From NCBI GenBank assembly GCA_963575745.1, contig CAUYUJ010000228.1, positions 62,001-116,581 on the forward strand: a DNA stretch of 54,581 nucleotides. Reading direction: 5' to 3'. The notes under the pieces were generated by a model. That model worked only from the letters and a program-made list of their open reading frames with translations. It was not told the DNA's origin and made no database searches. Shown piece after piece: positions 1-54,581 of the stretch (the first letter of the stretch is position 1; each line of letters begins with the position of its first letter). This DNA comes from Prorocentrum cordatum (Eukaryota). The translations under genes were made by a program, and so were the position numbers.

Positions 1-569
1 GGCGCCCGACGCGCGCGAGACCGCGGCCGGCGGCCCCGCGGGGCCGAGCGCCGCGACGCGGCCCGCTGCGGGAGTCGGACTCAAAGGGTCCACGGAGGGG
101 GCGGAGGACGCGGAGGATATGCCATGCCCCCCCGCGCGTCTGACCTGGAACCCGGGACGCCCCCCATGGGAACGCCCGCATCGACGCGCGGGGGGCTTGC
201 AAGGGGCGAGGGAGGAGGCGGGGACGATGGCGGAGGAGAGATGGCCGAGGATGTCGGGAGAGAGCGGAGCGTCGCGCGTGGGAGGAAGGTGTGCGACCCC
301 CTTCGCCGTGGGGGTATCGCGGTCGACATCGAGCCTTCGCCCTCCTTCAACTCCTCTGCTTCGCCCCAGCACGCGCGCCCCGCCCCGCAGCCCTTTCAGG
401 TCAGGGGGGGCCCACCGCGCGCGCTGGCCTGCGCGGGAGCGGGATCTTGCCGCGCGCGGCCGAGGCGCCCGCCCCCTCCTCGAGCCCCCGGGGGCTCTCG
501 CTTCAGGCGAGCCCACGGCAGAGCGGGGGGGGCCCAGCTCTTTCGGGCGAGGCCCACCGCGGCGCCCCC

Positions 570-1110
570 ATGGCCCCGGGGCGAGTGGCCACGCTCGCGC
601 CCCCCGTGGCGGGCGCCTCGACCGGAGGGGCCGCGCAGGCCCTGCTCGACATCGCCCCGAGCGGCTCGGTCGTGTGCTACCAGGAGGTGGCCGGGACCGA
701 CGCGGGGCGCGAGCTCTTCTCGCAGGCGCACGTGCTCTTGGCCACCGTGCTGGGGGACGTGAGCGTCGAGGGGCGCGCCGTGGTTGGGCGACCCGGAGCA
801 TGCGGAGGCGCCCGCCCTGGCGGCGGAAGCCTTGGCGGTGAGCTGCGACGCCGACTACGGGCTGGCTCACTACGCGGCGGGCAAGGTCGGGCTGTGGGGC
901 GCGGGGTCGGCCTCCAACAAGGCCCACCGCACCAGGGCTGCCGAGCTGGCCGTGGCGATGGCGGCCTTCGCCGTCCCGCCGGAGGAGAAGAAGCTCGAGA
1001 CGGTCGAAGCTTTTGACCAGTCCACGGCGCGGAACTGGTTGAAGTTGGAGGAGGAGTTCGACCCCGCGGCCGCCGAGGGCATCGACGTGAAGGCCGACCG
1101 CAGCCCCAGC
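570..1110 (+). pseudogene. Degenerate, frameshifted gene fragment resembling an uncharacterised dinoflagellate protein domain
   Basis: Protein-like text in ORF 291..1016 (ELFSQAHVLLATVLGDVS) continues after a frameshift near 785 in ORF 784..1467 (DPEHAEAPALAA...GLWGAGSASNKAHRTRAAELAVAMAA). The resemblance is from recall, not a search. Confidence 0.35.
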
Positions 1111-1221
1111 GCCCCAGGGGGGGCGAGGGGCTCGGAAGCCTTGCCGCCCGGCTTGGCGGCGGCATTGGAGCAAGCGCGGGACTTTCAGAGGGCCGCCTTC
1201 TCCAAGGCTCCCTCCCGGCCT

Positions 1222-1640
1222 GGGATGGAGCCCAAGCCGAAGGGCGCTCCCCGCCGCCCGACTACCCCACCGCGGCGGGGCGAGGGGGGGCGAGAGGCGC
1301 GGGCAGGTCCCCAGCCCGTCTCCACAGCGGGAACAGCGCAGCCGCCGGCGGTCGCCAGCGGACCGCCAGCACCCCGCGCCCAGCGGCCGCCCCTCGGCAG
1401 GTGCTCGCAGCAGGTCGAGGCCTCGGATGGAGTCCCAGCCGAAGAGGGCCCCCCGCCACCCGACTAGCCCACCGCGGCGGGTCGGGGAGAGCGTGAAGCG
1501 CGGGCAGGCCCCCAGCCCGTCGCCGCCGCGGGAGCGGCGCAGCCGCCGGCGCACATCGGCGGACCGCCAGCGCGCCGCGCCCAGCGCCCGCCCAGCGCCC
1601 GCCCTCCGGCGGGCGCCCGCAGCAGGTCGGCGAGAGCCAG
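1222..1640 (+). repeat. Two diverged direct copies of a ~204-bp unit
   Basis: gatggagcccaagccgaagggcgctccccgccgcccgactaccccaccgcggcggg (~1223) vs gatggagtcccagccgaagagggccccccgccacccgactagcccaccgcggcggg (~1426). Confidence 0.8.
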
Positions 1641-1689
1641 CTGGGCCGTCGCGGGAGGCGAGGACACGCGGCGCGGGAGGAGTGAGAAG

Positions 1690-1910
1690 GCCAAGGTGAT
1701 GTGCCTCTCGCGCGCCCCCGCCGGCGCCGCAACGGAGGACGTGACGTTCGTCCTCGGTCGGTGCGGGCCCCTCGGGTACATCGGGTGGCTGCTCGATGCG
1801 CGGCGGAAGCAGGAGGGGGCGGCCCTGGTGGAGTTCGTCAGCGTCAGAGCTTCCGCTGGGGCAGCCGCGGCGAGGGCCCAGCACGAGATCGACGAGCGGT
1901 GCGTGTTCTG
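1690..1910 (+). pseudogene. Possible degenerate RRM (RNA recognition motif) fragment
   Basis: CLSRAPAGAATEDVTFVLGRCGPLGYIGWLLDARRKQEGAALVEF fits the RRM layout, with GAALVEF as an RNP1-like motif. Highly diverged. Confidence 0.3.
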
Positions 1911-3413
1911 TGAGGGGCGCGGCGACCCGCAGGTGCGGCTGAGGGGGTCCAGCGGGGCGCGGGCCCAGCACCCCTCGGATGGGGGGCACCCCAGCCGCGC
2001 CCCCCCCGTCGCATTCGGGCTGCGACGAGCAGCTCCGATGGAGCTCGGCGGCCGATCCCAACCCGGGAGGGGGGGTGGAAGTGCAGCCTCGGCGAGCGGG
2101 GCTGCTTCGGCGGCGCCCGCGAAGCGGGGCTGTGCCGTTGGCGCTGCCCGTCGTGCCGCGGGTCGATGTGCGACAACTGGTGCCTGCTGCCGGCCGCCAG
2201 CGACGACGAGTCCACCGGCGAGGAGGGCGAGGGGGCGAAGGAGGAGGAGGAGGTGGACACGCGCGAGCGGCCAGCCCGCGGGGCGGGTCGCGCGCGCCGC
2301 AGGAGAGGCGAGAGCGCGGGGGCAGCCCGCGAGCCGAGCCCCCGGCGCGGGCGGGCGCGCGGGGGTGGGCGGCCCCGGCGCACCGCCCCCTCCGCAGCAG
2401 GAGCCGCGGAGGGACGGGGGGGCGAGCGCGCAGCGCCAGCGACGAGAGGTCCCCGCTCCCCCGGGAGCGGCCGCCCAAGAAGCCCGGGGCCAACAAGGCG
2501 CGTGCCCCGCGCGGCGGCAAGCAGGCGTGGGAGAAGAACGAGCGGCGCCGCGAGCGCGAGTGCGCCGCCGCCGGCCAGCCGCGCACGCGCCCCGAGCCCC
2601 CCACGCGGGGAAGGCGCGCGGCAAGGGGCGGGGCCCCCGGCCTGACGCGCCCAGGAGGAGCTGAGGCGAGGGCGGGGGCCCCAGCCACCGCGGCTTGCCC
2701 ACCACGCGCTGCCTCCCTGCCATCGCGCGTGCACTTCTGCCCGTCAGGGGCACCTCGACGCGCAACGCCTTGCGCTGGACTTAAGCTCGGTTGGCGGGGG
2801 GTGCAGGTTACGCAGCTTGCCTTGGAACCCGAGCCTTGGGGCCCCCCTGCCGCCGCTGCCCTCGGGCCAGCAGGTGGCGTAGGATTTTGGCGCGGCCGGC
2901 GGGGGGTGGTCGCGCAGCCTGCCCTGGAACCCGAGCCTTGGGGTTCTCCCTGCCGCCGTTGCCCTCGAGCCAGCAGTAGGCTCTCTGCCTCCAGGGCAGC
3001 GTGAGGGCGAGGTCGAGCCTTGCTCCGAGCTCCCGCGGAAGGGGCGCAGCAGCTCGGGGCGTGCCACGCGGGGGCCAGTGTTACCTCGAGCCCCCGCGGG
3101 CTGACGGACACGTTGACTTACGCGCTGTCGCGCGTCGCCGGCTCGCTTTTGCGCCCGCGCACTGCCTGTGCGCGGGCGCGTTCGACCGCGGCACCTCACT
3201 TCTTTTCTTTGGCGCTGCGGGGTGGTCTTGATCCCGCGACGCCTGCAGCGCGGGCGTGGGGGGGCAATGCAAGGGCGGGCCAGGGCCTAGCCCGCGAGGC
3301 GGGGCCGGCTAGCCCCGCTTGCCGCCCCTCACGACCCGTCTCGCGCCGGCACTCGCGCCGGCGCGCTTCCCTCTCTGCCAGCACCGTCGGCATTGAGGGC
3401 TTTTTCTGGGACT

Positions 3414-3820
3414 GGGCCTGGGGGCCGCGCTGCGGGCCTGAAGGCGACCTGCGGCCGGCCGGGCAAAATGTCCCTCTCTCTCGTCCTCGTCCTGCCTCGT
3501 CCTCCCTCCCCTTCCTCTCGCTTTGCGCACGCAGGCGCGCACTGAACTTACTAGTCTGGCCTAGTGAAGACTGTGCGTTCAGTGGAGGGCAAGGGCGCTT
3601 CATTTTGGTCTCTGAGCTGCGGGCTCGAGACGAGTTGCCCGCCCGCCCGCAATCTCGCTCCCGCGCGCGGCCCTGCCCCCGAAGGGGGGCCTGGGGGCCG
3701 CGCTGCGGGCCTGAAGGCGACCTGCGGCCGCCCGGGCAAAATGTCCCCTTCTCTCTCGTCCTCGTCCTGCCTCGTCTTCCCTCCCCTTCCTCCCCTTCTG
3801 TCGCTTAGCGCACGCAGGCA
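3414..3820 (+). repeat. Direct repeat pair of ~130 bp
   Basis: gggcctgggggccgcgctgcgggcctgaaggcgacctgcggccg...gggcaaaatgtccc at ~3414 and ~3687. Confidence 0.85.
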
Positions 3821-5107
3821 CGCTCTTGACACATTGTGTGGCTGCTGGGCGGAGGTCACTGCCTTCGCGACGTCTTTCAAAGCAAGGTGGGGATTTGCCG
3901 TCTACACATTTTTCTTGTTGAGCTTGTGACGTCTTTGTTTGCATAATGAAACCTTTGCGCTCACCGCTGTTTTACGGCCGCTGGTGGTTCGTGGAGATTT
4001 CTGTGCCGACCCTGGGGCGATCCGCGAAAACAGTATTGGTCTGAGCGTGCCCTTTCCTGTGCGCCCCGCGCGCCTCGTTTTGCTTTGGCTGCGGTTTGTG
4101 CTTGCAGAGTGTATCGCGCGAATTCCCCATCCTCCCACACGCCTGCTCCTCGCCCGCGCTTGGCAATGACCGGGATTGCTGTCGGGCTCGTGTGAGCGAA
4201 GCGGACTGTTGACACAGCGCAGGCGGGCCCGGTGCAGTGGGGGAAGCAGGCTGCCAGGCGGCGTGGGCCTGCGCAGCTGGGCGCAGCACGGATGCACTTT
4301 GATCGCGGTCCACATCAGGAAAAGCGGGCGCCGCGGCAGGCACTTGCGCCTGATCACTTCCAGGCAGGCGGCCGTGTAGGACGGTTCGCAGAGCCACCCC
4401 GACTTCATTGGATCCTTCTTTTGTTTTCTATGCTCCTTCCGTTCTGTTGAACCAGGAGCCCCCGGCGCACTTGACTGCGATCCCAGCGTTCGGCCGCGCG
4501 GCCAAAGAGGGCCACGGGAAGGGCATTCCTGGGCAGTGGCTGGGAACCTAACTCCGTGCAACAAACGCTGGACCTCAAAACGCGACTGGCGCCGCAACGC
4601 AAAAAGGAAACGCGCCAGTTTCCAAGCACAGGGCGCGGACAGTTCAAAGTCCCCCCGAGGTGGCGGGCCCGTGGGCGCTGCATGAGCGCGCAGGACCTAT
4701 CTGAGCCGTGGCATGGGCGTCTTTGGGGCCTTCGGAGGAGTTCGCGAGCGCTAGGGAGCCGGCGGGAACCATGGCATTCCTGTGTTGACATGGGCTGCGG
4801 TGCCCGCTCACGGGAAAACTCTCCTGGCAGAGATGCCCGACAGAAAAGACACGGAAGGGGGCGTGCCGCTCCCCGTCAACGCGGCAGTGTTTGTTTCCGG
4901 CAAGGAGACACCAGGATTTTCAGAAAGGGAATGGGGACATGGGTTCGTAGCCCCGTGAATCAGACGAGCGACAGGCCACGATGAGGACGTTCCACGAGTA
5001 ACGAGGGCCGCTGAATACTTTTGGGAATCCTGAAACGTATCCAGATCCTATCATTACCTCGTTTCGGTCCTTGAGAAGCGTGGTAATCCACAAGTCCGAG
5101 GAGTTCA

Positions 5108-5224
5108 GGGGGAGGAGGAGGAGGAGGAGGAGGAGGAGGAGGAAGAGGAGCAGGAGGAGGAGGAGGAGGAGGGGGAGGAGGAGGAAGAGGAGGAGGAGGA
5201 GGAGGAGGAGGAGGAGGGGGAGGA
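5108..5224 (+). repeat. (GGA)n microsatellite; flank at the 3' end of the outer retroelement
   Basis: Direct reading. Confidence 0.95.
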
Positions 5225-5313
5225 TTTTTTTTGGCTCCACGCCCTCCCCTGGGTCCTTTAAAGGGATCTGACACCTGCTGCAACGAGGCAGTGCAGCAGG
5301 CCTGTGGATAAAA

Positions 5314-7260
5314 TTAGGCATACGTGTTGAAGCACTGCATAATATTGCCGACATCAACCGTGACACCCGCTTCCTGCTGCCTGTAATGCGGGTGTTTGCC
5401 TTTGCACAGGGCTTCCCAGCCGTACTTCGCTGCGCGCGGCGGAGGCGGCTGGCACTTGGCGGCTGACCCGCGGACAGAGGCTCCACTGGAAAGCGCCTTG
5501 CACCTAGTGCAAATAAACAAAACCGAGCCATCAGAGCAGTCGAACGCAATCGTGCGGTGCTCGAGGGCGTCCTGACTGGAGCCGAGAAACCTGAGAACAG
5601 ACCTGGCAAGGGCCTACTCTGAGATCGCTTGCTCTGAGGCAAACAGCACAGCGCCACACTCCAGACCACATTTCCCAGCGATGCCCTGCGGTCGCAGCGG
5701 CAGCGGCATGCGGGGCAGGAGTTCGTCCTACCTCGGAGAGGTCCAAGGTAGGCCACACATGCAAAACATAGACCGCCAGCCTGATAGTCTGGCGTGCCTG
5801 CGTGACAAGCTTACCAGCAGCCGCTAGCTTGTCTGGACACGACGGATGTAGATGCACTGCGTGCTTGGCTGCCGCGTCCGCATGATGGTTGCCGAGGCGC
5901 CTCCAGCGCTCAGCAGCGTCGGTCCCCGCCTCGTCCAGCTCCTTGTGAGCTGCGACTTTAGTGCACGTGGAAGGCGAGATACCTTGGGCATAGAGTTGGA
6001 GGAAAGCCCCAGAGTAGGCCCTCTTCCCACACAGCTGCTCGGCCTTGGGCCGACAGGCTAGATTGACCACGTTGCTGCACTCAGAGAAAACATCTATGCA
6101 GGCCGACGCGATCACATTGGCCCAAGTCCAGCAGCTGAACTCGGCCGACTGAGGCGTCTGAGGATATGGGGCCCACACTGGGGCCCGAATCTCGGCGACG
6201 GCCGACCCTTGGTCGCCGACCATCACCACACTGCAGCCAGCCCTGGAGAGCTCCCGAACAGAGTGACGGCTGCTAGACCCGCCAATGAAAACGCTACCCC
6301 AAACTTCAATGCCAGGCTTAGCCCCAGAGGGCGACGAAATATCTTGGTGGTGCCACACAAGAAACGGGCCATTGCCAGTCTCAGTGAGGGGCCTGGGGTG
6401 CCCATCGGCGGGGTGGCGGAAAGCTCCAGATATAATCACGAACACAGCTTCCTCGTCGTCCTTAGCTGCTAAGGCTTCGGCTACAGTACTAGCGTCAACT
6501 AGAGGAGATCTAAGCTCAGCCACTGGCTCGTGGGGGCACTCCCACAACCTGTGGAAGATCGTGCCCGGGGCGCCGCAGAACGGGCAACTGCCGTCCACGA
6601 GGTAGCCTAAGCTCACAGCACGGTCTCCAGTGAAAAAGGCTTCGGTGGCGAACGCTCTAATGTGGACCTTCTGGAGGGTCGTGTATTTCTTGGAGGCCAG
6701 GGCCTCGCGCAGCACATCATAGCATATCCTCAGGGAAAACCCAAACCCCAAGAGTAGGCCCCAGTCTGGGCCAGCCAGGTCTCCTTGGACCAACGGAGGA
6801 TGGGGGCGGTGGCAGTGCGCCAGCACGGATCATAGTCGAGCAGAGCCGCCGTCGTCAGGGATCTCAGCTGAGATCTAGGTCGGACCACCGAGAAAACTTG
6901 ACGACGGAGGCGAAGCAACTCGAGGTCGCTAGTGCCAGTAATTTCAGCGCCATAAGAAGCACCCGCGAGGGGCCCCGAGGAGAACACCTTAAGAACCTGC
7001 TGCCGAGAGGTGACTTTAATCTGACGCTTTAATCTCTTGGCCGCCCTCACAGACTTGGCGATACGCATTTTGGACTTCACCGAGCGCCCCGCCACCCTAA
7101 GCGCGCGGCCAGCCGTGTAGTGAACGCCTAAGTTGACAGCACTCGGCGTAAAATTACCTCCTAAATGCTCAACAGAAACCTCACCCCCAAGGGCCTTCGA
7201 GGAAGCGACAACAGCGGTCTTACCCAGGGCGAGGGAGCAACCGAAACAAGACTCAACGAT
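5314..7260 (-). pseudogene. Outer ORF2, 3' part: RT thumb, CxxC zinc-binding motif, RNase H-like domain and Cys/His tail (frameshifted)
   Basis: GCSLALGKTAVVAS...NLGVHY (RT domains 6-7). CPFCG...HRLWEC. RNase H pattern VFIGGSS / QTPQSAE / VFSECSNVV / KVAAH / GNHHADAAAK, with two catalytic Asp positions substituted. Frame breaks near 6770 and 5530. Confidence 0.8.
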
Positions 7261-7297
7261 GCCGTAGCCATTTTGGCTCAAGCCATTTTGGCTCAAG
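7261..7297 (+). other. Genomic copy of the dinoflagellate spliced leader (22 nt) followed by a 15-nt relic SL
   Basis: GCCGTAGCCATTTTGGCTCAAG (7261-7282) then CCATTTTGGCTCAAG (7283-7297); exact match to the DinoSL consensus. Confidence 0.97.
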
Positions 7298-7337
7298 CCG
7301 CCCGGCAGCGCGCCCGCCGGTGCCCCCGGCGCCAGCC

Positions 7338-8481
7338 ATGGCTTCCTCGAGCGATGATGAGCCCCTCGTGGCGCTCCCCCGCCCGGCGGGCCCCGGCCCG
7401 GCGCCCGCCCCCGGGGACGCGCCTGGCCGCCGTGTCCGGCCCGGCGGGCTTGGCCGGGGCCGGCCGCCAACGACAACGGCGCGCGCGGCGCTTGAGGCGC
7501 GGAGTCGGCATTCTCTCCACGTAAGAGACCATGGGCCAATCACTTCGGAGGCCATGGGTGATGCCCACCGAGCGACTGGTGTTAAGCCCCTTCAGACGTT
7601 TGTTTATTTTGTCAAGCAGAGGTCCCGTGGTACAGGGGATACCCGCATTGGTAACGTGAGTAGCCCCTTCTTTTGTGAAAATGGTGAGCCCCTTACCTTT
7701 GAACGGGCCTTGGCGGGGGTCAACACCCACGACGCCTCTAAGGAAGATGATTTATTTTTTGCAGCATCTGACCTTTGCGTAGCCCTCGGAGCGGCCACTC
7801 CCACTGAACGGATAGCAGTCCACATTTGGTCACAATATACTCGTAGTGCACAGTTCGTATCGTGTGTTGCGACTGCCGCCAGAGACCCTCATGTCAGTGC
7901 GATCGCTAATGTGGGACACAAAGCGTTAGAAGCCGTGCTTTCATCAGCGTGCTTGGATGGTCCGTGCCTTCCTCGTAAGATCCTTCCTAACGGTAGGTCG
8001 AAGACCCCAAACATAGATGCAGGTCAGCAAACTGCTGGATCTATGGGCGGTCTGCTGCGGGCCTTGCAAGTAGCCGCCGTGCGTTGCCTGGCTGACAGAC
8101 CCAAAGCCAGCCAGCTGGGCAGAGGTCAAAGGTCTGTGCCGGGTCTTACAGGCACGCAACCTCATGCCCAATCATTGCGCGATTGCGCTACACCTGGCAG
8201 GCTTAGCCGATTTGTCAGATTTCTCAGCGGCTGAGCCCACAATGGAAGGCACGAACACCCGTCTAGCATTGAGCATCTTAGATGAGGACGCTGCTGCAAG
8301 GGAACTCAATCTCACGGCCCCGGAGGGGCGGCTCTTGATCCGGATCCTGGCCTGCCAGTGGTGGGTAGTCTGCTCGGCGGTGTATTTTGGAGCCTCGACC
8401 GCTTGGAGATTTGAATCCCGGCTGCATGCAGATTCTGTGCGCCTCGCTGAGGCTTGCAAGGGCAAGCGCAAAAGGTCCTGA
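7338..8481 (+). pseudogene. ORF0: intronless unknown protein (~380 aa) with one probable frameshift near 8080
   Basis: ATG in a gccagccATGg context 40 nt after the relic SL. Frame 1 is open to 8234. An overlapping frame (...AWLTDPKPASWAEVKGLCRVLQARNLMPNHCAIAL...KGKRKRS) is open from ~8074 to 8481. Confidence 0.6.
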
Positions 8482-8542
8482 CCGTGCTTGGCCTGCAGAA
8501 AAGTTGGAGGAAAAGCGCTCCCCACCGGCCTCAGGGGTGTGG

Positions 8543-8590
8543 TGGGCGAATTTCTGACGTTAAGGGCCCTTAACGTCAGAAATTCGCCCA
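8543..8590. repeat. Perfect 48-bp palindrome with no spacer
   Basis: tgggcgaatttctgacgttaaggg|cccttaacgtcagaaattcgccca. Confidence 0.97.
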
Positions 8591-8798
8591 GGGGACTTGC
8601 CCCGCGGTGAATTTCTGTCGTCTTGAGCTTTTTAACATCAGGTAACTGCCCCGGGCATCCTTGAGGCGCACCCGTGCCTTGTGCCGTGATTTGTCGCTTA
8701 TCTAATTGGTCATGCAGTACCTCGTTGCAGTCGTGTTTGCAGAGTCGCCGGCCGTCTGTCGGGCAGCCTCCGGCTGGCCCGGGAGGGGGGTGGGGCCG

Positions 8799-8799
<1 letters not shown>

Positions 8800-8889
<90 letters not shown>
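8800..8889 (+). repeat. (GTC)n microsatellite
   Basis: Direct reading. Confidence 0.95.
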
Positions 8890-9336
8890 GGTGCCCCGCC
8901 GTTGCTGCTGCCGCCGTCGTCGGTGTTCTTATCCAGCCACTTGCGCTGACGCATGCAAGCAGTTTGCATTCACCACGATCGGGGATCCTCTCGGTGTGCA
9001 CTTGATGTGATGGGGGTGTTTCTGTGTTTGCAAGCTCGGCTTCTCTGCCGTTCTATGGGACGATCAGGCATGGGGCAGAGAGCGTCGCCAAATTTGTCCA
9101 CCCCTCCTGGTTCTCCTTGGCCCCCTCCCTCCTTCCCTCCCCGCCCTGCTCCCCGCTCTCTCTCCCCCCCCTGTCTCTCCGTTACCTTGTCACCACCGCC
9201 GCTCCATCATCATTGATTCGTGGAGAGCGTGGGCGGGAGTGCGAGTCACGGCTTGTAGCACTCGTTTTGTTGGACGTCTTCGTCTGCAGCAGCGAGCTCA
9301 CCTCTGGCCTGGGAGGGGGCGGGTGTCCTCGGCGTT

Positions 9337-9357
9337 GTCGTCGTCGTCGTCGTCGTC

Positions 9358-9425
<68 letters not shown>
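9337..9425 (+). repeat. (GTC)n microsatellite
   Basis: Direct reading. Confidence 0.95.
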
Positions 9426-9429
<4 letters not shown>

Positions 9430-9696
9430 CGTGCCCCTGGGGGAGCTCTACCTTTCGTGGGCGTTCCGCTAATCTTGTCCCCATGCCTGTTTGTTGCTGC
9501 TTTCGACCGTTGTTGTACACCGCGCGGTGCCCTCCCCCCCACCCCCGTACCTGCTGTCCGGCCGCCCTCGCTGGGCGTGCGCGGGGAGGAGGTCGGGTTT
9601 GCTCCCGCGCCCCGTGTTGCCTCCGCTGTCCTTTTTCGGCCCAGCGGCCACGAGGGTAGGACGCCCTGGCGCCGCTTCGGCTGGGCCGTCGCGCCC

Positions 9697-11616
9697 ATGG
9701 GGCGCTCGCGCCGCCGCCGCGATGATAGCCGCAGTCGCTCCGGGCGCCGGCGCCGCCGCACCCCATTGCGGCGTCGCCCCAGCTCCACGTCATCTTGTAG
9801 TCCTACGCCACTGGCAGAGTCGGCGGTGGAGGCCCCATCGCCCGGCCGGGAGGGCGTCCCTGGCCCCCTCAGCCCGCACACGCCCCTGCAGCGCCCCCCC
9901 GGCGTCTGGGACCACCCCGAGTTCCCTGGCGTCAGCACCAAAGCTGTGGGCACGCCCCAGGCGCAGCCCGCCCTAGGCTTCTCCTCCCAGCTGGGGTCTC
10001 CAGTGCCACGGTCCCCGGCGACGCCAGTCAGGAGAGCCCGCCTGTCTCCGGCGCCTACCTCGCCTGGCCAGGCGCTCCACAGCTCGCCAGGTCCGCCGCT
10101 CCATAGCCCGCCAGGCTTGCCACCGGGCTGGGAGTCCAAGCGCGACCTCGCGGGCGCCCTTTTCTTCTTCAACCGGGCGACTAACGAGTCTCAGTGGGAG
10201 CACCCGGCGACGGCGCCGCCACCGCCGCCGCCGCCGCCGCCACCCCCGCCCTCGCGTGAGCCCGCCCACCCGAGCGCGCCCGCCAAGCCTGCCCCTGCCT
10301 CCACCCAGCCGGCTGTGGTGGCGCTGGCGCCGTCTCCCGCCAGCGTGGCGCCAGTCCTGGGGCCAGGCCCCCTGCCGCCTACCCCGGTCGCGGCCGCTGC
10401 CCCGGCCAACAGCGAGGCGTCCAGTGCTCTCAAGGCGGGTTCCCCCGTTCCTGGCCCGCTGGGCGCGTCCCGCGAGGAGGAGCTCAGGCAGATCAGGCTG
10501 GAGCTCGAGGCTCTCCAAACCGAGCGCGCCCAGTGGGACGAATTCACCTCATCTTCCACTGGGTTGAAGTTCTGGTTCCACGTGGCGTCGGGGACCATCG
10601 CGCCCACGTGCCCCCCAGAGCTCCTCCAGCGCGCGGCACGCAGCTCCGCCCTCAAGGCCAGGCTGGAGGCCTTGTCGTCGCCGGGGGCCGCGTCTGGCAC
10701 GCATGCGAGCCCATGCCTGGAGTCGGGTCCGGCTTCCCGTCCGGGCGGTTCCGCCGGAGCCGTCCCGCCTTTGGGCCATGCTTCGCCCTCCCCGGCTGCC
10801 CCTCATGGCTTGCTGCGTGAGGTGCCTGAGGAACCCGGCGTGCCCCCAGTCAGTGGTCCCTACTTTGCCGGTAGCCCTTCGGTCCCTGCCAGCCTCCCCA
10901 GCAGCAGCGGTCCAGCGGCATCCACCCCATCCTGGGCGGCTGGCCAGCCGCCGGGCCCCGGCGCGGCTGTGAGCGCGGCAGTATCGGCCCAGGTGCATGC
11001 TAACTCGGCTCCCGCCGCGTCCCCCGCGCCGTCTCTTGGCTTGCCCCCTGGCCCGCCGCTCCCTGCGAGTCTAGTTAGGTTCCACTCGCGTGCTGGACAC
11101 GAGGAGGCCGTGTCCAGCTGGCTCATGCGGCTGCGGCAGACAGTGGGGAACCATAAAGACCCGAGGCTGAAATTGACGGCTCAGTTTGCCTCCAACCTGA
11201 CTTCCCAGGTAGATTTGCACAACGTTGCGCAAGCCATGGGCATACAGATCGTCCAGGGGCCGCGCCGTGGTGCCAATGCTTACGCTGGCCCGCCCCCTTT
11301 CGCGGTGGCCAACGGCTGCCCAGCGCAGCCGAATCTCGACGTCACGACGGCGTTGAATCCCAAGCAGTCTTTGCAAATCCAGCTGCTGAACCGCCGGCTT
11401 GGGACCGTGATCGTTCGCGGTGGCCGGGCGGTTTTGGACACGTGGATTGAAGAATTGATCCTCTTCCTAGGGCCCGTGACCGATTTACAGTCGCCCGTCC
11501 CTCCGGCCTCATCCGCGCCCCTGCTCTGCGCGCCGGCCCCCAAGAGGTCGGCGCGGCAGATCTTGAGCGAGGCGGAAGCCGCCGACCAGGGTGGAGGCCC
11601 GCGGGCCTTCCAGTAA
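9697..11616 (+). CDS. Inner ORF1 (639 aa): RS-rich N-terminus, WW domain, Pro-rich linkers, short coiled coil, second WW-like motif
   Basis: First ATG (gcccATGg) in ORF 9457..11616. LPPGWESKRDLAGALFFFNRATNESQWEHP (~10117-10206) is a canonical WW. WDEFTSSSTGLKFWFHVASGTIAPTCP is a degenerate WW. Lies directly upstream of the APE-RT ORF. Confidence 0.75.
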   Translation: MGRSRRRRDDSRSRSGRRRRRTPLRRRPSSTSSCSPTPLAESAVEAPSPGREGVPGPLSPHTPLQRPPGVWDHPEFPGVSTKAVGTPQAQPALGFSSQLGSPVPRSPATPVRRARLSPAPTSPGQALHSSPGPPLHSPPGLPPGWESKRDLAGALFFFNRATNESQWEHPATAPPPPPPPPPPPPSREPAHPSAPAKPAPASTQPAVVALAPSPASVAPVLGPGPLPPTPVAAAAPANSEASSALKAGSPVPGPLGASREEELRQIRLELEALQTERAQWDEFTSSSTGLKFWFHVASGTIAPTCPPELLQRAARSSALKARLEALSSPGAASGTHASPCLESGPASRPGGSAGAVPPLGHASPSPAAPHGLLREVPEEPGVPPVSGPYFAGSPSVPASLPSSSGPAASTPSWAAGQPPGPGAAVSAAVSAQVHANSAPAASPAPSLGLPPGPPLPASLVRFHSRAGHEEAVSSWLMRLRQTVGNHKDPRLKLTAQFASNLTSQVDLHNVAQAMGIQIVQGPRRGANAYAGPPPFAVANGCPAQPNLDVTTALNPKQSLQIQLLNRRLGTVIVRGGRAVLDTWIEELILFLGPVTDLQSPVPPASSAPLLCAPAPKRSARQILSEAEAADQGGGPRAFQ

Positions 11617-12179
11617 GGGCGGGCTGCTGACTGCCTCCCGCTCGGCTTGCATTGGCGCCGTGTGAATTTTCGGCGGGACACCCCGCTACATGTCCTCTGT
11701 TTTTTCACAGCCACTGGAAGCCTTATGAACCGTATTGTTTGCAGCGTAGCGGTAAAACATGCGTGTCCAACACAGTGCCGCCACGTGCGTGTGTGCCCTT
11801 GTCTGGCGCGTGCGCCCTGCAGCCCGCGTTGCATGCTGACGTGCTCCTTGTTAGCGTGCGCGCGAGTATGGTCCTCCATGCAGTGTCTCGGCAGCTTTGC
11901 AATCAGGGAGTCCGTACGCGCATGACCGAGTTGGTTGATCAGTGTTGCAGTTGCTCTTGAGTTGTGCTTCGCAGTCCTTGACACGCACCGGCTCGCTGAT
12001 TGAGGCCGTCCTTGCCCCGTGTACGTGCGTGCAAGGTTTACCATGCATGCTGTCATCCTCTCTGCGCCCCGCCACGTCCTGCCCGTCTCGCTCCGCCCTC
12101 AGCCGTACAGCAGCCACGCGGCGAACCCGCCGTGCCGCCCGCGGGGGCGCTCGCCGCGCAGGGCGGGAAGTGTCCAGCC

Positions 12180-15100
12180 ATGGACTCCTGTGGGCCTGAA
12201 TGCCCCGCAAAACCTCTGCGTGACTTGATCTTGCGCTGGCTTGGCACGGAGAGCCGCGGCCTAGAAATGTGTGCGCTCGCCAAAGACTGCGATGCACTGC
12301 TAGCTACCTGCCCCTCCCTCCCGCCCCCTCTCTTGCTCTGCTGCAACGGGGCTGCCGCTCCGCTTGCGGCCCTGGTGTCCGCACTTTCGTCGCTGCTGCG
12401 CCGGGAGGTCGCGCCCTCGCTAGCGCGCGCGGGCTTGCGCCAGCAGCCCCGGCAAGTTGTCTCCCCGTACGCTGGGGGAATCCGGCTGGGGGATGCCGTC
12501 CCGTCGCGCCCCGCCGAGGGGCCCGAGCCCTGTAGCTCCGTCCGCCTGGAGGTGCTGAACCCCGGCCGCCTGGGCTTCCTGGCCCTGGGCACTGATGTGT
12601 TCTTGGAGTGGCGCCTCCACGCTGTCGCCCACGTTTTATCCGGGAGTGGCGCCGACATTTGCGTGCTTCCGGGTGCGCGCCTGCCTCCTGGGGCAGTTCT
12701 GCCGGCGGGCTTCCCGTTCTCGTGGCTGGGCCCACGATCGGTCTCTTGGGGCGCGGTCGGTATTTTTGTGCGCACCGAGATTGTCTCGCTCCTCCGCCCT
12801 CTCCCTGACTTGTCCTCTGACCGCGCTCAGTGGTTTGAGTTCTGGGGTGATGCTGCTCCCGGCGCGCCGACTCCTGGCCCGAGCTTTGTTTTCTGCGCGT
12901 GCTACCCCGCCCCGGGCGGCGATGTGGCGACGTGGTCGGCTATTGTTTCCTCCGTCACTGAGGTACGCGCGCGCCACCCGGGTGCGCGCGTCCTGATCTG
13001 TGGCGATGGTAACGTCCACCTGTCCTACGTCTTGCAGCATCCTCCTGGCTGTGCTTGCCTCCACTGCCGCCAGTCGGCGCAAGACCGCACCATCGAGGCT
13101 ATGATCACCGCCGCCGGCTTTGTGGCGTGCAACCCGCCAGTTGCCACGCATGACTCGGGCACGTGCATCGACCTGATCCTCGCCGAGCGCCACTGTCTCA
13201 TTCCTGTTACTGTCGCCCATGCGAGTGGTGTAGATTCGGACCATCGGTTGGTCTCGTGTTCGTTCCCGTGCGCCTTCCGCCCCCCACAGCTGTCAGGGCT
13301 GTGTCGCGTGACGTGGCGCACAGATGGCCAGTGGGACGATGTGCTGCTCGCCGTGGCGCCTGTCCTGGCGTACCTGGCTGACGCCGTCGAATCCCTCATT
13401 GCCTGTGAGTGGCTGCGCCCTCCGTGGAGCGGGGGGGGCGCCACTAAGAAGCAGCGCCGCGCTTTATTGGACGCGGCCGCTTGGGCGCGCGACGTGATTT
13501 ACGTGCTGGCTGGGTTCGCGGCGGGGGCGACTAAGGCGTCCGCGGCAGCCCCCGTGCGCCCGAGTAGGCCTCCGCTAGACCCCGACGCGTACGAATCGCA
13601 AGCTGCTTTTAAAAGGGCTGTTGCGCAAGCCGCGTGGGCCGAGCGCCACCTGGCGTTTAAGCGCTTCTCCGACCTCCGCACGGTCTCCCCTGGTTTGGCC
13701 GAGCGGTTTCTTTCGGAATTTTTTCGGTCGCGGAACCCCTTTGAAATTGCGTTGGCCGACCCGGTCGATGGGCACCCCCTCAGTGTGGAGGAGATGCTCG
13801 AGGCATTGCAGACTGACATGATGGACCGCGTGCGCAATGATTTCCCTTGTAACCCGGAGGAGCAGCGCGCGCAGGCCTGCGCGGTTTCGGCGATCCGGTC
13901 GGTTGGCGCTGGCCCTGCCTCTCCGGGCCTCGCCCTTTACTCGACCACTGAGGTGGATGCCGTCTTAGACAGCTTGAAGACCACCTCCTCCGCGCTCCGC
14001 GGGTGTTTCGCTTCTGTCCGGTCGGCGGTGCCAGAGGGCCGCAGGGTTACCCTAGCCCTCGCGAACCTTTCCCGGCAGTGCGCCATTACGAGCACCCTGT
14101 GGTCGAGCCGGCAGGTGACTCCCCTGCGCAAGTCGGGCCCCCGCGTCGTCCGCTCCACTTTGTGCTTGCGCCCGATTTCTATTTCGGCGGTCATGACGTC
14201 TGTCGTGGATGGCCTGTGGACGTTGCGCAACGCCCCGCTGTTACAGGCGTACTGCGGAGTGGCCCAACAGGGCGGAGTGGGTGACCCCCTCTCTCTCCTC
14301 CTGGCTCTTCTCCTTCATGCCCAACTCCGCTGTGCCCAGGGCCTGCCCACATATTGGGCGGTCACGGATCTTCAGTGGGCGTTTGATGTTGCCTCCCACC
14401 CCGCCATGCTCCTGAATGCCTACGAAGCAGGTGTCCGTGGCCATGATTGGCTTCTCCTTGACGATTTTATGTCGTCCGACAACCAGTACATTGCGCTTCG
14501 CGGCCACATCTCTTCTTTGTTTTCGCTTGGCGGCGGCACGGCGCAGGGCCGTAGGTTCAGCGTGGGTGTTTTCAACGCGCAGCTCAAGTGGCTGGCGGAG
14601 GAGGTGTATCGCGTGCTGCCTGGGAGCTGTGCTGCTTGGGTTGAGCCCCACCTGCGGCGTTTGTGCTTAGCGCTTCCTGTGCCTGATTCCCCTGCCGCGT
14701 GTGGGCCAGCGCCGCCAGCTGTTGGGGGCGACCTCGAAGCCTTGGCTGTCGAGGTGGCGTCGGCAGCTGCCGCGGAGCAGGCGCCCTTCCCGAGTGCCGT
14801 GCGCGCGATGATGCGCGGTGCCCTGCGGCTAGCTTCTGAGGCCGACAGGGCCTACTTGATGGACCGCCTGGGCACGGGCCTGTTGCCCCCACTGCAGTTT
14901 GTTGATGACCTCACGGTTGCCGCATCCTCGCCGGGGGCTCTCCGAGCTATCGTGTCGCGGGAGCCATGGTCAGCCTGCTCGCGGTACGCTAGCCGCACCC
15001 GGTCCATGTTTAATTACAAGACGGGGAAAACCGCGGCCATGGTGATCCTTGACAGCCCCCCGCCGGGGGACATCGGCTGCCCAGTGGTGGATACTAAGGC

Positions 15101-16178
15101 CCTGCTGGGGGTGCTCTTTGACTCCCGGCTCTCTTTCCGCCCCCTGCTTCGGGCTACGCTGGCCAAAGGTCATGAGCTGTTCGAGGCGCTGTTTTTCGCC
15201 GGCGGGTCTGGGGGCTTTGGTCTCCCAGTCCTGTGTGCCCAAGTGCCGTCGCGCGTGGAATCTGCCTTGCTCTACCCCTCCCCGTTCCTCTTCCTGGCCG
15301 AGCGGGCGCGTTTTTCACTCGATCATTTGCAAGCGTCCTGGGCACGGCGTTTGCTCGGATGCGCTATCGGCCCAGAATTGCCCGGCGCGGTTGTCGTAGC
15401 GCAGTGTGGGTGGCAGCTGCGCTTGGGCACTAAGATGCTTGAGCGTACGGTCCTCGCTCGCGCAAGGCTGCTCCTCCTGCCCGCCGAGCACCCGGGTGCC
15501 AGTATGCTGACAGTGGCCTCGGGCACGAGCTGCTCCACGTGGGCGAGCGCGGTCCGGGCGTGGATGTGCTCTCTGGACCCTCCCCTTCCTGACGTGGTAG
15601 AGTGGCCTTTCGCCGGACCTCCGGCGTGCGCCAAGGCGCGCGCTGATCCTGCAGCGCGTCGTCTGCTCCTCCGGAGCTACAAGTTTTATGTCGTCCGCCC
15701 TGCACTCCTTAAGCTGGATCTTCTCTCGTTCCAGCGGGCTACTGCAGATGCCCTGCCTGTCTTTCGTCTCCCGTTCTCGGCGTGGCTGTCCGGCCCGCCG
15801 GGAACGCACTGGAACCTTTTAGATTTGGCACTTGGCCCTGGCTCCTGGCTCCAGTTCCGCCTCTGGTCTGTGGTGCGAATGTCTGGATGCTGGCCTCTCC
15901 AAGTGCTGGGGGCCCCGCTCTGCGTTTCTACGCTGCCCCGTTGTGGGGCTTGTGGCGCGCGTGACGTAGATGTGTGGCATGCCCTCTTTTCCTGCTCAGC
16001 CTCGGCTGAACTTAGGTCCGCTCTGTGGTCTCGCCTCCCCTTGCCTCCTCCCTCCTGTCCTGCCCAGGTTTCTCAGTTTCTCTTCCACCAGTGCCGCCCG
16101 CCAGCGGAGCGCCGTGAGCATGTCCATTTTGTTGCCACGGCCGTGCTCTTGGCCATGACTGGTGCCATGCATCATTAG
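12180..16178 (+). CDS. Inner ORF2 (1332 aa): APE-type endonuclease, reverse transcriptase and C-terminal zinc-knuckle-like motif
   Basis: Uninterrupted ORF starting ccagccATGg. APE motifs: EVLN, CYPAP, ICGDGNVH, THDSGTCIDLI, SDHRLV. RT motifs: LRPISI, QQGG, DLQWAFD, AQGRRFS, QFVDD, LLGVLFD. C-terminus: CGACG...HALFSC. Confidence 0.93.
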   Translation: MDSCGPECPAKPLRDLILRWLGTESRGLEMCALAKDCDALLATCPSLPPPLLLCCNGAAAPLAALVSALSSLLRREVAPSLARAGLRQQPRQVVSPYAGGIRLGDAVPSRPAEGPEPCSSVRLEVLNPGRLGFLALGTDVFLEWRLHAVAHVLSGSGADICVLPGARLPPGAVLPAGFPFSWLGPRSVSWGAVGIFVRTEIVSLLRPLPDLSSDRAQWFEFWGDAAPGAPTPGPSFVFCACYPAPGGDVATWSAIVSSVTEVRARHPGARVLICGDGNVHLSYVLQHPPGCACLHCRQSAQDRTIEAMITAAGFVACNPPVATHDSGTCIDLILAERHCLIPVTVAHASGVDSDHRLVSCSFPCAFRPPQLSGLCRVTWRTDGQWDDVLLAVAPVLAYLADAVESLIACEWLRPPWSGGGATKKQRRALLDAAAWARDVIYVLAGFAAGATKASAAAPVRPSRPPLDPDAYESQAAFKRAVAQAAWAERHLAFKRFSDLRTVSPGLAERFLSEFFRSRNPFEIALADPVDGHPLSVEEMLEALQTDMMDRVRNDFPCNPEEQRAQACAVSAIRSVGAGPASPGLALYSTTEVDAVLDSLKTTSSALRGCFASVRSAVPEGRRVTLALANLSRQCAITSTLWSSRQVTPLRKSGPRVVRSTLCLRPISISAVMTSVVDGLWTLRNAPLLQAYCGVAQQGGVGDPLSLLLALLLHAQLRCAQGLPTYWAVTDLQWAFDVASHPAMLLNAYEAGVRGHDWLLLDDFMSSDNQYIALRGHISSLFSLGGGTAQGRRFSVGVFNAQLKWLAEEVYRVLPGSCAAWVEPHLRRLCLALPVPDSPAACGPAPPAVGGDLEALAVEVASAAAAEQAPFPSAVRAMMRGALRLASEADRAYLMDRLGTGLLPPLQFVDDLTVAASSPGALRAIVSREPWSACSRYASRTRSMFNYKTGKTAAMVILDSPPPGDIGCPVVDTKALLGVLFDSRLSFRPLLRATLAKGHELFEALFFAGGSGGFGLPVLCAQVPSRVESALLYPSPFLFLAERARFSLDHLQASWARRLLGCAIGPELPGAVVVAQCGWQLRLGTKMLERTVLARARLLLLPAEHPGASMLTVASGTSCSTWASAVRAWMCSLDPPLPDVVEWPFAGPPACAKARADPAARRLLLRSYKFYVVRPALLKLDLLSFQRATADALPVFRLPFSAWLSGPPGTHWNLLDLALGPGSWLQFRLWSVVRMSGCWPLQVLGAPLCVSTLPRCGACGARDVDVWHALFSCSASAELRSALWSRLPLPPPSCPAQVSQFLFHQCRPPAERREHVHFVATAVLLAMTGAMHH

Positions 16179-16409
16179 GCCCGGCCTGTTTGCGGGGCGC
16201 CCGGCGTGAGCCCCTGACCGGTGCTTGGGCAGGGGGGTGCCAGGCGTGGGTCGGCACCGTCGTGGCCTGCGCCCAGGGGGGGCGAGCGCGCAGGTCGACT
16301 GTGGTCCGCGTGCGCGCGGTGGCAAAATGCGGCTTGGATCCTCTGCTACCCGCGCCGCGTGCGCGCGCTTCCCACCGTGCCTGCTTGCCTGTCCTGCTTC
16401 TCCTCTGCG

Positions 16410-16770
16410 TTTTCTCTGCCTCACAGTGGTGATGCGGCCCCTGCGGCCCGGTCTGCGTGCAAAATCCTGCCTTACTGTTGTGGTCCCATCGCACATTCTA
16501 TCTTGTTGTATGCTTCCCAGCAGGTGTGTGAGGGTGTGCAGCTGCGTGCAAAAGTCCATGCGTTGTTCCTGCTTCACTGTCGTGATGCGGCCCTGCGGCC
16601 CGTACTGCGTGCAAGTGTCTGCCTCACTGTTGTGTTGCGGCCCCTGCGGCCCGTGTTACGTCCTTATTCCTGCCTCACAGTGGTGATGCGGCCCTTTGTG
16701 GTCCCAATGACCTCGTTTGATTTGACGGTATCGTCTCTCGCACATTCTATCTTGTTGTATGCTTCTCGGC
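16410..16770 (+). repeat. Short direct repeats in the inner 3' UTR
   Basis: About four diverged copies of ctgcctcacagtggtgatgcggccc; two copies of cgcacattctatcttgttgtatgcttc (~16490, ~16739). Confidence 0.8.
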
Positions 16771-16980
16771 TTGTGTGTGTGGGTGTGCTTCTCGGCTTGT
16801 GTGTGTGTGTGTGTGTGTGTGCAGTGCAACTATGCCACGACGTCCCTTTGCGATCGTTGGGTCTGACTTTCCGTTTGGAGGAGCACGCTTCCCGTCTGAC
16901 CTCTGGGGGGGGGGCTGTCGTCCAGTGCCCGCCTCTGTCAGGCAGATTTCGGCTGACCTGCGAGGGGGCTGTTGTCTCTG

Positions 16981-16984
16981 TCGT

Positions 16985-17050
<66 letters not shown>
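16981..17050 (+). repeat. (GTC)n microsatellite
   Basis: Direct reading. Confidence 0.95.
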
Positions 17051-17053
<3 letters not shown>

Positions 17054-17590
17054 CTCTCCGTCGTCTCGTTGGTTTTTGTGTTGTCCCTTGTCTCGTCGCC
17101 GCTCTTGCGTGGTATGCACTCGGAGAAGGGGAGCAGCGGTGCGATGTTGCATGCTTGTTGTCCTCTCATTGTATCCATCTGTTTGCATCATGTGGTGCCT
17201 GTTGTTTTGCTTGCACTTGTTGCTTCTCTTGCCCTGTTCTCTATCTGCTGGCCGCGCACGCGGGGCCGTCGCCCTAGCGTCTCCATTTGGCTGGGGGGGC
17301 CGCCCTCCTATTCGAGGGCAGGCGCCGTCGCCGAGGGGCGCCTTAGGGCGGGTGGGTCGGCGTGGGCTGCGAGCTCTCTTCTTTCTCAAGGGGAGCCTTA
17401 CGAAGGGCGGTGAAAGACCCGACCCTAGACGGAGGCACCCTGCGCTCCGCCTCGCCCACTTCTCTCTGGGGGGGGGTGAGCCGGCGCGCCGCGGGGGTCC
17501 GCGGACCGGGCGCGCGCGGCGAGGGCGCGCGGCGGGCGTCCGGCCTGTGGCCGCCGCAGCGGAGGCAAAAAAACAAAAAAAAAAAAAAAA

Positions 17591-19810
17591 GACGATCGAT
17601 TTGACCACGGTCCGATGTTGGCCCGTACACGAGAGACCCTGGTCGTCGATATACGCATCGAGGTCGAGCCTGGGGATGGAGGGGAGAGAATCGTATCCGC
17701 CCTGGAGAAAAAAACGAATGAACGTGGTGGCCATCGAGCACCCTGCGATAACCCCATCCAGGCAGAAGTAGGGGCCTTCCAGCCACCCTCCTAGACAGAG
17801 GAAGCGCCAACACCTGTAGGCATAAATGCAAAGACGGGCAATCGCAAGAGGGAATCCATGTTTCATGCAACGGGCCTCGAGCTCTTCCAGACTGATGTCC
17901 CCATAGAACTTGCGCAGGTCGAAGAGAACAGAACATGAGGACTCCCCGATGGCAAGGCCCGTCTCGGCGGTGACAGCTTGACGCCAAACCACATCGGCAG
18001 CTCCGCGAAACCTGCCAGCAGCCCAGTACCGTTTGGGGTGTTCTTGCCCCCAGTTCAAGGCAAAGTGCCGCCGACAGCGACACCAAACCCTGTACCAGGA
18101 GCAGAACACCCCAACCGGCCTGTATCCACCAGTAGGCTTCGGCAGAAGCGCCAAGGTGACGACAGAGATCTGCGGAGGAAGGCAGCCTAGCGCTTCCATG
18201 GCCGAAACAATGGCGCTGAGGCAATCGAGAGCAGCATCTGGCAACAAAGAGAAATGCTTGCAGTGAAATCCGTCCACGGCCACAGCCGAAGAATCTTTGT
18301 AGGACTTAGAGATAGCACGGATTTCGCTGGCCGTGGGTCGGGGAAGAGGCTCGACGACCTGACCATCAAACTCTGCCCCTCGACCCTCGCCCCATATGCT
18401 GCTGAACCTCCCTCCCCCCGCCTTGAGCAGGGAGAGAGGATCACTGACGACGCGCCCAGCAGCAGAGAGAGCAGAAGAAGGGACCCACGAGACAGGATCT
18501 TTAATGCACTGGTGAACCCTTGTAGCCCCTTGGTTGGTGCCAACATGCAGCCAAGCATCCCAGTCTGATCGGCACTTGGCGGCGTACTTGGAGCTGGCGG
18601 CCTTGACGGCCTCGTGAACCTGAGTGTGCAGATCAGCGAGCGACCCCACATCCCCGCCAGAGCCAATGGCGGAGACCTCCCGAGCCGCTCGCTTGAACAG
18701 CGGCTCGTAGTCTTCCACCGCGGCCGTGATGCTGGGCGGGGGCCCCACCACCACGCAACTGAGCCTGGCAGCAGTGGCAGCAGCGCCTCCGCGCCGAGCG
18801 TGCATGAAGGCGCGAAGCTGTTGCCCGAGCCAACCGATCGCGCGATGACCAGGATAACGCACCTTACCATCCTGGCCCAAGATAGGTTTCCACACAAGTT
18901 GAGGACCCAAGCCCCTGGAGCCAAGCTTGGGGGGGGGGGGGGAACACCCACCAGGGGAATAAGGTCACGTTCAGCGTGGTCGGCCCACTTCCTGTAAAGA
19001 GGGCCCAGAAGACGTTTGGCCCCCTGACCGTCTCCATTCTGAAGACGACATTCAGCCTCGGACGCCAGCGCAAGTTCCCCAGCCCAACAACTTTCTCTGG
19101 GGGCAGGGCCGAACACCACCTGACACGGCAGGGGGGGGGGCTTCCTGAACGAGAGAGCGTGAAGCACCGCCAGCTTGGGGTGGAACACCAACTGGGCGGG
19201 CCTGTGGGGGGAGAGCTCCGTATCCAATCTCGTATCGACCGACTTGAGACCCTTCGCCAGACCGCCCGAACAAACGAAGTAGTCGAACGTCGTGGGAGGG
19301 CCCACAGGATAGTGCGTCGCGACAACGGGGAAGATGGGGGAAGCCCTCAACTCAGACACAAAACTGGAAGACTCGAGCTCAGCAGGCTCCAGATTAAAGT
19401 CGGCACCGAGCACCCACGGCTGGCCCACAGCCGAAAGCTGCTCACCGAGCCTCGCGAGCAGAGACAGATTATCATCGCTGAGGCCTTCGAGTGGTGAAGG
19501 TAGGCAGAGGCAACCAGGATGGGGGGAGCCCCAGGGAGGTGCGCAGAACACGCGATGCATCGCCCAGGCGTCGTGATGGCATCCTCGACTTCCAGAAGCC
19601 CCATCCAAGAGCGCACGAAAATGGAGGGGCCCAAACCGACTTCCATTCATGCCTTATGCACCAAGCACTGGCCTGCTCGATGTCCCCTTTGGAAACCAGA
19701 CGGTGCTCCCGACCGAGCACAAAGTGGACAGAGCAATCTTCGAGCAAACCCTTCAACGTACCCCACGGGTTGGCGTTAATGGTCTGAATCGTGAGTGGCA
19801 CCAAACTGTC
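17591..19810 (-). pseudogene. Outer ORF2, 5' part: APE endonuclease and RT through the YIDD motif (several frameshifts)
   Basis: APE pieces in three frames: TIQTINAN, LGREHRL, VASAYL, LGADFN, TFDYFV, SPHRP. RT motifs: DGFH, LLPKPTGGYRPVG, FDLRKFY, GVIAGCSMA, AYIDD. One frameshift coincides with the G-run at ~18929-18942. Confidence 0.88.
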
Positions 19811-20360
19811 ACAGTTAGAGGCCGATGGCTGCTCGCTGCCGGCAAAGAGGAGCAGGCACAGGCAGGCTGACATTGCTGACCGAATGCGCTGTCGAATTGA
19901 AACAGTCAGAGGGGTGCTGAGTCCTCTGAGAATCCAAGGGTTCGAATTTGCCCTTGGGGCGTCCTGACTTAAAATCTCAGAGAGCGACGAGCTCAACGTG
20001 GGGATGAGATCCCCCTCCATGGGGGGGGCAGACAGAAGTGGCCACGTGCGGGACAGCCCCGTCCGTGGCATCCTTGCGCGCTGACTTACCAAGGGAGTGA
20101 ACAGGATACAAAGCCCTTGGCATCGCGAAGTCCAGCAAAGACACAGGGGCAAAGACAGGGGTCCGATCAGCCTTGCGTCGAAACATACCCCTCTTGCGGA
20201 TGAGGGCATCTTGCGCTACTGAGCGGGACTCCGTGGGCAGAGGTGAAAAACCTGCTTCGCCCCCCCCTGGAGGCAGCCTTCCGAGCGAAGGACCTGCGGA
20301 CCCCAATCGAACGACGACCCGAGGAGGCGACGAGCATCAGGGCTAGCCTCCAGGGGGTAG

Positions 20361-21701
20361 CTAATCGTTGGCTGTGTGAGTGGCCGCGGCAATGCGGTCA
20401 GCGCGCTCACGAGCAGTGCCTGTCGCAGAAGGCGTGGAAGGAGCCGCTGCCGCAGCGCCCGCTGCACCTGACGCTGCTGCGCCACCACCACCTGGAACAG
20501 CTCCTGGGAGAAGAGGAACGCCCTTGCCCGCGAACTGGCCGACCGTGGCTGCCTGTGGAGTGCCAGGCGCAGGTGCCGTGCCTGGCGCCACCCCGGCAGC
20601 AGACGGCGGGGGTGCGCCATCATCTCCTTCAGCGTGAGCACCAGCATCAGGAGGTTCCTCGAAGGCCGTTTCCTGCTCCACCACACGAGGCCGCTTAGCC
20701 GCAAGCCTCTTGATGTGCAGCGCGTGGGCGGACTTGAGGCCGTCGGCCTTCTGCTTGGCCTCGGCGAAAAGGGTGCCCGCCATCGCCGTGAGCCCTGCCT
20801 TGAGCTGTTGCACACGTGACTCGATCTCGATGTTGTCCGACTCGTCAAGCTCCACGCCGTCACACTTGAACAGGTCCGACACGCTGATGTCAAAGACCTT
20901 CGCGAGACGCTCCTGATCCATGATGTCCTCCAACGCAAGCTTGACCGTAGCCGTGGGTGGCTGCTTAGCTGCCTCTTGAGACTCAACCAAGTCCTGCAAG
21001 AGAGTCGCATGCTCGCCTTCTGCATTGGTGAGCTCCGCGCGCAGCTCCAGCACCACCGCCTTCTGATTGTTGAGCTGAGCTTCGTACTGTTCGTACTTCT
21101 CAACTGCCGACTCCAAACGCTTGTTGATCCCATGCACTTTCCAGTGAGCCCGATTGAGACGAACTTGAATAGCTTCTTCTGCCTGCTTCGGCGCGGTGAG
21201 GGCCTTGGCTGCACGACGATGAGCTGCTGCGCCTGCAGAGTCTCCCATACGTTCAGCGAAGCCTGCCATGGTCTCGTACTCCGCGGCGGTGAACTTTGCA
21301 GCAGCAGCACCAGCAGGAACGGGTTGCTGGCCGCTTCCCTTGGGGTAGCCACCTCCAGCACCTTCCTGTTGCTGCCCTGCGTCGCCACCGCCTGGACCCT
21401 TGCCCCACGCAGCGCCACCGTTGAGCTGCCCGTAGCCGAACAACTGACGCGCTGCATCACCAGACCATGCCGAAGTTGGGACTTGCTTATAGGCTCCACA
21501 GTGTTTGCAATAATAGAACCGAGCGGCATTCTTGGCGCAACCACAAGCCTGGCACTTCCACTTCTTGCCTGGCAGCTGGTTGTCCGCCTGATCCTGAGCA
21601 CCGCCGCCGCCCTTGCAGAACAGAGGACCAGGCACCAGAGGAGGCCAGACATCGCTGTACGACAAGCCCTTGCCTCCGCCTTTCCCCTTGCCCCATGCCA
21701 T
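20361..21701 (-). CDS. Outer ORF1 (446 aa): RanBP2-type zinc finger, Gly-rich segments and coiled coil
   Basis: KKWKCQACGCAKNAARFYYCKHCG; heptad-like helices (LESAVEKYEQYEAQLNNQKAVVLELRAELTNAE); ATG 173 nt after the SL. Confidence 0.8.
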   Translation of the reverse strand: MAWGKGKGGGKGLSYSDVWPPLVPGPLFCKGGGGAQDQADNQLPGKKWKCQACGCAKNAARFYYCKHCGAYKQVPTSAWSGDAARQLFGYGQLNGGAAWGKGPGGGDAGQQQEGAGGGYPKGSGQQPVPAGAAAAKFTAAEYETMAGFAERMGDSAGAAAHRRAAKALTAPKQAEEAIQVRLNRAHWKVHGINKRLESAVEKYEQYEAQLNNQKAVVLELRAELTNAEGEHATLLQDLVESQEAAKQPPTATVKLALEDIMDQERLAKVFDISVSDLFKCDGVELDESDNIEIESRVQQLKAGLTAMAGTLFAEAKQKADGLKSAHALHIKRLAAKRPRVVEQETAFEEPPDAGAHAEGDDGAPPPSAAGVAPGTAPAPGTPQAATVGQFAGKGVPLLPGAVPGGGGAAASGAAGAAAAAPSTPSATGTARERADRIAAATHTAND

Positions 21702-21874
21702 GCCGAGGGAGTGGCTCTATGGACTGACCACCGACCAGCGCATAGCCTAGTCGTGGTGAAAGCTGCGATGCGTGGGGCGGACCACGCACCGCTCAGCCTG
21801 GGGCGAACCAGGCGAAAGTTGAAAGCTGGCCGCGGACTAGCGGTATCCACTTTGTTCCCAGGGGAAACCAAAAC

Positions 21875-21896
21875 CTTGAGCCAAAATGGCTACGGA
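21875..21896 (-). other. Genomic copy of the dinoflagellate spliced leader (22 nt)
   Basis: Reverse complement reads TCCGTAGCCATTTTGGCTCAAG. Confidence 0.97.
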
Positions 21897-22095
21897 GGAT
21901 GAGGGGGAGGAGGAGGGGGAGGAGGAGGAGGAGGAGGAGGAGGAGGAGGAGGAGGAGGAGGAGGGAGGAGGAGGGAGGAGGAGGAAGGAGGGAGGAGGGA
22001 GGAGGAGGGAGGGGGGAGGAGGGATGCGGGAGGAGGGAGGAGGCGTAGGAGGAGGAGGGGGAGGAATAGGATGAGGAAAAGGATGAGGGGGAGGA
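21897..22095 (+). repeat. (GGA)n microsatellite; flank at the 5' end of the outer retroelement
   Basis: Direct reading. Confidence 0.95.
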
Positions 22096-23288
22096 ACAGA
22101 AATAACTATTAATCTGACTTGCGTTACACATGTTAAACCTAGGAAGAGCATACGAGTACGAATATGAATAATAAGAGTAAGACTAATATTAGGAAGACAT
22201 GTAATAATACTTTGAATAATAACAAAAACTTCTTGAATAATATTAGCAACACTACTAAACATACTAGCAATGCTATTACTAACAGGACAATCACAATACT
22301 ACGAGCATTCATGTAATTAGTAATACGAGCAGTTCTACTACGAATGTAATGCTGTCACGAACAAGCACAACCACAACACTAAGACGAATCGTACTAGCAA
22401 TTGTAAACATAATGTTCGACGAATGCTAGTAATGTAAATACGCAGACGAGTACATTTATACTGTACCATCGAGAAGCTTCGCAGTATGGTTTTCAACGGA
22501 AACACATTACCAACAACTTTTAGAGTCAGGCTGGTAGACAAAGGCGAACACGAAACATATTCGCAGTAGTAAGGCGAAACAGGAATATCACTAAGACGAG
22601 TTTGATCTACACGGCGAAGAGTACACCTATTGCCACTACAGAAGAAGAACACTGCCACTGATCATATACCGTTGGCTAATTTGAATTGGAACAGAAAAAC
22701 CTGCCACCAATAACATTGCAAAGTCTACTGCTGACCACCATGTGTATACCACCACCGTTTTCAATACTGAATAGCCAAGCGGTCACCTCATACACAGGAC
22801 AACAACAGCCATAACCTAACCATGGTACTATTCACACTCGCCGGCAATTCGCTCCGGTGCGCGCTGGCAGTTAGCTTCGCTCGCAGCCCGAGCCGACTCG
22901 ACTGGCCACTGGCGCCTTCGCCTGCGGTTGCGACAAAAAAAGTTCAGCAGGTGCAGCAGCAATCACCCATGCTCATCAGTCCTGTCCCCGGACCTGGGAG
23001 GTTTGGGCGCCACCAGGTGCAGACCAGGCGCAGCAGCAGCGGCAGCAGCTTCCGCACCTGGCGCAACAGCTTCAGCGGCTGCCCCTGGACCCCTCCTGAT
23101 GCAGCAGACCCCTAGGACAAGGGCGTGCGTTCAGCAGGTGCGGGTGTGAGTTCAGCGGGTGCGAGTGCAGCCGGGTGCGAGTTCAGCTGGTGCGCCTCCG
23201 TCTGGGCCGCACGGGTGCGTGCGCAGCCGGGTGCGAGTTCAGCCGAGTGCAAATTCAGCCTCGTCCCTGGCCCTGCAGCTGCCGCAGC

Positions 23289-23289
<1 letters not shown>

Positions 23290-23358
<69 letters not shown>

Positions 23359-23365
23359 CACGACC

Positions 23366-23409
<44 letters not shown>

Positions 23410-24140
23410 CTCAGTCCCCCGGCTGGGCCCTCCCTGCCTCCCCCCTTTCCTCTCACTGGTGCTGTGCTGCTGCTGCTGCTGGTCGCAGTCGTGGTGGTGC
23501 TGGTCGTAGTGGTTGTGGTGCTGCTGGTCGCAGTCGTGGTAGTGCTGGTCGTGGTGGTGCTGCTGGTCGTAGTCTCGGTGCGGCTGCTCCTGGTTGCAGT
23601 CGTGGTGCTGCTGGTCGCTGTCGTGGTGCTGCTGGTCGTGGTCGTGGTCGCGGTGGTGCTGCGGGTCGCCGTCGTGGTGGTGGTGCTTCTGGTCGCAATC
23701 GTGGTGGTGCTGCTGCTGGTCGCAGTCGTGGTGCTGCTGGTCGCAGTCGTGGCGCTGCTGGTCGCAGTCGTGGGGCTGCTGGTCGCCGTCGTGGTGGTGC
23801 TGGTGGTGCTACTGGTCGTGGTGGTGGTGCTGCTGGTCGTTGTGGTGCTGCTGCTGATTGCAGTCGTGGTGGTCGCAGTCGTGGTGGTGCTGCTTGTGCT
23901 GGTGGTGCTGGTCGCGGTGGTGGTTGTGCTGCTGGTCGCTGTCTTGGTGGTTCAGCTGCTGGTCGCAGTCGTGGTGCTGCTGGTCGCCGTCGTGGTGCTC
24001 CAGGTCGTGGTCGTGGTGGTGCTGCGGGTCGCTGTCGTGGTGGTGGTGCTGGTGTTGGTTCTGCTGCTGGTCGCAGTCGAGGCGGTGGTGCTGCTGGTTG
24101 CCATTGTGGTGGTGGTGGTGGTGGTGGTGGTGGTACTGCT
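23290..24140 (+). repeat. (GAC)n tract followed by a degenerate GTG/CTG/GTC triplet repeat
   Basis: (GAC)n at 23290-23408; ctgctggtcgcagtcgtggtg-type units at 23460-24140, recurring at ~24520-24740. Confidence 0.9.
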
Positions 24141-25084
24141 GGTCTCCTCGTGGTGCCCGCTGCCGTGTCGGGGGTGCTCCCGGCCCTCGTCGGAGCCCTC
24201 CCGGGGCGGCCGTGCTGGCCGTGGTGCCAAGCATCAGGGGCGTGCTGGCAGGCAGCTAGCGGGTGGGCAACCAGAGTCTGCGAGCAGCATTTCGGTCAGG
24301 TCCGGGTCGTCCTCCCCGGCGGCCCCCCCCAAGGCTAGGTAGCCGTCGCCGCCCCCCCAAAAAAAAATTTGGCCGGTCGTGAGTTCGTGGTACCTGCGTC
24401 TTTCGCGCCTGTCCGCCACAAGTAGTGCGGCGCCGTCGGTGTCGAAGATGAGCGGCCGGAGCCAGCCGTCTCTGCGCGGCGCCGCTGTTGGGAGTCGTGG
24501 CGCCTCTTTGGCTGGTTGTAGTCGTGGCGCTGCTGGTCGCCGTCGCGGTCGTGGTGATGCCTGCGGTCGTGGTGGCATTGCTGGCAGTGGCTCTGCTGGT
24601 CGCCGTCGTGGCGGTGTTGCTGTTGGGCGTCGTCGTGGCTCTGCTGGTCGCGGTCGCGGTGGCGTTGCTGCTGCTGCCGCTGTGCTGCTGCTTGTAACTG
24701 CGCTGCTGCTGGTCGTGGCCGTTCTGGTCGCGGTCGTCTTGGTGCCCTTCATTGCGCTTGGGCTGCTGCGCGCGGCACCCCTGTTGGGGGTCGTGGCGCC
24801 CCCTGTGGTCGTCGTTGTTGCTTCTTGGCTCGTCGTTGTTGTTGCTTGGCTCTTGTGGGTTTGCTGCGCAAGCCAGGGCGCCGCCGGGGGCCGCGGCGGA
24901 TCCGCGCAGGCCCAGCGGGGGAGAAAAATGTCATCACCGGCCGGATGGGACCGTTCCCCGGCCAGATGGGACCCTTCACCGGCTGACCAGCTGACCGGCT
25001 GGTCTGCTGCCCGGCTTCACCGTCTGACCTCGCCTCGCCGGTGCGCACATGCTTGTTGGACGCAGAACTTTGTGCACGCCGGCA

Positions 25085-25370
25085 AGGAGTCCCACCGGAA
25101 CTTCTGGGTTACTCGCGAATCCTACCGGAACCTATGAATTACTAGCGAATCCTACCAGAACCTATGGATGACTAGCGAATCCTACCGAAACCTTTCTGGA
25201 TTATTAGCGAATCCTATTGAAACACATGGATTCCAAGCGGATCCTACCGAAACCTATGGATTCCTAGCGCATCCTACCGAAAGCTATGGATTCCCAGCGA
25301 ATCCTACCGATACGGGTGGATTCATAGCGAAATCTACAGAATCCTTACAATTTCTTGCGAATCCTCGAGA
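25085..25370 (+). repeat. 30-bp minisatellite, ~9 copies
   Basis: Unit about ggattcctagcgaatcctaccgaaacctat; period 30. Confidence 0.9.
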
Positions 25371-25561
25371 GGAGCCCTGATGCTTGAAAAAAAGCGTGGG
25401 AGCCCCAGGGAGGCTCGAGGTGAGCTCCGATCCCTGGGAAAACCTGGGAGTCCCAGGGAGGTTCGAGATGAGAACCGATCCATGGGAAGACGTTGGAGCC
25501 CCATGGAAACTCGAGAAAGGTCCCAACCTCTGGGAAAACGTGGAAGCCCCAATGGGGGCTC

Positions 25562-25967
25562 GACATCATCATCATTATCCTCATCATCATCCTCATAATC
25601 CTCATCATCCTCATCCTCATCATCTTCATCATCTTCATCATCATCTTCATCATCCGCATCATTCTCCTCATCATCATCATCATCAACATCATCATCATCA
25701 TCATCATCAACATCCTCACCATCCTCATCATCCTCATCATCCTCATCATGATCATCATCATAATCATCATCATCATCATCATCATCATCCTCATCATCCT
25801 CATCATGATCATCGTCATCATCATCATCATCATCCTCATCATCCTCATCATCATCATCATCATCATCATCTTCATCATCATCATCATCATCATCATCCTC
25901 ATCATCATCATCATCATCATCATCCTCATCCTCATCTTCATCATCAACCTCATCCTCCTCATCATCC

Positions 25968-26003
<36 letters not shown>

Positions 26004-26045
26004 CCCACACCATCACCCTCATCATTTTCATCATCATCATCATCG

Positions 26046-26082
<37 letters not shown>

Positions 26083-26141
26083 GATCATCATCATCATCAT
26101 CATCATCATCAGCATCGTCATCGTCATCGTCGTCGTCACCG

Positions 26142-26172
<31 letters not shown>

Positions 26173-26716
26173 CATCATCATCCTCATCGTCATCGTCATC
26201 GTCGTCGTCACCGTCATCATCATCATCATCATCATCGTCATCATCATCATCATCATCATAATCATCATCATCATCCTCATCATCATCATCATCATCCTCA
26301 TCATCATCAGCATCGTCATCATCATTCATTACCACCATCACCATCACCATCACCATCACCATCATCATCCTCATCATCCTCATCGTCGTCATGATCGTGA
26401 TCGTCATCATGATCAACATCATCGTCGACTTTATCAGCATCAACATCATAATCAACATCATCATCGTCATCATCGTCCTCATCATATTCAGCCTCGCCGT
26501 CATCATCATCATCATCATCACCATCATCATCATCCTCATCATCCTCATCATCATCATCATCATCATGATCCGCATCCTCATCATCGTCATCACCATCATC
26601 ACCATCATCATCATCGGCATCATCATCGTCATCATCATTAGCATCATCATCATCGTCTTCTTCATCATCGTCATCATCATCATCATCATCATCCTCATCA
26701 TCATCATCATCATCAT
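25562..26716 (+). repeat. Imperfect (CAT)n microsatellite, ~1.15 kb
   Basis: Direct reading. Confidence 0.97.
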
Positions 26717-27689
26717 TTGGGTTTGTGTGGGGGTCAGAGAACGGGGTCGTCTGTAGGGATGGCTCAGAAGAAGCAGGGACAACGACTAAAACGGAAATGA
26801 GTTGTCGTGTTGGTGTGAAGGTTTTTGGGTTCATTTTTTTGTTTTTTGAATTTTGTTTGGGTTAAATTGTGGCCCCAGATGCTCAGCTGTTGGTATGAAC
26901 TTGAAAGTGTCGCTTGTTTTCGTTACTGCATATACGTCGGTCTTCGGGGTGGGTTGTCCGATGGGTTAGGCGTGGTTGCCGGCTTCGACCAGTGCCCCAG
27001 GGCGTCGGTGTTCGGCCTTAGTTTTGCAGTTGTGTCTTGCGATGCAGGTTGATCTTCGGCCTCGGTATTAGTCTTCGGCCTCGGTCTTGCGACGCCGTCC
27101 GTCTGCGACCTCGGCCCACCTGGTAAAACAACGAAGATCGACTTCAGCTTTGCGACGGGGGGGCGGTCTTGATTTTCTGAGTTCTGCGTGCACCGTCGCT
27201 CGCCGACAGCGCGTTTCCCATTGGGTCCCGCGACGCGTGGCTCGTTCTTTGGCCCGCGGCGCCAACGGCCTCGTGGCCGCGGAGCACGCGAGCACGCGCT
27301 TGTCTGCGCGAGTTTTGTTTCGCACCAGCGCAGCGCAAAGCACGCGAACGCACGAGCGCACATTTTAACAGCGAGGCCTCGACGTCACGCGCTGTTTTCG
27401 CGGGGACTCGCGTTGCACAGCCAAGGGAAGTTGGCGAGTCTTCTAAAGGGAGCACCGCGTGCGCGCCGCCGAGTGCGTTTCGCACTGCGTCCAGCTGCCA
27501 GAAGCAAGTCCCCCACCGCGCCAGTCCAGCACTTTAGGCGGCGACTGTTCGAGCGCTGCTGATAACGACGATGGCGGCGACGTGGACGGCGATGATAGTG
27601 TGAAGGAGAAAAAATTAGGCTGTCACAGGTGACACACTCCCAATCAATTTGTTGAAGAGCCCCCATGGAGTTCAATTGGGCCGCATCAG

Positions 27690-28300
27690 GGCAGTCTTGG
27701 GTTCCTGCGGCGCCGTCTTGCGGGACCCTTGCGGCTTTCTTGGGTTGCTCTGCGCTCCACGTGAGCCGTCTTGGGTCTTTCTTGCGGCCTTCGTCGGGGC
27801 GTCGCGGGGGCGCCTGGGTCCGTCGGGGGTCGAGAGGCCCTACTGGGCCGTCTTGGATCCCTTCGGCTGTCTTTGTAGGCTGTCTTGGGGCTCTCCGGGG
27901 GCTGTCTTGCGCCGCCTAAGGGCCGTCGGGGTTTTGTCGGGGCCATTCTTGAGATTTCTCGGCTCGTTGTCGTGGCGTCTTGGGCCGTCCCAGGGCAACA
28001 TTGGGGGCTTGGTCGGCCGTCTCGGGCTGACTGAAGCCGGGAGGGATTCTGTCTCCACATCAAAGAAGCGCCGTATCAAAATCAGGGAGTGTCGCCCCAG
28101 GGTCTTTCGGGGTCCTTTTGGGGCCCTCCTGAGCCGTCCTGGGGCGTATTGGGGGGCTCTCTGAACCATCTCGGTTGAGTGTTCCGCGCTGGGCCTCCGT
28201 GGCGCCGCGTTGATTTGTCTCGGAGCCATCTCTGGCCGTCCGAGAAAGGACCTGAGGCCATCCTAGCGGCCGGTTGCCACCCGGGGCCGTCTTGGGAGAT
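27690..28300 (+). repeat. Dispersed TCTTGGGG-rich repeat family member
   Basis: Recurring gtcttggg(g)cc units. Related copies at 37600-38150 (+), 40500-40810 (-), 45390-46030 (-) and 54255-54430 (-). Confidence 0.7.
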
Positions 28301-28689
28301 GTGGAGAGCCCCAGGGAGTCAACGCGGTCGCCCGGGAACCCTCGGGAGAAGGGGCGGCGCGAGGGAAAGCGCGCGTCGGGGCGGGCATGCCCCTTCGGCG
28401 AATGGAGAAACCCTACCAGACAGCACTTGGCATTCGCACGCTCCACTATCGCGGCGGCGCGGCGCCGCCTGGCGCGCGGCGGCGAGATTGAGGCGGCCTC
28501 TGCGCCGCCGCGCGCGCGACGGCTAGAAGGGCGCTCGCGTTGGATTTCCCGCGCGCGCGCGACGGCCCCGCACCTCCGCGCGCGGAAAACGCAGCGCGAG
28601 CGGCCTTCCGTCGGACGTGCCTCTGCGACCGCCGGTGTCTCCCAGCGCGTCGTGGCCGAGTCTCGCCCGCCTCTTAAGGGAGGCGGGTG

Positions 28690-29280
28690 CGCGGTCAACC
28701 TGGGGCGGTCAACCCGCCCATGGGCGGCCGATCCAGGTCGGCCCGCGCGCGGCTGGGCGGGCAACTCGGGCGGTCAATTCGGGCGTCCAACGCGCGGCCA
28801 GGCGGTCAACGCGCGGCTGGGCGGCCAACCTGGTCGGTCAACTCGGTCGGTCAACGCGCGGCGTGGCGGTCAACGCGCGGCTGGGCGGTCAACCCAGGCG
28901 GTCAACGCGCGGTTGGGCGGTCAATCTGGCCGATGAACTCATCAAAGCGCGCGTCGGCCGATCAGCTTGGCCGATCAACTTGGCCGACCAACTGGGCCGA
29001 TCAACTCGTCAACGCGCTCGCGCGGTCAACTCGGCCGATTAATTTGGCCGATCAACTGGGCCGATCAATTCGGCCGATCACCTCGGCCCATCAACTCGGC
29101 GCATCAACTCGGTCGATCAACTCGGCCCATCAACTCGGCCGATCAATTTGGCCGATCAACTCGGCCGATCAACTCGGCCGTTCGACTCGGCCGATCACAT
29201 CGGCCGGTCAACTCGCCTGGTCCCTTTGGTCGGTATTTTCGGGCGGCCAACTCGGGGGGGGTCAACTCGGGCCGTCAATT
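28690..29280 (+). repeat. ~13-bp minisatellite (ggccgatcaactc / gcggtcaac)
   Basis: Direct reading. Confidence 0.85.
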
Positions 29281-30209
29281 CTGGGGCGGGTGCCCACGCG
29301 CGCCGCGGGTGCCTGGGCGCCTCCGCCCAAGCACGCCGACGTCGCATGGGCGCGCTCGCCCGCGCTCGCGGTGGGTGCCCGAACGGTTTCACTCAGAGCT
29401 TCGCAGGCCAATGAGCTTCGCGTGGCCCAGAGTTTCCTGGGTTCGTTTGGTTTCGGGCGATCTAGAATCGCCCAGGCGATCGAAGCCTCGGTCGACCCAG
29501 AGCCTCCTAGAGACCCTTGCGCTTCGAGCGATCCAGAGCCTACTAGACCCTTGCACTGGTGGTTGGGGTTCGCGCAAATTGTTCGGCTGGCGCCGATACA
29601 CACTGCGCCCTTCGATAATCCTTCGCAAGAAATCGTTCGCGCGATAGGAGTGCAGCGCAGCGCGCGTCGCCCAGATCGCATGGCTGACGCCGAGACAGGG
29701 GAAGCCCTGGCAATCGAAGTTCGCAACAGCGGTTCGGCTGACGCCGGGGCAACCGCTCGGCCAACGCCTCCACGCCGCCGCGCGCGCAGCAGCGCTGAGC
29801 CGACGTGCGTGGAGGCATGCAGCGGGAGCGGCCTCTGCGACGCCGCGCGAGGGGGCGCCGTGCTGTCGTGCGCGAGGAACGCAATGGGGGCGGCCCTGGC
29901 GCCGCCGCGCGCGCGGCGGCGATGGGCCGTCGCGCGTGGACAAACTGTGACGGGGCCAGCTTCTGCGCCGTCGCGCGCGCGGCGACGCTGGGCCGTCGAG
30001 CGCTGTGACATGCAGCGGTGGGGGGGGGGCCTCTGCGCCACCGCGCGCGCGGCGGCGCTGGGCCGTCGCGCGCGGAGCAAGCGCCGCCGGCGGCCCCTGC
30101 GCCGCCACGCGCGCGGCGACGCTGGGCTGTCGTGCGCGGAGAAGAGCATCGCGAGCGGCAATGGCGCCGCGCGCGAGGAAACGCAATGGAGGCCATTATG
30201 ACCCCCGGA

Positions 30210-32990
30210 CGTTCCGGTTCCGGTTCCGGTTCCGGTTCCGGTTCCGGTTCCGGTTCCGGTTCCGGTTCCGGTTCCGGTTCCGGTTGGGGATCATCCCAAT
30301 CCATCATCTTTGCCGCCGGCAGCTCTGGGTTGGACGTTGCAGACATGCAGGAAAGTGCTGGTTCCGGTTCCGGTTCCGGTTCCGGTTCGGGTTCCGGTTC
30401 CGGTTCCGGTTGGGGATCGTCCCAATCCATCATCTTTGCTGCCGGCAACTCTGGGTTGGACAGAGCAGACATGCGCGAAAGTGCTGTTTCCGGTTCCGGT
30501 TCCGGTTCCGGTTCCGGTTCCGGTTGGGGATCACCCCGATCCATCATCGTTGCCGCCAGCAGCTCTGGATTGGACATTGCAGACATGCAGGAAAGTGCTG
30601 GTTCCGGTTCCGGTTCCGGTTCCGGTTCCGGTTCCGGTCGGTCGGGGATCCAGGTTCCGGTTCCGGTTCCGGTCATCATCCCAATCCCATCTTTGCCGCG
30701 GCAGCTGCACTCTGGGTTGGACTTTGCAGACAGCAGGAAAGTGCTGTTCCGGTTCCGTTCCGGTTCTGGTTCCGGTTCCGGACGGGATCATCCCAATCCA
30801 TCATCTTTGCCGCCGGCAGTTCTGGGTTGGACATTGCAGACATGCAGGACAGTGCTGGTTCCGGTTCCGGTTCCGGTTATGGTTCCGGTTCCGGTTCCGG
30901 TTGGGGATCATCCCAATCCATCGTCTTTGCCGCCGGCAGCTCTGGGTTGGACGTTGCAGACATGCAGGAAATTGCTGGTTCTGGTTCCGGTTCCGGTTCC
31001 GGTTGGGGATCATCCCAATCCATCATCTTTGCCGCCGGCAGCTCTGGGTTGGACGTTGCAGACATGCAGGAAAGTGCTGGTTCCGGTTCCGGTTCCGGTT
31101 CGGGTCTCGGTGGGGATCATCCCAATCCATCATCTTTGCCGCCGGCAGCTCTGGGTTGGACGTTGCAGACATGCAGGAAAGTGCTGGTTCCGGTTGCGGT
31201 TCCGGTTCTGGTTCCGGTTCCAGCTCCGGTTCCGGTTCCGGTTCCGGTTCTTTGCCGCCGGCAGCTCTGGGATGGACGTTGACGTTGCAGACATGCAGGA
31301 AAGTGCTGGTTCCGGTTCCGGTTCCGGTTCTGGTTCCAGTTCCGGTTCCGGTTGGGGATCATCCCAATCCATCACCTTTGCCGCGGGCAGCTCTGGGTTG
31401 GACGTTGCAGACATGCAGGTGCTGGTTCCGGTTCCGGTTCCGGTTCCGGTTGGGGATCATCCCAATCCATCATCTCTGCCGCCAGCAGCTCTGGGTTGCA
31501 CGTTGCAGACATGCAGGAAAGTGCCGGTTCTGGTTTCGGTTCCGGTTCCGGTTCCGATTGGGGATCATCCCAATCCATCATCTTTGCCGCCGGCAGCTCT
31601 GGGTTGGAGGTTGCAGACATGCAGGAAAGTGCTGGTTCCGGTTCCGGTTCCGGTTCCGGTTCCTGTTCCGGTTCCGGTTCCGGTTGGGGATCATCCCAAT
31701 TATAATCCATCATTTTTGCCGCCGGCAGCTCTGGGTTGGACGTTGCAGACATGCAGGAAAGTGCTGGTTCCGGTTCCGGTTCCGGTTCCGGTTCCGGTCG
31801 GGGATCATCCCAATCCATCATCTTTGCCGCCGGCTGGGTTGGACGTTGCAGACATGCAGGAAAGTGCTGGTTCCGGTTCCGGTTCCGGTTCTGGTTCCGG
31901 TTCCGGTTCCGGTTGGGGATCATCCCAATTCATCATCTTTGCCGCCGGCAGCTCTGTGTTGGACGTTGCAGACATGCAGGAAAGTGCTGGTTCCGGTTCC
32001 GGTTCCGGTTCCGGTTCCGGTTGGGGATCATCCCAATCCATCGTCTTTGCCGCCGGCAGCTCTGGGTTGGACGTTGCAGACATGCAGGAATGTGGTGGTT
32101 CTGGTTCCGGTTCCGGTTCCGGTTCCGGTTGGGGATCATCCCAATCCATCATCTTTGCCGCCGGCAGCTCTGGGTTGGACGTTGCAGACAGCGCAGGAAA
32201 GTGCTGGTTCCGGTTCCGGTTCCGGTTCCGGTTCCGGTTCCGGTTCCGGTTCCGGCCGGGGACCATCCCAATCCATCATTTTTGCCGGGGGGGGGAGGGG
32301 GGGGGAAGCAAGTTCTGGTTGGACGTTGTAACCTGCAGGCCGGTTCTGGTTCCGTATCCGGTTCCGGTTATGGTCCGGTTCGGTTCCGGTTGGGGATCAA
32401 TCCATCATTCATCTTTGCCGCCGGCAAGCTCTGGGGTTAGACGTTGCAGACATGCAGAAATTGCTGGTTCCGGTTTCCGTTCCGGTTCCGTTTCCGGTTT
32501 TCCGGTTGGGGATCATCCCATCCATCATCTTTGCCGCCGGCAGCTCTGGGTTGGACGTTGCAGACATGCAGGAAAGTGCTGGTTCCGGTTCCGGTTCCGG
32601 TTCCGGTCGGGGATCATCCCAATCCATCATCTTTGCCGCCAGCAGCTCTGGGTTGGACGCTGCAGACATGCAGGAAAGTGCTGGTTCCGGTTCCGGTTCC
32701 GGCTCCGGTTCCGGTTCTAGTTCCGGTTCCGGTTCCGGTTCCGGTTCCGGTTGGGGATCATCCCAATCCATCATCTTTGCCGCCGGAAGCTCTGGGTTGG
32801 ACGTTGCAGACATGCAGGAAAGTGCTGGTTCCGGTTCCGGTTCTGGTTTCGGTTCCGGTTCCGGTTGGGGATCATCCCAATCCATCATCTTTGCCGCCGG
32901 CAGCTCTGGGTTGGACGTTGCAGACATGCTGGAAAGTGCTGGTTCCGGTTCCGGTTCCGGTTCCGGTTCCTGTTGGGGATCATCCCACCT
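30210..32990 (+). repeat. Composite satellite: ~75-bp conserved core alternating with variable-length (GGTTCC)n, ~23 units
   Basis: Core ttggggatcatcccaatccatcatctttgccgccggcagctctgggttggacgttgcagacatgcaggaaagtgct. Confidence 0.95.
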
Positions 32991-33515
32991 GAAGGAATTG
33001 ACTTGTTATAAGAGTTATCAATAGTTATAATAGGTTATAAGCATGTTATAAGTAGGTTATTACAGGTTATAACATGTGAAAATTAGTTGGCGCACTCACA
33101 AGTTTGCTAAGCCGGAGCCCTGAGTTAGCCCGGGTTTTAAAAGTTAGTAACTCCGCTAACTTTTCAACATGGTTCTCACCATATCGACATAATCATATAT
33201 TTTGCAGGGTGTACGCTTCAAAAAAAGAAGAGTTTGATAATATGTTTGCAAGTGTTGCACTCATCATTGCGACTTCTCGCATATCATATCTACGCTGATC
33301 TCAATTGCAATCGATGCAAATCCGCAGGTAGTGTTGCAACAATTGAGTTGCATGTGTTTTTTTTGGGCATGCCATGTTGATTCCGTCGTCATTTGGGCTC
33401 CAGGGCATTTCGCGCGCATCATTGTGTGCTCGCGATTTGCAAGTTGTGTCTTGCATCCATCTGAGACATGTAGCCGCGTGGAGCGGATGCTAAGATTCTC
33501 AAATGCAAGGACGCA

Positions 33516-33704
33516 GTGGACATTATTGAGAGGAAGTTCGACTCGCCTAAAGCAGAGGTGGTGGATTTGTACGAACAGGTCAAGGCGATAGCTCGCCAAC
33601 ATGGTATGCTACTGACAGAGAAAATCAACAGTAAGTATATGTACGTGAGCCCATGCAACAGATATGGCGACGGCGTCGTGCCGTGTGACGTCACTGACTT
33701 GATC
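33516..33704 (+). pseudogene. Short coding fragment with a PxNRxG motif (possibly ParB/Srx-like N-terminus), truncated by a TIR
   Basis: DIIERKFDSPKAEVVDLYEQVKAIARQHGMLLTEKINSKYMYVSPCNRYGDGVVPCDVTDLI; protein-like text stops at the TIR. Confidence 0.3.
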
Positions 33705-33805
33705 GGCTTCAGGCGCAAAGGGGGCCTGGTGGTTTTTAAGCGTGATCTTTTTCAGCTCCAGACTGGATGATTCGGCGGGCGTTCGGCCCTCCGAGGGTTT
33801 CATGC

Positions 33806-33841
<36 letters not shown>

Positions 33842-33989
33842 CTCTCTTCTGTGTGTTTTCGTTCGTAGCGCATTCCTCTTCCTCCTCATCCTTCTCCGTC
33901 TTCCTCCTCATCCTGTTCCCGATCATCCTCCTCTTCCTCCTCCTCCTCCTCCTCCTCGTCCTCCTCCGCCTCCTCCCCCTCTCCCCTTT

Positions 33990-34317
33990 TTCTGAAGGAA
34001 TGCCAGAACTTTGGGAAAACCATTGGAAAAACCAAAAAAACCAAAGAAACCTAAGTGGTGGAGACGGAAAGTTTAGGAAACCCATTGGAAAAACCAAAAA
34101 AAACAAAAAAAACAAAGATTCCACAGAGAGTGCGGGGAACACCCGTCCGAAGGGACACGTCCAAAGGGAATCCCCGCACTCTCTGTGGAATCTTTGTTTT
34201 TTTTTTTTTTTGGTTTTTCCAATGGGTTTCCTAAAGTTTTCGTTTCCAGCACTTAGGTTTCTTTGTTTTTTTTGGTTTTTCCAATGGTTTTCCCAAAGTT
34301 GTTGCAGTCCTTCAGAA
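33990..34317. repeat. Foldback (MITE-like) inverted repeat with ~148-bp arms and a 32-bp loop
   Basis: ttctgaagga...ccacagagagtgcgggga (to 34138) pairs with tccccgcactctctgtgg...tccttcagaa (from 34171). Confidence 0.92.
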
Positions 34318-34429
34318 GGGGGGGATGGGGGAGGAGGGGGAGGAGGAAGAGGATGGAGAGGAGTCGCAGGGAGGAGGTCGCGGGAGGGGTTCGTACCTGC
34401 GGCGCTGAACCCTCCCTCTGTGATGCATT

Positions 34430-35620
34430 CCCACGGAATCCTGTTGAGAGGCCTTCCATGAGAATCCCTTTGGGGTGCTTTCCAAAGGAATCCTGTTGTG
34501 AGGCTTTCCAATTTGATCCCTCTGTTGTGCTTTCCAATGGAATCCTGTTGGGAGGCTTTCCAATGGAATCCCTTTGTGGTGATTTCCAAAGGGTTCCTGT
34601 TGTGAGGATTTCCAAAGGGTTCCTGTTGTGATGGTTTCCAAAGGGTTCCTGTTGTGAGGATTTGTGCTCCAGCGCCATCCTCCCAACGGTAGCAGTTTGG
34701 ATTGCGGCTTTCCAATAGAATCCCTCTGTTGCGCTTTCCAAAGAAACCATGTTGGGAGGCTTTCCAATGGAACTCCTTTGTTGTGCTTTCCAAAGGATTC
34801 CGATTGTGAGGCGTTCCAGTAGAATCGCTTTGTTGCGATTTCTGTCGGATTCCGAATGTGAGGCTTTCCCATAGAATCCCTCTGTTGTGCTTTCCAAAGG
34901 AATCCTGTTGGGAGGCTGTCCAATGGAACTCCTTTGTGGTGCTTTTCAAAGGGTTCCTGATGTGAGGCTTTCCAATGGAATCCCTTTGTTGCGCTTTTCA
35001 AAAGATTCCAATTGTGAGGCTTTCCCATGGAATCCCTTTTGTGTAGTTTTCCAAAGGATTTCCTTTGTGACGCTTTCCAATTGAAACCCTTTGTAGCATT
35101 TTCCGAAGGGTTCTTGCTGTCAGGCTTTCCACTAGAATCCCTTTGGGGTGCTTTCCAAAGGGTTCCTGTTGTGAGGCCTTCCAACAAACTCCCTTCGGGG
35201 TGCTTCCCAAAGGAATCAGATTGTGAAGCTTTCCAATGTAATCCGATTGTGAGGCTTTCCCATAGAGTACCTCTGTGGGGCTTGCCAAAGGAATCCTGTT
35301 GAGAGGCTTTCCAATGGTACCATTGTGTGGTTTTCCAAACGAATCCTGCTGAGAGGCTTTCCAATAGAATCCTTCTGTGGCGCTTTCCAACAGATTCCGA
35401 TTGTGAGGCGTTCCAATAGAATCCCTCTGTGGTGCTTTCCAAAGGAATCCTGTTGAGATGCTTTCAAATGGAATCCATTTGTAGCGCTTCCCAAATGAAG
35501 ACCTGTTGAGAGGCTTTCCAATGGAACTCCTTTGTGGTGCCTTTCAAAGGGTTCCTGTTGAGAGGCTTTCACATGGAATCCCTTTGTGGTGCTTTCCAAA
35601 GGGTTCCTGTTCTGAAGGTT
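34430..35620 (+). repeat. 25-27-bp minisatellite with a ~52-bp dimeric higher order
   Basis: gctttccaatggaatccctttgtggt alternating with gctttccaaagggttcctgttgtgag. Confidence 0.9.
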
Positions 35621-37599
35621 TCAAATGCTCTCGGCTAGGTGGGAGAAGGATCGGCGCAGGTTTGACGCAGGACAATGGAAACATGTAGAGAGACAGGGAG
35701 AGAGAGAGAGAGAGAGAAACGGAAACACATCGAGAAAAATAATGAAAGAGAGAGAGAGAGAGAGAAAGAGAAGGAGTCGTAGAGAGAGACTCGCATAGGT
35801 TTTCTTATTAAAAACAACACGCACAAAAACCACCAGGCCCCCTTTGCGCCTGGAGCCAAAGTCCCGACCCCTTCTCCTGGTGCCGCTTTTCGCCCTAGAT
35901 CCGTATGGTCCCCGGGGCCCGAAAGGGCCCCAAAGGGCCGTTCCCGGCGAGGGTCCAGGGGTGCCCTCCACCTCGAGGAGGTGGCGGCCCAGCTTGTGGC
36001 GACCCCCCTTCTTGGCGCTGCCCGATCTCTCTCTCTCTCTCTATATATATATATACAAGACTGCATTGGCGCTGCGCGCCATGCACCTTGGTCCTTTGGA
36101 TTTCGCACGCTCGCGGAGTGCGAACGTGCGTACATGCGCACACACATGCGTCTATGATTGCATAGTACATAGTACATATGTACATACATACATATATACA
36201 TATATTTATATTATATATATATGTATATATATATATATATAGATATATATATATATACGTTTGTATGGGTATGTACATGTATATGCAAATGGTCAGTGTA
36301 ACTATGTGTGCGCGTACACATGCGTATATCAGGCGGTAGTGGCCTGACCACTTGCTCGTATCATCGCGCCACTAAAAGGCGCGAAGGTCTCAGGCAAACG
36401 TGGTCAGACTACCATGGGACAATGCGTCGCCGAGGTCAGTGTTGCGAGGACGTCCCGGGTGAAAATGGCCTGAACACCTCCGCTCAGGGGGAGGCATATC
36501 CGAAGTCAGCCGTGCGAGGAAATTTCAAGCGAGGAGTGGTCTGAACACCTCTGCCCAGGGCATCCTTGAACTTAGAGTTGCGAGAAGTCGCGCGCGAAAG
36601 TGGCCGAACCACCATGGTGCAAGGCACCTCCGAAGTGAGACTTGTGAGAGTGTCTCAGGCGACAGTGGCTGGAACACCTCAACTGAGAGTGTCTCGGGCC
36701 CCAGAGCTGCGATGATGTCTCAAGCGAAAACGGCGGGACCGATGCGAAACAAGGCGCTTCTGAGGTCGGAGTTGCGAGCATATCTCTGGCGAAGTTGATT
36801 AGACTACTTTCCGTTATCTCTTCTTCCTCCTTCCCCTTTTCCTTTCCTCGTCCTCCTCCCCCTCCTCCTCCTCCTCCTCCTGTTCCTCCTCCTCTTCCTC
36901 TGCCCCCGTCGCCGCTTCTTTTTTGTCCATTCTCCCCATCCCCGGCGGCGCGGCGCGGTGCCGCTCGGCCTCTCTGCGAGTCAAGCGGAGGAAGGGGGGG
37001 GGGGGGCGTTGCAAGTGTTCGTGCGGCCGCGAGTCCCCAGGGAGTGTTTCCCCAGGATGTATACTGAAACCGAAGGTCCCCGACGGCCAATTCTCCGACA
37101 TGTCACAAAAACCCTGGTTCCCAACAGCGCGTCCCGATGAGATGGCGTCGTGGCCCCGACGGTTTGTGTTGAGTGTTGCGAGAAGCTCAGTCGAGGCGGG
37201 AGGCGGAACATGAAGAGGATGAGGAGAAGGATGAGGAGGAAGAGGAGGAGGATAAAGAGGAGGAAGAGGATGACGAGGACAGATTATGTGGATTTCTGGG
37301 GTACAGCCGAGGTGTCGCGGAAGAAATCCGCAGCAGAGACTTGGGAGAGTGAGGAGAGCTGCTTCTACCAGACCTTTGGCTGGGCGGAACGTGAAACATC
37401 ACGGGGAATTAAGAAAAGGAGGGGGGGAGGTAGAGGAGGAAGAGAATGAGGAAGAGGAGGGGGAGCTCTTGGGTCCTTCGGTGGTTTGAACGGAAAATGG
37501 CCTCGCTGCGCCATTGGATACGACAACGACGACGACGAAGAAGGCGAAGACAAAGAGAAGGGATAATGAGAGGGGGAGACCGCTGTGTTGGGATCTCGT

Positions 37600-38150
37600 G
37601 GTGCGCCTCTCGGGGCCCTCTGGGAGGCAGTTTTGAAGCGTCTTGGGGGCGTTTTGGGGTTCTTGGGATCTTTGTGGGGCCTCTTGCGTGCCTCTTGGGG
37701 GCTCCTTGGGGCCTCTTGGGATTCTCTTGGGGCCTCATGGGGCTCTCTCCCGGTTTCTTGGGGCCCTCTCGCGGCGGAAAATGTAATTTTTGAATGTTTG
37801 GGCGCCCTCTTGGGTCTCTCTTGGGGCCGTCTTGGTGCTCTCTTGGGCCGTCTTGGGCGCCTCTTGGGAGGTCTCGGAGCCCTCCTGGACCGTGTTGGGG
37901 CCTTCTTGGGCAGTATTGGGGCGATCTAGGGAGCCTCTTGGGCCATTGTGGAGCGTCGGGAAGCGGGAAAAGCGAGAAGGCCAAAAACACCGGAGAACGC
38001 ACAGGAAAATCAACAATTGTAGCCTCTCGGGGCTCTCTTGGGAGGCCTCTTGGGGGTCTCTGGGGGCGTCTTGGACGCGTCTTGGGCAGTCTTGGGCCCA
38101 GATTGGGCGTCTTGGGCCGGTCTTCGGGTGTCTCGGGGCCCTCTTTGGCC
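37600..38150 (+). repeat. TCTTGGGG-rich dispersed repeat
   Basis: Collinear with the reverse complement of 45390-46030. Confidence 0.75.
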
Positions 38151-38259
38151 GTCGTGGGGTTTTTTTTCCCCCATATCCTAAGATGGGGTTCTTGTTATTA
38201 CTTGGACGCCTCCTACTCCCTCTCCTTCTTCCTCCTCCTTTTTCCTCCTCCCCTCCTGT

Positions 38260-38500
38260 CGGACTTACTCATACTCAGACTTGCTCATACTCAGACTTAC
38301 TCATACACAGACTTACTCATACTCAGACTTACTCATACTCAGACCTACTCATACTCAGCCTATATACAACAAACAATACACCCATTTAAAACAAGCACAC
38401 TCAGACATGCTCATACACAGACATACTCATACACAGACTTACTCATACCCAGACGTACTCATACACAGACTCACTCATACCCAGACTTACTCATACACAG
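38260..38500 (+). repeat. 16-bp minisatellite (cagacttactcatact/ca)
   Basis: Direct reading. Confidence 0.9.
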
Positions 38501-38502
38501 TA

Positions 38503-39620
38503 CGCTTGGAGAGCAGATTGTGAGGATGTCTCAGGCGGGGCGCTGGTTTCAGCACCCCTAAGGGGAGCCGCCAGGGGTGGTTGCACGGGCTCGTTCGCGG
38601 CCATTTTGTGGGGTTGTCTCAGGCGGTTTGCTTGTTTCTGGGCTCAACATCCTTCGCTTGGAAAGCAGATTGTGAGGATGTCTCAGGCGGGGCGCTGGTT
38701 TCAGCACCCCTAAGGGGAGCGGCCAGGGGTGGTTGCACGGGCTCGTTCGGGGCCATTTTGTGGGGATGTCTCTGGCGGTTTGTTTGTTTCTGGGCTCAAC
38801 ATCCTTCGCTAGGAAAGCAGATTGTGAGGATGTCTCAGGCGGGGCGCTGGTTTCAGCACCCCTAAGGGGAGCCGCCAGGGGTGGTTGCACGGGCCCGCTC
38901 GCGGCCATTTTGTGGGGATGTCTCAGGCGGTTTGCTTGTTTCTGGGCTCAACATCCTTCGCTTGGAGAGCAGATTGTGAGGATGTCTCAGGCGGGGCGCT
39001 GGTTTCAGCACCCCTAAGGGGAACCGCCAGGGGTGGTTGCACGGGCTCGTTCGCGGTCATTTTGTGGGGATGTCTCAAGCGGTTTGACTGTTTCCGGGCT
39101 CGACATCCTTCGCTTGGAGAGCAGATTGTGAGGATGTCTCAAGCGGGGCGCTGGTTTCAGCACCCCTAAGGGGAGCCGCCAGGGGTGGTTGCACGGGCTC
39201 GTTCGCGGCCATTTAGTGGGGATGTCTCAAGCGGTTTGCTTGTTTCTGGGCTCAACATCCTTCGCTTGGAGAGCAGATTGTGAGGATGTCTCAGGCGGGG
39301 CGCTGGTTTCAGCACCCCTAAGGGGAGCCGCCAGGGGGGTTTGCACGGGCTCGTTCGCGGCAATTTTTTTGGGATGTCTCAGGCGGTTTGCTTGTTTCCG
39401 GGCCCAACATCCTTCGCTTGGAGAGCAGATCGTGAGGATGTCTCAGGCGGGGCGCTGGTTTCAGCACCCCTGATGGTGTTCTTGTTATTACTTGGACGCC
39501 TCCTACTCTTTCTTCTCCCTCCTCCTCTTTTCTCCCCCCCTCCTGTCGGACTTACTCATGTCTCAAGCGGGGCGCTGGTTGCAGCACCCCGATGGGGAGC
39601 CGCCAGGGGTGGTTGCACGG
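38503..39620 (+). repeat. 152-bp tandem satellite, ~6.5 copies
   Basis: tgaggatgtctcaggcggggcgctggtttcagcacccc recurs at 152-bp spacing (38521, 38673, ...). Confidence 0.95.
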
Positions 39621-40814
39621 TAGATAAATGCTCACCGTGGCACTATCCTCCAACATGACATGCACTTATGGCCTTGTGTGGCCACACGCTCGTCTTACAT
39701 ATCCCACTGCCAACTATCCTACAACATATGCACATGTGGGAAGCTCCAAAGCTACCACGGGCTGAAAAAAAGGGGAAGGCCTGGCAGCTGAGGAGGGGGG
39801 ATGAAGAGGAAAAGGCTCGCATTCAACCGTACTCAAAGCTCACTCTGACTCATACGCAATCACTCGCATTAGGGGTCACTCGTCTTCGTCGGCCCTGTCG
39901 CCCACGTGGACGCGCTATTGTAGTCGACCGCTCATGAAGAGACGCTCACCACGGCATGACATTAAACATGAGATGCACATATGGGGAGCTCCACGCAGTG
40001 AGTAATTTTCGCGTCGCACTCGCAGGACAGAAACGAAGCACTCTGCAGGAGCGCCCCAAAGGCTCGGGGAGGCCGAAATCCCACCAGCCCTTTGGGCGTG
40101 AGTGGTTTAGGGAGTCCTCTCTGTTCTCAACCCCTCTTCTTCCCCTTCGGGGAGGGGTTTACCCCTCCCCCTACCCCCTCCCCCTGGACCTGGAGAGGGG
40201 GTTTCGCGGGTCGTCAGGGGGGTCATTTTCGACTCCTGGGAGGGCTAAAAAACGACACCCCTCACGAGGATTCTGGCCCCGACGGGGGGAACCAGAAAAA
40301 ACCCTCTCCTCTTCTGTGAAGCCAAAATCATTGATTTTACTACGGTTTCGGCCCCATTTTGGCCTTCTGAGGGGGCAGCGCTCATGAAAGCTCCCCTCTT
40401 CCTTCAAGGACAAATCATTGATTTTACGAAGGTTTTGGGCTCATTTGCCCTTCTGAGGGGGCAGCGCTCATTGAAGCTCCCCTCTTCTTTGATCCATTCC
40501 CTCCAAGATGGCCCCAAGAAGCGCCCAGGAGGCACCAAGAGGCCCCAAGATGGCCCCAAGAGGTCCCCGGGAGGCCCCCAAGAGGCCTCCAAGAGGCCCC
40601 CAAGAGGTCCCCAAGAGGCCCCAAGAGGCTCCCCCGAGGCACCCAAGACGCTCCTGGAAGCCCCTGGGGCCGCCAAGAGGCTCCCAAGACGCCCCAAACG
40701 GCCTCCAAGAGGCTCCCAAGAGGCCCGAAGAGGCTCCCCCCAGGCACCCAAGACGCTCCTAGAAGCCCCTGGGGCCGCCAAGAGGCCCCCAAGACGCCCC
40801 AAAAGGGGACGAGG

Positions 40815-41240
40815 TGCCCGAACGCCTCACGCCACGAGGAGCCCGAACGACTCACACCAGGACGAGGGGCCCCAACGACTCACACCACGAAGAGCCCGAA
40901 CGACTCACACCACAAGGAGGGGCCCGAACGACTCACACCAGGAAGAGGCGCCCGAACGACTCACACCACGAGGAGCCCGAACGACTCACACCACGACGCG
41001 GGCCCCGAACGACTCACACCAGGAGGAGCCCGAACGAGTCACACCAGGAGGAGGGGCCCGAACGACTCACACCAGGATGAGGGGCCCGAACAACTCACAC
41101 CACGAGAAGCCCGAACGACTCACACCAGGACGAAGAGCCCGAACGACTCACACCACGAAGAGCCCGAACGACTCACACCAGGAAGAAGGGCCCGAACGAA
41201 TCACACCAGGACGAGAAGCCCGAACGACTCAAACCACGAG
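40815..41240 (+). repeat. 25/28-bp minisatellite with core gcccgaacgactcacacca, ~16 copies
   Basis: 19-nt core with 6- or 9-nt purine-rich linkers. Confidence 0.9.
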
Positions 41241-41524
41241 GAGCGCTTTCTCTCCCTCCTCCTCCGCCTAGTCCTTCTCCCGCTCCCCCCACAAGGAGGA
41301 TGTACAAGGAGGCGGGAGGAAGGAGGAACAGGGGAGATATGCGGGGCCAAGCGGACACACGCCTGAAAAACACGACTGTCGGCATGCTTCGCAAGAGTTG
41401 ATGCTGTGAGATGGGCTGGTGGGGATACGCGAAACGTCAATAATTCGTTTGGGTGGGTGGGTGGGTGGGCACCGTGTGCCGCTTTTCCGGGGTCCCCGGC
41501 CCTGTAAAAATATATAAATAGGAA

Positions 41525-41970
41525 TACACATATACACATACATACATACACACATACATACATTCATTCATTCATACATACATACATACATGCACACATG
41601 CAAACTTACATACATACAAACACACATACATACACATACACATACACATAAACATACACATACCCATACCCGTACCCATACATACATACATACATACATA
41701 CATACATACATACATACATACACATGCATACATGCATACATACACACATACACACATACATACATATATACATACATACATACATACATACATACATACA
41801 TACATACATCCACACACATACATACATACATACATACACACATACATACATACGTACATACATACATATTTACATATATACATACATACATCCATACATA
41901 CATACATACACCTATACATATGTATATGTATATGTTCATACATTATATATATGTGTGTGTATATATATAT
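41525..41970 (+). repeat. (CATA)n microsatellite
   Basis: Direct reading. Confidence 0.95.
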
Positions 41971-44900
41971 GTGGGGGGGGGGGGGCGGGTGCGAACTGGA
42001 GGAGGAGGAGGCGGAGGAGGAGGGGGCAGAACATGGAACAACTCCCAGATTGAAACATATCAATCCTTCGGACGTCCTTGAACGCCACGGACTCCCGCCT
42101 TGGAAGGGCCCGGGAATCTGCGCTGGATGGGCCCCGAGAGGATCGGTCAAGGGTTAGGTCGGGCATGTCCTCCCACGGCCGCATTTTCGAGTAAAAAAAT
42201 TATACATAGTCGAACAAACATCAAACATATAAACATAGTCTAAAGTCGTCCCCAGACTATTTTCTGTCTATTTTTGAATACTCCTCCTGTGGAGGGACAT
42301 GCCCGACTGAAGTCAAGAGGGGGGGTGGACGAGGGCACATCCGCTCAAAATCGGTCCCGAGGCCCCTCTCCGGAACCAAACGCACCAATCTTTCGAGCTG
42401 CGTCCAACAACGCCGACAAGGGGCCCCCCGAAAGCCAACTACCGTTATCTCAACTCGCCCTCCTCTGAGGATGTCCGGGAACACAGCGGACTGCCACCGC
42501 GCTCCTCCCCAGGCATCCGGCTGCTCCACTTTCTTCGATGCATGGGCCCCAGAGGCCTGCACTGCTTCTCTTGGGGCCGCTTTTTCTCGTCCCGGGGTCG
42601 TCTTCTGCTGGTGCCGAGGCCTGGCGAGGGCCCCAAAGGGGGACCGAACGCGGCCAAAAACCGCCCGCTCCAATGTGTGTTTTTGGAGCCTCGGACCTCT
42701 GGGTTTATCCTTAGGTCGGGCGCGTCCCCGTACAGGCGGATGTTGGACGAAGAATGAGAAATACCCCCCAAATGCCTAAAAATATTCAAAAATAGTCTGA
42801 AAATCGTCCCCCGATCATTTTTTTGACTATTTTTGAATATTCCTCCTGTAGAGGGACAGGCCCGACCTGAGTTTGTCCCGACCCGACGCAGGCACGGGCG
42901 CTGCTATCGGCTCAGCAGCGCAGGGGGTGCTCGCAGTCCGCGAAGGCCCTTGGCGCCCCCCGGCGCAGCAGGTCCGCCACCGGCGTGGGGGGCTGCAGGA
43001 TCACGTAGCCTCGCGTTGGGAGGCACACATCTCTGCGACGTGCTGCACACATTCCCAGACATGAACGCGTCGTTGAAAAAGCAGAGCGGCCAACTTTTCG
43101 CTATCTTCGGCCCCTGGGTGCCCTCGCCGGGCCCTGGGGCCGTCAACAAAACGACGCAGGATGAAAAACCGGCCCCAGAGAACGGGTGGGGACTTCTGGG
43201 GACGCCGTCCTGAAAAGATCAGGACATCGCATGTCTGGGTTCAATGCTCCCAGACTTCCAGCGTGCAACCGAACATGCATGCGATCCATGAAACGGTGTT
43301 CGAAGAAATCTGGGCCAGCTTCCCGATGTTTCCGAAGGCAAGCCTGGACCGTATCTTCGTGTTGACGCTGGAGGGGCGAGTGCGCTCAAGAAACTGGGCC
43401 AGCTTTCCGACGAGCTGGTCAAGAAACGCTGGCCCAGCTATTCGGAAGGAAGTTTCTCAATCAGATGCTCGACAGTACACCCAATGCTCCCAGACTTCCA
43501 GCGTAATGACGAATCAAGACAAATGTTGTCTGTCAGTCTCGGCCTCTGGGCCGTGAAAAAAACGGCTTGGGATGAACAGCTGGTCGCGGGGAAGGGGTCG
43601 TCTGGACCCAGAGATCCGACAAAATTGCAGCGGGCGGCTCAGCCGCCCGATACGCAACACGCAACATGTAGCGTGTTGACATGGAACTCCACAGATATAC
43701 TGAAAACGTACGTTGGCGCGATACGTTCGCCAACACGTGGGCCAACACGTTGAGCCAACACGCAGCGTGTTATCACGGACGTTTTGAACACGGCACGTGT
43801 TGCGTTTCAAAACGAGCGTATCAAGGCAGCTGGGAGCGGACGGTTTTTGGCTGTTTGCGGCCTCCTGGGGCCCTCGTTGGACATCGGCACCAGCAAAAAA
43901 CGACCCAGGACGAAACACCGGCCCTAGAGAAGTGGTCCATCCAGACCTCTGGGGCCCATGAATCGAAAAAATTGGAGCAGCCGGATGTCTGGGGACTTCC
44001 AGGGACCCCGTATTGAAAAACACTACCATGGCGAAGGACCCAACCACATGCAGCTGCTAGCGTCGCGAGGCAGGTGAGAGGAAGGAGGGGGTTTGGCAAG
44101 AAAGTTGGGGAGTGGATGGGGAGAAAAACGCACATGGGTGGGCGGGGAGGAGGAGGGGGAAGAGGAAGGAGAGGAGGAGGGCCGCGATCTGCGTGAGGGG
44201 TGTGCCGAAATCGGCGCGGCGCCGCCATCTAAACTTTCCACGCGGCGGCCCTGGGTGAGTTTCAGTGGGGGCGGGTGCGCAATGCGAACCCTACCATAGG
44301 AGCCGTAGGAGGAGCACCCTGCGGAGCCACGAAGCGCGTGAGGGGTGCGCCGAATTGGGGGCGGGAGCGCCATGCGAACTCTGCCGCTGAGGCCTTCGGT
44401 GGGGCTCCCTGTGATGGCACTAGCGTTCGCGGGGTGTGCTGCATCGGGTGCGGGGGCAGCATGCGGGCCCTGTCGCTGGGGACTTCGGTGGAGTGCCATA
44501 CAGGGCCCCGACACGCGTGAGGGGTGTGCCGAGTCGGGCGCAGGTGCGCCATGTGGACCCTGCCGCTGCGACGCACGGAACACATTCCGTTTAACTTGCA
44601 CCCTCTAGCATCTTCTATCCCGTGTCCCATCTCAAGACTGCACGCTCATGCTTCAGTATGGTCGGGCCATGAGAACGCTTAAGGTGTAGTGCATGGTTCG
44701 CCTTACTATCTTGCCTTCGACTTGGTAGCAAAGAACTGGCCTCACTACCGTGTGACTGGCGCTGCCTCTTTTGCCAGTATTCCACGGCACAATTTGATGG
44801 ACTGCCAGCATGGTGGTTCTTGCCGTGCAAACGTTCCTTCGCAGAAGGAAGTCAGGCCATTGACTTCGTGTGACGATGCACCAGTCGACAGCCACGTCGA

Positions 44901-46249
44901 CAAATACGTGTGCGCCACGGCTATGCGCCACTACATTCCCAATCACCACAAACAGCTAATTGGCAACAAGTTTCACTACAATGTTATCCTACGTGGCTCG
45001 ATGCCACCGCGCGGACAGGCGCCGACACCCATCCGAAAGCTGACGGCCACGCCAGCACCAGAAAAGCAAGATCATCACATCCGTGACCAACTCACTATGC
45101 ACTTTATCAAGATCACAATTCTTGGCATCATACGGATATGCCTCGGTCTTGCAATTGGGTGCATGAACGCGGATGGGGCGAGTGCCCGCGATAATTCGCT
45201 GGCCCAACGGGCCAGAGGCGTGCTAGAATCTCCGGTGACTGGTTCAGCGTTTTCCAGTTCGCGTGCGCGGGGCCGCCTCTGGGGGTCCCATGCCGCAAAA
45301 TACGGTTTTGCTCCTAGCAAGGTATGGCAAGGTCCTGGCAAGTCCGCCTCAGAGATGGTCTTGCTCCTGGGCGCCGCCTTCAGGGCCCCCCCGAAAACCT
45401 CAAGAAGGGCCAAGATGCCCCGAAGAGGTCGCCAAGATAATCTCAGAGGGCTACGAGACGCCGCAAGATCGCTCCAAGACGCCCAGGATTACCCCAAGAC
45501 AGCTGAAGAAGCCTTCCAGACGCCCCGAAAAACCTCCAGAAGAATCCCCAAGAAGGCCCCTACGAATTTTCCGATGCTTTCTCGTTCTCGCATTTTCAGC
45601 GTCTCGATGCTCCAAGACTGGCCAAGAGGCCCACAATAATCTCGCCTCAAGACGGCCAAAGAGACCCCTGATAACGCCCCGGCACGGTACAAGCGGGCGC
45701 CAAGACGGCCCAAGAGGCCTCCAAACGGCCTACAAGAGCCCCAGGACAGACCCAAGAAGGGCCCCAGAGGAGGAGCCCGAACGGAAATTTGGACCCTTCG
45801 GCCCCAAGAGGCGCCCAGGAAGCCCCAAGATGCCTCCAAAAACTCCCCAAGAGTCCCCCAAGACCCTCCAAGACAAGCCGAATAGGCACCCAAGAGGCTT
45901 TCAGGAGGCCCCTAAGATGCCCCCAGGAGGCCTCAACAGGCCCACAAGAGAGCCCACGAGGCCCCCAGGAGGCCCCCTGGAGGCAACACGAGGCTCCCAA
46001 GAGGCCCCCAAACGACCCCTAAGAGGCCACGAACGCGCAAGCAAACGCCTGCAATGGCACAATACGGGCCAGTGGAATGAGCGAACCGATTAATTAAACA
46101 TACCCCCCCTCAACGCCTGAGTGTTGATTCTCGCAAGCCAAGACAGAGTTGGTCGGGGGAGAGTGGCGGCGAGGCCGAACTACATTATCGCCAAGGTACA
46201 AGTCGAAGTTGCGATCTTACTATGTTGAGTAGCGTATTATACCTACTAC

Positions 46250-46321
46250 GAGGACTACTACTACTACTGCTGCTACTACTGCTACTACTCGTATTACTAC
46301 TACTATTACGGCAAAGGCTGC

Positions 46322-46385
<64 letters not shown>

Positions 46386-46404
46386 CGTAGTCGTAATCGT
46401 AGTC

Positions 46405-46435
<31 letters not shown>

Positions 46436-46441
46436 CAGTAA

Positions 46442-46509
<68 letters not shown>

Positions 46510-46944
46510 CTACTACTACCATTACGCCTCCTCCCACCAGCACTACAACTACTACAACTACTACCACCACTGCCACTACGTCATCTACTCCTACTACTAC
46601 TCTACTCCTGCTACTACTCTCACTGCTGCTACTACTGCTACTACTGTTACTACCACTACTACTGCTGCTACTACTACTACTACCACCACCACCACTACCA
46701 CTACCAGTACTACTACTACTACTACTACTACTTGCCTACTAATACTTACTACTACTAGTACTTACGTTTTAGTACTTATTACTGCTACTACTACGAATAA
46801 CTACTGAATACTACTACTACTACTAATATACTACTACACTACCCCTACTGCTATCGACACTATTTCGACGCCTACTTACTGTTAACACTTACACGACACT
46901 ACACTGCCATGCCACTGCACTACTACTACTACGAGTACTATACG

Positions 46945-46997
<53 letters not shown>

Positions 46998-47019
46998 GAC
47001 TACGACTACTACTACGACG

Positions 47020-47102
<83 letters not shown>

Positions 47103-47121
47103 AACTTCTTCTTCTACGACA

Positions 47122-47156
<35 letters not shown>

Positions 47157-48253
47157 TTCTACTTCTACTTTTACATATATATATACTACTACTACTAGGC
47201 CTACGTCTACTGTATCATCCTGTGCTCACTCCCCCCACGGGCGATATCTGCACCCCCGTGTATTACGATTTCCGTCAAATCTCCGGGATGAGCTCCCCCA
47301 TGCGAAGTCTCGAAAACCTTAGTCCGAAGTCACTTCTCCCTCCTCCCTCCTCCATCCCCTAATGCTCATACTACACCTACTACTACTTGTACTTGTAGTG
47401 TAATTGTACTTGTACTAGTAGTAGTAGTGGTAGTAGTAGTCGCAGTAGTAGTAGTACTACTACTACTAGTACGGCGGCTACTACCACTATTGCTGCTGAT
47501 ACTATTACTACTACTACTTCTGCTGCTGCTACTACTTCTGCTAAACTACCACTACTACCCCTGCCACCACAACTACTACTATTACTACGACTACTACTAC
47601 AACTAAAACTACTACCACTACTACGGCTACTACCTTTCGTATTACTACTTCACTGCTGCCCCTACTAATACTACTATTACTTCTACTATGTTTACTGATA
47701 GAATTACTACTATCACTGAATTAGTATGATTAATGATATTATTGTTGTTATGAATACTACTGCTGCTACTACTACTACTACCAATACTACTAGTACTATG
47801 ACTACTCCTACTACACCTACTACTACTACTACTACTGCTGCTACTGCTACTACTACTAGTACTAAGGCTACGGCTACTACGGCTACGACTACGACTACGA
47901 CTACGACTACGACTACGACTACGACTACGACTACGGACTACGACACGAATACTACTACCACTACTACTACTAATACTACTACTACTACTTACTACTACTA
48001 CTACTACTAGCTACTACGACTACTACTACTACTACTACTACTATCACGAGTACTACCCTAACTTCAGACTACTACTACTACTACTACACTACTACTACTA
48101 CTCTACCTCTTACTGCGACTAATACACTAATGCTACTACTATACTACTACTACTACTATACTACTACTACTTACTAATACTTCTACTTCCACTTCCTAAC
48201 TTTCTACTCTCCATACTACCACTACCACTACTATTAACTACTATTAACAACTA

Positions 48254-48316
<63 letters not shown>

Positions 48317-48321
48317 TTACT
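46250..48321 (+). repeat. Compound (CTA)n/(TAG)n microsatellite region
   Basis: Direct reading; a second block lies at 50141-51000. Confidence 0.95.
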
Positions 48322-49027
48322 ACTCCTATCCTTATTCCTTATTGGAATATACTCCTACTCCCCCCTCAGGCCGGCAGATAGCGGGCGCATCCGGGTGGTC
48401 CCATCCTAACCTGTAAAAAAACAATACAAAATCAACATTTTTCTTATTTTTTCCTCTCGACATGGACGTCCTGTCGTCCACGGCGATAATCCATTGCAAA
48501 AAATACCACAAAGAGCACACGCGCGCGTTCATGTCAGAATCCTACCGAACACCGTGTGTTTGCAAGCATTTCAACATAAAAAACATCAAAAACCAAATGC
48601 TTTTTCACAAAAATTGTACAAATTTCCCGCCCGGGCTCTCTTGCTGAAATCATAGGAAAACCATAGGAATCTTAAGAATTCGGTCAAATCCAGCGATTTC
48701 ACGTCATCGCGCGGTGCACTCGCGATGCCCTGTCATGCACCCAGGCCGCGAATCCTGTGCAAAAAATACCACAAAGAGCACACGCGCGCGTTCATGTCAG
48801 AATCCTACCGAACACTGTGTGTTTGCAAGCATTTCAACATAAAAACATCAAAAACCCAATGCTTTTCACAAAAATGCTTTGGGGTGTCCTGTCAGACCGT
48901 CGGGCTTCCTCCGGCCACCTCTGGCTTCCTGCGGTGTACCGGGCCATTCTCGACTCGTCTGGCAATGCGTGCGCGGCATTCAACACGCGCTCGCCAGTTC
49001 CGTCGGCAACCGCCATCGCCCCCCCCC

Positions 49028-49088
<61 letters not shown>

Positions 49089-49108
49089 TTCCCCCCCCCC
49101 CCCCCCCC

Positions 49109-49145
<37 letters not shown>

Positions 49146-50140
49146 ACCCCCCACCCGCCACACCCCACCCCCGGCCGAATCAGCTGTACCAAACCGGCTG
49201 GCCGGTGTGACTTCGGCCCCCAGTTGTGCCAGCTTTGCTTCTTATGTTGTGGGAGGGCGGGTGGGACTGGGCATGCCATGCGTGACTCGCTCGAGCTGGC
49301 TAGCTTGACTCCTATCCTTATTCCTTATTAGAATATACTCCTACTCCCCCCTCAGGCCGGCCATTAGGGGCCGCATCCGGGTGGTCCCATCCTAACCTGT
49401 AAAAAACAATACAAAATCAACAGTTTTCTTATTTTTTCCTCTCGACATGGACGTCCTGTCGTCCACGGCGATAATCCATTGCAAAAAATACCACAAAGAG
49501 CACACGCGCGCGTTCATGTCAGAATCCTACCGAACACAATGTGTTTGCAAGCATTTCAACATAAAAGCATCAAAAACCCAATACTTTTTCACAAAAATTG
49601 TACAAATTTCCCGCCCGGGCTCTCTTGCTGAAATCATAGGAAAACCATAGGAATCTTAAGAATTCGGTCAAATCCAGCGATTTCACGTCATCGCGCGGTG
49701 CACTCGCGATGCTCTGTCATGCACCCAGGCCGCGAATCCTGTGCAAAAAATACCAAAAAGAGCACACTCGCGCGTTCATGTCAGAATCCTACCGAACACT
49801 GTGTGTTTGCAAGCATTTCAACATACAAACATCAAAAACCCAATGCTTTTTCACAAAAATGTTTTGGGGTGTCCTGTCAGACCGTCGGGCTTCCTCCGGC
49901 CACCTCTGGCTTCCTGCGGTGTACCGGGCCATTCTCGACTCGTCTGGCAATGCGTGAGCGGCATTCAACACGCGCTCGCCAGTTCCCGTCGGCAACCGCC
50001 ATCGCGGCCGCATCAGCTGTACCAAACCGGCTGGCCGGTGTGACTTCGGCCCCCAGTTGTGCCAGCTTTGCTTCTTATGTTGTGGGAGGGAGGGTGGGAC
50101 TGGGCATGCCATGCTTGACTCGCTCGAGCTGGCTAGCTTG
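48322..50140 (+). repeat. Tandem duplication (986 bp and 833 bp); the first copy has a ~150-nt poly(C) insert
   Basis: Units start actcctatccttattccttatt at 48322 and 49308, and both end gctggctagcttg. Confidence 0.93.
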
Positions 50141-50838
50141 ACTCCTACTCCTACTCCTACTCTACTTCCACTACTTCTACTATTTCTTCTACTACTACTA
50201 CAACTGCTACTACTCGTACTACTGCTACTACTACTACTACTACGACTACTACTACTACTACCACTACTACTCCTACTTCTACTACTACCACTACTACTGC
50301 TACTACTACTACTACTACCACCAATCCTTCTACTACTACTTCTACTACTACTTCTTCTACTACTACTACTACTAGAACTACTACTACTCGTACTCGTACT
50401 CGTACTCGTACTCGTACTCGTACTAGTACTAGTACTCGTACTAGTACTCGGTACAGTAGTACACTATGCCCACTACTAATTTCGAACGAGACGTTACTAC
50501 TTACTACTACCACTACTACTGCTACTCCTAAAAACTTCTTTTTTACTACTGACTACTACTACTACTACTACTGACTACTACTAATAACTACTCGTATGTC
50601 GACTACTTACTACGTTACTCTACTCCTACTACTACGGCTGCTACTATACACTACTAATTATTTATATATTTTAAATCACATTACTACTACTAACTACTAC
50701 TACTACTACTACTTTACTACTACTACTAATAATACTACTTACATACTAACTACTAACTACTACTCTACTACCTACTAATACTACTATACTATACTTACTA
50801 CTTATACTACTACTACTACTACTACTACTGCTGCTGCG

Positions 50839-50872
<34 letters not shown>

Positions 50873-50917
50873 ACGACTACGACTACGACTACGACTACGA
50901 CTACGACTACGACTACG

Positions 50918-50982
<65 letters not shown>

Positions 50983-51130
50983 GACTACTACTACGACTAC
51001 ATCATGTACTCGCGCCCCCCCGCAGGCGATATTTGATCCCCAAATTTTAAGAAGCGCCGGAGATTCCCCGAGATGAGCACCCCCCAAGCGAGGACTTGAA
51101 CACCTTCTTGATTTTTCATCAAAATATCCG

Positions 51131-52214
51131 GGCGAAGGACCCAACCACATGCAGTTGTGGGTACCGCAATTCTGAATATCTTTTTCGGTGAAGCTCCCTA
51201 TGGGGCCACGAAGCGCTGCACTGGGTGGTGGGGAACGCATGCGGGCGGTAGCACGGTCCCGCTGGGGGCTTCGGTGGAGTTCCCTATGGGGCCACGAAGC
51301 GCCATACTGGTGGGTGAAAATGCCAACTTGGGCTTCTGGGGCGCATGCGGACGGTCCCACTGGGGGCTCCGGTGAAACGCTGTTGCTGGGTGGGTGAAAA
51401 AAACAAATTAGCTTTCTGGGCGCATGCGGACGGTCCCACTGGGGGCTTCGGTGGAGCTCCTGGGCCACGAGACGTTGTACTGGTTGGGTGCAAGTGGCAA
51501 CGTGGGTATGTGGCACGCGTGTGGGCGGTCTCAATGGGGGCGTCGATGGAGCTCCCTATGGGGCCACGAAGCGCTGTACTGGATGTGGCGGACGCATGTG
51601 GCCACCCCCACTGGGGCCTTACGTGGAGCTCCCTATGGGGCCACGAATCGCTGTACTCGGTGTAGCGGACGCATGTGGCCACCCCCACTGGGCCCTTACG
51701 GTACTGGGTGTGGCGGACGCATGTGGCAACCCCCACTGGGGCCTTACGTGGAGTTCCCTGTGGGGCCACGAAGCGCTGTACTGGGTGTGGCAGAAGCATG
51801 TGGTAGCCCCCCCCTGGGGCCTTACGTGGAGCTCCCTATGGGGCCACGAAGCGCTGTACTCGGTGTGGCAGACGCATGTGGTACCCCTCCCCCCTGGGGC
51901 CTTACGTGGAGCTCCCTATGGGGCCACGAAGCGCTGTACTTGGTATGGCAGACGCATGTGGTCCCCCCCCCTGGGGCCTTACGTGGAGCTCCCTATGGGG
52001 CCACGAAGCGCTGTACTGGGTGTGGCAGAAGCATGTGGTAGCCCCCCCCTGGGGCCTTACGTGGAGCTCCCTCTGGGGCCACGGAACGTTGTACTGGGTG
52101 GGTGAAACGCATGGAGGAAGGAGGAGGGGGAGGAGGAGGGAGGAGGAGGAGGAGGAGCAGACGCGGGGACCGTCTCATCAAAACGAGGACCCAACACCAC
52201 AGGATGGTTGGGAA
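51131..52214 (+). repeat. Satellite cassette: conserved head, ~78-bp tandem units, (GGA)n, conserved tail
   Basis: Head is shared with 44030-44053 and tail with 54093-54129. Unit core ggagctccctatggggccacgaagcg. Confidence 0.8.
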
Positions 52215-52629
52215 CCAAGGAGGTCTCCGGGGGCGGCATCGCGGCCTGCTCACCTCCCGATCTTCATCCCCCCTCCTCATCCTCGTATGGACATCATCAT
52301 AATTCTCCTCATCCTGACCCCCCTCAACCTGACCGGAACTGCCTCGCCATCACCAGTAGCAGTGCGCCCTCCAAGAAAACGAGCACGGGGGGGAAGAGGT
52401 GGGAGGAAGCAGGAGAAAGAATGGGGCGGGAGAGCGCAGGAGGAGGAGGAGGGAAAAAACAAGACAATAGGGACGGAGTCGGGAGGCAGAGGGTGGCTGG
52501 AGGGAGTTTCTGGCTAGGTCTGGGCTCGCTGAAACGCTGTGTGGGCTCGCCTCTGGACATCGATCTCGGCCCCCTGGGTCCGCTTTCGGGCCCCGGAGCT
52601 CTGACAAAAAGTGATTACTCCGATCCTCG

Positions 52630-54129
52630 TGAGGGGTGCGCCGACATGGGGCGGGCGGGGCCGCCATGCAAACCCTACCACCGGCGCCTTCGGTGGAGCT
52701 CCCTATGAGACCAAGAACTGTGTGAGGGGTGCGCCGACATAGGGCGGGGCCGCCATGCAAACCCCGCCACTGGCGCCTTCGGTGGAGCTCCCTATGGGGC
52801 AACGATCCTCGTAAAGGGTGCGCCGAAATGGAACGGGGCTCTCATGCGAACCCTGCGACTGGGGCCTTCGGTGGAGCTCCTTATGGTGCCACGAACCGCG
52901 TGATGGGTGTGCCGAAATGGGCCGGGGCCACCAAACCCTGCCACTGGCGTCCTCGGTGGAGCTTCCCACGGGGCCACGAGCCGTGTGAGGGGTGTGCCGA
53001 AATGGGCCGGGGCCGCTATGCGAACCCTGCCACTGGCGCCTTCGGTGGAGCTCCTTATGGTGCCACGTTGGGCATTAGCTCGAGCTCCTTGTGGGGCCAC
53101 GAAACGTGTGAGGGGTGTGCCGAAATGGGCCGCCATGCGAACTTTCCCTCTGGGGCCTTCGTCGGAGCTCCCTATGGGGCCACGAAGCGTGTGAGGGGTG
53201 TGCCAAAATGGGCCGGGGCCGTCATGCAACCTTTCCCTCTGGGGCCTTAGGTGAAGCTCCCTATGGGGCCACGAAGCGTGTGAGGGGTGTGCCGAAATGG
53301 GGCGAGGCCGTCATGCGAACTTTCCCTTTGGGGCCTTAGGTGGAGCTCCCCATGGGGCCACGAAGCGTGTGAGGGGTGTGCCGAACTGAAGCGAGGCCGC
53401 CATGCAGCCTTTCGCTCTGGGGCCTTAGGTGGAGCTCCCTATGGGGCCACGAAACGTGTGAGGGGTGCGCCGAAATGGGGCGAGGCCGCCATGCAACCTT
53501 TCCCTCTGGGTCTTTAGGTGGAGCTCCCTATGTGGCCACGAAGCGTGTGAGGGGTGTGCCGAAATGGGGCGAGGCCGTCATGCGAACTTTCCCTTTGGGG
53601 CCTTAGGTGGAGCTCCCTATGGGGCCACGAAGCGTGTGAGGGGTGTGCCGAAATGGGGCGAGGCCGTCATGCGAACTTTCCCTCTGGGGCCTGAGGTGGA
53701 GCTCCCCGTGGGGCCACGAAACGTGTGAGGTGTGTGCCGAAATGGGGCGGGGCTGGCATCGCGGATGCTCAGGATGACTATGAAGCAGAGGTTGATGATG
53801 ATGATGATGATGATGCTGATGATGCTGATGATGATGATGATGATGATGATTATCATTATGATGATGCTGATGATGATCATCATTCTGATGATACTGATTA
53901 TGATGATGATTATGATGATGGTGATGATGATGATGACGATGACGATGATGATGATGAGGATGATGATGATGATGATGGGGGGGAGGGAGGAGGGGGAGGA
54001 AGAGGAGGAGGAGGAGGAGGAGTGAGTGAGTGAGTGAGTGAGTGAGTGAGTGAGTGAGTGAGTGAGTGGGTGGGACGCGGGGCGCCGTCTCTTCAAAACG
54101 AGGACCCAACACCACAGGATGGTTGGGAA
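52630..54129 (+). repeat. 89-bp tandem satellite followed by (GAT)n, (GAGT)n and the conserved tail
   Basis: ggccacgaagcgtgtgagggg recurs at 89-bp spacing from ~53176 to ~53710. Confidence 0.9.
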
Positions 54130-54581
54130 GACATTGCACGGTGTGTAACCAAAGTGAAAGTTAAGCAAATACTGTTGCGCGCCGCTTGAACCAAGCGCCA
54201 ACGATTAGACGTTCGCTTTGCTCGCCTTTCAACTCCGTCCAAAGTCAGGAAACCCCCAGGAGGGCCCCAAGACGGCCCAAGGGGGTTACAAGAAGGTCCC
54301 AGAGACAACGGCGCCCGAAACGACCCAAGAGGGCTTCGCAAAGACAGCCCCAAGAAGGGCCCACGAGGGGAGCACGAACCGAACATCGGAACCCTCCGCC
54401 CCAAGAGGCCATTCGGAGACCCAGAGGAGGCGCGGGGGCGGAGGGAGGCGCCTGCGTCTGCCACCGTCGCCTCGGAGGCCGGGGTGGTGTCCTCCGCTGC
54501 TGGGTGGTCCGCGCCCTCGCCGCCTGCGGCCCACGGCTGACAGGGCGCATGTTGGAGGAGGAGGTGGGGGAGGAGGAGGAG

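What the first reader, a model, noticed from the sequence alone, without database searches (positions are those of the whole stretch)
5225..21896. Two different LINE-type retrotransposons whose 5' termini are the complete dinoflagellate spliced leader
Seen: both elements start exactly at base 1 of a 22-nt DinoSL (7261 +, 21896 -) and end in oligo(A), and their ORF1 and ORF2 architectures differ. Known: the SL is trans-spliced onto dinoflagellate mRNAs, and SL relics mark retrogenes. LINEs normally define their 5' end with an internal promoter or a ribozyme, while SLACS/CRE/NeSL elements instead insert into SL RNA genes. Inference: these elements transpose through SL-capped RNA. Because the SL ends in AG, the integrated copy could supply its own trans-splice acceptor. 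Any read-through transcript would then be recut and recapped at the same 5' end, giving a promoter-free, self-regenerating life cycle.
Basis: partly seen in the sequence, partly recalled or inferred. Interest (0 to 1): 0.9.

Follow-up and report, generated by a model that had tools for sequence, protein, structure and literature searches.

The report
Spliced-leader-headed LINEs in a dinoflagellate
Two unrelated jumping genes of the LINE type, one inserted inside the other, each begin exactly with the short capped leader that dinoflagellates splice onto their messenger RNAs, which shows that they copy themselves from ordinary leader-capped messages and hints at how such elements can manage without a promoter of their own.

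Summary
Element E2 lies on the minus strand (21896-17591 plus 7260-5225). It sits in a (GGA)n microsatellite and is a decayed LINE. Element E1 lies on the plus strand (7261-17590), has open reading frames, and is inserted inside E2's reverse-transcriptase domain. Each starts at base 1 of a 22-nt DinoSL, ends in oligo(A) and has target-site duplications (E1 5 bp, or 5 of 6; E2 14 of 15).

E1 also carries the canonical 15-nt SL relic directly behind its SL. That is the known mark of a second round of trans-splicing onto a DNA copy that already encoded an SL.

The two ORF2s share no BLASTP similarity, and both family profiles hit human LINE-1 ORF2p best in the PDB. The flanks are not SL RNA genes, and Rfam found no ribozyme.

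So it is well supported that SL-capped, polyadenylated LINE mRNA is the transposition template. The promoter-free, self-regenerating cycle remains inference, backed only by the relic. A census of other copies was not possible: no genome is held. One contig pair in another run shows an SL on a second E2-family copy.

Six literature searches found no explicit description. Song 2017 and a Schistosoma paper come close. I rate it a new variant of a known kind, of moderate to high interest.

The parts
5107..5224 (.). (GGA)n microsatellite, left flank of E2. Its last 15 nt (5210-5224, GGAGGAGGGGGAGGA) are one copy of the E2 target-site duplication.
5225..7260 (-). E2, 3' part: the rest of ORF2 after the E1 insertion, the 3' UTR and the terminal A8 (5225-5232, T8 on the plus strand).
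5534..6829 (-). E2 ORF2 C-terminal piece (432 aa) with a C-x2-C-x8-H-x4-C motif. It aligns to P0019 residues 1176-1543. An RNase H-like motif was seen by eye only; neither Pfam nor the PDB profile search confirmed it.
6733..7260 (-). E2 ORF2 piece directly 3' of the E1 insertion point (176 aa). It aligns to P0019 residues 920-1095.
7256..7260 (+). E1 target-site duplication, upstream copy (ACGAT).
7261..17590 (+). E1: a complete LINE of 10,330 bp, made of SL, relic, 5' region, ORF1, ORF2, 3' UTR and oligo(A). It is nested in E2.
7261..7282 (+). E1 5' terminus: full 22-nt DinoSL, GCCGTAGCCATTTTGGCTCAAG.
7283..7297 (+). 15-nt SL relic, CCATTTTGGCTCAAG: the old SL cut after its internal AG.
   Evidence: The relic form is as described in PMC12014239.
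7338..8234 (+). E1 'ORF0' (298 aa). It has no Pfam family. Its single relative among 1.84 billion representatives is P0024, a 99%-identical 176-aa protein. The frame is open through the SL.
9697..11616 (+). E1 ORF1 (639 aa): a WW domain plus a C-terminal region that is also found upstream of the endonuclease in relatives P0005, P0006, P0012 and P0017.
12180..16178 (+). E1 ORF2 (1332 aa, open): APE endonuclease (residues 146-355), an RT with QFVDD, and a C-terminal C-x2-C-x7-H-x4-C motif.
16179..17566 (+). E1 3' UTR with short tandem repeats (periods 51, 26 and 3).
17567..17590 (+). E1 oligo(A) tail, A7CA16.
17592..17596 (+). E1 target-site duplication, downstream copy (ACGAT). It is preceded by one extra G at 17591.
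17591..21896 (-). E2, 5' part: SL, a 173-nt 5' UTR, ORF1, and ORF2 endonuclease and RT up to the E1 insertion. This copy is frameshifted, and it lacks 40 nt at 19624/19625 relative to contigs in runs X1, X2 and X3.
17591..18964 (-). E2 RT piece: Pfam RVT_1 is weak (E 0.0015). It is 36% identical to P0019 residues 451-911.
18190..19653 (-). E2 APE endonuclease piece: Exo_endo_phos, E 4e-4. It aligns to P0019 residues 263-442.
20361..21701 (-). E2 ORF1 (446 aa): an N-terminal C-x2-C...C-x2-C motif and a coiled-coil-like middle. No Pfam family reaches its cut-off.
21875..21896 (-). E2 5' terminus: full 22-nt DinoSL, TCCGTAGCCATTTTGGCTCAAG.
21897..22095 (.). (GGA)n microsatellite, right flank of E2. 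Its first 15 nt (21897-21911, GGATGAGGGGGAGGA) are the second TSD copy (14 of 15). Read on the minus strand, this is a long (TCC)n pyrimidine tract directly upstream of the SL.

Best explanation
E1 and E2 are two unrelated autonomous non-LTR (APE endonuclease plus RT) retrotransposons of a dinoflagellate. [quoted passage not shown]

Target-primed reverse transcription copies this RNA to its very first base. Every full-length insertion therefore carries the SL as its 5' terminus, next to the target-site duplication. This much is shown by the anatomy.

A new copy has no need to carry its own transcription start. If any transcript enters it from upstream, the AG dinucleotides inside or at the end of the DNA-encoded SL can serve as trans-splice acceptors. 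A fresh capped SL is then put on at the same place. E1's SL-plus-relic shows that this happened at least once in its lineage, at the internal AG. That it is the routine way of making element RNA, and that no internal promoter exists, is inferred.

The same machinery acting on other SL-mRNAs would make the abundant SL-tagged retrogenes of dinoflagellates. This too is inferred.
For: - **SL ends.** Exact SL lies at both 5' ends, with a chance expectation of 0.01. Oligo(A) lies at both 3' ends.
- **TSDs abut the ends.** The duplications abut SL base 1 and the tail: E1 ACGAT, E2 14 of 15.
- **Clean nesting.** Taking out E1 plus 6 nt restores E2's RT frame. The E2 pieces are colinear on P0019 across the joint.
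- **Relic.** The canonical 15-nt relic sits behind E1's SL. It has the form described for recycled cDNAs (PMC12014239 and PMC6050394, passages).
- **LINE proteins.** The APE domain is found by Pfam in both elements. The RT of both family profiles hits human LINE-1 ORF2p best in the PDB (E 6.6e-5 and 4.2e-3).
- **Two different families.** P0001 and P0019 show no BLASTP similarity, so the SL end arose in two separate families.
- **Flanks.** The flanks are unrelated to each other and are not SL RNA genes. There are no LTRs or other internal repeats of 80 bp or more. No ribozyme or other Rfam family was found.
- **E1 looks young.** ORF1 and ORF2 are open. Contigs of 4 runs from 4 studies match its body with 0-6 differences per 0.3-3 kb (table 8).
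- **E2 family is multicopy.** Contigs in 3 runs share differences from the window copy, including 40 nt that it lacks. Two contigs of run X2 join an SL to the same 5' UTR (table 7, place 21869).
- **E1 5' region outside the window.** It is represented by a 99%-identical protein in a EukProt set.
Against: Only one copy of each family could be inspected end to end. No genome is held, and scans of three collections gave no further 5' ends.

No RNA run was listed, so there is no direct evidence that E1 or E2 RNA is trans-spliced rather than started at the encoded SL.

The relic proves one re-splicing event in E1's ancestry, not a habit. E2 has no relic.

E1's first 2.4 kb (the ORF0 region) has no counterpart in the named relatives. 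It could be sequence picked up from an upstream SL-tagged locus, in which case the relic would belong to that locus rather than to the LINE.

The base at 7261 (G) could come from the cap rather than from SL base 1.

A 15-bp slippage duplication would give the same sequence as a relic, although it would have to fall exactly at the AG boundaries.
Confidence: 0.7

Rival explanations
1. The SL is a fossil plus a promoter. A founder RNA of each family was trans-spliced once. Since then the DNA-encoded SL and the sequence behind it have acted as an internal or initiator-like promoter, as proposed for retrogenes, so element RNA simply starts at or near SL base 1 and trans-splicing plays no further part.
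For: Song 2017 (PMC5585692, passages) proposes that the DinoSL's TTTT/TTTG motifs act as a basal promoter that lets retrogenes survive. LINEs in general carry internal promoters (established knowledge). In AT-rich IMG/VR contigs the SL is DNA-encoded a median of 49 nt before the first ATG of ORFs, behind AT-rich motifs. This suggests that a DNA-encoded SL can serve as a directly transcribed leader.
Against: E1's relic needs transcription that began upstream of an encoded SL, followed by splicing inside it. That is the opposite of starting at base 1. Promoter activity of the DinoSL is a proposal, not a tested result, in the passages I read.
Confidence: 0.2
2. The copies are template-switch chimeras. 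The elements' own RNA has another 5' end. At the end of reverse transcription the RT jumped onto an SL RNA or the 5' end of another SL-mRNA, as in human U6/L1 chimeras, so these two copies are accidents.
For: Template switching at LINE 5' ends is established for L1 (recalled). Five bases differ at the SL/5' UTR joint between the window's E2 and 2 contigs of run X2.
Against: Both joints in the window show only the 22-nt exon, with no recognisable SL RNA intron. An accident would have to have happened in two unrelated families 15 kb apart, and again in the X2 copy at the same 5' UTR position. E1's relic is in the exact register produced by splicing.
Confidence: 0.05
3. E1 is a 5' transduction chimera. 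SL, relic and the ORF0 region (7261 to about 9250) come from an SL-tagged retrogene or other locus that lay upstream of a progenitor E1. They were co-transcribed with it and are now carried along.
For: The ORF0 region has no match in relatives that do share ORF1 and ORF2. Two microsatellites (8800-8889, 9325-9429) lie between it and ORF1. The ORF0 region had little or no contig cover in runs X2 and X5 while the body was covered (table 2). The tool warns that contig depth cannot rank parts.
Against: Contigs of runs X1 and X3 cover 7470-8546 at 99% or more (table 8), so the region travels with the multicopy unit. Even if true, this reading still needs an SL-capped composite RNA as template, so it modifies the main explanation rather than replacing it.
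Confidence: 0.15
4. The elements are SLACS/CRE/NeSL-like site-specific insertions into SL RNA genes, or the arrangement is an assembly artefact.
For: SL sequence lies at an element border, as in SL-gene-specific elements.
Against: The flanks are E2's RT domain and a (GGA)n tract. Neither is an SL gene, and there is no second half of an SL exon on the other side. The endonuclease is APE-type. The TSDs and the restored reading frame argue against misassembly.
Confidence: 0.02

Closest known systems
DinoSL-tagged retrogenes, or 'recycled processed cDNAs', of dinoflagellates (Slamovits & Keeling 2008, recalled and cited in passages of PMC6050394; Song 2017, PMC5585692; PMC12014239)
   Same: The DNA-encoded SL or relic sits at the 5' end. 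The relic has the same 15-nt form after re-splicing at the internal AG. Origin is by reverse transcription of mature mRNA.
   Different: Here the SL-tagged unit is itself the autonomous element that encodes endonuclease and RT, with a complete 22-nt SL, oligo(A) and TSDs visible. Song 2017 saw 'RNA-dependent DNA replication' enriched among tagged genes but read it as activation of retroposition functions, not as the LINEs' own 5' ends (passages). The 2018 review called the mediating element unknown and favoured LTR elements.
LINE-1-type APE/RT non-LTR retrotransposons
   Same: An APE endonuclease and RT in one ORF2, a separate ORF1, a C-terminal Cys/His motif, an oligo(A) tail and short TSDs. 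Human L1 ORF2p is the best PDB hit for both family profiles.
   Different: The 5' end is a trans-spliced host leader rather than an internal-promoter 5' UTR. E1's ORF1 has a WW domain and E2's has a Cys4 motif. The RT is so divergent that Pfam RVT_1 misses E1. Clade placement by phylogeny was not done.
L1Tc/ingi of trypanosomatids (Pr77 internal promoter plus HDV-like ribozyme); titles and abstract starts only, in the listings (PMC1874656, PMC3383444, PMC3185411, PMC8190864)
   Same: A LINE in a host where essentially all mRNAs are SL trans-spliced and genes are transcribed in long units.
   Different: L1Tc makes 'unspliced' transcripts from its own promoter and trims the 5' end with a ribozyme. 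E1 and E2 carry the SL itself, and no ribozyme was found by Rfam. This is an opposite solution to the same problem.
SLACS, CZAR, CRE1/2 and NeSL-1 (recalled; not read here)
   Same: A link between a non-LTR element and spliced-leader sequence.
   Different: Those elements insert into SL RNA genes with a restriction-like endonuclease, so SL exon fragments flank them. Here the SL is part of the transposed unit, the flanks are unrelated DNA and the endonuclease is APE-type.
SL-containing retrotransposons in Schistosoma mansoni (PMC5832876, passages)
   Same: [quoted passage not shown]
   Different: That was a tentative remark; they themselves allow for chimeric assembly. It gave no termini, TSDs, relics or family analysis.

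Membership tests
Non-LTR retrotransposon (LINE), APE-type | Apurinic/apyrimidinic-type endonuclease domain N-terminal in ORF2 | tested here: met
   Pfam Exo_endo_phos: E1 residues 146-355, E 6.3e-6 and above the cut-off. The E2 piece has E 4e-4, below the cut-off, but its full-length relative P0019 has E 1.6e-12.
Non-LTR retrotransposon (LINE), APE-type | Reverse transcriptase domain of the LINE type | tested here: met
   The E1 family profile A1 hits LINE-1 ORF2p RT in the PDB (E 6.6e-5 to 6e-4), with QFVDD invariant in the alignment. E2: RVT_1 E 0.0015; relatives P0019 and P0022 pass the cut-off; profile A2 hits L1 ORF2p at E 0.004. Single-sequence Pfam and PDB searches miss E1's RT.
Non-LTR retrotransposon (LINE), APE-type | 3' oligo(A) and target-site duplication; no terminal repeats | tested here: met
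   A7CA16 and A8. TSDs of 5 bp and 14 of 15. The self-comparison gives no repeat of 80 bp or more inside 5225-21896.
Non-LTR retrotransposon (LINE), APE-type | Multicopy, with independent insertions | tested here: inconclusive
   There is no second copy in the window. Contigs like E1 and E2 occur in 4 laid runs, and E2-like contigs share differences from the window copy. Insertion sites of other copies could not be seen.
LINE-1 clade specifically | Placement within the L1 clade in an RT phylogeny; an L1-type ORF1 (Transposase_22/RRM-CTD) | not tested
   No reference RT set was available for a tree. Pfam finds no L1-type ORF1 domain in either ORF1.
SL-gene-specific elements (SLACS/CRE/NeSL) | Insertion inside an SL RNA gene, with the SL exon split by the element | tested here: not met
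   The flanks are the E2 RT domain and (GGA)n. A complete SL lies on one side only.
SL-gene-specific elements (SLACS/CRE/NeSL) | Restriction-enzyme-like endonuclease C-terminal to the RT, and no APE | tested here: not met
   An APE domain is present in both elements.
DinoSL-tagged retrocopy (recycled cDNA) | DNA-encoded DinoSL or relic at the 5' end of the transcribed unit | tested here: met
DinoSL-tagged retrocopy (recycled cDNA) | Copy of a cellular gene that does not encode its own retroposition machinery | tested here: not met
   Both units encode endonuclease and RT.
Ribozyme-terminated LINEs (R2, L1Tc, RTE-type HDV-like ribozymes) | HDV-like ribozyme at the 5' end | tested here: not met
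   No Rfam family was found at gathering score in the window, and only chance-level hits at E up to 5 in both 5' regions. A ribozyme not covered by Rfam is not excluded.

The most novel reading that the evidence does not exclude
Dinoflagellate LINEs have given up an internal promoter. They ride on the host's pervasive transcription and use the AGs of their own DNA-encoded spliced leader as trans-splice acceptors. Every read-through transcript is therefore cut and recapped to the exact element 5' end. This would be a third, host-borrowed answer to the LINE 5'-end problem, beside internal promoters and ribozymes.

The same LINEs would be the long-sought engine behind the thousands of SL-tagged retrogenes, and perhaps the viral insertions, in dinoflagellate genomes. 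Landing behind a pyrimidine tract, as E2 does behind (TCC)n, would then favour a copy's re-expression.
Probability: 0.4. Interest if true: 0.8.

Novelty: new variant of a known kind. Interest (0 to 1): 0.62.

Why it matters
LINEs must rebuild a full 5' end at every cycle. The known solutions are an internal promoter or a 5' ribozyme. An element whose 5' end is the host's trans-spliced, capped leader would show a different solution, one that is only possible in SL-splicing hosts.

It would also name the machinery behind dinoflagellate retroposition. APE-type LINEs working by target-primed reverse transcription on SL-mRNAs would account for it. The reviews I read call that machinery unknown or lean towards LTR elements (PMC6050394, PMC5585692).

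Practically, it means that censuses of 'DinoSL-tagged retrogenes' include LINE copies. It also means the SL offers an exact marker for full-length, possibly active LINE copies in these very large genomes.

Tried and rejected
- **Whole genome.** None is held, so the proposed census of copies could not be run.
- **More copies with 5' ends.**
  - The metagenome-contig scan with the ORF2 alignment gave 2 loci, neither reaching a 5' end.
  - Genome contigs gave none.
  - Viral contigs gave none, either with the E1 family alignment or with the E2 RT.
- **SL-coded peptides.** I looked for them at the N-termini of 18 stored proteins and found none.
- **ORF0 with its SL-coded extension against the protein collection.** No hit at near lengths.
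- **Sequencing runs.** No RNA holder was listed, so expression and trans-splicing could not be read from reads.
- **Read laying.** The many loose ends at 7262 and at 7295-7298 come from all SL-bearing contigs of the runs, not from E1 copies, so they say nothing about E1's flanks. 124 further loose ends and 1500 pieces were not shown. Parts with little cover (for example 7394-9076 in X2 and X5) are not evidence.
- **IMG/VR SL sites.** 0 of 136 unique sites had an E1- or E2-like protein downstream.
- **Single-sequence fold of E2's C-terminal piece.** Mean pLDDT was 37.7, which is unusable, so no fold search was run. The RNase H-like motif I saw by eye was not confirmed by Pfam or by the PDB profile search.
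- **P0001 alone against the PDB.** No hit.
- **Earlier findings of this scan.** Nothing relevant.
- **Readings rejected.** SL RNA gene array flanks, LTR element, HDV-like ribozyme, assembly artefact (see rivals and membership tests).
- **Not in print, as far as searched.** Six full-text searches and passages of 15 papers gave no explicit description of LINEs that begin with the DinoSL. The library lacks most subscription journals. The paper cap stopped me from reading PMC9651163, and no supplements were opened.

Full report
[quoted passage not shown] A partial third match is a relic. Chance expectation is 0.01, and 0 of 100 shuffles gave three matches. With the preceding base, both are the full 22-nt DCCGTAGCCATTTTGGCTCAAG: G at 7261, and T at 21896 on the minus strand. 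This matches the form quoted in PMC8045281.

The only long A or T runs nearby are T8 at 5225-5232 and A7CA16 at 17567-17590. These ends define two nested units. E1 is 7261-17590 on the plus strand. E2 is 21896-17591 plus 7260-5225 on the minus strand.

**The nesting is exact.** E2's RT frame reads ..KSIV up to 17591 and resumes IVES.. at 7260. The bases ACGAT are duplicated at 7256-7260 and 17592-17596, and removing E1 plus six bases keeps the frame. The five E2 protein pieces map in order on P0019, a 1645-aa relative. The joint falls between its residues 911 and 920.

E2 itself sits in a (GGA)n microsatellite. It has a 15-nt duplication, 14 of 15 identical, that includes the irregular GGGGG (5210-5224 and 21897-21911). 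Each unit was therefore inserted as a whole, from SL base 1 to the tail. The flanks (another LINE's RT domain, and a microsatellite) are unrelated to each other and to SL RNA genes.

**What the units are.**

E1 has these parts:
- An open 1332-aa ORF2 with an APE endonuclease (Pfam E 6.3e-6), an RT with QFVDD that is invariant in an alignment of nine relatives, and a C-terminal Cys/His motif.
- A 639-aa ORF1 with a WW domain (E 5.7e-12).
- A 298-aa upstream 'ORF0'.

Pfam misses E1's RT, but the family profile hits human LINE-1 ORF2p best in the PDB (E 6.6e-5).

Relatives of ORF2 numbered 15 proteins, 38-57% identical over the aligned part. The named ones are from Prorocentrum cordatum, Polarella glacialis and Fugacium kawagutii. 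In three of them a WW domain lies upstream of the endonuclease, and four share ORF1's C-terminal region. The WW-type ORF1 therefore belongs to the family.

ORF0 has no such counterpart. Its single relative among 1.84 billion representatives is a 99%-identical 176-aa protein, found in a EukProt set labelled Pyramimonas sp. CCMP1952. I take this to be a stray dinoflagellate transcript in a transcriptome-derived set, but that is recollection and inference, not a test.

E2 has an ORF1 with a Cys4 motif and a coiled-coil-like middle. Its ORF2 consists of APE, RT and a further 430 residues or so that include a Cys/His motif. It is 36% identical to P0019, and more distantly related to an Amphidinium carterae protein. 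The window copy is dead. It is frameshifted, split by E1, and lacks 40 nt at 19624/19625 that contigs of runs X1, X2 and X3 have.

E1's and E2's ORF2s show no BLASTP similarity (best E 0.28), so two separate LINE lineages are involved. I saw an RNase H-like motif in E2's tail by eye. Pfam, the PDB profile search and a failed fold did not confirm it.

**The relic.** Directly behind E1's SL lies CCATTTTGGCTCAAG (7283-7297). This is the SL minus its first seven bases, that is, the part left after splicing at the internal AG of GTAG|CC. It is the relic form described for recycled dinoflagellate cDNAs (PMC12014239 and PMC6050394, passages).

It means that a DNA copy already carrying an SL at this place was transcribed from further upstream, received a new SL inside the old one, and was reverse-transcribed again. 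A 15-bp slippage duplication would give the same letters, but it would have to fall exactly at the two AG boundaries.

**How it most likely works.**

Shown:
- The template of each insertion was an RNA that began with the SL and ended in poly(A).
- It was integrated with target-site duplication, as in target-primed reverse transcription.
- In E1's line an SL-bearing DNA copy was re-spliced at least once.

Inferred:
- Element RNA is normally made by transcription entering from outside and is recapped by trans-splicing at an AG in or at the end of the encoded SL.
- The SL cap serves translation of ORF1 and ORF2.
- No internal promoter is needed.
- The same proteins, acting on other SL-mRNAs, make the SL-tagged retrogenes.

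What can be seen is use of the internal AG.

A small observation in line with the model: E2's SL lies behind about 200 nt of (TCC)n on its own strand, a ready pyrimidine tract. In run X2 the 14 SL-bearing contigs with loose ends before the SL have a (TCC)n-like consensus (agreement 0.8, table 7). This could equally reflect target preference.

**Evidence beyond the window.** It is thin.
- E1-like sequence is held by 20 listed runs of 11 studies, none on record as RNA.
- Laid contigs of four runs from four studies match E1's body almost perfectly. They match E2 at 90-99%, with shared differences from the window copy. Both families are therefore multicopy or widespread, and E1 is young.
- Two contigs of run X2 join an SL to E2's 5' UTR with five different bases at the joint (place 21869). 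This is a second E2-family copy headed by an SL.
- The many loose ends at E1's SL belong to every SL-bearing locus of those runs and are uninformative.
- No further 5' ends could be fetched, and no genome is held.

**Rivals.**
- *The SL is a fossil that now acts as a promoter* (the Song 2017 idea). This is the main alternative, at about 0.2. The relic speaks against it for E1.
- *Template-switch chimeras* (about 0.05). These would have to recur in two families and in the X2 copy, and they show no SL RNA intron.
- *5' transduction.* E1's first 2.4 kb may have been picked up from an upstream SL-tagged locus (about 0.15). This would move the relic's owner but not the conclusion that the template was SL-capped.
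- *SL-gene-specific insertion or misassembly.* Both are excluded by the flanks, the APE domain, the TSDs and the restored frame.
- *Ribozyme.* No Rfam ribozyme or other family was found.

**Comparison with what is known.** SL tags and relics on retrocopies are well known. That LINEs 'presumably' supply the enzymes is stated in Song 2017, and LINE-mediated integration of dinoRNAV genes is argued in PMC10235124. The 2018 review, by contrast, calls the mediator unknown and favours LTR elements.

Song 2017 found 'RNA-dependent DNA replication' enriched among DinoSL-tagged genes. With hindsight these are probably such LINE copies, but they were not read that way. A Schistosoma paper remarks that six SL-containing (retro)transposons 'might' be trans-spliced retro-transcribed elements.

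In trypanosomatids, L1Tc uses the Pr77 promoter and a ribozyme to make unspliced RNA (titles and abstract starts only), which is the opposite strategy.

Six full-text searches and passages of 15 papers gave no explicit account of autonomous LINEs whose 5' terminus is the DinoSL. Subscription journals, supplements and PMC9651163 were not seen.

**Verdict.** I rate it a new variant of a known kind, because two known things (LINEs and SL-tagged retroposition) are joined in a way that bears on how LINEs define their 5' end and on what drives dinoflagellate retroposition. Interest is 0.62.

Noticed in passing
IMG/VR loci L003-L121 (for example L013-L015, L022, L053-L059 and L026/L060-L063, from bins named GVMAG-M-3300023179-82, GVMAG-M-3300023174-52, GVMAG-M-3300023174-43 and GVMAG-S-3300013131-116): The exact DinoSL core occurs in 119 stretches of 'viral' contigs, giving 136 unique sites. 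129 of the 136 are preceded by A, which makes the full 22-nt SL. None has a relic. The DNA behind them has a median GC of 21%.

The first ATG follows after a median of 49 nt, and 104 of 125 sites are followed by an ORF of 100 aa or more. Several sites lie on one contig, on both strands, gene by gene, often behind a recurring AT-rich motif.

Of 30 such ORFs scanned, 8 have DUF4116 repeats, others have ABC_tran or CCCH fingers, and 17 have no Pfam family.

This looks like giant-virus genes (or genes of an unknown AT-rich genome) with a DNA-encoded host spliced leader behind a promoter-like motif, possibly leader mimicry. Search (16 papers; titles and abstract starts only) showed no description. 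PMC9651163 may bear on it but could not be read..
   Followed up: partly
L069 (IMG/VR contig of 5319 nt), SL at 5299-5319 (-), ORF at 2929-5205 (-): A 5.3-kb contig begins, on its coding strand, exactly with the DinoSL core and encodes a viral RdRP_1 domain (E 4.5e-7). It fits the published dinoRNAV assembly with a 5' dinoSL (mentioned in PMC10235124)..
   Followed up: partly
window 9697-11616 (+), with relatives P0005, P0006, P0012 and P0017: This LINE family's ORF1 carries a WW domain plus a conserved C-terminal region with no Pfam family. I do not recall this ORF1 type from other LINE clades. Several public gene models fuse it with ORF2 or with neighbouring genes; P0012, for example, also contains an aspartyl protease..
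   Followed up: partly
run X2, contigs with loose ends before window 7262 (table 7): 14 SL-bearing contigs share a (TCC)n-like sequence directly upstream of the SL (consensus agreement 0.8). Run X5 shows the same tendency. E2 in the window has the same context. This may be a target preference of an SL-headed element family, or a context that favours re-splicing.
   Followed up: no
window 30200-33000, 34400-35650, 38500-39470, 48300-50160 and 51180-53760: Large arrays of diverged tandem repeats fill much of the rest of the window (self-comparison). None of the 12 long open frames tested outside the elements has a Pfam family above its cut-off. The first 3 kb are 77% GC.
   Followed up: no
window 24237-24476 (-): A short stretch is similar (46-56% identity) to parts of two Prorocentrum cordatum gene models, P0009 (residues 1629-1758) and P0016 (residues 822-883), that also contain E1-type LINE sequence. 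It is probably another repeat caught in those chimeric models. An A9 run lies at 24359-24367..
   Followed up: no

What the first reader, a model, noticed from the sequence alone, without database searches (positions are those of the whole stretch)
9697..11616. Retrotransposon ORF1 with WW domains and an RS-rich N-terminus
Seen: an MGRSRRRRDDSRSRSGRRRRR start, one canonical and one degenerate WW, and poly-Pro tracts. No recognisable RRM or CCHC knuckle. Known: LINE ORF1s usually carry RRM, CCHC, PHD or esterase domains. WW and RS regions are typical of spliceosome- and Pol II CTD-associated proteins such as Prp40. Inference: a new ORF1 type that might recruit splicing machinery, which would suit an SL-dependent element.
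Basis: partly seen in the sequence, partly recalled or inferred. Interest (0 to 1): 0.7.

Follow-up and report, generated by a model that had tools for sequence, protein, structure and literature searches.

The report
LINE ORF1 protein with WW domains
A jumping gene of the LINE type in a dinoflagellate genome has a first gene that encodes a WW protein-docking module and a new, conserved C-terminal domain instead of the usual RNA-binding domains, which adds a new design to the short list of known LINE first-gene proteins.

Summary
ORF 9697-11616 (+, 639 aa) has an Arg/Ser-rich start, a bona fide WW domain (Pfam 45.9 bits, aa 141-170), a 12-Pro run and a second, degenerate WW inside a helix-WW-helix module. 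Pfam finds no RRM or CCHC.

It lies 563 nt upstream of an APE+RT ORF2. Both sit in one 10.3-kb retrocopy (7261-17590) that has a DinoSL plus SL relic at its 5' end, poly(A) at its 3' end and a 5-bp target duplication, and that splits another LINE.

Four Prorocentrum cordatum gene models from four contigs have the same order: ORF1-like part, then ORF2-like part. In those copies ORF2 is about 45-52% identical to this one.

The last ~170 aa are the family hallmark. They matched 53 cluster representatives and fold confidently (pLDDT 88.8) into an alpha+beta sandwich with no clear solved relative (best Z 7.0, TBP/KA1-like).

WW-type modules recur in about half of the relatives that have enough N-terminal sequence. 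Some relatives add a RanBP2 zinc finger.

Verdict: this is a real ORF1 of an architecture I did not find described, so a new variant of a known kind. That it recruits splicing machinery is untested.

The parts
7256..7260 (+). 5' copy of the target-site duplication ACGAT
   Evidence: The same 5 bases lie at 17592-17596. The minus-strand LINE frame reads ...VVKSIV | IVESCFG... across the insertion.
7261..7297 (+). Full 22-nt DinoSL (7261-7282) followed by a truncated SL relic (7283-7297); this is the 5' end of the retrocopy
   Evidence: Two exact matches to the SL core, with 0.05 expected by chance. Letters checked. Consensus and its reading as repeated retroposition from PMC6050394. Dozens of contigs in 4 runs diverge exactly at 7262 and at 7297-7298 (table 7).
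7338..8234 (+). ORF0, 298 aa, starting 41 nt behind the SL relic; origin unknown, possibly a 5'-transduced retrogene
   Evidence: No Pfam family and no Atlas hit. No match to relatives' gene models. GC3 is 0.56 against 0.78 for ORF1 and 0.72 for ORF2.
9697..11616 (+). ORF1, 639 aa, pI 10.7, 277 residues predicted disordered
9697..9786 (+). Arg/Ser-rich basic N-terminus (aa 1-30, 15 Arg)
   Evidence: Similar basic RS/RD-rich starts occur in relatives P0067 (also begins MGRSR), P0020, P0074, P0042 and, internally, P0003.
10117..10206 (+). WW1, canonical WW domain (aa 141-170; W145, W167, P170)
   Evidence: Pfam 45.9 bits. Three strands at pLDDT ~88-92. Foldseek gives rmsd 0.6-0.8 A over 32-33 residues and 45-47% identity to ITCH WW3.
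10216..10251 (+). Run of 12 prolines directly behind WW1
10456..10677 (+). Helix - degenerate WW2 - helix module (aa 254-327)
   Evidence: AlphaFold2 elements H254-275, E280-284, E291-295, H307-327 at pLDDT 92-97. With this segment as query, 9 relatives match at E < 0.01 in a 69-sequence set. Alignment.
11089..11589 (+). Family-defining C-terminal domain (aa 465-631): alpha+beta sandwich plus terminal helix
   Evidence: 53 cluster representatives at E <= 1e-3, and every listed best-matching stretch lies in this part. Model pLDDT 88.8. Best structural Z 7.0. pI 10.4.
11617..12179 (+). ORF1-ORF2 spacer, 563 nt with 9 ATGs; possibly enlarged by a 544-bp insertion
   Evidence: An 8-nt direct repeat AGGGCGGG lies at 11616 and 12160. 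In relatives only ~15-40 residues separate the ORF1 end from the ORF2 start motif.
12180..16178 (+). ORF2, 1332 aa: APE-type endonuclease and reverse transcriptase
   Evidence: Pfam Exo_endo_phos 26.6 bits at aa 146-355. A family profile matches the RT of human LINE-1 ORF2p at E 4.9e-5. 15 homologues.
16179..17566 (+). 3' UTR with a 51-nt tandem repeat and a (GTC)n array
17567..17590 (+). Poly(A) tail (A7 C A16)
17592..17596 (+). 3' copy of the target-site duplication ACGAT

Best explanation
This is the genuine first gene (ORF1) of a family of APE+RT LINE retrotransposons of dinoflagellates. The closest named relatives are in Prorocentrum cordatum. The copy in the window is a young, full-length retrocopy with both ORFs intact, made from a spliced-leader-capped, polyadenylated RNA.

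The protein is mostly disordered and basic. It carries three folded modules:
- a canonical WW domain (WW1);
- a helix-WW-helix module whose WW has lost the ligand-binding second Trp;
- a ~150-aa alpha+beta C-terminal domain, which is the one part shared by the whole family.

Most likely working model (inferred, not shown): like other ORF1 proteins, it coats and chaperones the element's RNA. The Arg-rich N-terminus and the basic C-terminal domain would bind nucleic acid. WW1 would dock proline-rich partners: the protein's own poly-Pro tracts, which would give multivalent self-assembly of the RNP, and/or proline-rich nuclear host proteins.

My odds: about 0.85 that it is a true, conserved LINE ORF1 with a functional WW. 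Given that, about 0.5 that WW1 mainly serves self-assembly and about 0.35 that it mainly docks host proteins.
For: Shown:
- ORF1 and ORF2 lie on one strand inside one insertion bounded by DinoSL plus relic, poly(A) and the TSD ACGAT. The insertion interrupts the RT of a minus-strand LINE, whose frame continues across it.
- ORF2 is a LINE ORF2: Pfam endonuclease at 26.6 bits and a profile match to L1 ORF2p RT at E 4.9e-5.
- 4 of 15 ORF2 homologues (P0002, P0003, P0009, P0014, from four contigs) carry an ORF1-like C-terminal domain (E 1e-22 to 1e-27) directly N-terminal of their ORF2-like part. P0009 has a Pfam WW at 33.5 bits and P0003 at 24.0 bits.
- Against P0009, WW1 is the best-conserved ORF1 segment: 65.5% identity, against 39.7% for the C-terminal domain and 45% for ORF2.
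- The C-terminal domain has 53 cluster representatives at E <= 1e-3, 16 of them at <= 1e-10. Many of them end ~30 aa after it, as this ORF1 does.
- In the full-length model, WW1, the helix-WW2-helix module and the C-terminal domain are at pLDDT ~88-97 and the remaining 277 residues are below 50.
- Overall pI is 10.7, the N-terminus 12.0 and the C-terminal domain 10.4.
- A WW-type module is found in 13 of 27 non-redundant family members that have >= 80 aa before the C-terminal domain.

From the literature:
- ORF1 proteins are RNA-binding chaperones (PMC4120745 passages).
- L1 ORF1p needs a positively charged N-terminus (PMC5940361 title and abstract).
Against: - No expression, RNA-binding or interaction data exist. 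No RNA run holds the sequence.
- No known nucleic-acid-binding domain is detected in this copy.
- The C-terminal fold has only middling, non-specific structural matches (best Z 7.0; Foldseek gives nothing at E <= 1e-3).
- Linkage in relatives rests on computational gene models, not on DNA that I could read.
- The other 11 of the 15 ORF2 homologues begin at or inside ORF2 or have unrelated N-termini, so they say nothing about linkage.
- 14 of 27 family members show no clear WW, so the WW is not essential to the family as a whole.
- Of the four linked P. cordatum gene models, WW1 is damaged in P0003 (first Trp lost) and P0002 (second half lost).
- The 2.4 kb with ORF0 before ORF1, and the 563-nt spacer with 9 ATGs before ORF2, make efficient translation of this particular copy doubtful.
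- dN/dS could not be computed.
Confidence: 0.78

Rival explanations
1. One reading: ORF1p is an adaptor that mimics splicing or Pol II-associated factors (WW plus an RS-like region, and a RanBP2 zinc finger in relatives). It would tether the element's RNA to the spliced-leader trans-splicing or transcription machinery, and so secure the SL cap on which the element depends.
For: - The retrocopy starts with a DinoSL plus an SL relic, which means at least two rounds of trans-splicing and retroposition. The neighbouring LINE also starts with a DinoSL.
- The top Foldseek row for the full-length model is the PRPF40A WW tandem (E 8.5e-3). WW1 is 45-52% identical to Pin1 WW variants.
- ORF1 has 25 Ser/Thr-Pro sites.
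- Relatives P0074 and P0067 carry a RanBP2-type zinc finger (21.8 and 15.8 bits, below the cut-off).
- The nuclear WW protein Dinap1 of C. cohnii binds proline-rich nuclear proteins (review PMC5029490, passage read).
Against: - No data on partners exist.
- SL relics are also found on ordinary retrogenes and need no special element-encoded factor (PMC6050394).
- WW1 matches the PPxY-binding ITCH and Nedd4 WW domains as well as it matches Pin1, so its ligand class is open.
- The PRPF40A match has TM 0.08/0.37 and rmsd 15 A, which is only a tandem-WW likeness.
- The RS-like stretch is ~30 aa and there is no RRM.
Confidence: 0.12
2. The WW ORF is a captured or transduced host gene (a Dinap1-like nuclear WW protein) that is carried as a passenger and has no role in retrotransposition.
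For: - LINE ORF1s evolve by domain shuffling and horizontal exchange (PMC4120745).
- The same retrocopy carries another, probably foreign, ORF0 behind the SL.
- Most family members come from unnamed contigs whose context I could not see.
Against: - The ORF1-then-ORF2 order recurs in 4 gene models whose ORF2 parts are only about 45-52% identical to this one.
- The folded modules are conserved while the linkers are not.
- The element has no other ORF1 candidate.
Confidence: 0.07
3. The ORF1-like proteins are ordinary host genes that merely lie next to LINE insertions, and the gene models fused them by accident.
For: Gene prediction in dinoflagellate assemblies often fuses neighbours. P0009 also includes an aspartyl protease, and P0003 a PARP-like piece.
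Against: In the window itself, ORF1 lies inside the retrocopy, between the SL and the poly(A). Four independent accidents with the same order and orientation are unlikely.
Confidence: 0.03

Closest known systems
L1-type (type II) ORF1p: basic N-terminus, coiled coil, RRM, CTD (Pfam Transposase_22)
   Same: It is the first ORF of an APE+RT LINE. It has a basic, disordered N-terminus, short helices and a basic C-terminal globular domain, and its presumed role is RNA packaging and chaperoning.
   Different: No Transposase_22 or RRM match at E <= 5. The C-terminal fold runs beta-alpha-beta5-alpha-beta rather than as an RRM. WW domains are not part of any of types I-IV (PMC4120745). Trimerisation is not shown.
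Type V ('unclassified') ORF1s in the scheme of Khazina and Weichenrieder, as summarised in PMC4120745
   Same: By that scheme this ORF1 would be filed here, because none of the defining domains is present.
   Different: Here the domains are defined: WW, helix-WW-helix, and a conserved new C-terminal domain with 53 cluster representatives.
SymbioLINE-Dnmt of Symbiodiniaceae (de Mendoza et al. 2018, PMC5890265)
   Same: A dinoflagellate LINE whose ORF1 carries a domain not known in other LINE ORF1s.
   Different: That ORF1 carries a cytosine methyltransferase. Those elements are described as lacking poly(A) tails (figure legend read). This one has poly(A) and WW domains.
Dinap1 of Crypthecodinium cohnii (two zinc fingers plus two WW domains, nuclear, binds proline-rich Dip proteins; known to me only through review PMC5029490)
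   Same: A dinoflagellate protein with two WW domains. Relatives of this ORF1 (P0074, P0067) add a zinc finger N-terminal of the WW pair.
   Different: It is not known whether Dinap1 has the C-terminal domain or lies next to an RT.
Tandem-WW splicing and transcription adaptors (PRPF40A/Prp40, Pin1 WW) and PPxY-binding WW domains of Nedd4/ITCH ligases
   Same: The fold and sequence of WW1: rmsd 0.6-1.5 A and 33-55% identity over the 31-36 aligned residues of most single-domain ITCH, Nedd4 and Pin1 rows.
   Different: No FF, HECT or isomerase domain is present. The context is a retrotransposon protein.

Membership tests
WW domain (Pfam PF00397), WW1, aa 141-170 | Profile score above the curated gathering threshold | tested here: met
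   45.9 bits against 26.9, full profile 1-31.
WW domain (Pfam PF00397), WW1, aa 141-170 | Two signature Trp about 22 residues apart, followed by Pro; three-stranded antiparallel sheet | tested here: met
   W145, W167 and P170. Strands 145-149, 155-159 and 164-166. rmsd 0.6-0.8 A to ITCH WW3.
WW domain (Pfam PF00397), WW2, aa 280-306 | Profile match and the second (ligand-binding) Trp | tested here: not met
   No Pfam hit at E <= 5. The position of the second Trp holds Ala/Pro. The predicted strands and the single-WW relatives that keep the Trp (P0041, P0061, P0063) point to descent from a WW.
WW domain (Pfam PF00397), WW1, aa 141-170 | Binding of proline-rich or phospho-Ser/Thr-Pro ligands | not testable with these tools
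   Needs peptide-binding assays.
LINE (non-LTR retrotransposon) ORF1 | First ORF upstream of an endonuclease+RT ORF2, on the same strand, inside one insertion with poly(A) and a target-site duplication | tested here: met
LINE (non-LTR retrotransposon) ORF1 | Linkage to ORF2 kept in diverged copies | tested here: met
   4 of 15 ORF2 homologues (gene models from four contigs) have the ORF1-like part directly before the ORF2-like part. The other 11 are uninformative.
LINE (non-LTR retrotransposon) ORF1 | Nucleic-acid binding or chaperone activity | not testable with these tools
   Only indirect: pI 10.7, with a basic N-terminus and a basic C-terminal domain.
Type I ORF1 (RRM plus CCHC knuckle) | CCHC zinc knuckle | tested here: not met
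   The protein has only 4 Cys, none in a CX2CX4HX4C pattern. No zf-CCHC hit at E <= 5 in 27 family members.
Type I/II ORF1 (RRM; Transposase_22) | RRM fold or Transposase_22 profile | tested here: inconclusive
   No Pfam match. No L1 ORF1p or RRM chain appears among the rows listed by Foldseek or VIA-align. Absence from those lists does not exclude a distant relation.
SR proteins | RRM plus an extended RS domain | tested here: not met
   No RRM. The basic stretch is ~30 aa with 3 RS and 3 SR dipeptides.
Dinap1-like nuclear WW proteins of dinoflagellates | Sequence homology to Dinap1 | not tested
   The sequence is not on hand. The only paper in the library that names it is a review.

The most novel reading that the evidence does not exclude
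The WW / Arg-Ser-rich / zinc-finger ORF1 proteins of this LINE family are splicing-factor look-alikes that couple the element's RNA to the nuclear spliced-leader or transcription machinery. The long-known 'orphan' nuclear WW protein Dinap1 of dinoflagellates is itself a member, or a domesticated descendant, of this retrotransposon protein family. Its published proline-rich partners would then be the first known host interactors of a dinoflagellate LINE.
Probability: 0.15. Interest if true: 0.8.

Novelty: new variant of a known kind. Interest (0 to 1): 0.55.

Why it matters
LINE ORF1 proteins are sorted into a handful of domain designs: RRM+CCHC, coiled coil+RRM+CTD, PHD and esterase. Here is a further, well-defined design. 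It combines a protein-protein docking module (WW) with a confidently folding C-terminal domain that has no Pfam family and no clear solved relative.

The design recurs in at least 53 sequence clusters from marine samples. Dinoflagellate genomes are shaped by massive retroposition, and the proteins that drive it are almost uncharacterised.

This family gives concrete handles for experiments: a WW1 point mutant, a recombinant C-terminal domain, and the Dinap1 lead. These could be used to ask how such elements assemble their RNP and whether they exploit spliced-leader trans-splicing.

Tried and rejected
- Whole genome: none is held, so I could make no census of copies, no dN/dS estimate and no copy-number estimate.
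- Word-indexed search with the whole ORF1: none of 8000 candidates scored, probably swamped by low-complexity words. The 'longer' search with the C-terminal part found only P0002.
- DNA of relatives:
  - The alignment of 53 sequences was too diverse for the search for related loci.
  - With 12 sequences, one 1079-bp metagenome contig (L001) was found. It holds only the C-terminal domain and a stop codon.
  - Viral contigs gave none.
- Names or organisms for 10 family representatives: none, apart from one 'hypothetical protein'.
- Expression: no RNA holder is listed among 24 runs. The four runs laid are DNA-type contigs only.
  - In X2 and X5 the ORF0 part has little or no cover. I do not use this.
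  - Contigs of X1, X2 and X3 bridge ORF1, the spacer and ORF2 as DNA.
- Self-association of the helix-WW2-helix module, two copies: no verdict, score 0.00.
- ESM Atlas, for the C-terminal domain and for ORF0: no usable hit.
- A conserved WW ligand in ORF2: there is no PPxY, and the only LPxY lies in the RT core and is not conserved. The idea that WW1 docks ORF2p has no support.
- ORF2 against PDB as a single sequence: nothing. Pfam RVT_1 is found neither in ORF2 nor in 15 homologues. Only the family profile reached L1 ORF2p.
- The spacer as an intron: a GTAAGG motif overlaps the ORF1 stop codon. By my hand count from the printed sequence, neither nearby AG acceptor restores the ORF2 frame. I ran no systematic splice-site search and had no RNA evidence, so I dropped the idea.
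- Other ORF1 of this type in the window: the C-terminal-domain profile hits only this ORF among 750 six-frame ORFs. tblastn and blastn find no second copy.
- Earlier notes of this scan: none by sequence or nearby.
- Literature:
  - 'non-LTR retrotransposon' + 'ORF1' + 'WW domain' gave 1 irrelevant paper.
  - 'WW domain' + 'ORF1' + 'retrotransposon' + 'dinoflagellate' gave no paper with all four terms.
  - These searches cover only the held open-access library.
Full report
**The observation.**
- The window is GC-rich, 49-77% GC in 2-kb bins and 60-68% around the finding.
- On the + strand it holds an ATG-to-stop ORF at exactly 9697-11616, 639 aa. The protein starts MGRSRRRRDDSRSRSGRRRRR, and 15 of its first 30 residues are Arg.
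- Pfam finds one family, WW (PF00397), at aa 141-170. The match covers the whole 31-position profile at 45.9 bits, E 5.7e-12, against a curated cut-off of 26.9.
- A run of 12 Pro follows at aa 174-185. The protein is 17% Pro, has 25 Ser/Thr-Pro sites and a pI of 10.7.
- No RRM, CCHC, PHD, esterase or Transposase_22 match appears even at E <= 5.
- Long ORFs alone mean little here: antisense ORFs of 135-258 aa overlap this one. The domain match and the homologues below show that the gene is real.

**The surroundings.**
- ORF2 starts 563 nt downstream on the same strand, at 12180-16178 (1332 aa). It has an Exo_endo_phos endonuclease domain at 26.6 bits.
- Pfam RVT_1 does not see its reverse transcriptase, and a single-sequence search of PDB finds nothing. 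A profile of ORF2 with seven homologues (A3) does match the RT part of human LINE-1 ORF2p (8c8j, 8uw3, 9k6g, 9hdo, 8sxt) at E 4.9e-5 to 4.3e-4.
- The dinoflagellate spliced leader occurs three times in the window, against 0.05 expected.
  - At 7261-7297 (+) there is a full 22-nt DinoSL followed by a truncated relic. PMC6050394 (passages read) takes this pattern as the mark of repeated retroposition.
  - One DinoSL lies at 21875-21896 (-).
- A poly(A) tract (A7 C A16) lies at 17567-17590 (+).
- The poly(A) cuts a minus-strand LINE just behind its YIDD box. Its reading frame ends ...TGQHRTVVKSIV at 17593 and resumes IVESCFGCSLALGKTAVV... at 7260. ACGAT is duplicated at both junctions.
- So 7261-17590 is one 10.3-kb retrocopy of a single SL-capped, polyadenylated RNA. 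Its parts, in order:
  - ORF0 (7338-8234);
  - a repeat-rich stretch;
  - ORF1;
  - the spacer;
  - ORF2;
  - a 1.4-kb 3' UTR.
- No second copy exists in the window. No whole genome is held.

**Is the WW ORF linked to ORF2 elsewhere?**
- ORF2 has 15 database homologues at 36-57% identity in the best aligned segment. Ten are named as Prorocentrum cordatum, one as Polarella glacialis and one is a EukProt entry.
- Four of them (P0002, P0003, P0009, P0014; contigs of 340,844, 714,592, 1,776,845 and 298,245 bases) contain a segment homologous to ORF1 aa ~455-605. That segment lies directly N-terminal of the ORF2-like part (E 1e-22 to 1e-27, 36-41% identity).
- The other 11 begin at or inside ORF2 or have unrelated N-termini, so they cannot speak to linkage.
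- P0009 has a Pfam WW above threshold (33.5 bits). P0003 has one below it (24.0 bits). P0002 keeps only the first half (11.2 bits). P0014 begins in the second half of a WW.
- Against P0009, WW1 is 65.5% identical, the C-terminal domain 39.7% and ORF2 about 45%. WW1 is therefore the most conserved piece of ORF1.
- These are computational gene models that fuse the two ORFs. They show adjacency and order, not a fused protein. Many relatives end about 30 residues after the C-terminal domain, as this ORF1 does.

**The family.**
- An exhaustive HMMER search with ORF1 aa 255-639 found 53 cluster representatives at E <= 1e-3, 16 at <= 1e-10 and one at <= 1e-30. Every listed best-matching stretch lies in the C-terminal part. 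The best hit is 78% identical.
- Ten representatives that I looked up come from unnamed ENA, NCBI, JGI and Logan contigs of 1-8.5 kb.
- With cluster members and the four gene models I had 66 sequences, all with the C-terminal core. Of these, 32 have at least 80 residues before it. Dropping five same-cluster duplicates (P0034, P0071, P0072, P0075, P0076) leaves 27.
- Pfam WW in those 27:
  - 2 are above the gathering score (the window and P0009);
  - 7 are at E <= 0.02 (adding P0003, P0021, P0041, P0050 and P0063);
  - P0002 is at E 0.41;
  - 19 have nothing.
- I also used the window's own WW segments as phmmer queries against the 69 sequences then held. E-values there are lenient because the set is small.
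  - The WW1 segment matched 9 others at E < 0.05.
  - The helix-WW2-helix segment matched 9 others at E < 0.01.
  - The union is 12 others, which gives 13 of 27 non-redundant members with a WW-type module. Fourteen show none or only faint traces.
- In members with a single WW (P0041, P0061, P0063) the module at the WW2 position keeps both Trp. In the two-WW subfamily (the window, P0009, P0021, P0020, P0034) it has lost the second Trp.
- A basic RS/RD-rich N-terminus recurs in P0067 (which also begins MGRSR), P0020, P0074, P0042 and P0003.
- P0074 and P0067 add a RanBP2-type zinc finger, at 21.8 and 15.8 bits, both below the cut-off of 27.

**Structure.**
- With 53 aligned sequences (A1), the last 193 residues fold at mean pLDDT 88.8 and pTM 0.74. 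The order of elements is helix, strand, helix, six strands with a helix before the last one, then a terminal helix.
- Foldseek finds nothing at E <= 1e-3 in PDB or in BFVD.
- VIA-align against 48,161 chains gives a best Z of 7.0 (RnlA NRD, rmsd 3.8 A over 98 residues). It is followed by spermine synthase and AdoMetDC domains, the CPSF73/100 C-terminal domains, the METTL16 VCR, KA1 domains and TBP, at Z 6.9 to 4.8.
- The tool itself warns that a Z of 7-8 is typical for models without a true relative. I therefore call the fold an alpha+beta sandwich of the TBP/KA1 kind with no identified homologue. No RRM or L1 ORF1p chain was listed, which is inconclusive.
- The full-length model (A4, 48 sequences; mean pLDDT 65.7) shows three confident modules:
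  - WW1, strands 145-149, 155-159 and 164-166;
  - the helix-WW2-helix module, 254-327 at pLDDT 92-97;
  - the C-terminal domain.
  - 277 residues lie below pLDDT 50.
- WW1 superposes on ITCH WW3 at rmsd 0.6-0.8 A with 45-47% identity, and on Nedd4 and Pin1 WW domains. The PRPF40A tandem WW heads the list at E 8.5e-3 but with poor TM. The ligand class of WW1 cannot be told from this.

**How it most likely works.**
- Shown: position, linkage, conservation of three modules, basic charge, disorder.
- Inferred, by analogy with other ORF1 proteins (PMC4120745; PMC5940361 title and abstract):
  - ORF1p binds and packages the element's RNA through its Arg-rich N-terminus and its basic C-terminal domain (pI 12.0 and 10.4).
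  - WW1, sitting next to the protein's own proline tracts, supplies proline-directed contacts. These could be in trans between ORF1p molecules (multivalent RNP assembly) or with proline-rich nuclear host proteins.
- The splicing-recruitment idea remains possible but has no direct support. SL relics are also found on ordinary retrogenes.
- A lead worth testing: review PMC5029490 (passage read) describes Dinap1 of C. cohnii as an orphan nuclear protein with two zinc fingers and two WW domains that binds proline-rich nuclear proteins. This resembles the zinc-finger-bearing relatives. I could not obtain its sequence. Only that review names it in the library.

**Caveats for this copy.**
- ORF1 is preceded by 2.4 kb that includes ORF0.
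  - ORF0 has a GC3 of 0.56, against 0.78 for ORF1 and 0.72 for ORF2.
  - It has no relatives.
  - It may be a retrogene picked up when the leader was spliced onto an upstream acceptor.
- The 563-nt spacer has 9 ATGs. In P0014, P0009 and P0003 only ~15-40 residues separate the end of ORF1 from the ORF2 start motif. An 8-nt repeat, AGGGCGGG, brackets 544 nt of the spacer. That call lists 11 direct-repeat families of 8-27 nt in the same 800 bases, so this is only a hint of an insertion.
- Near-identical DNA is present in runs of 11 studies. Five runs hold half or more of the sampled words. Contigs of X1, X2 and X3 run through ORF1, the spacer and ORF2 with 0-6 differences each. This shows presence, not independent copies.

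**Comparison and novelty.**
- PMC4120745 (passages read) lists five ORF1 types: I (RRM+CCHC), II (coiled coil+RRM+CTD), III (PHD), IV (esterase) and V (unclassified). This ORF1 would fall in type V, but it has a defined architecture.
- PMC5890265 (passages read) describes another dinoflagellate LINE with an unusual ORF1, which carries a DNA methyltransferase.
- My searches for a WW-bearing LINE ORF1 found nothing relevant. They cover only the held open-access library.
Two elements in this window agree with it.
- I rate the finding a new variant of a known kind, and of moderate to good interest for people who work on retrotransposons or on dinoflagellate genomes.

Noticed in passing
window 7261-7297 and 21875-21896 (-): Both full-length LINEs in this stretch begin exactly with the dinoflagellate spliced leader. 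The plus-strand one has a full leader plus a truncated relic, which means at least two rounds of trans-splicing and retroposition.
   Followed up: partly
window 5531-7260 and 17591-21896, minus strand: A second, unrelated LINE is split by the 10.3-kb insertion. It has a DinoSL, a coiled-coil-like ORF1 at ~20216-21701, an endonuclease at 18187-19650, and an RT cut behind its YIDD box and continuing at 7260 downwards, with a further ORF reaching 5531. Its ORF1 lacks the C-terminal domain described here.
   Followed up: partly
window 7338-8234 (+): ORF0 (298 aa) starts 41 nt behind the SL relic. It has a lower GC3 (0.56) than ORF1 and ORF2, and no family or relatives were found. It may be a retrogene carried along at the 5' end of the LINE RNA.
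   Followed up: partly
window 8544-8589: A perfect 46-nt palindrome (GC-clamped arms around GGGCCC) lies in the stretch between ORF0 and ORF1. Other notes on this genome mention hairpin motifs in mobile elements.
   Followed up: no
window 8747-8888, 9296-9429, 16927-17069: The same module, a G-rich lead-in followed by a (GTC)n array, occurs three times: twice upstream of ORF1 and once in the 3' UTR (79-87% identity over 119-142 nt).
   Followed up: no
window 11617-12179: The inter-ORF spacer is 563 nt with 9 ATGs. An 8-nt repeat AGGGCGGG at 11616 and 12160 brackets 544 nt. One X1 contig skips 11845-12125. Relatives have a much shorter gap, so the spacer may hold a later insertion.
   Followed up: partly
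proteins P0074 and P0067 (relatives, no DNA on hand): ORF1 relatives carry a RanBP2-type zinc finger between the basic N-terminus and the WW modules. This architecture recalls the published description of Dinap1 (two zinc fingers, two WW).
   Followed up: partly
proteins P0003 (aa 177-230) and P0002 (relatives): The gene models have a PARP-like catalytic fragment upstream of the ORF1-like part (Pfam PARP E 0.011, below threshold). It is either a neighbouring gene or a further upstream ORF of those copies.
   Followed up: no
window 16566-16694: A 51-nt tandem repeat (2.5 copies) lies in the 3' UTR of the element.
   Followed up: no
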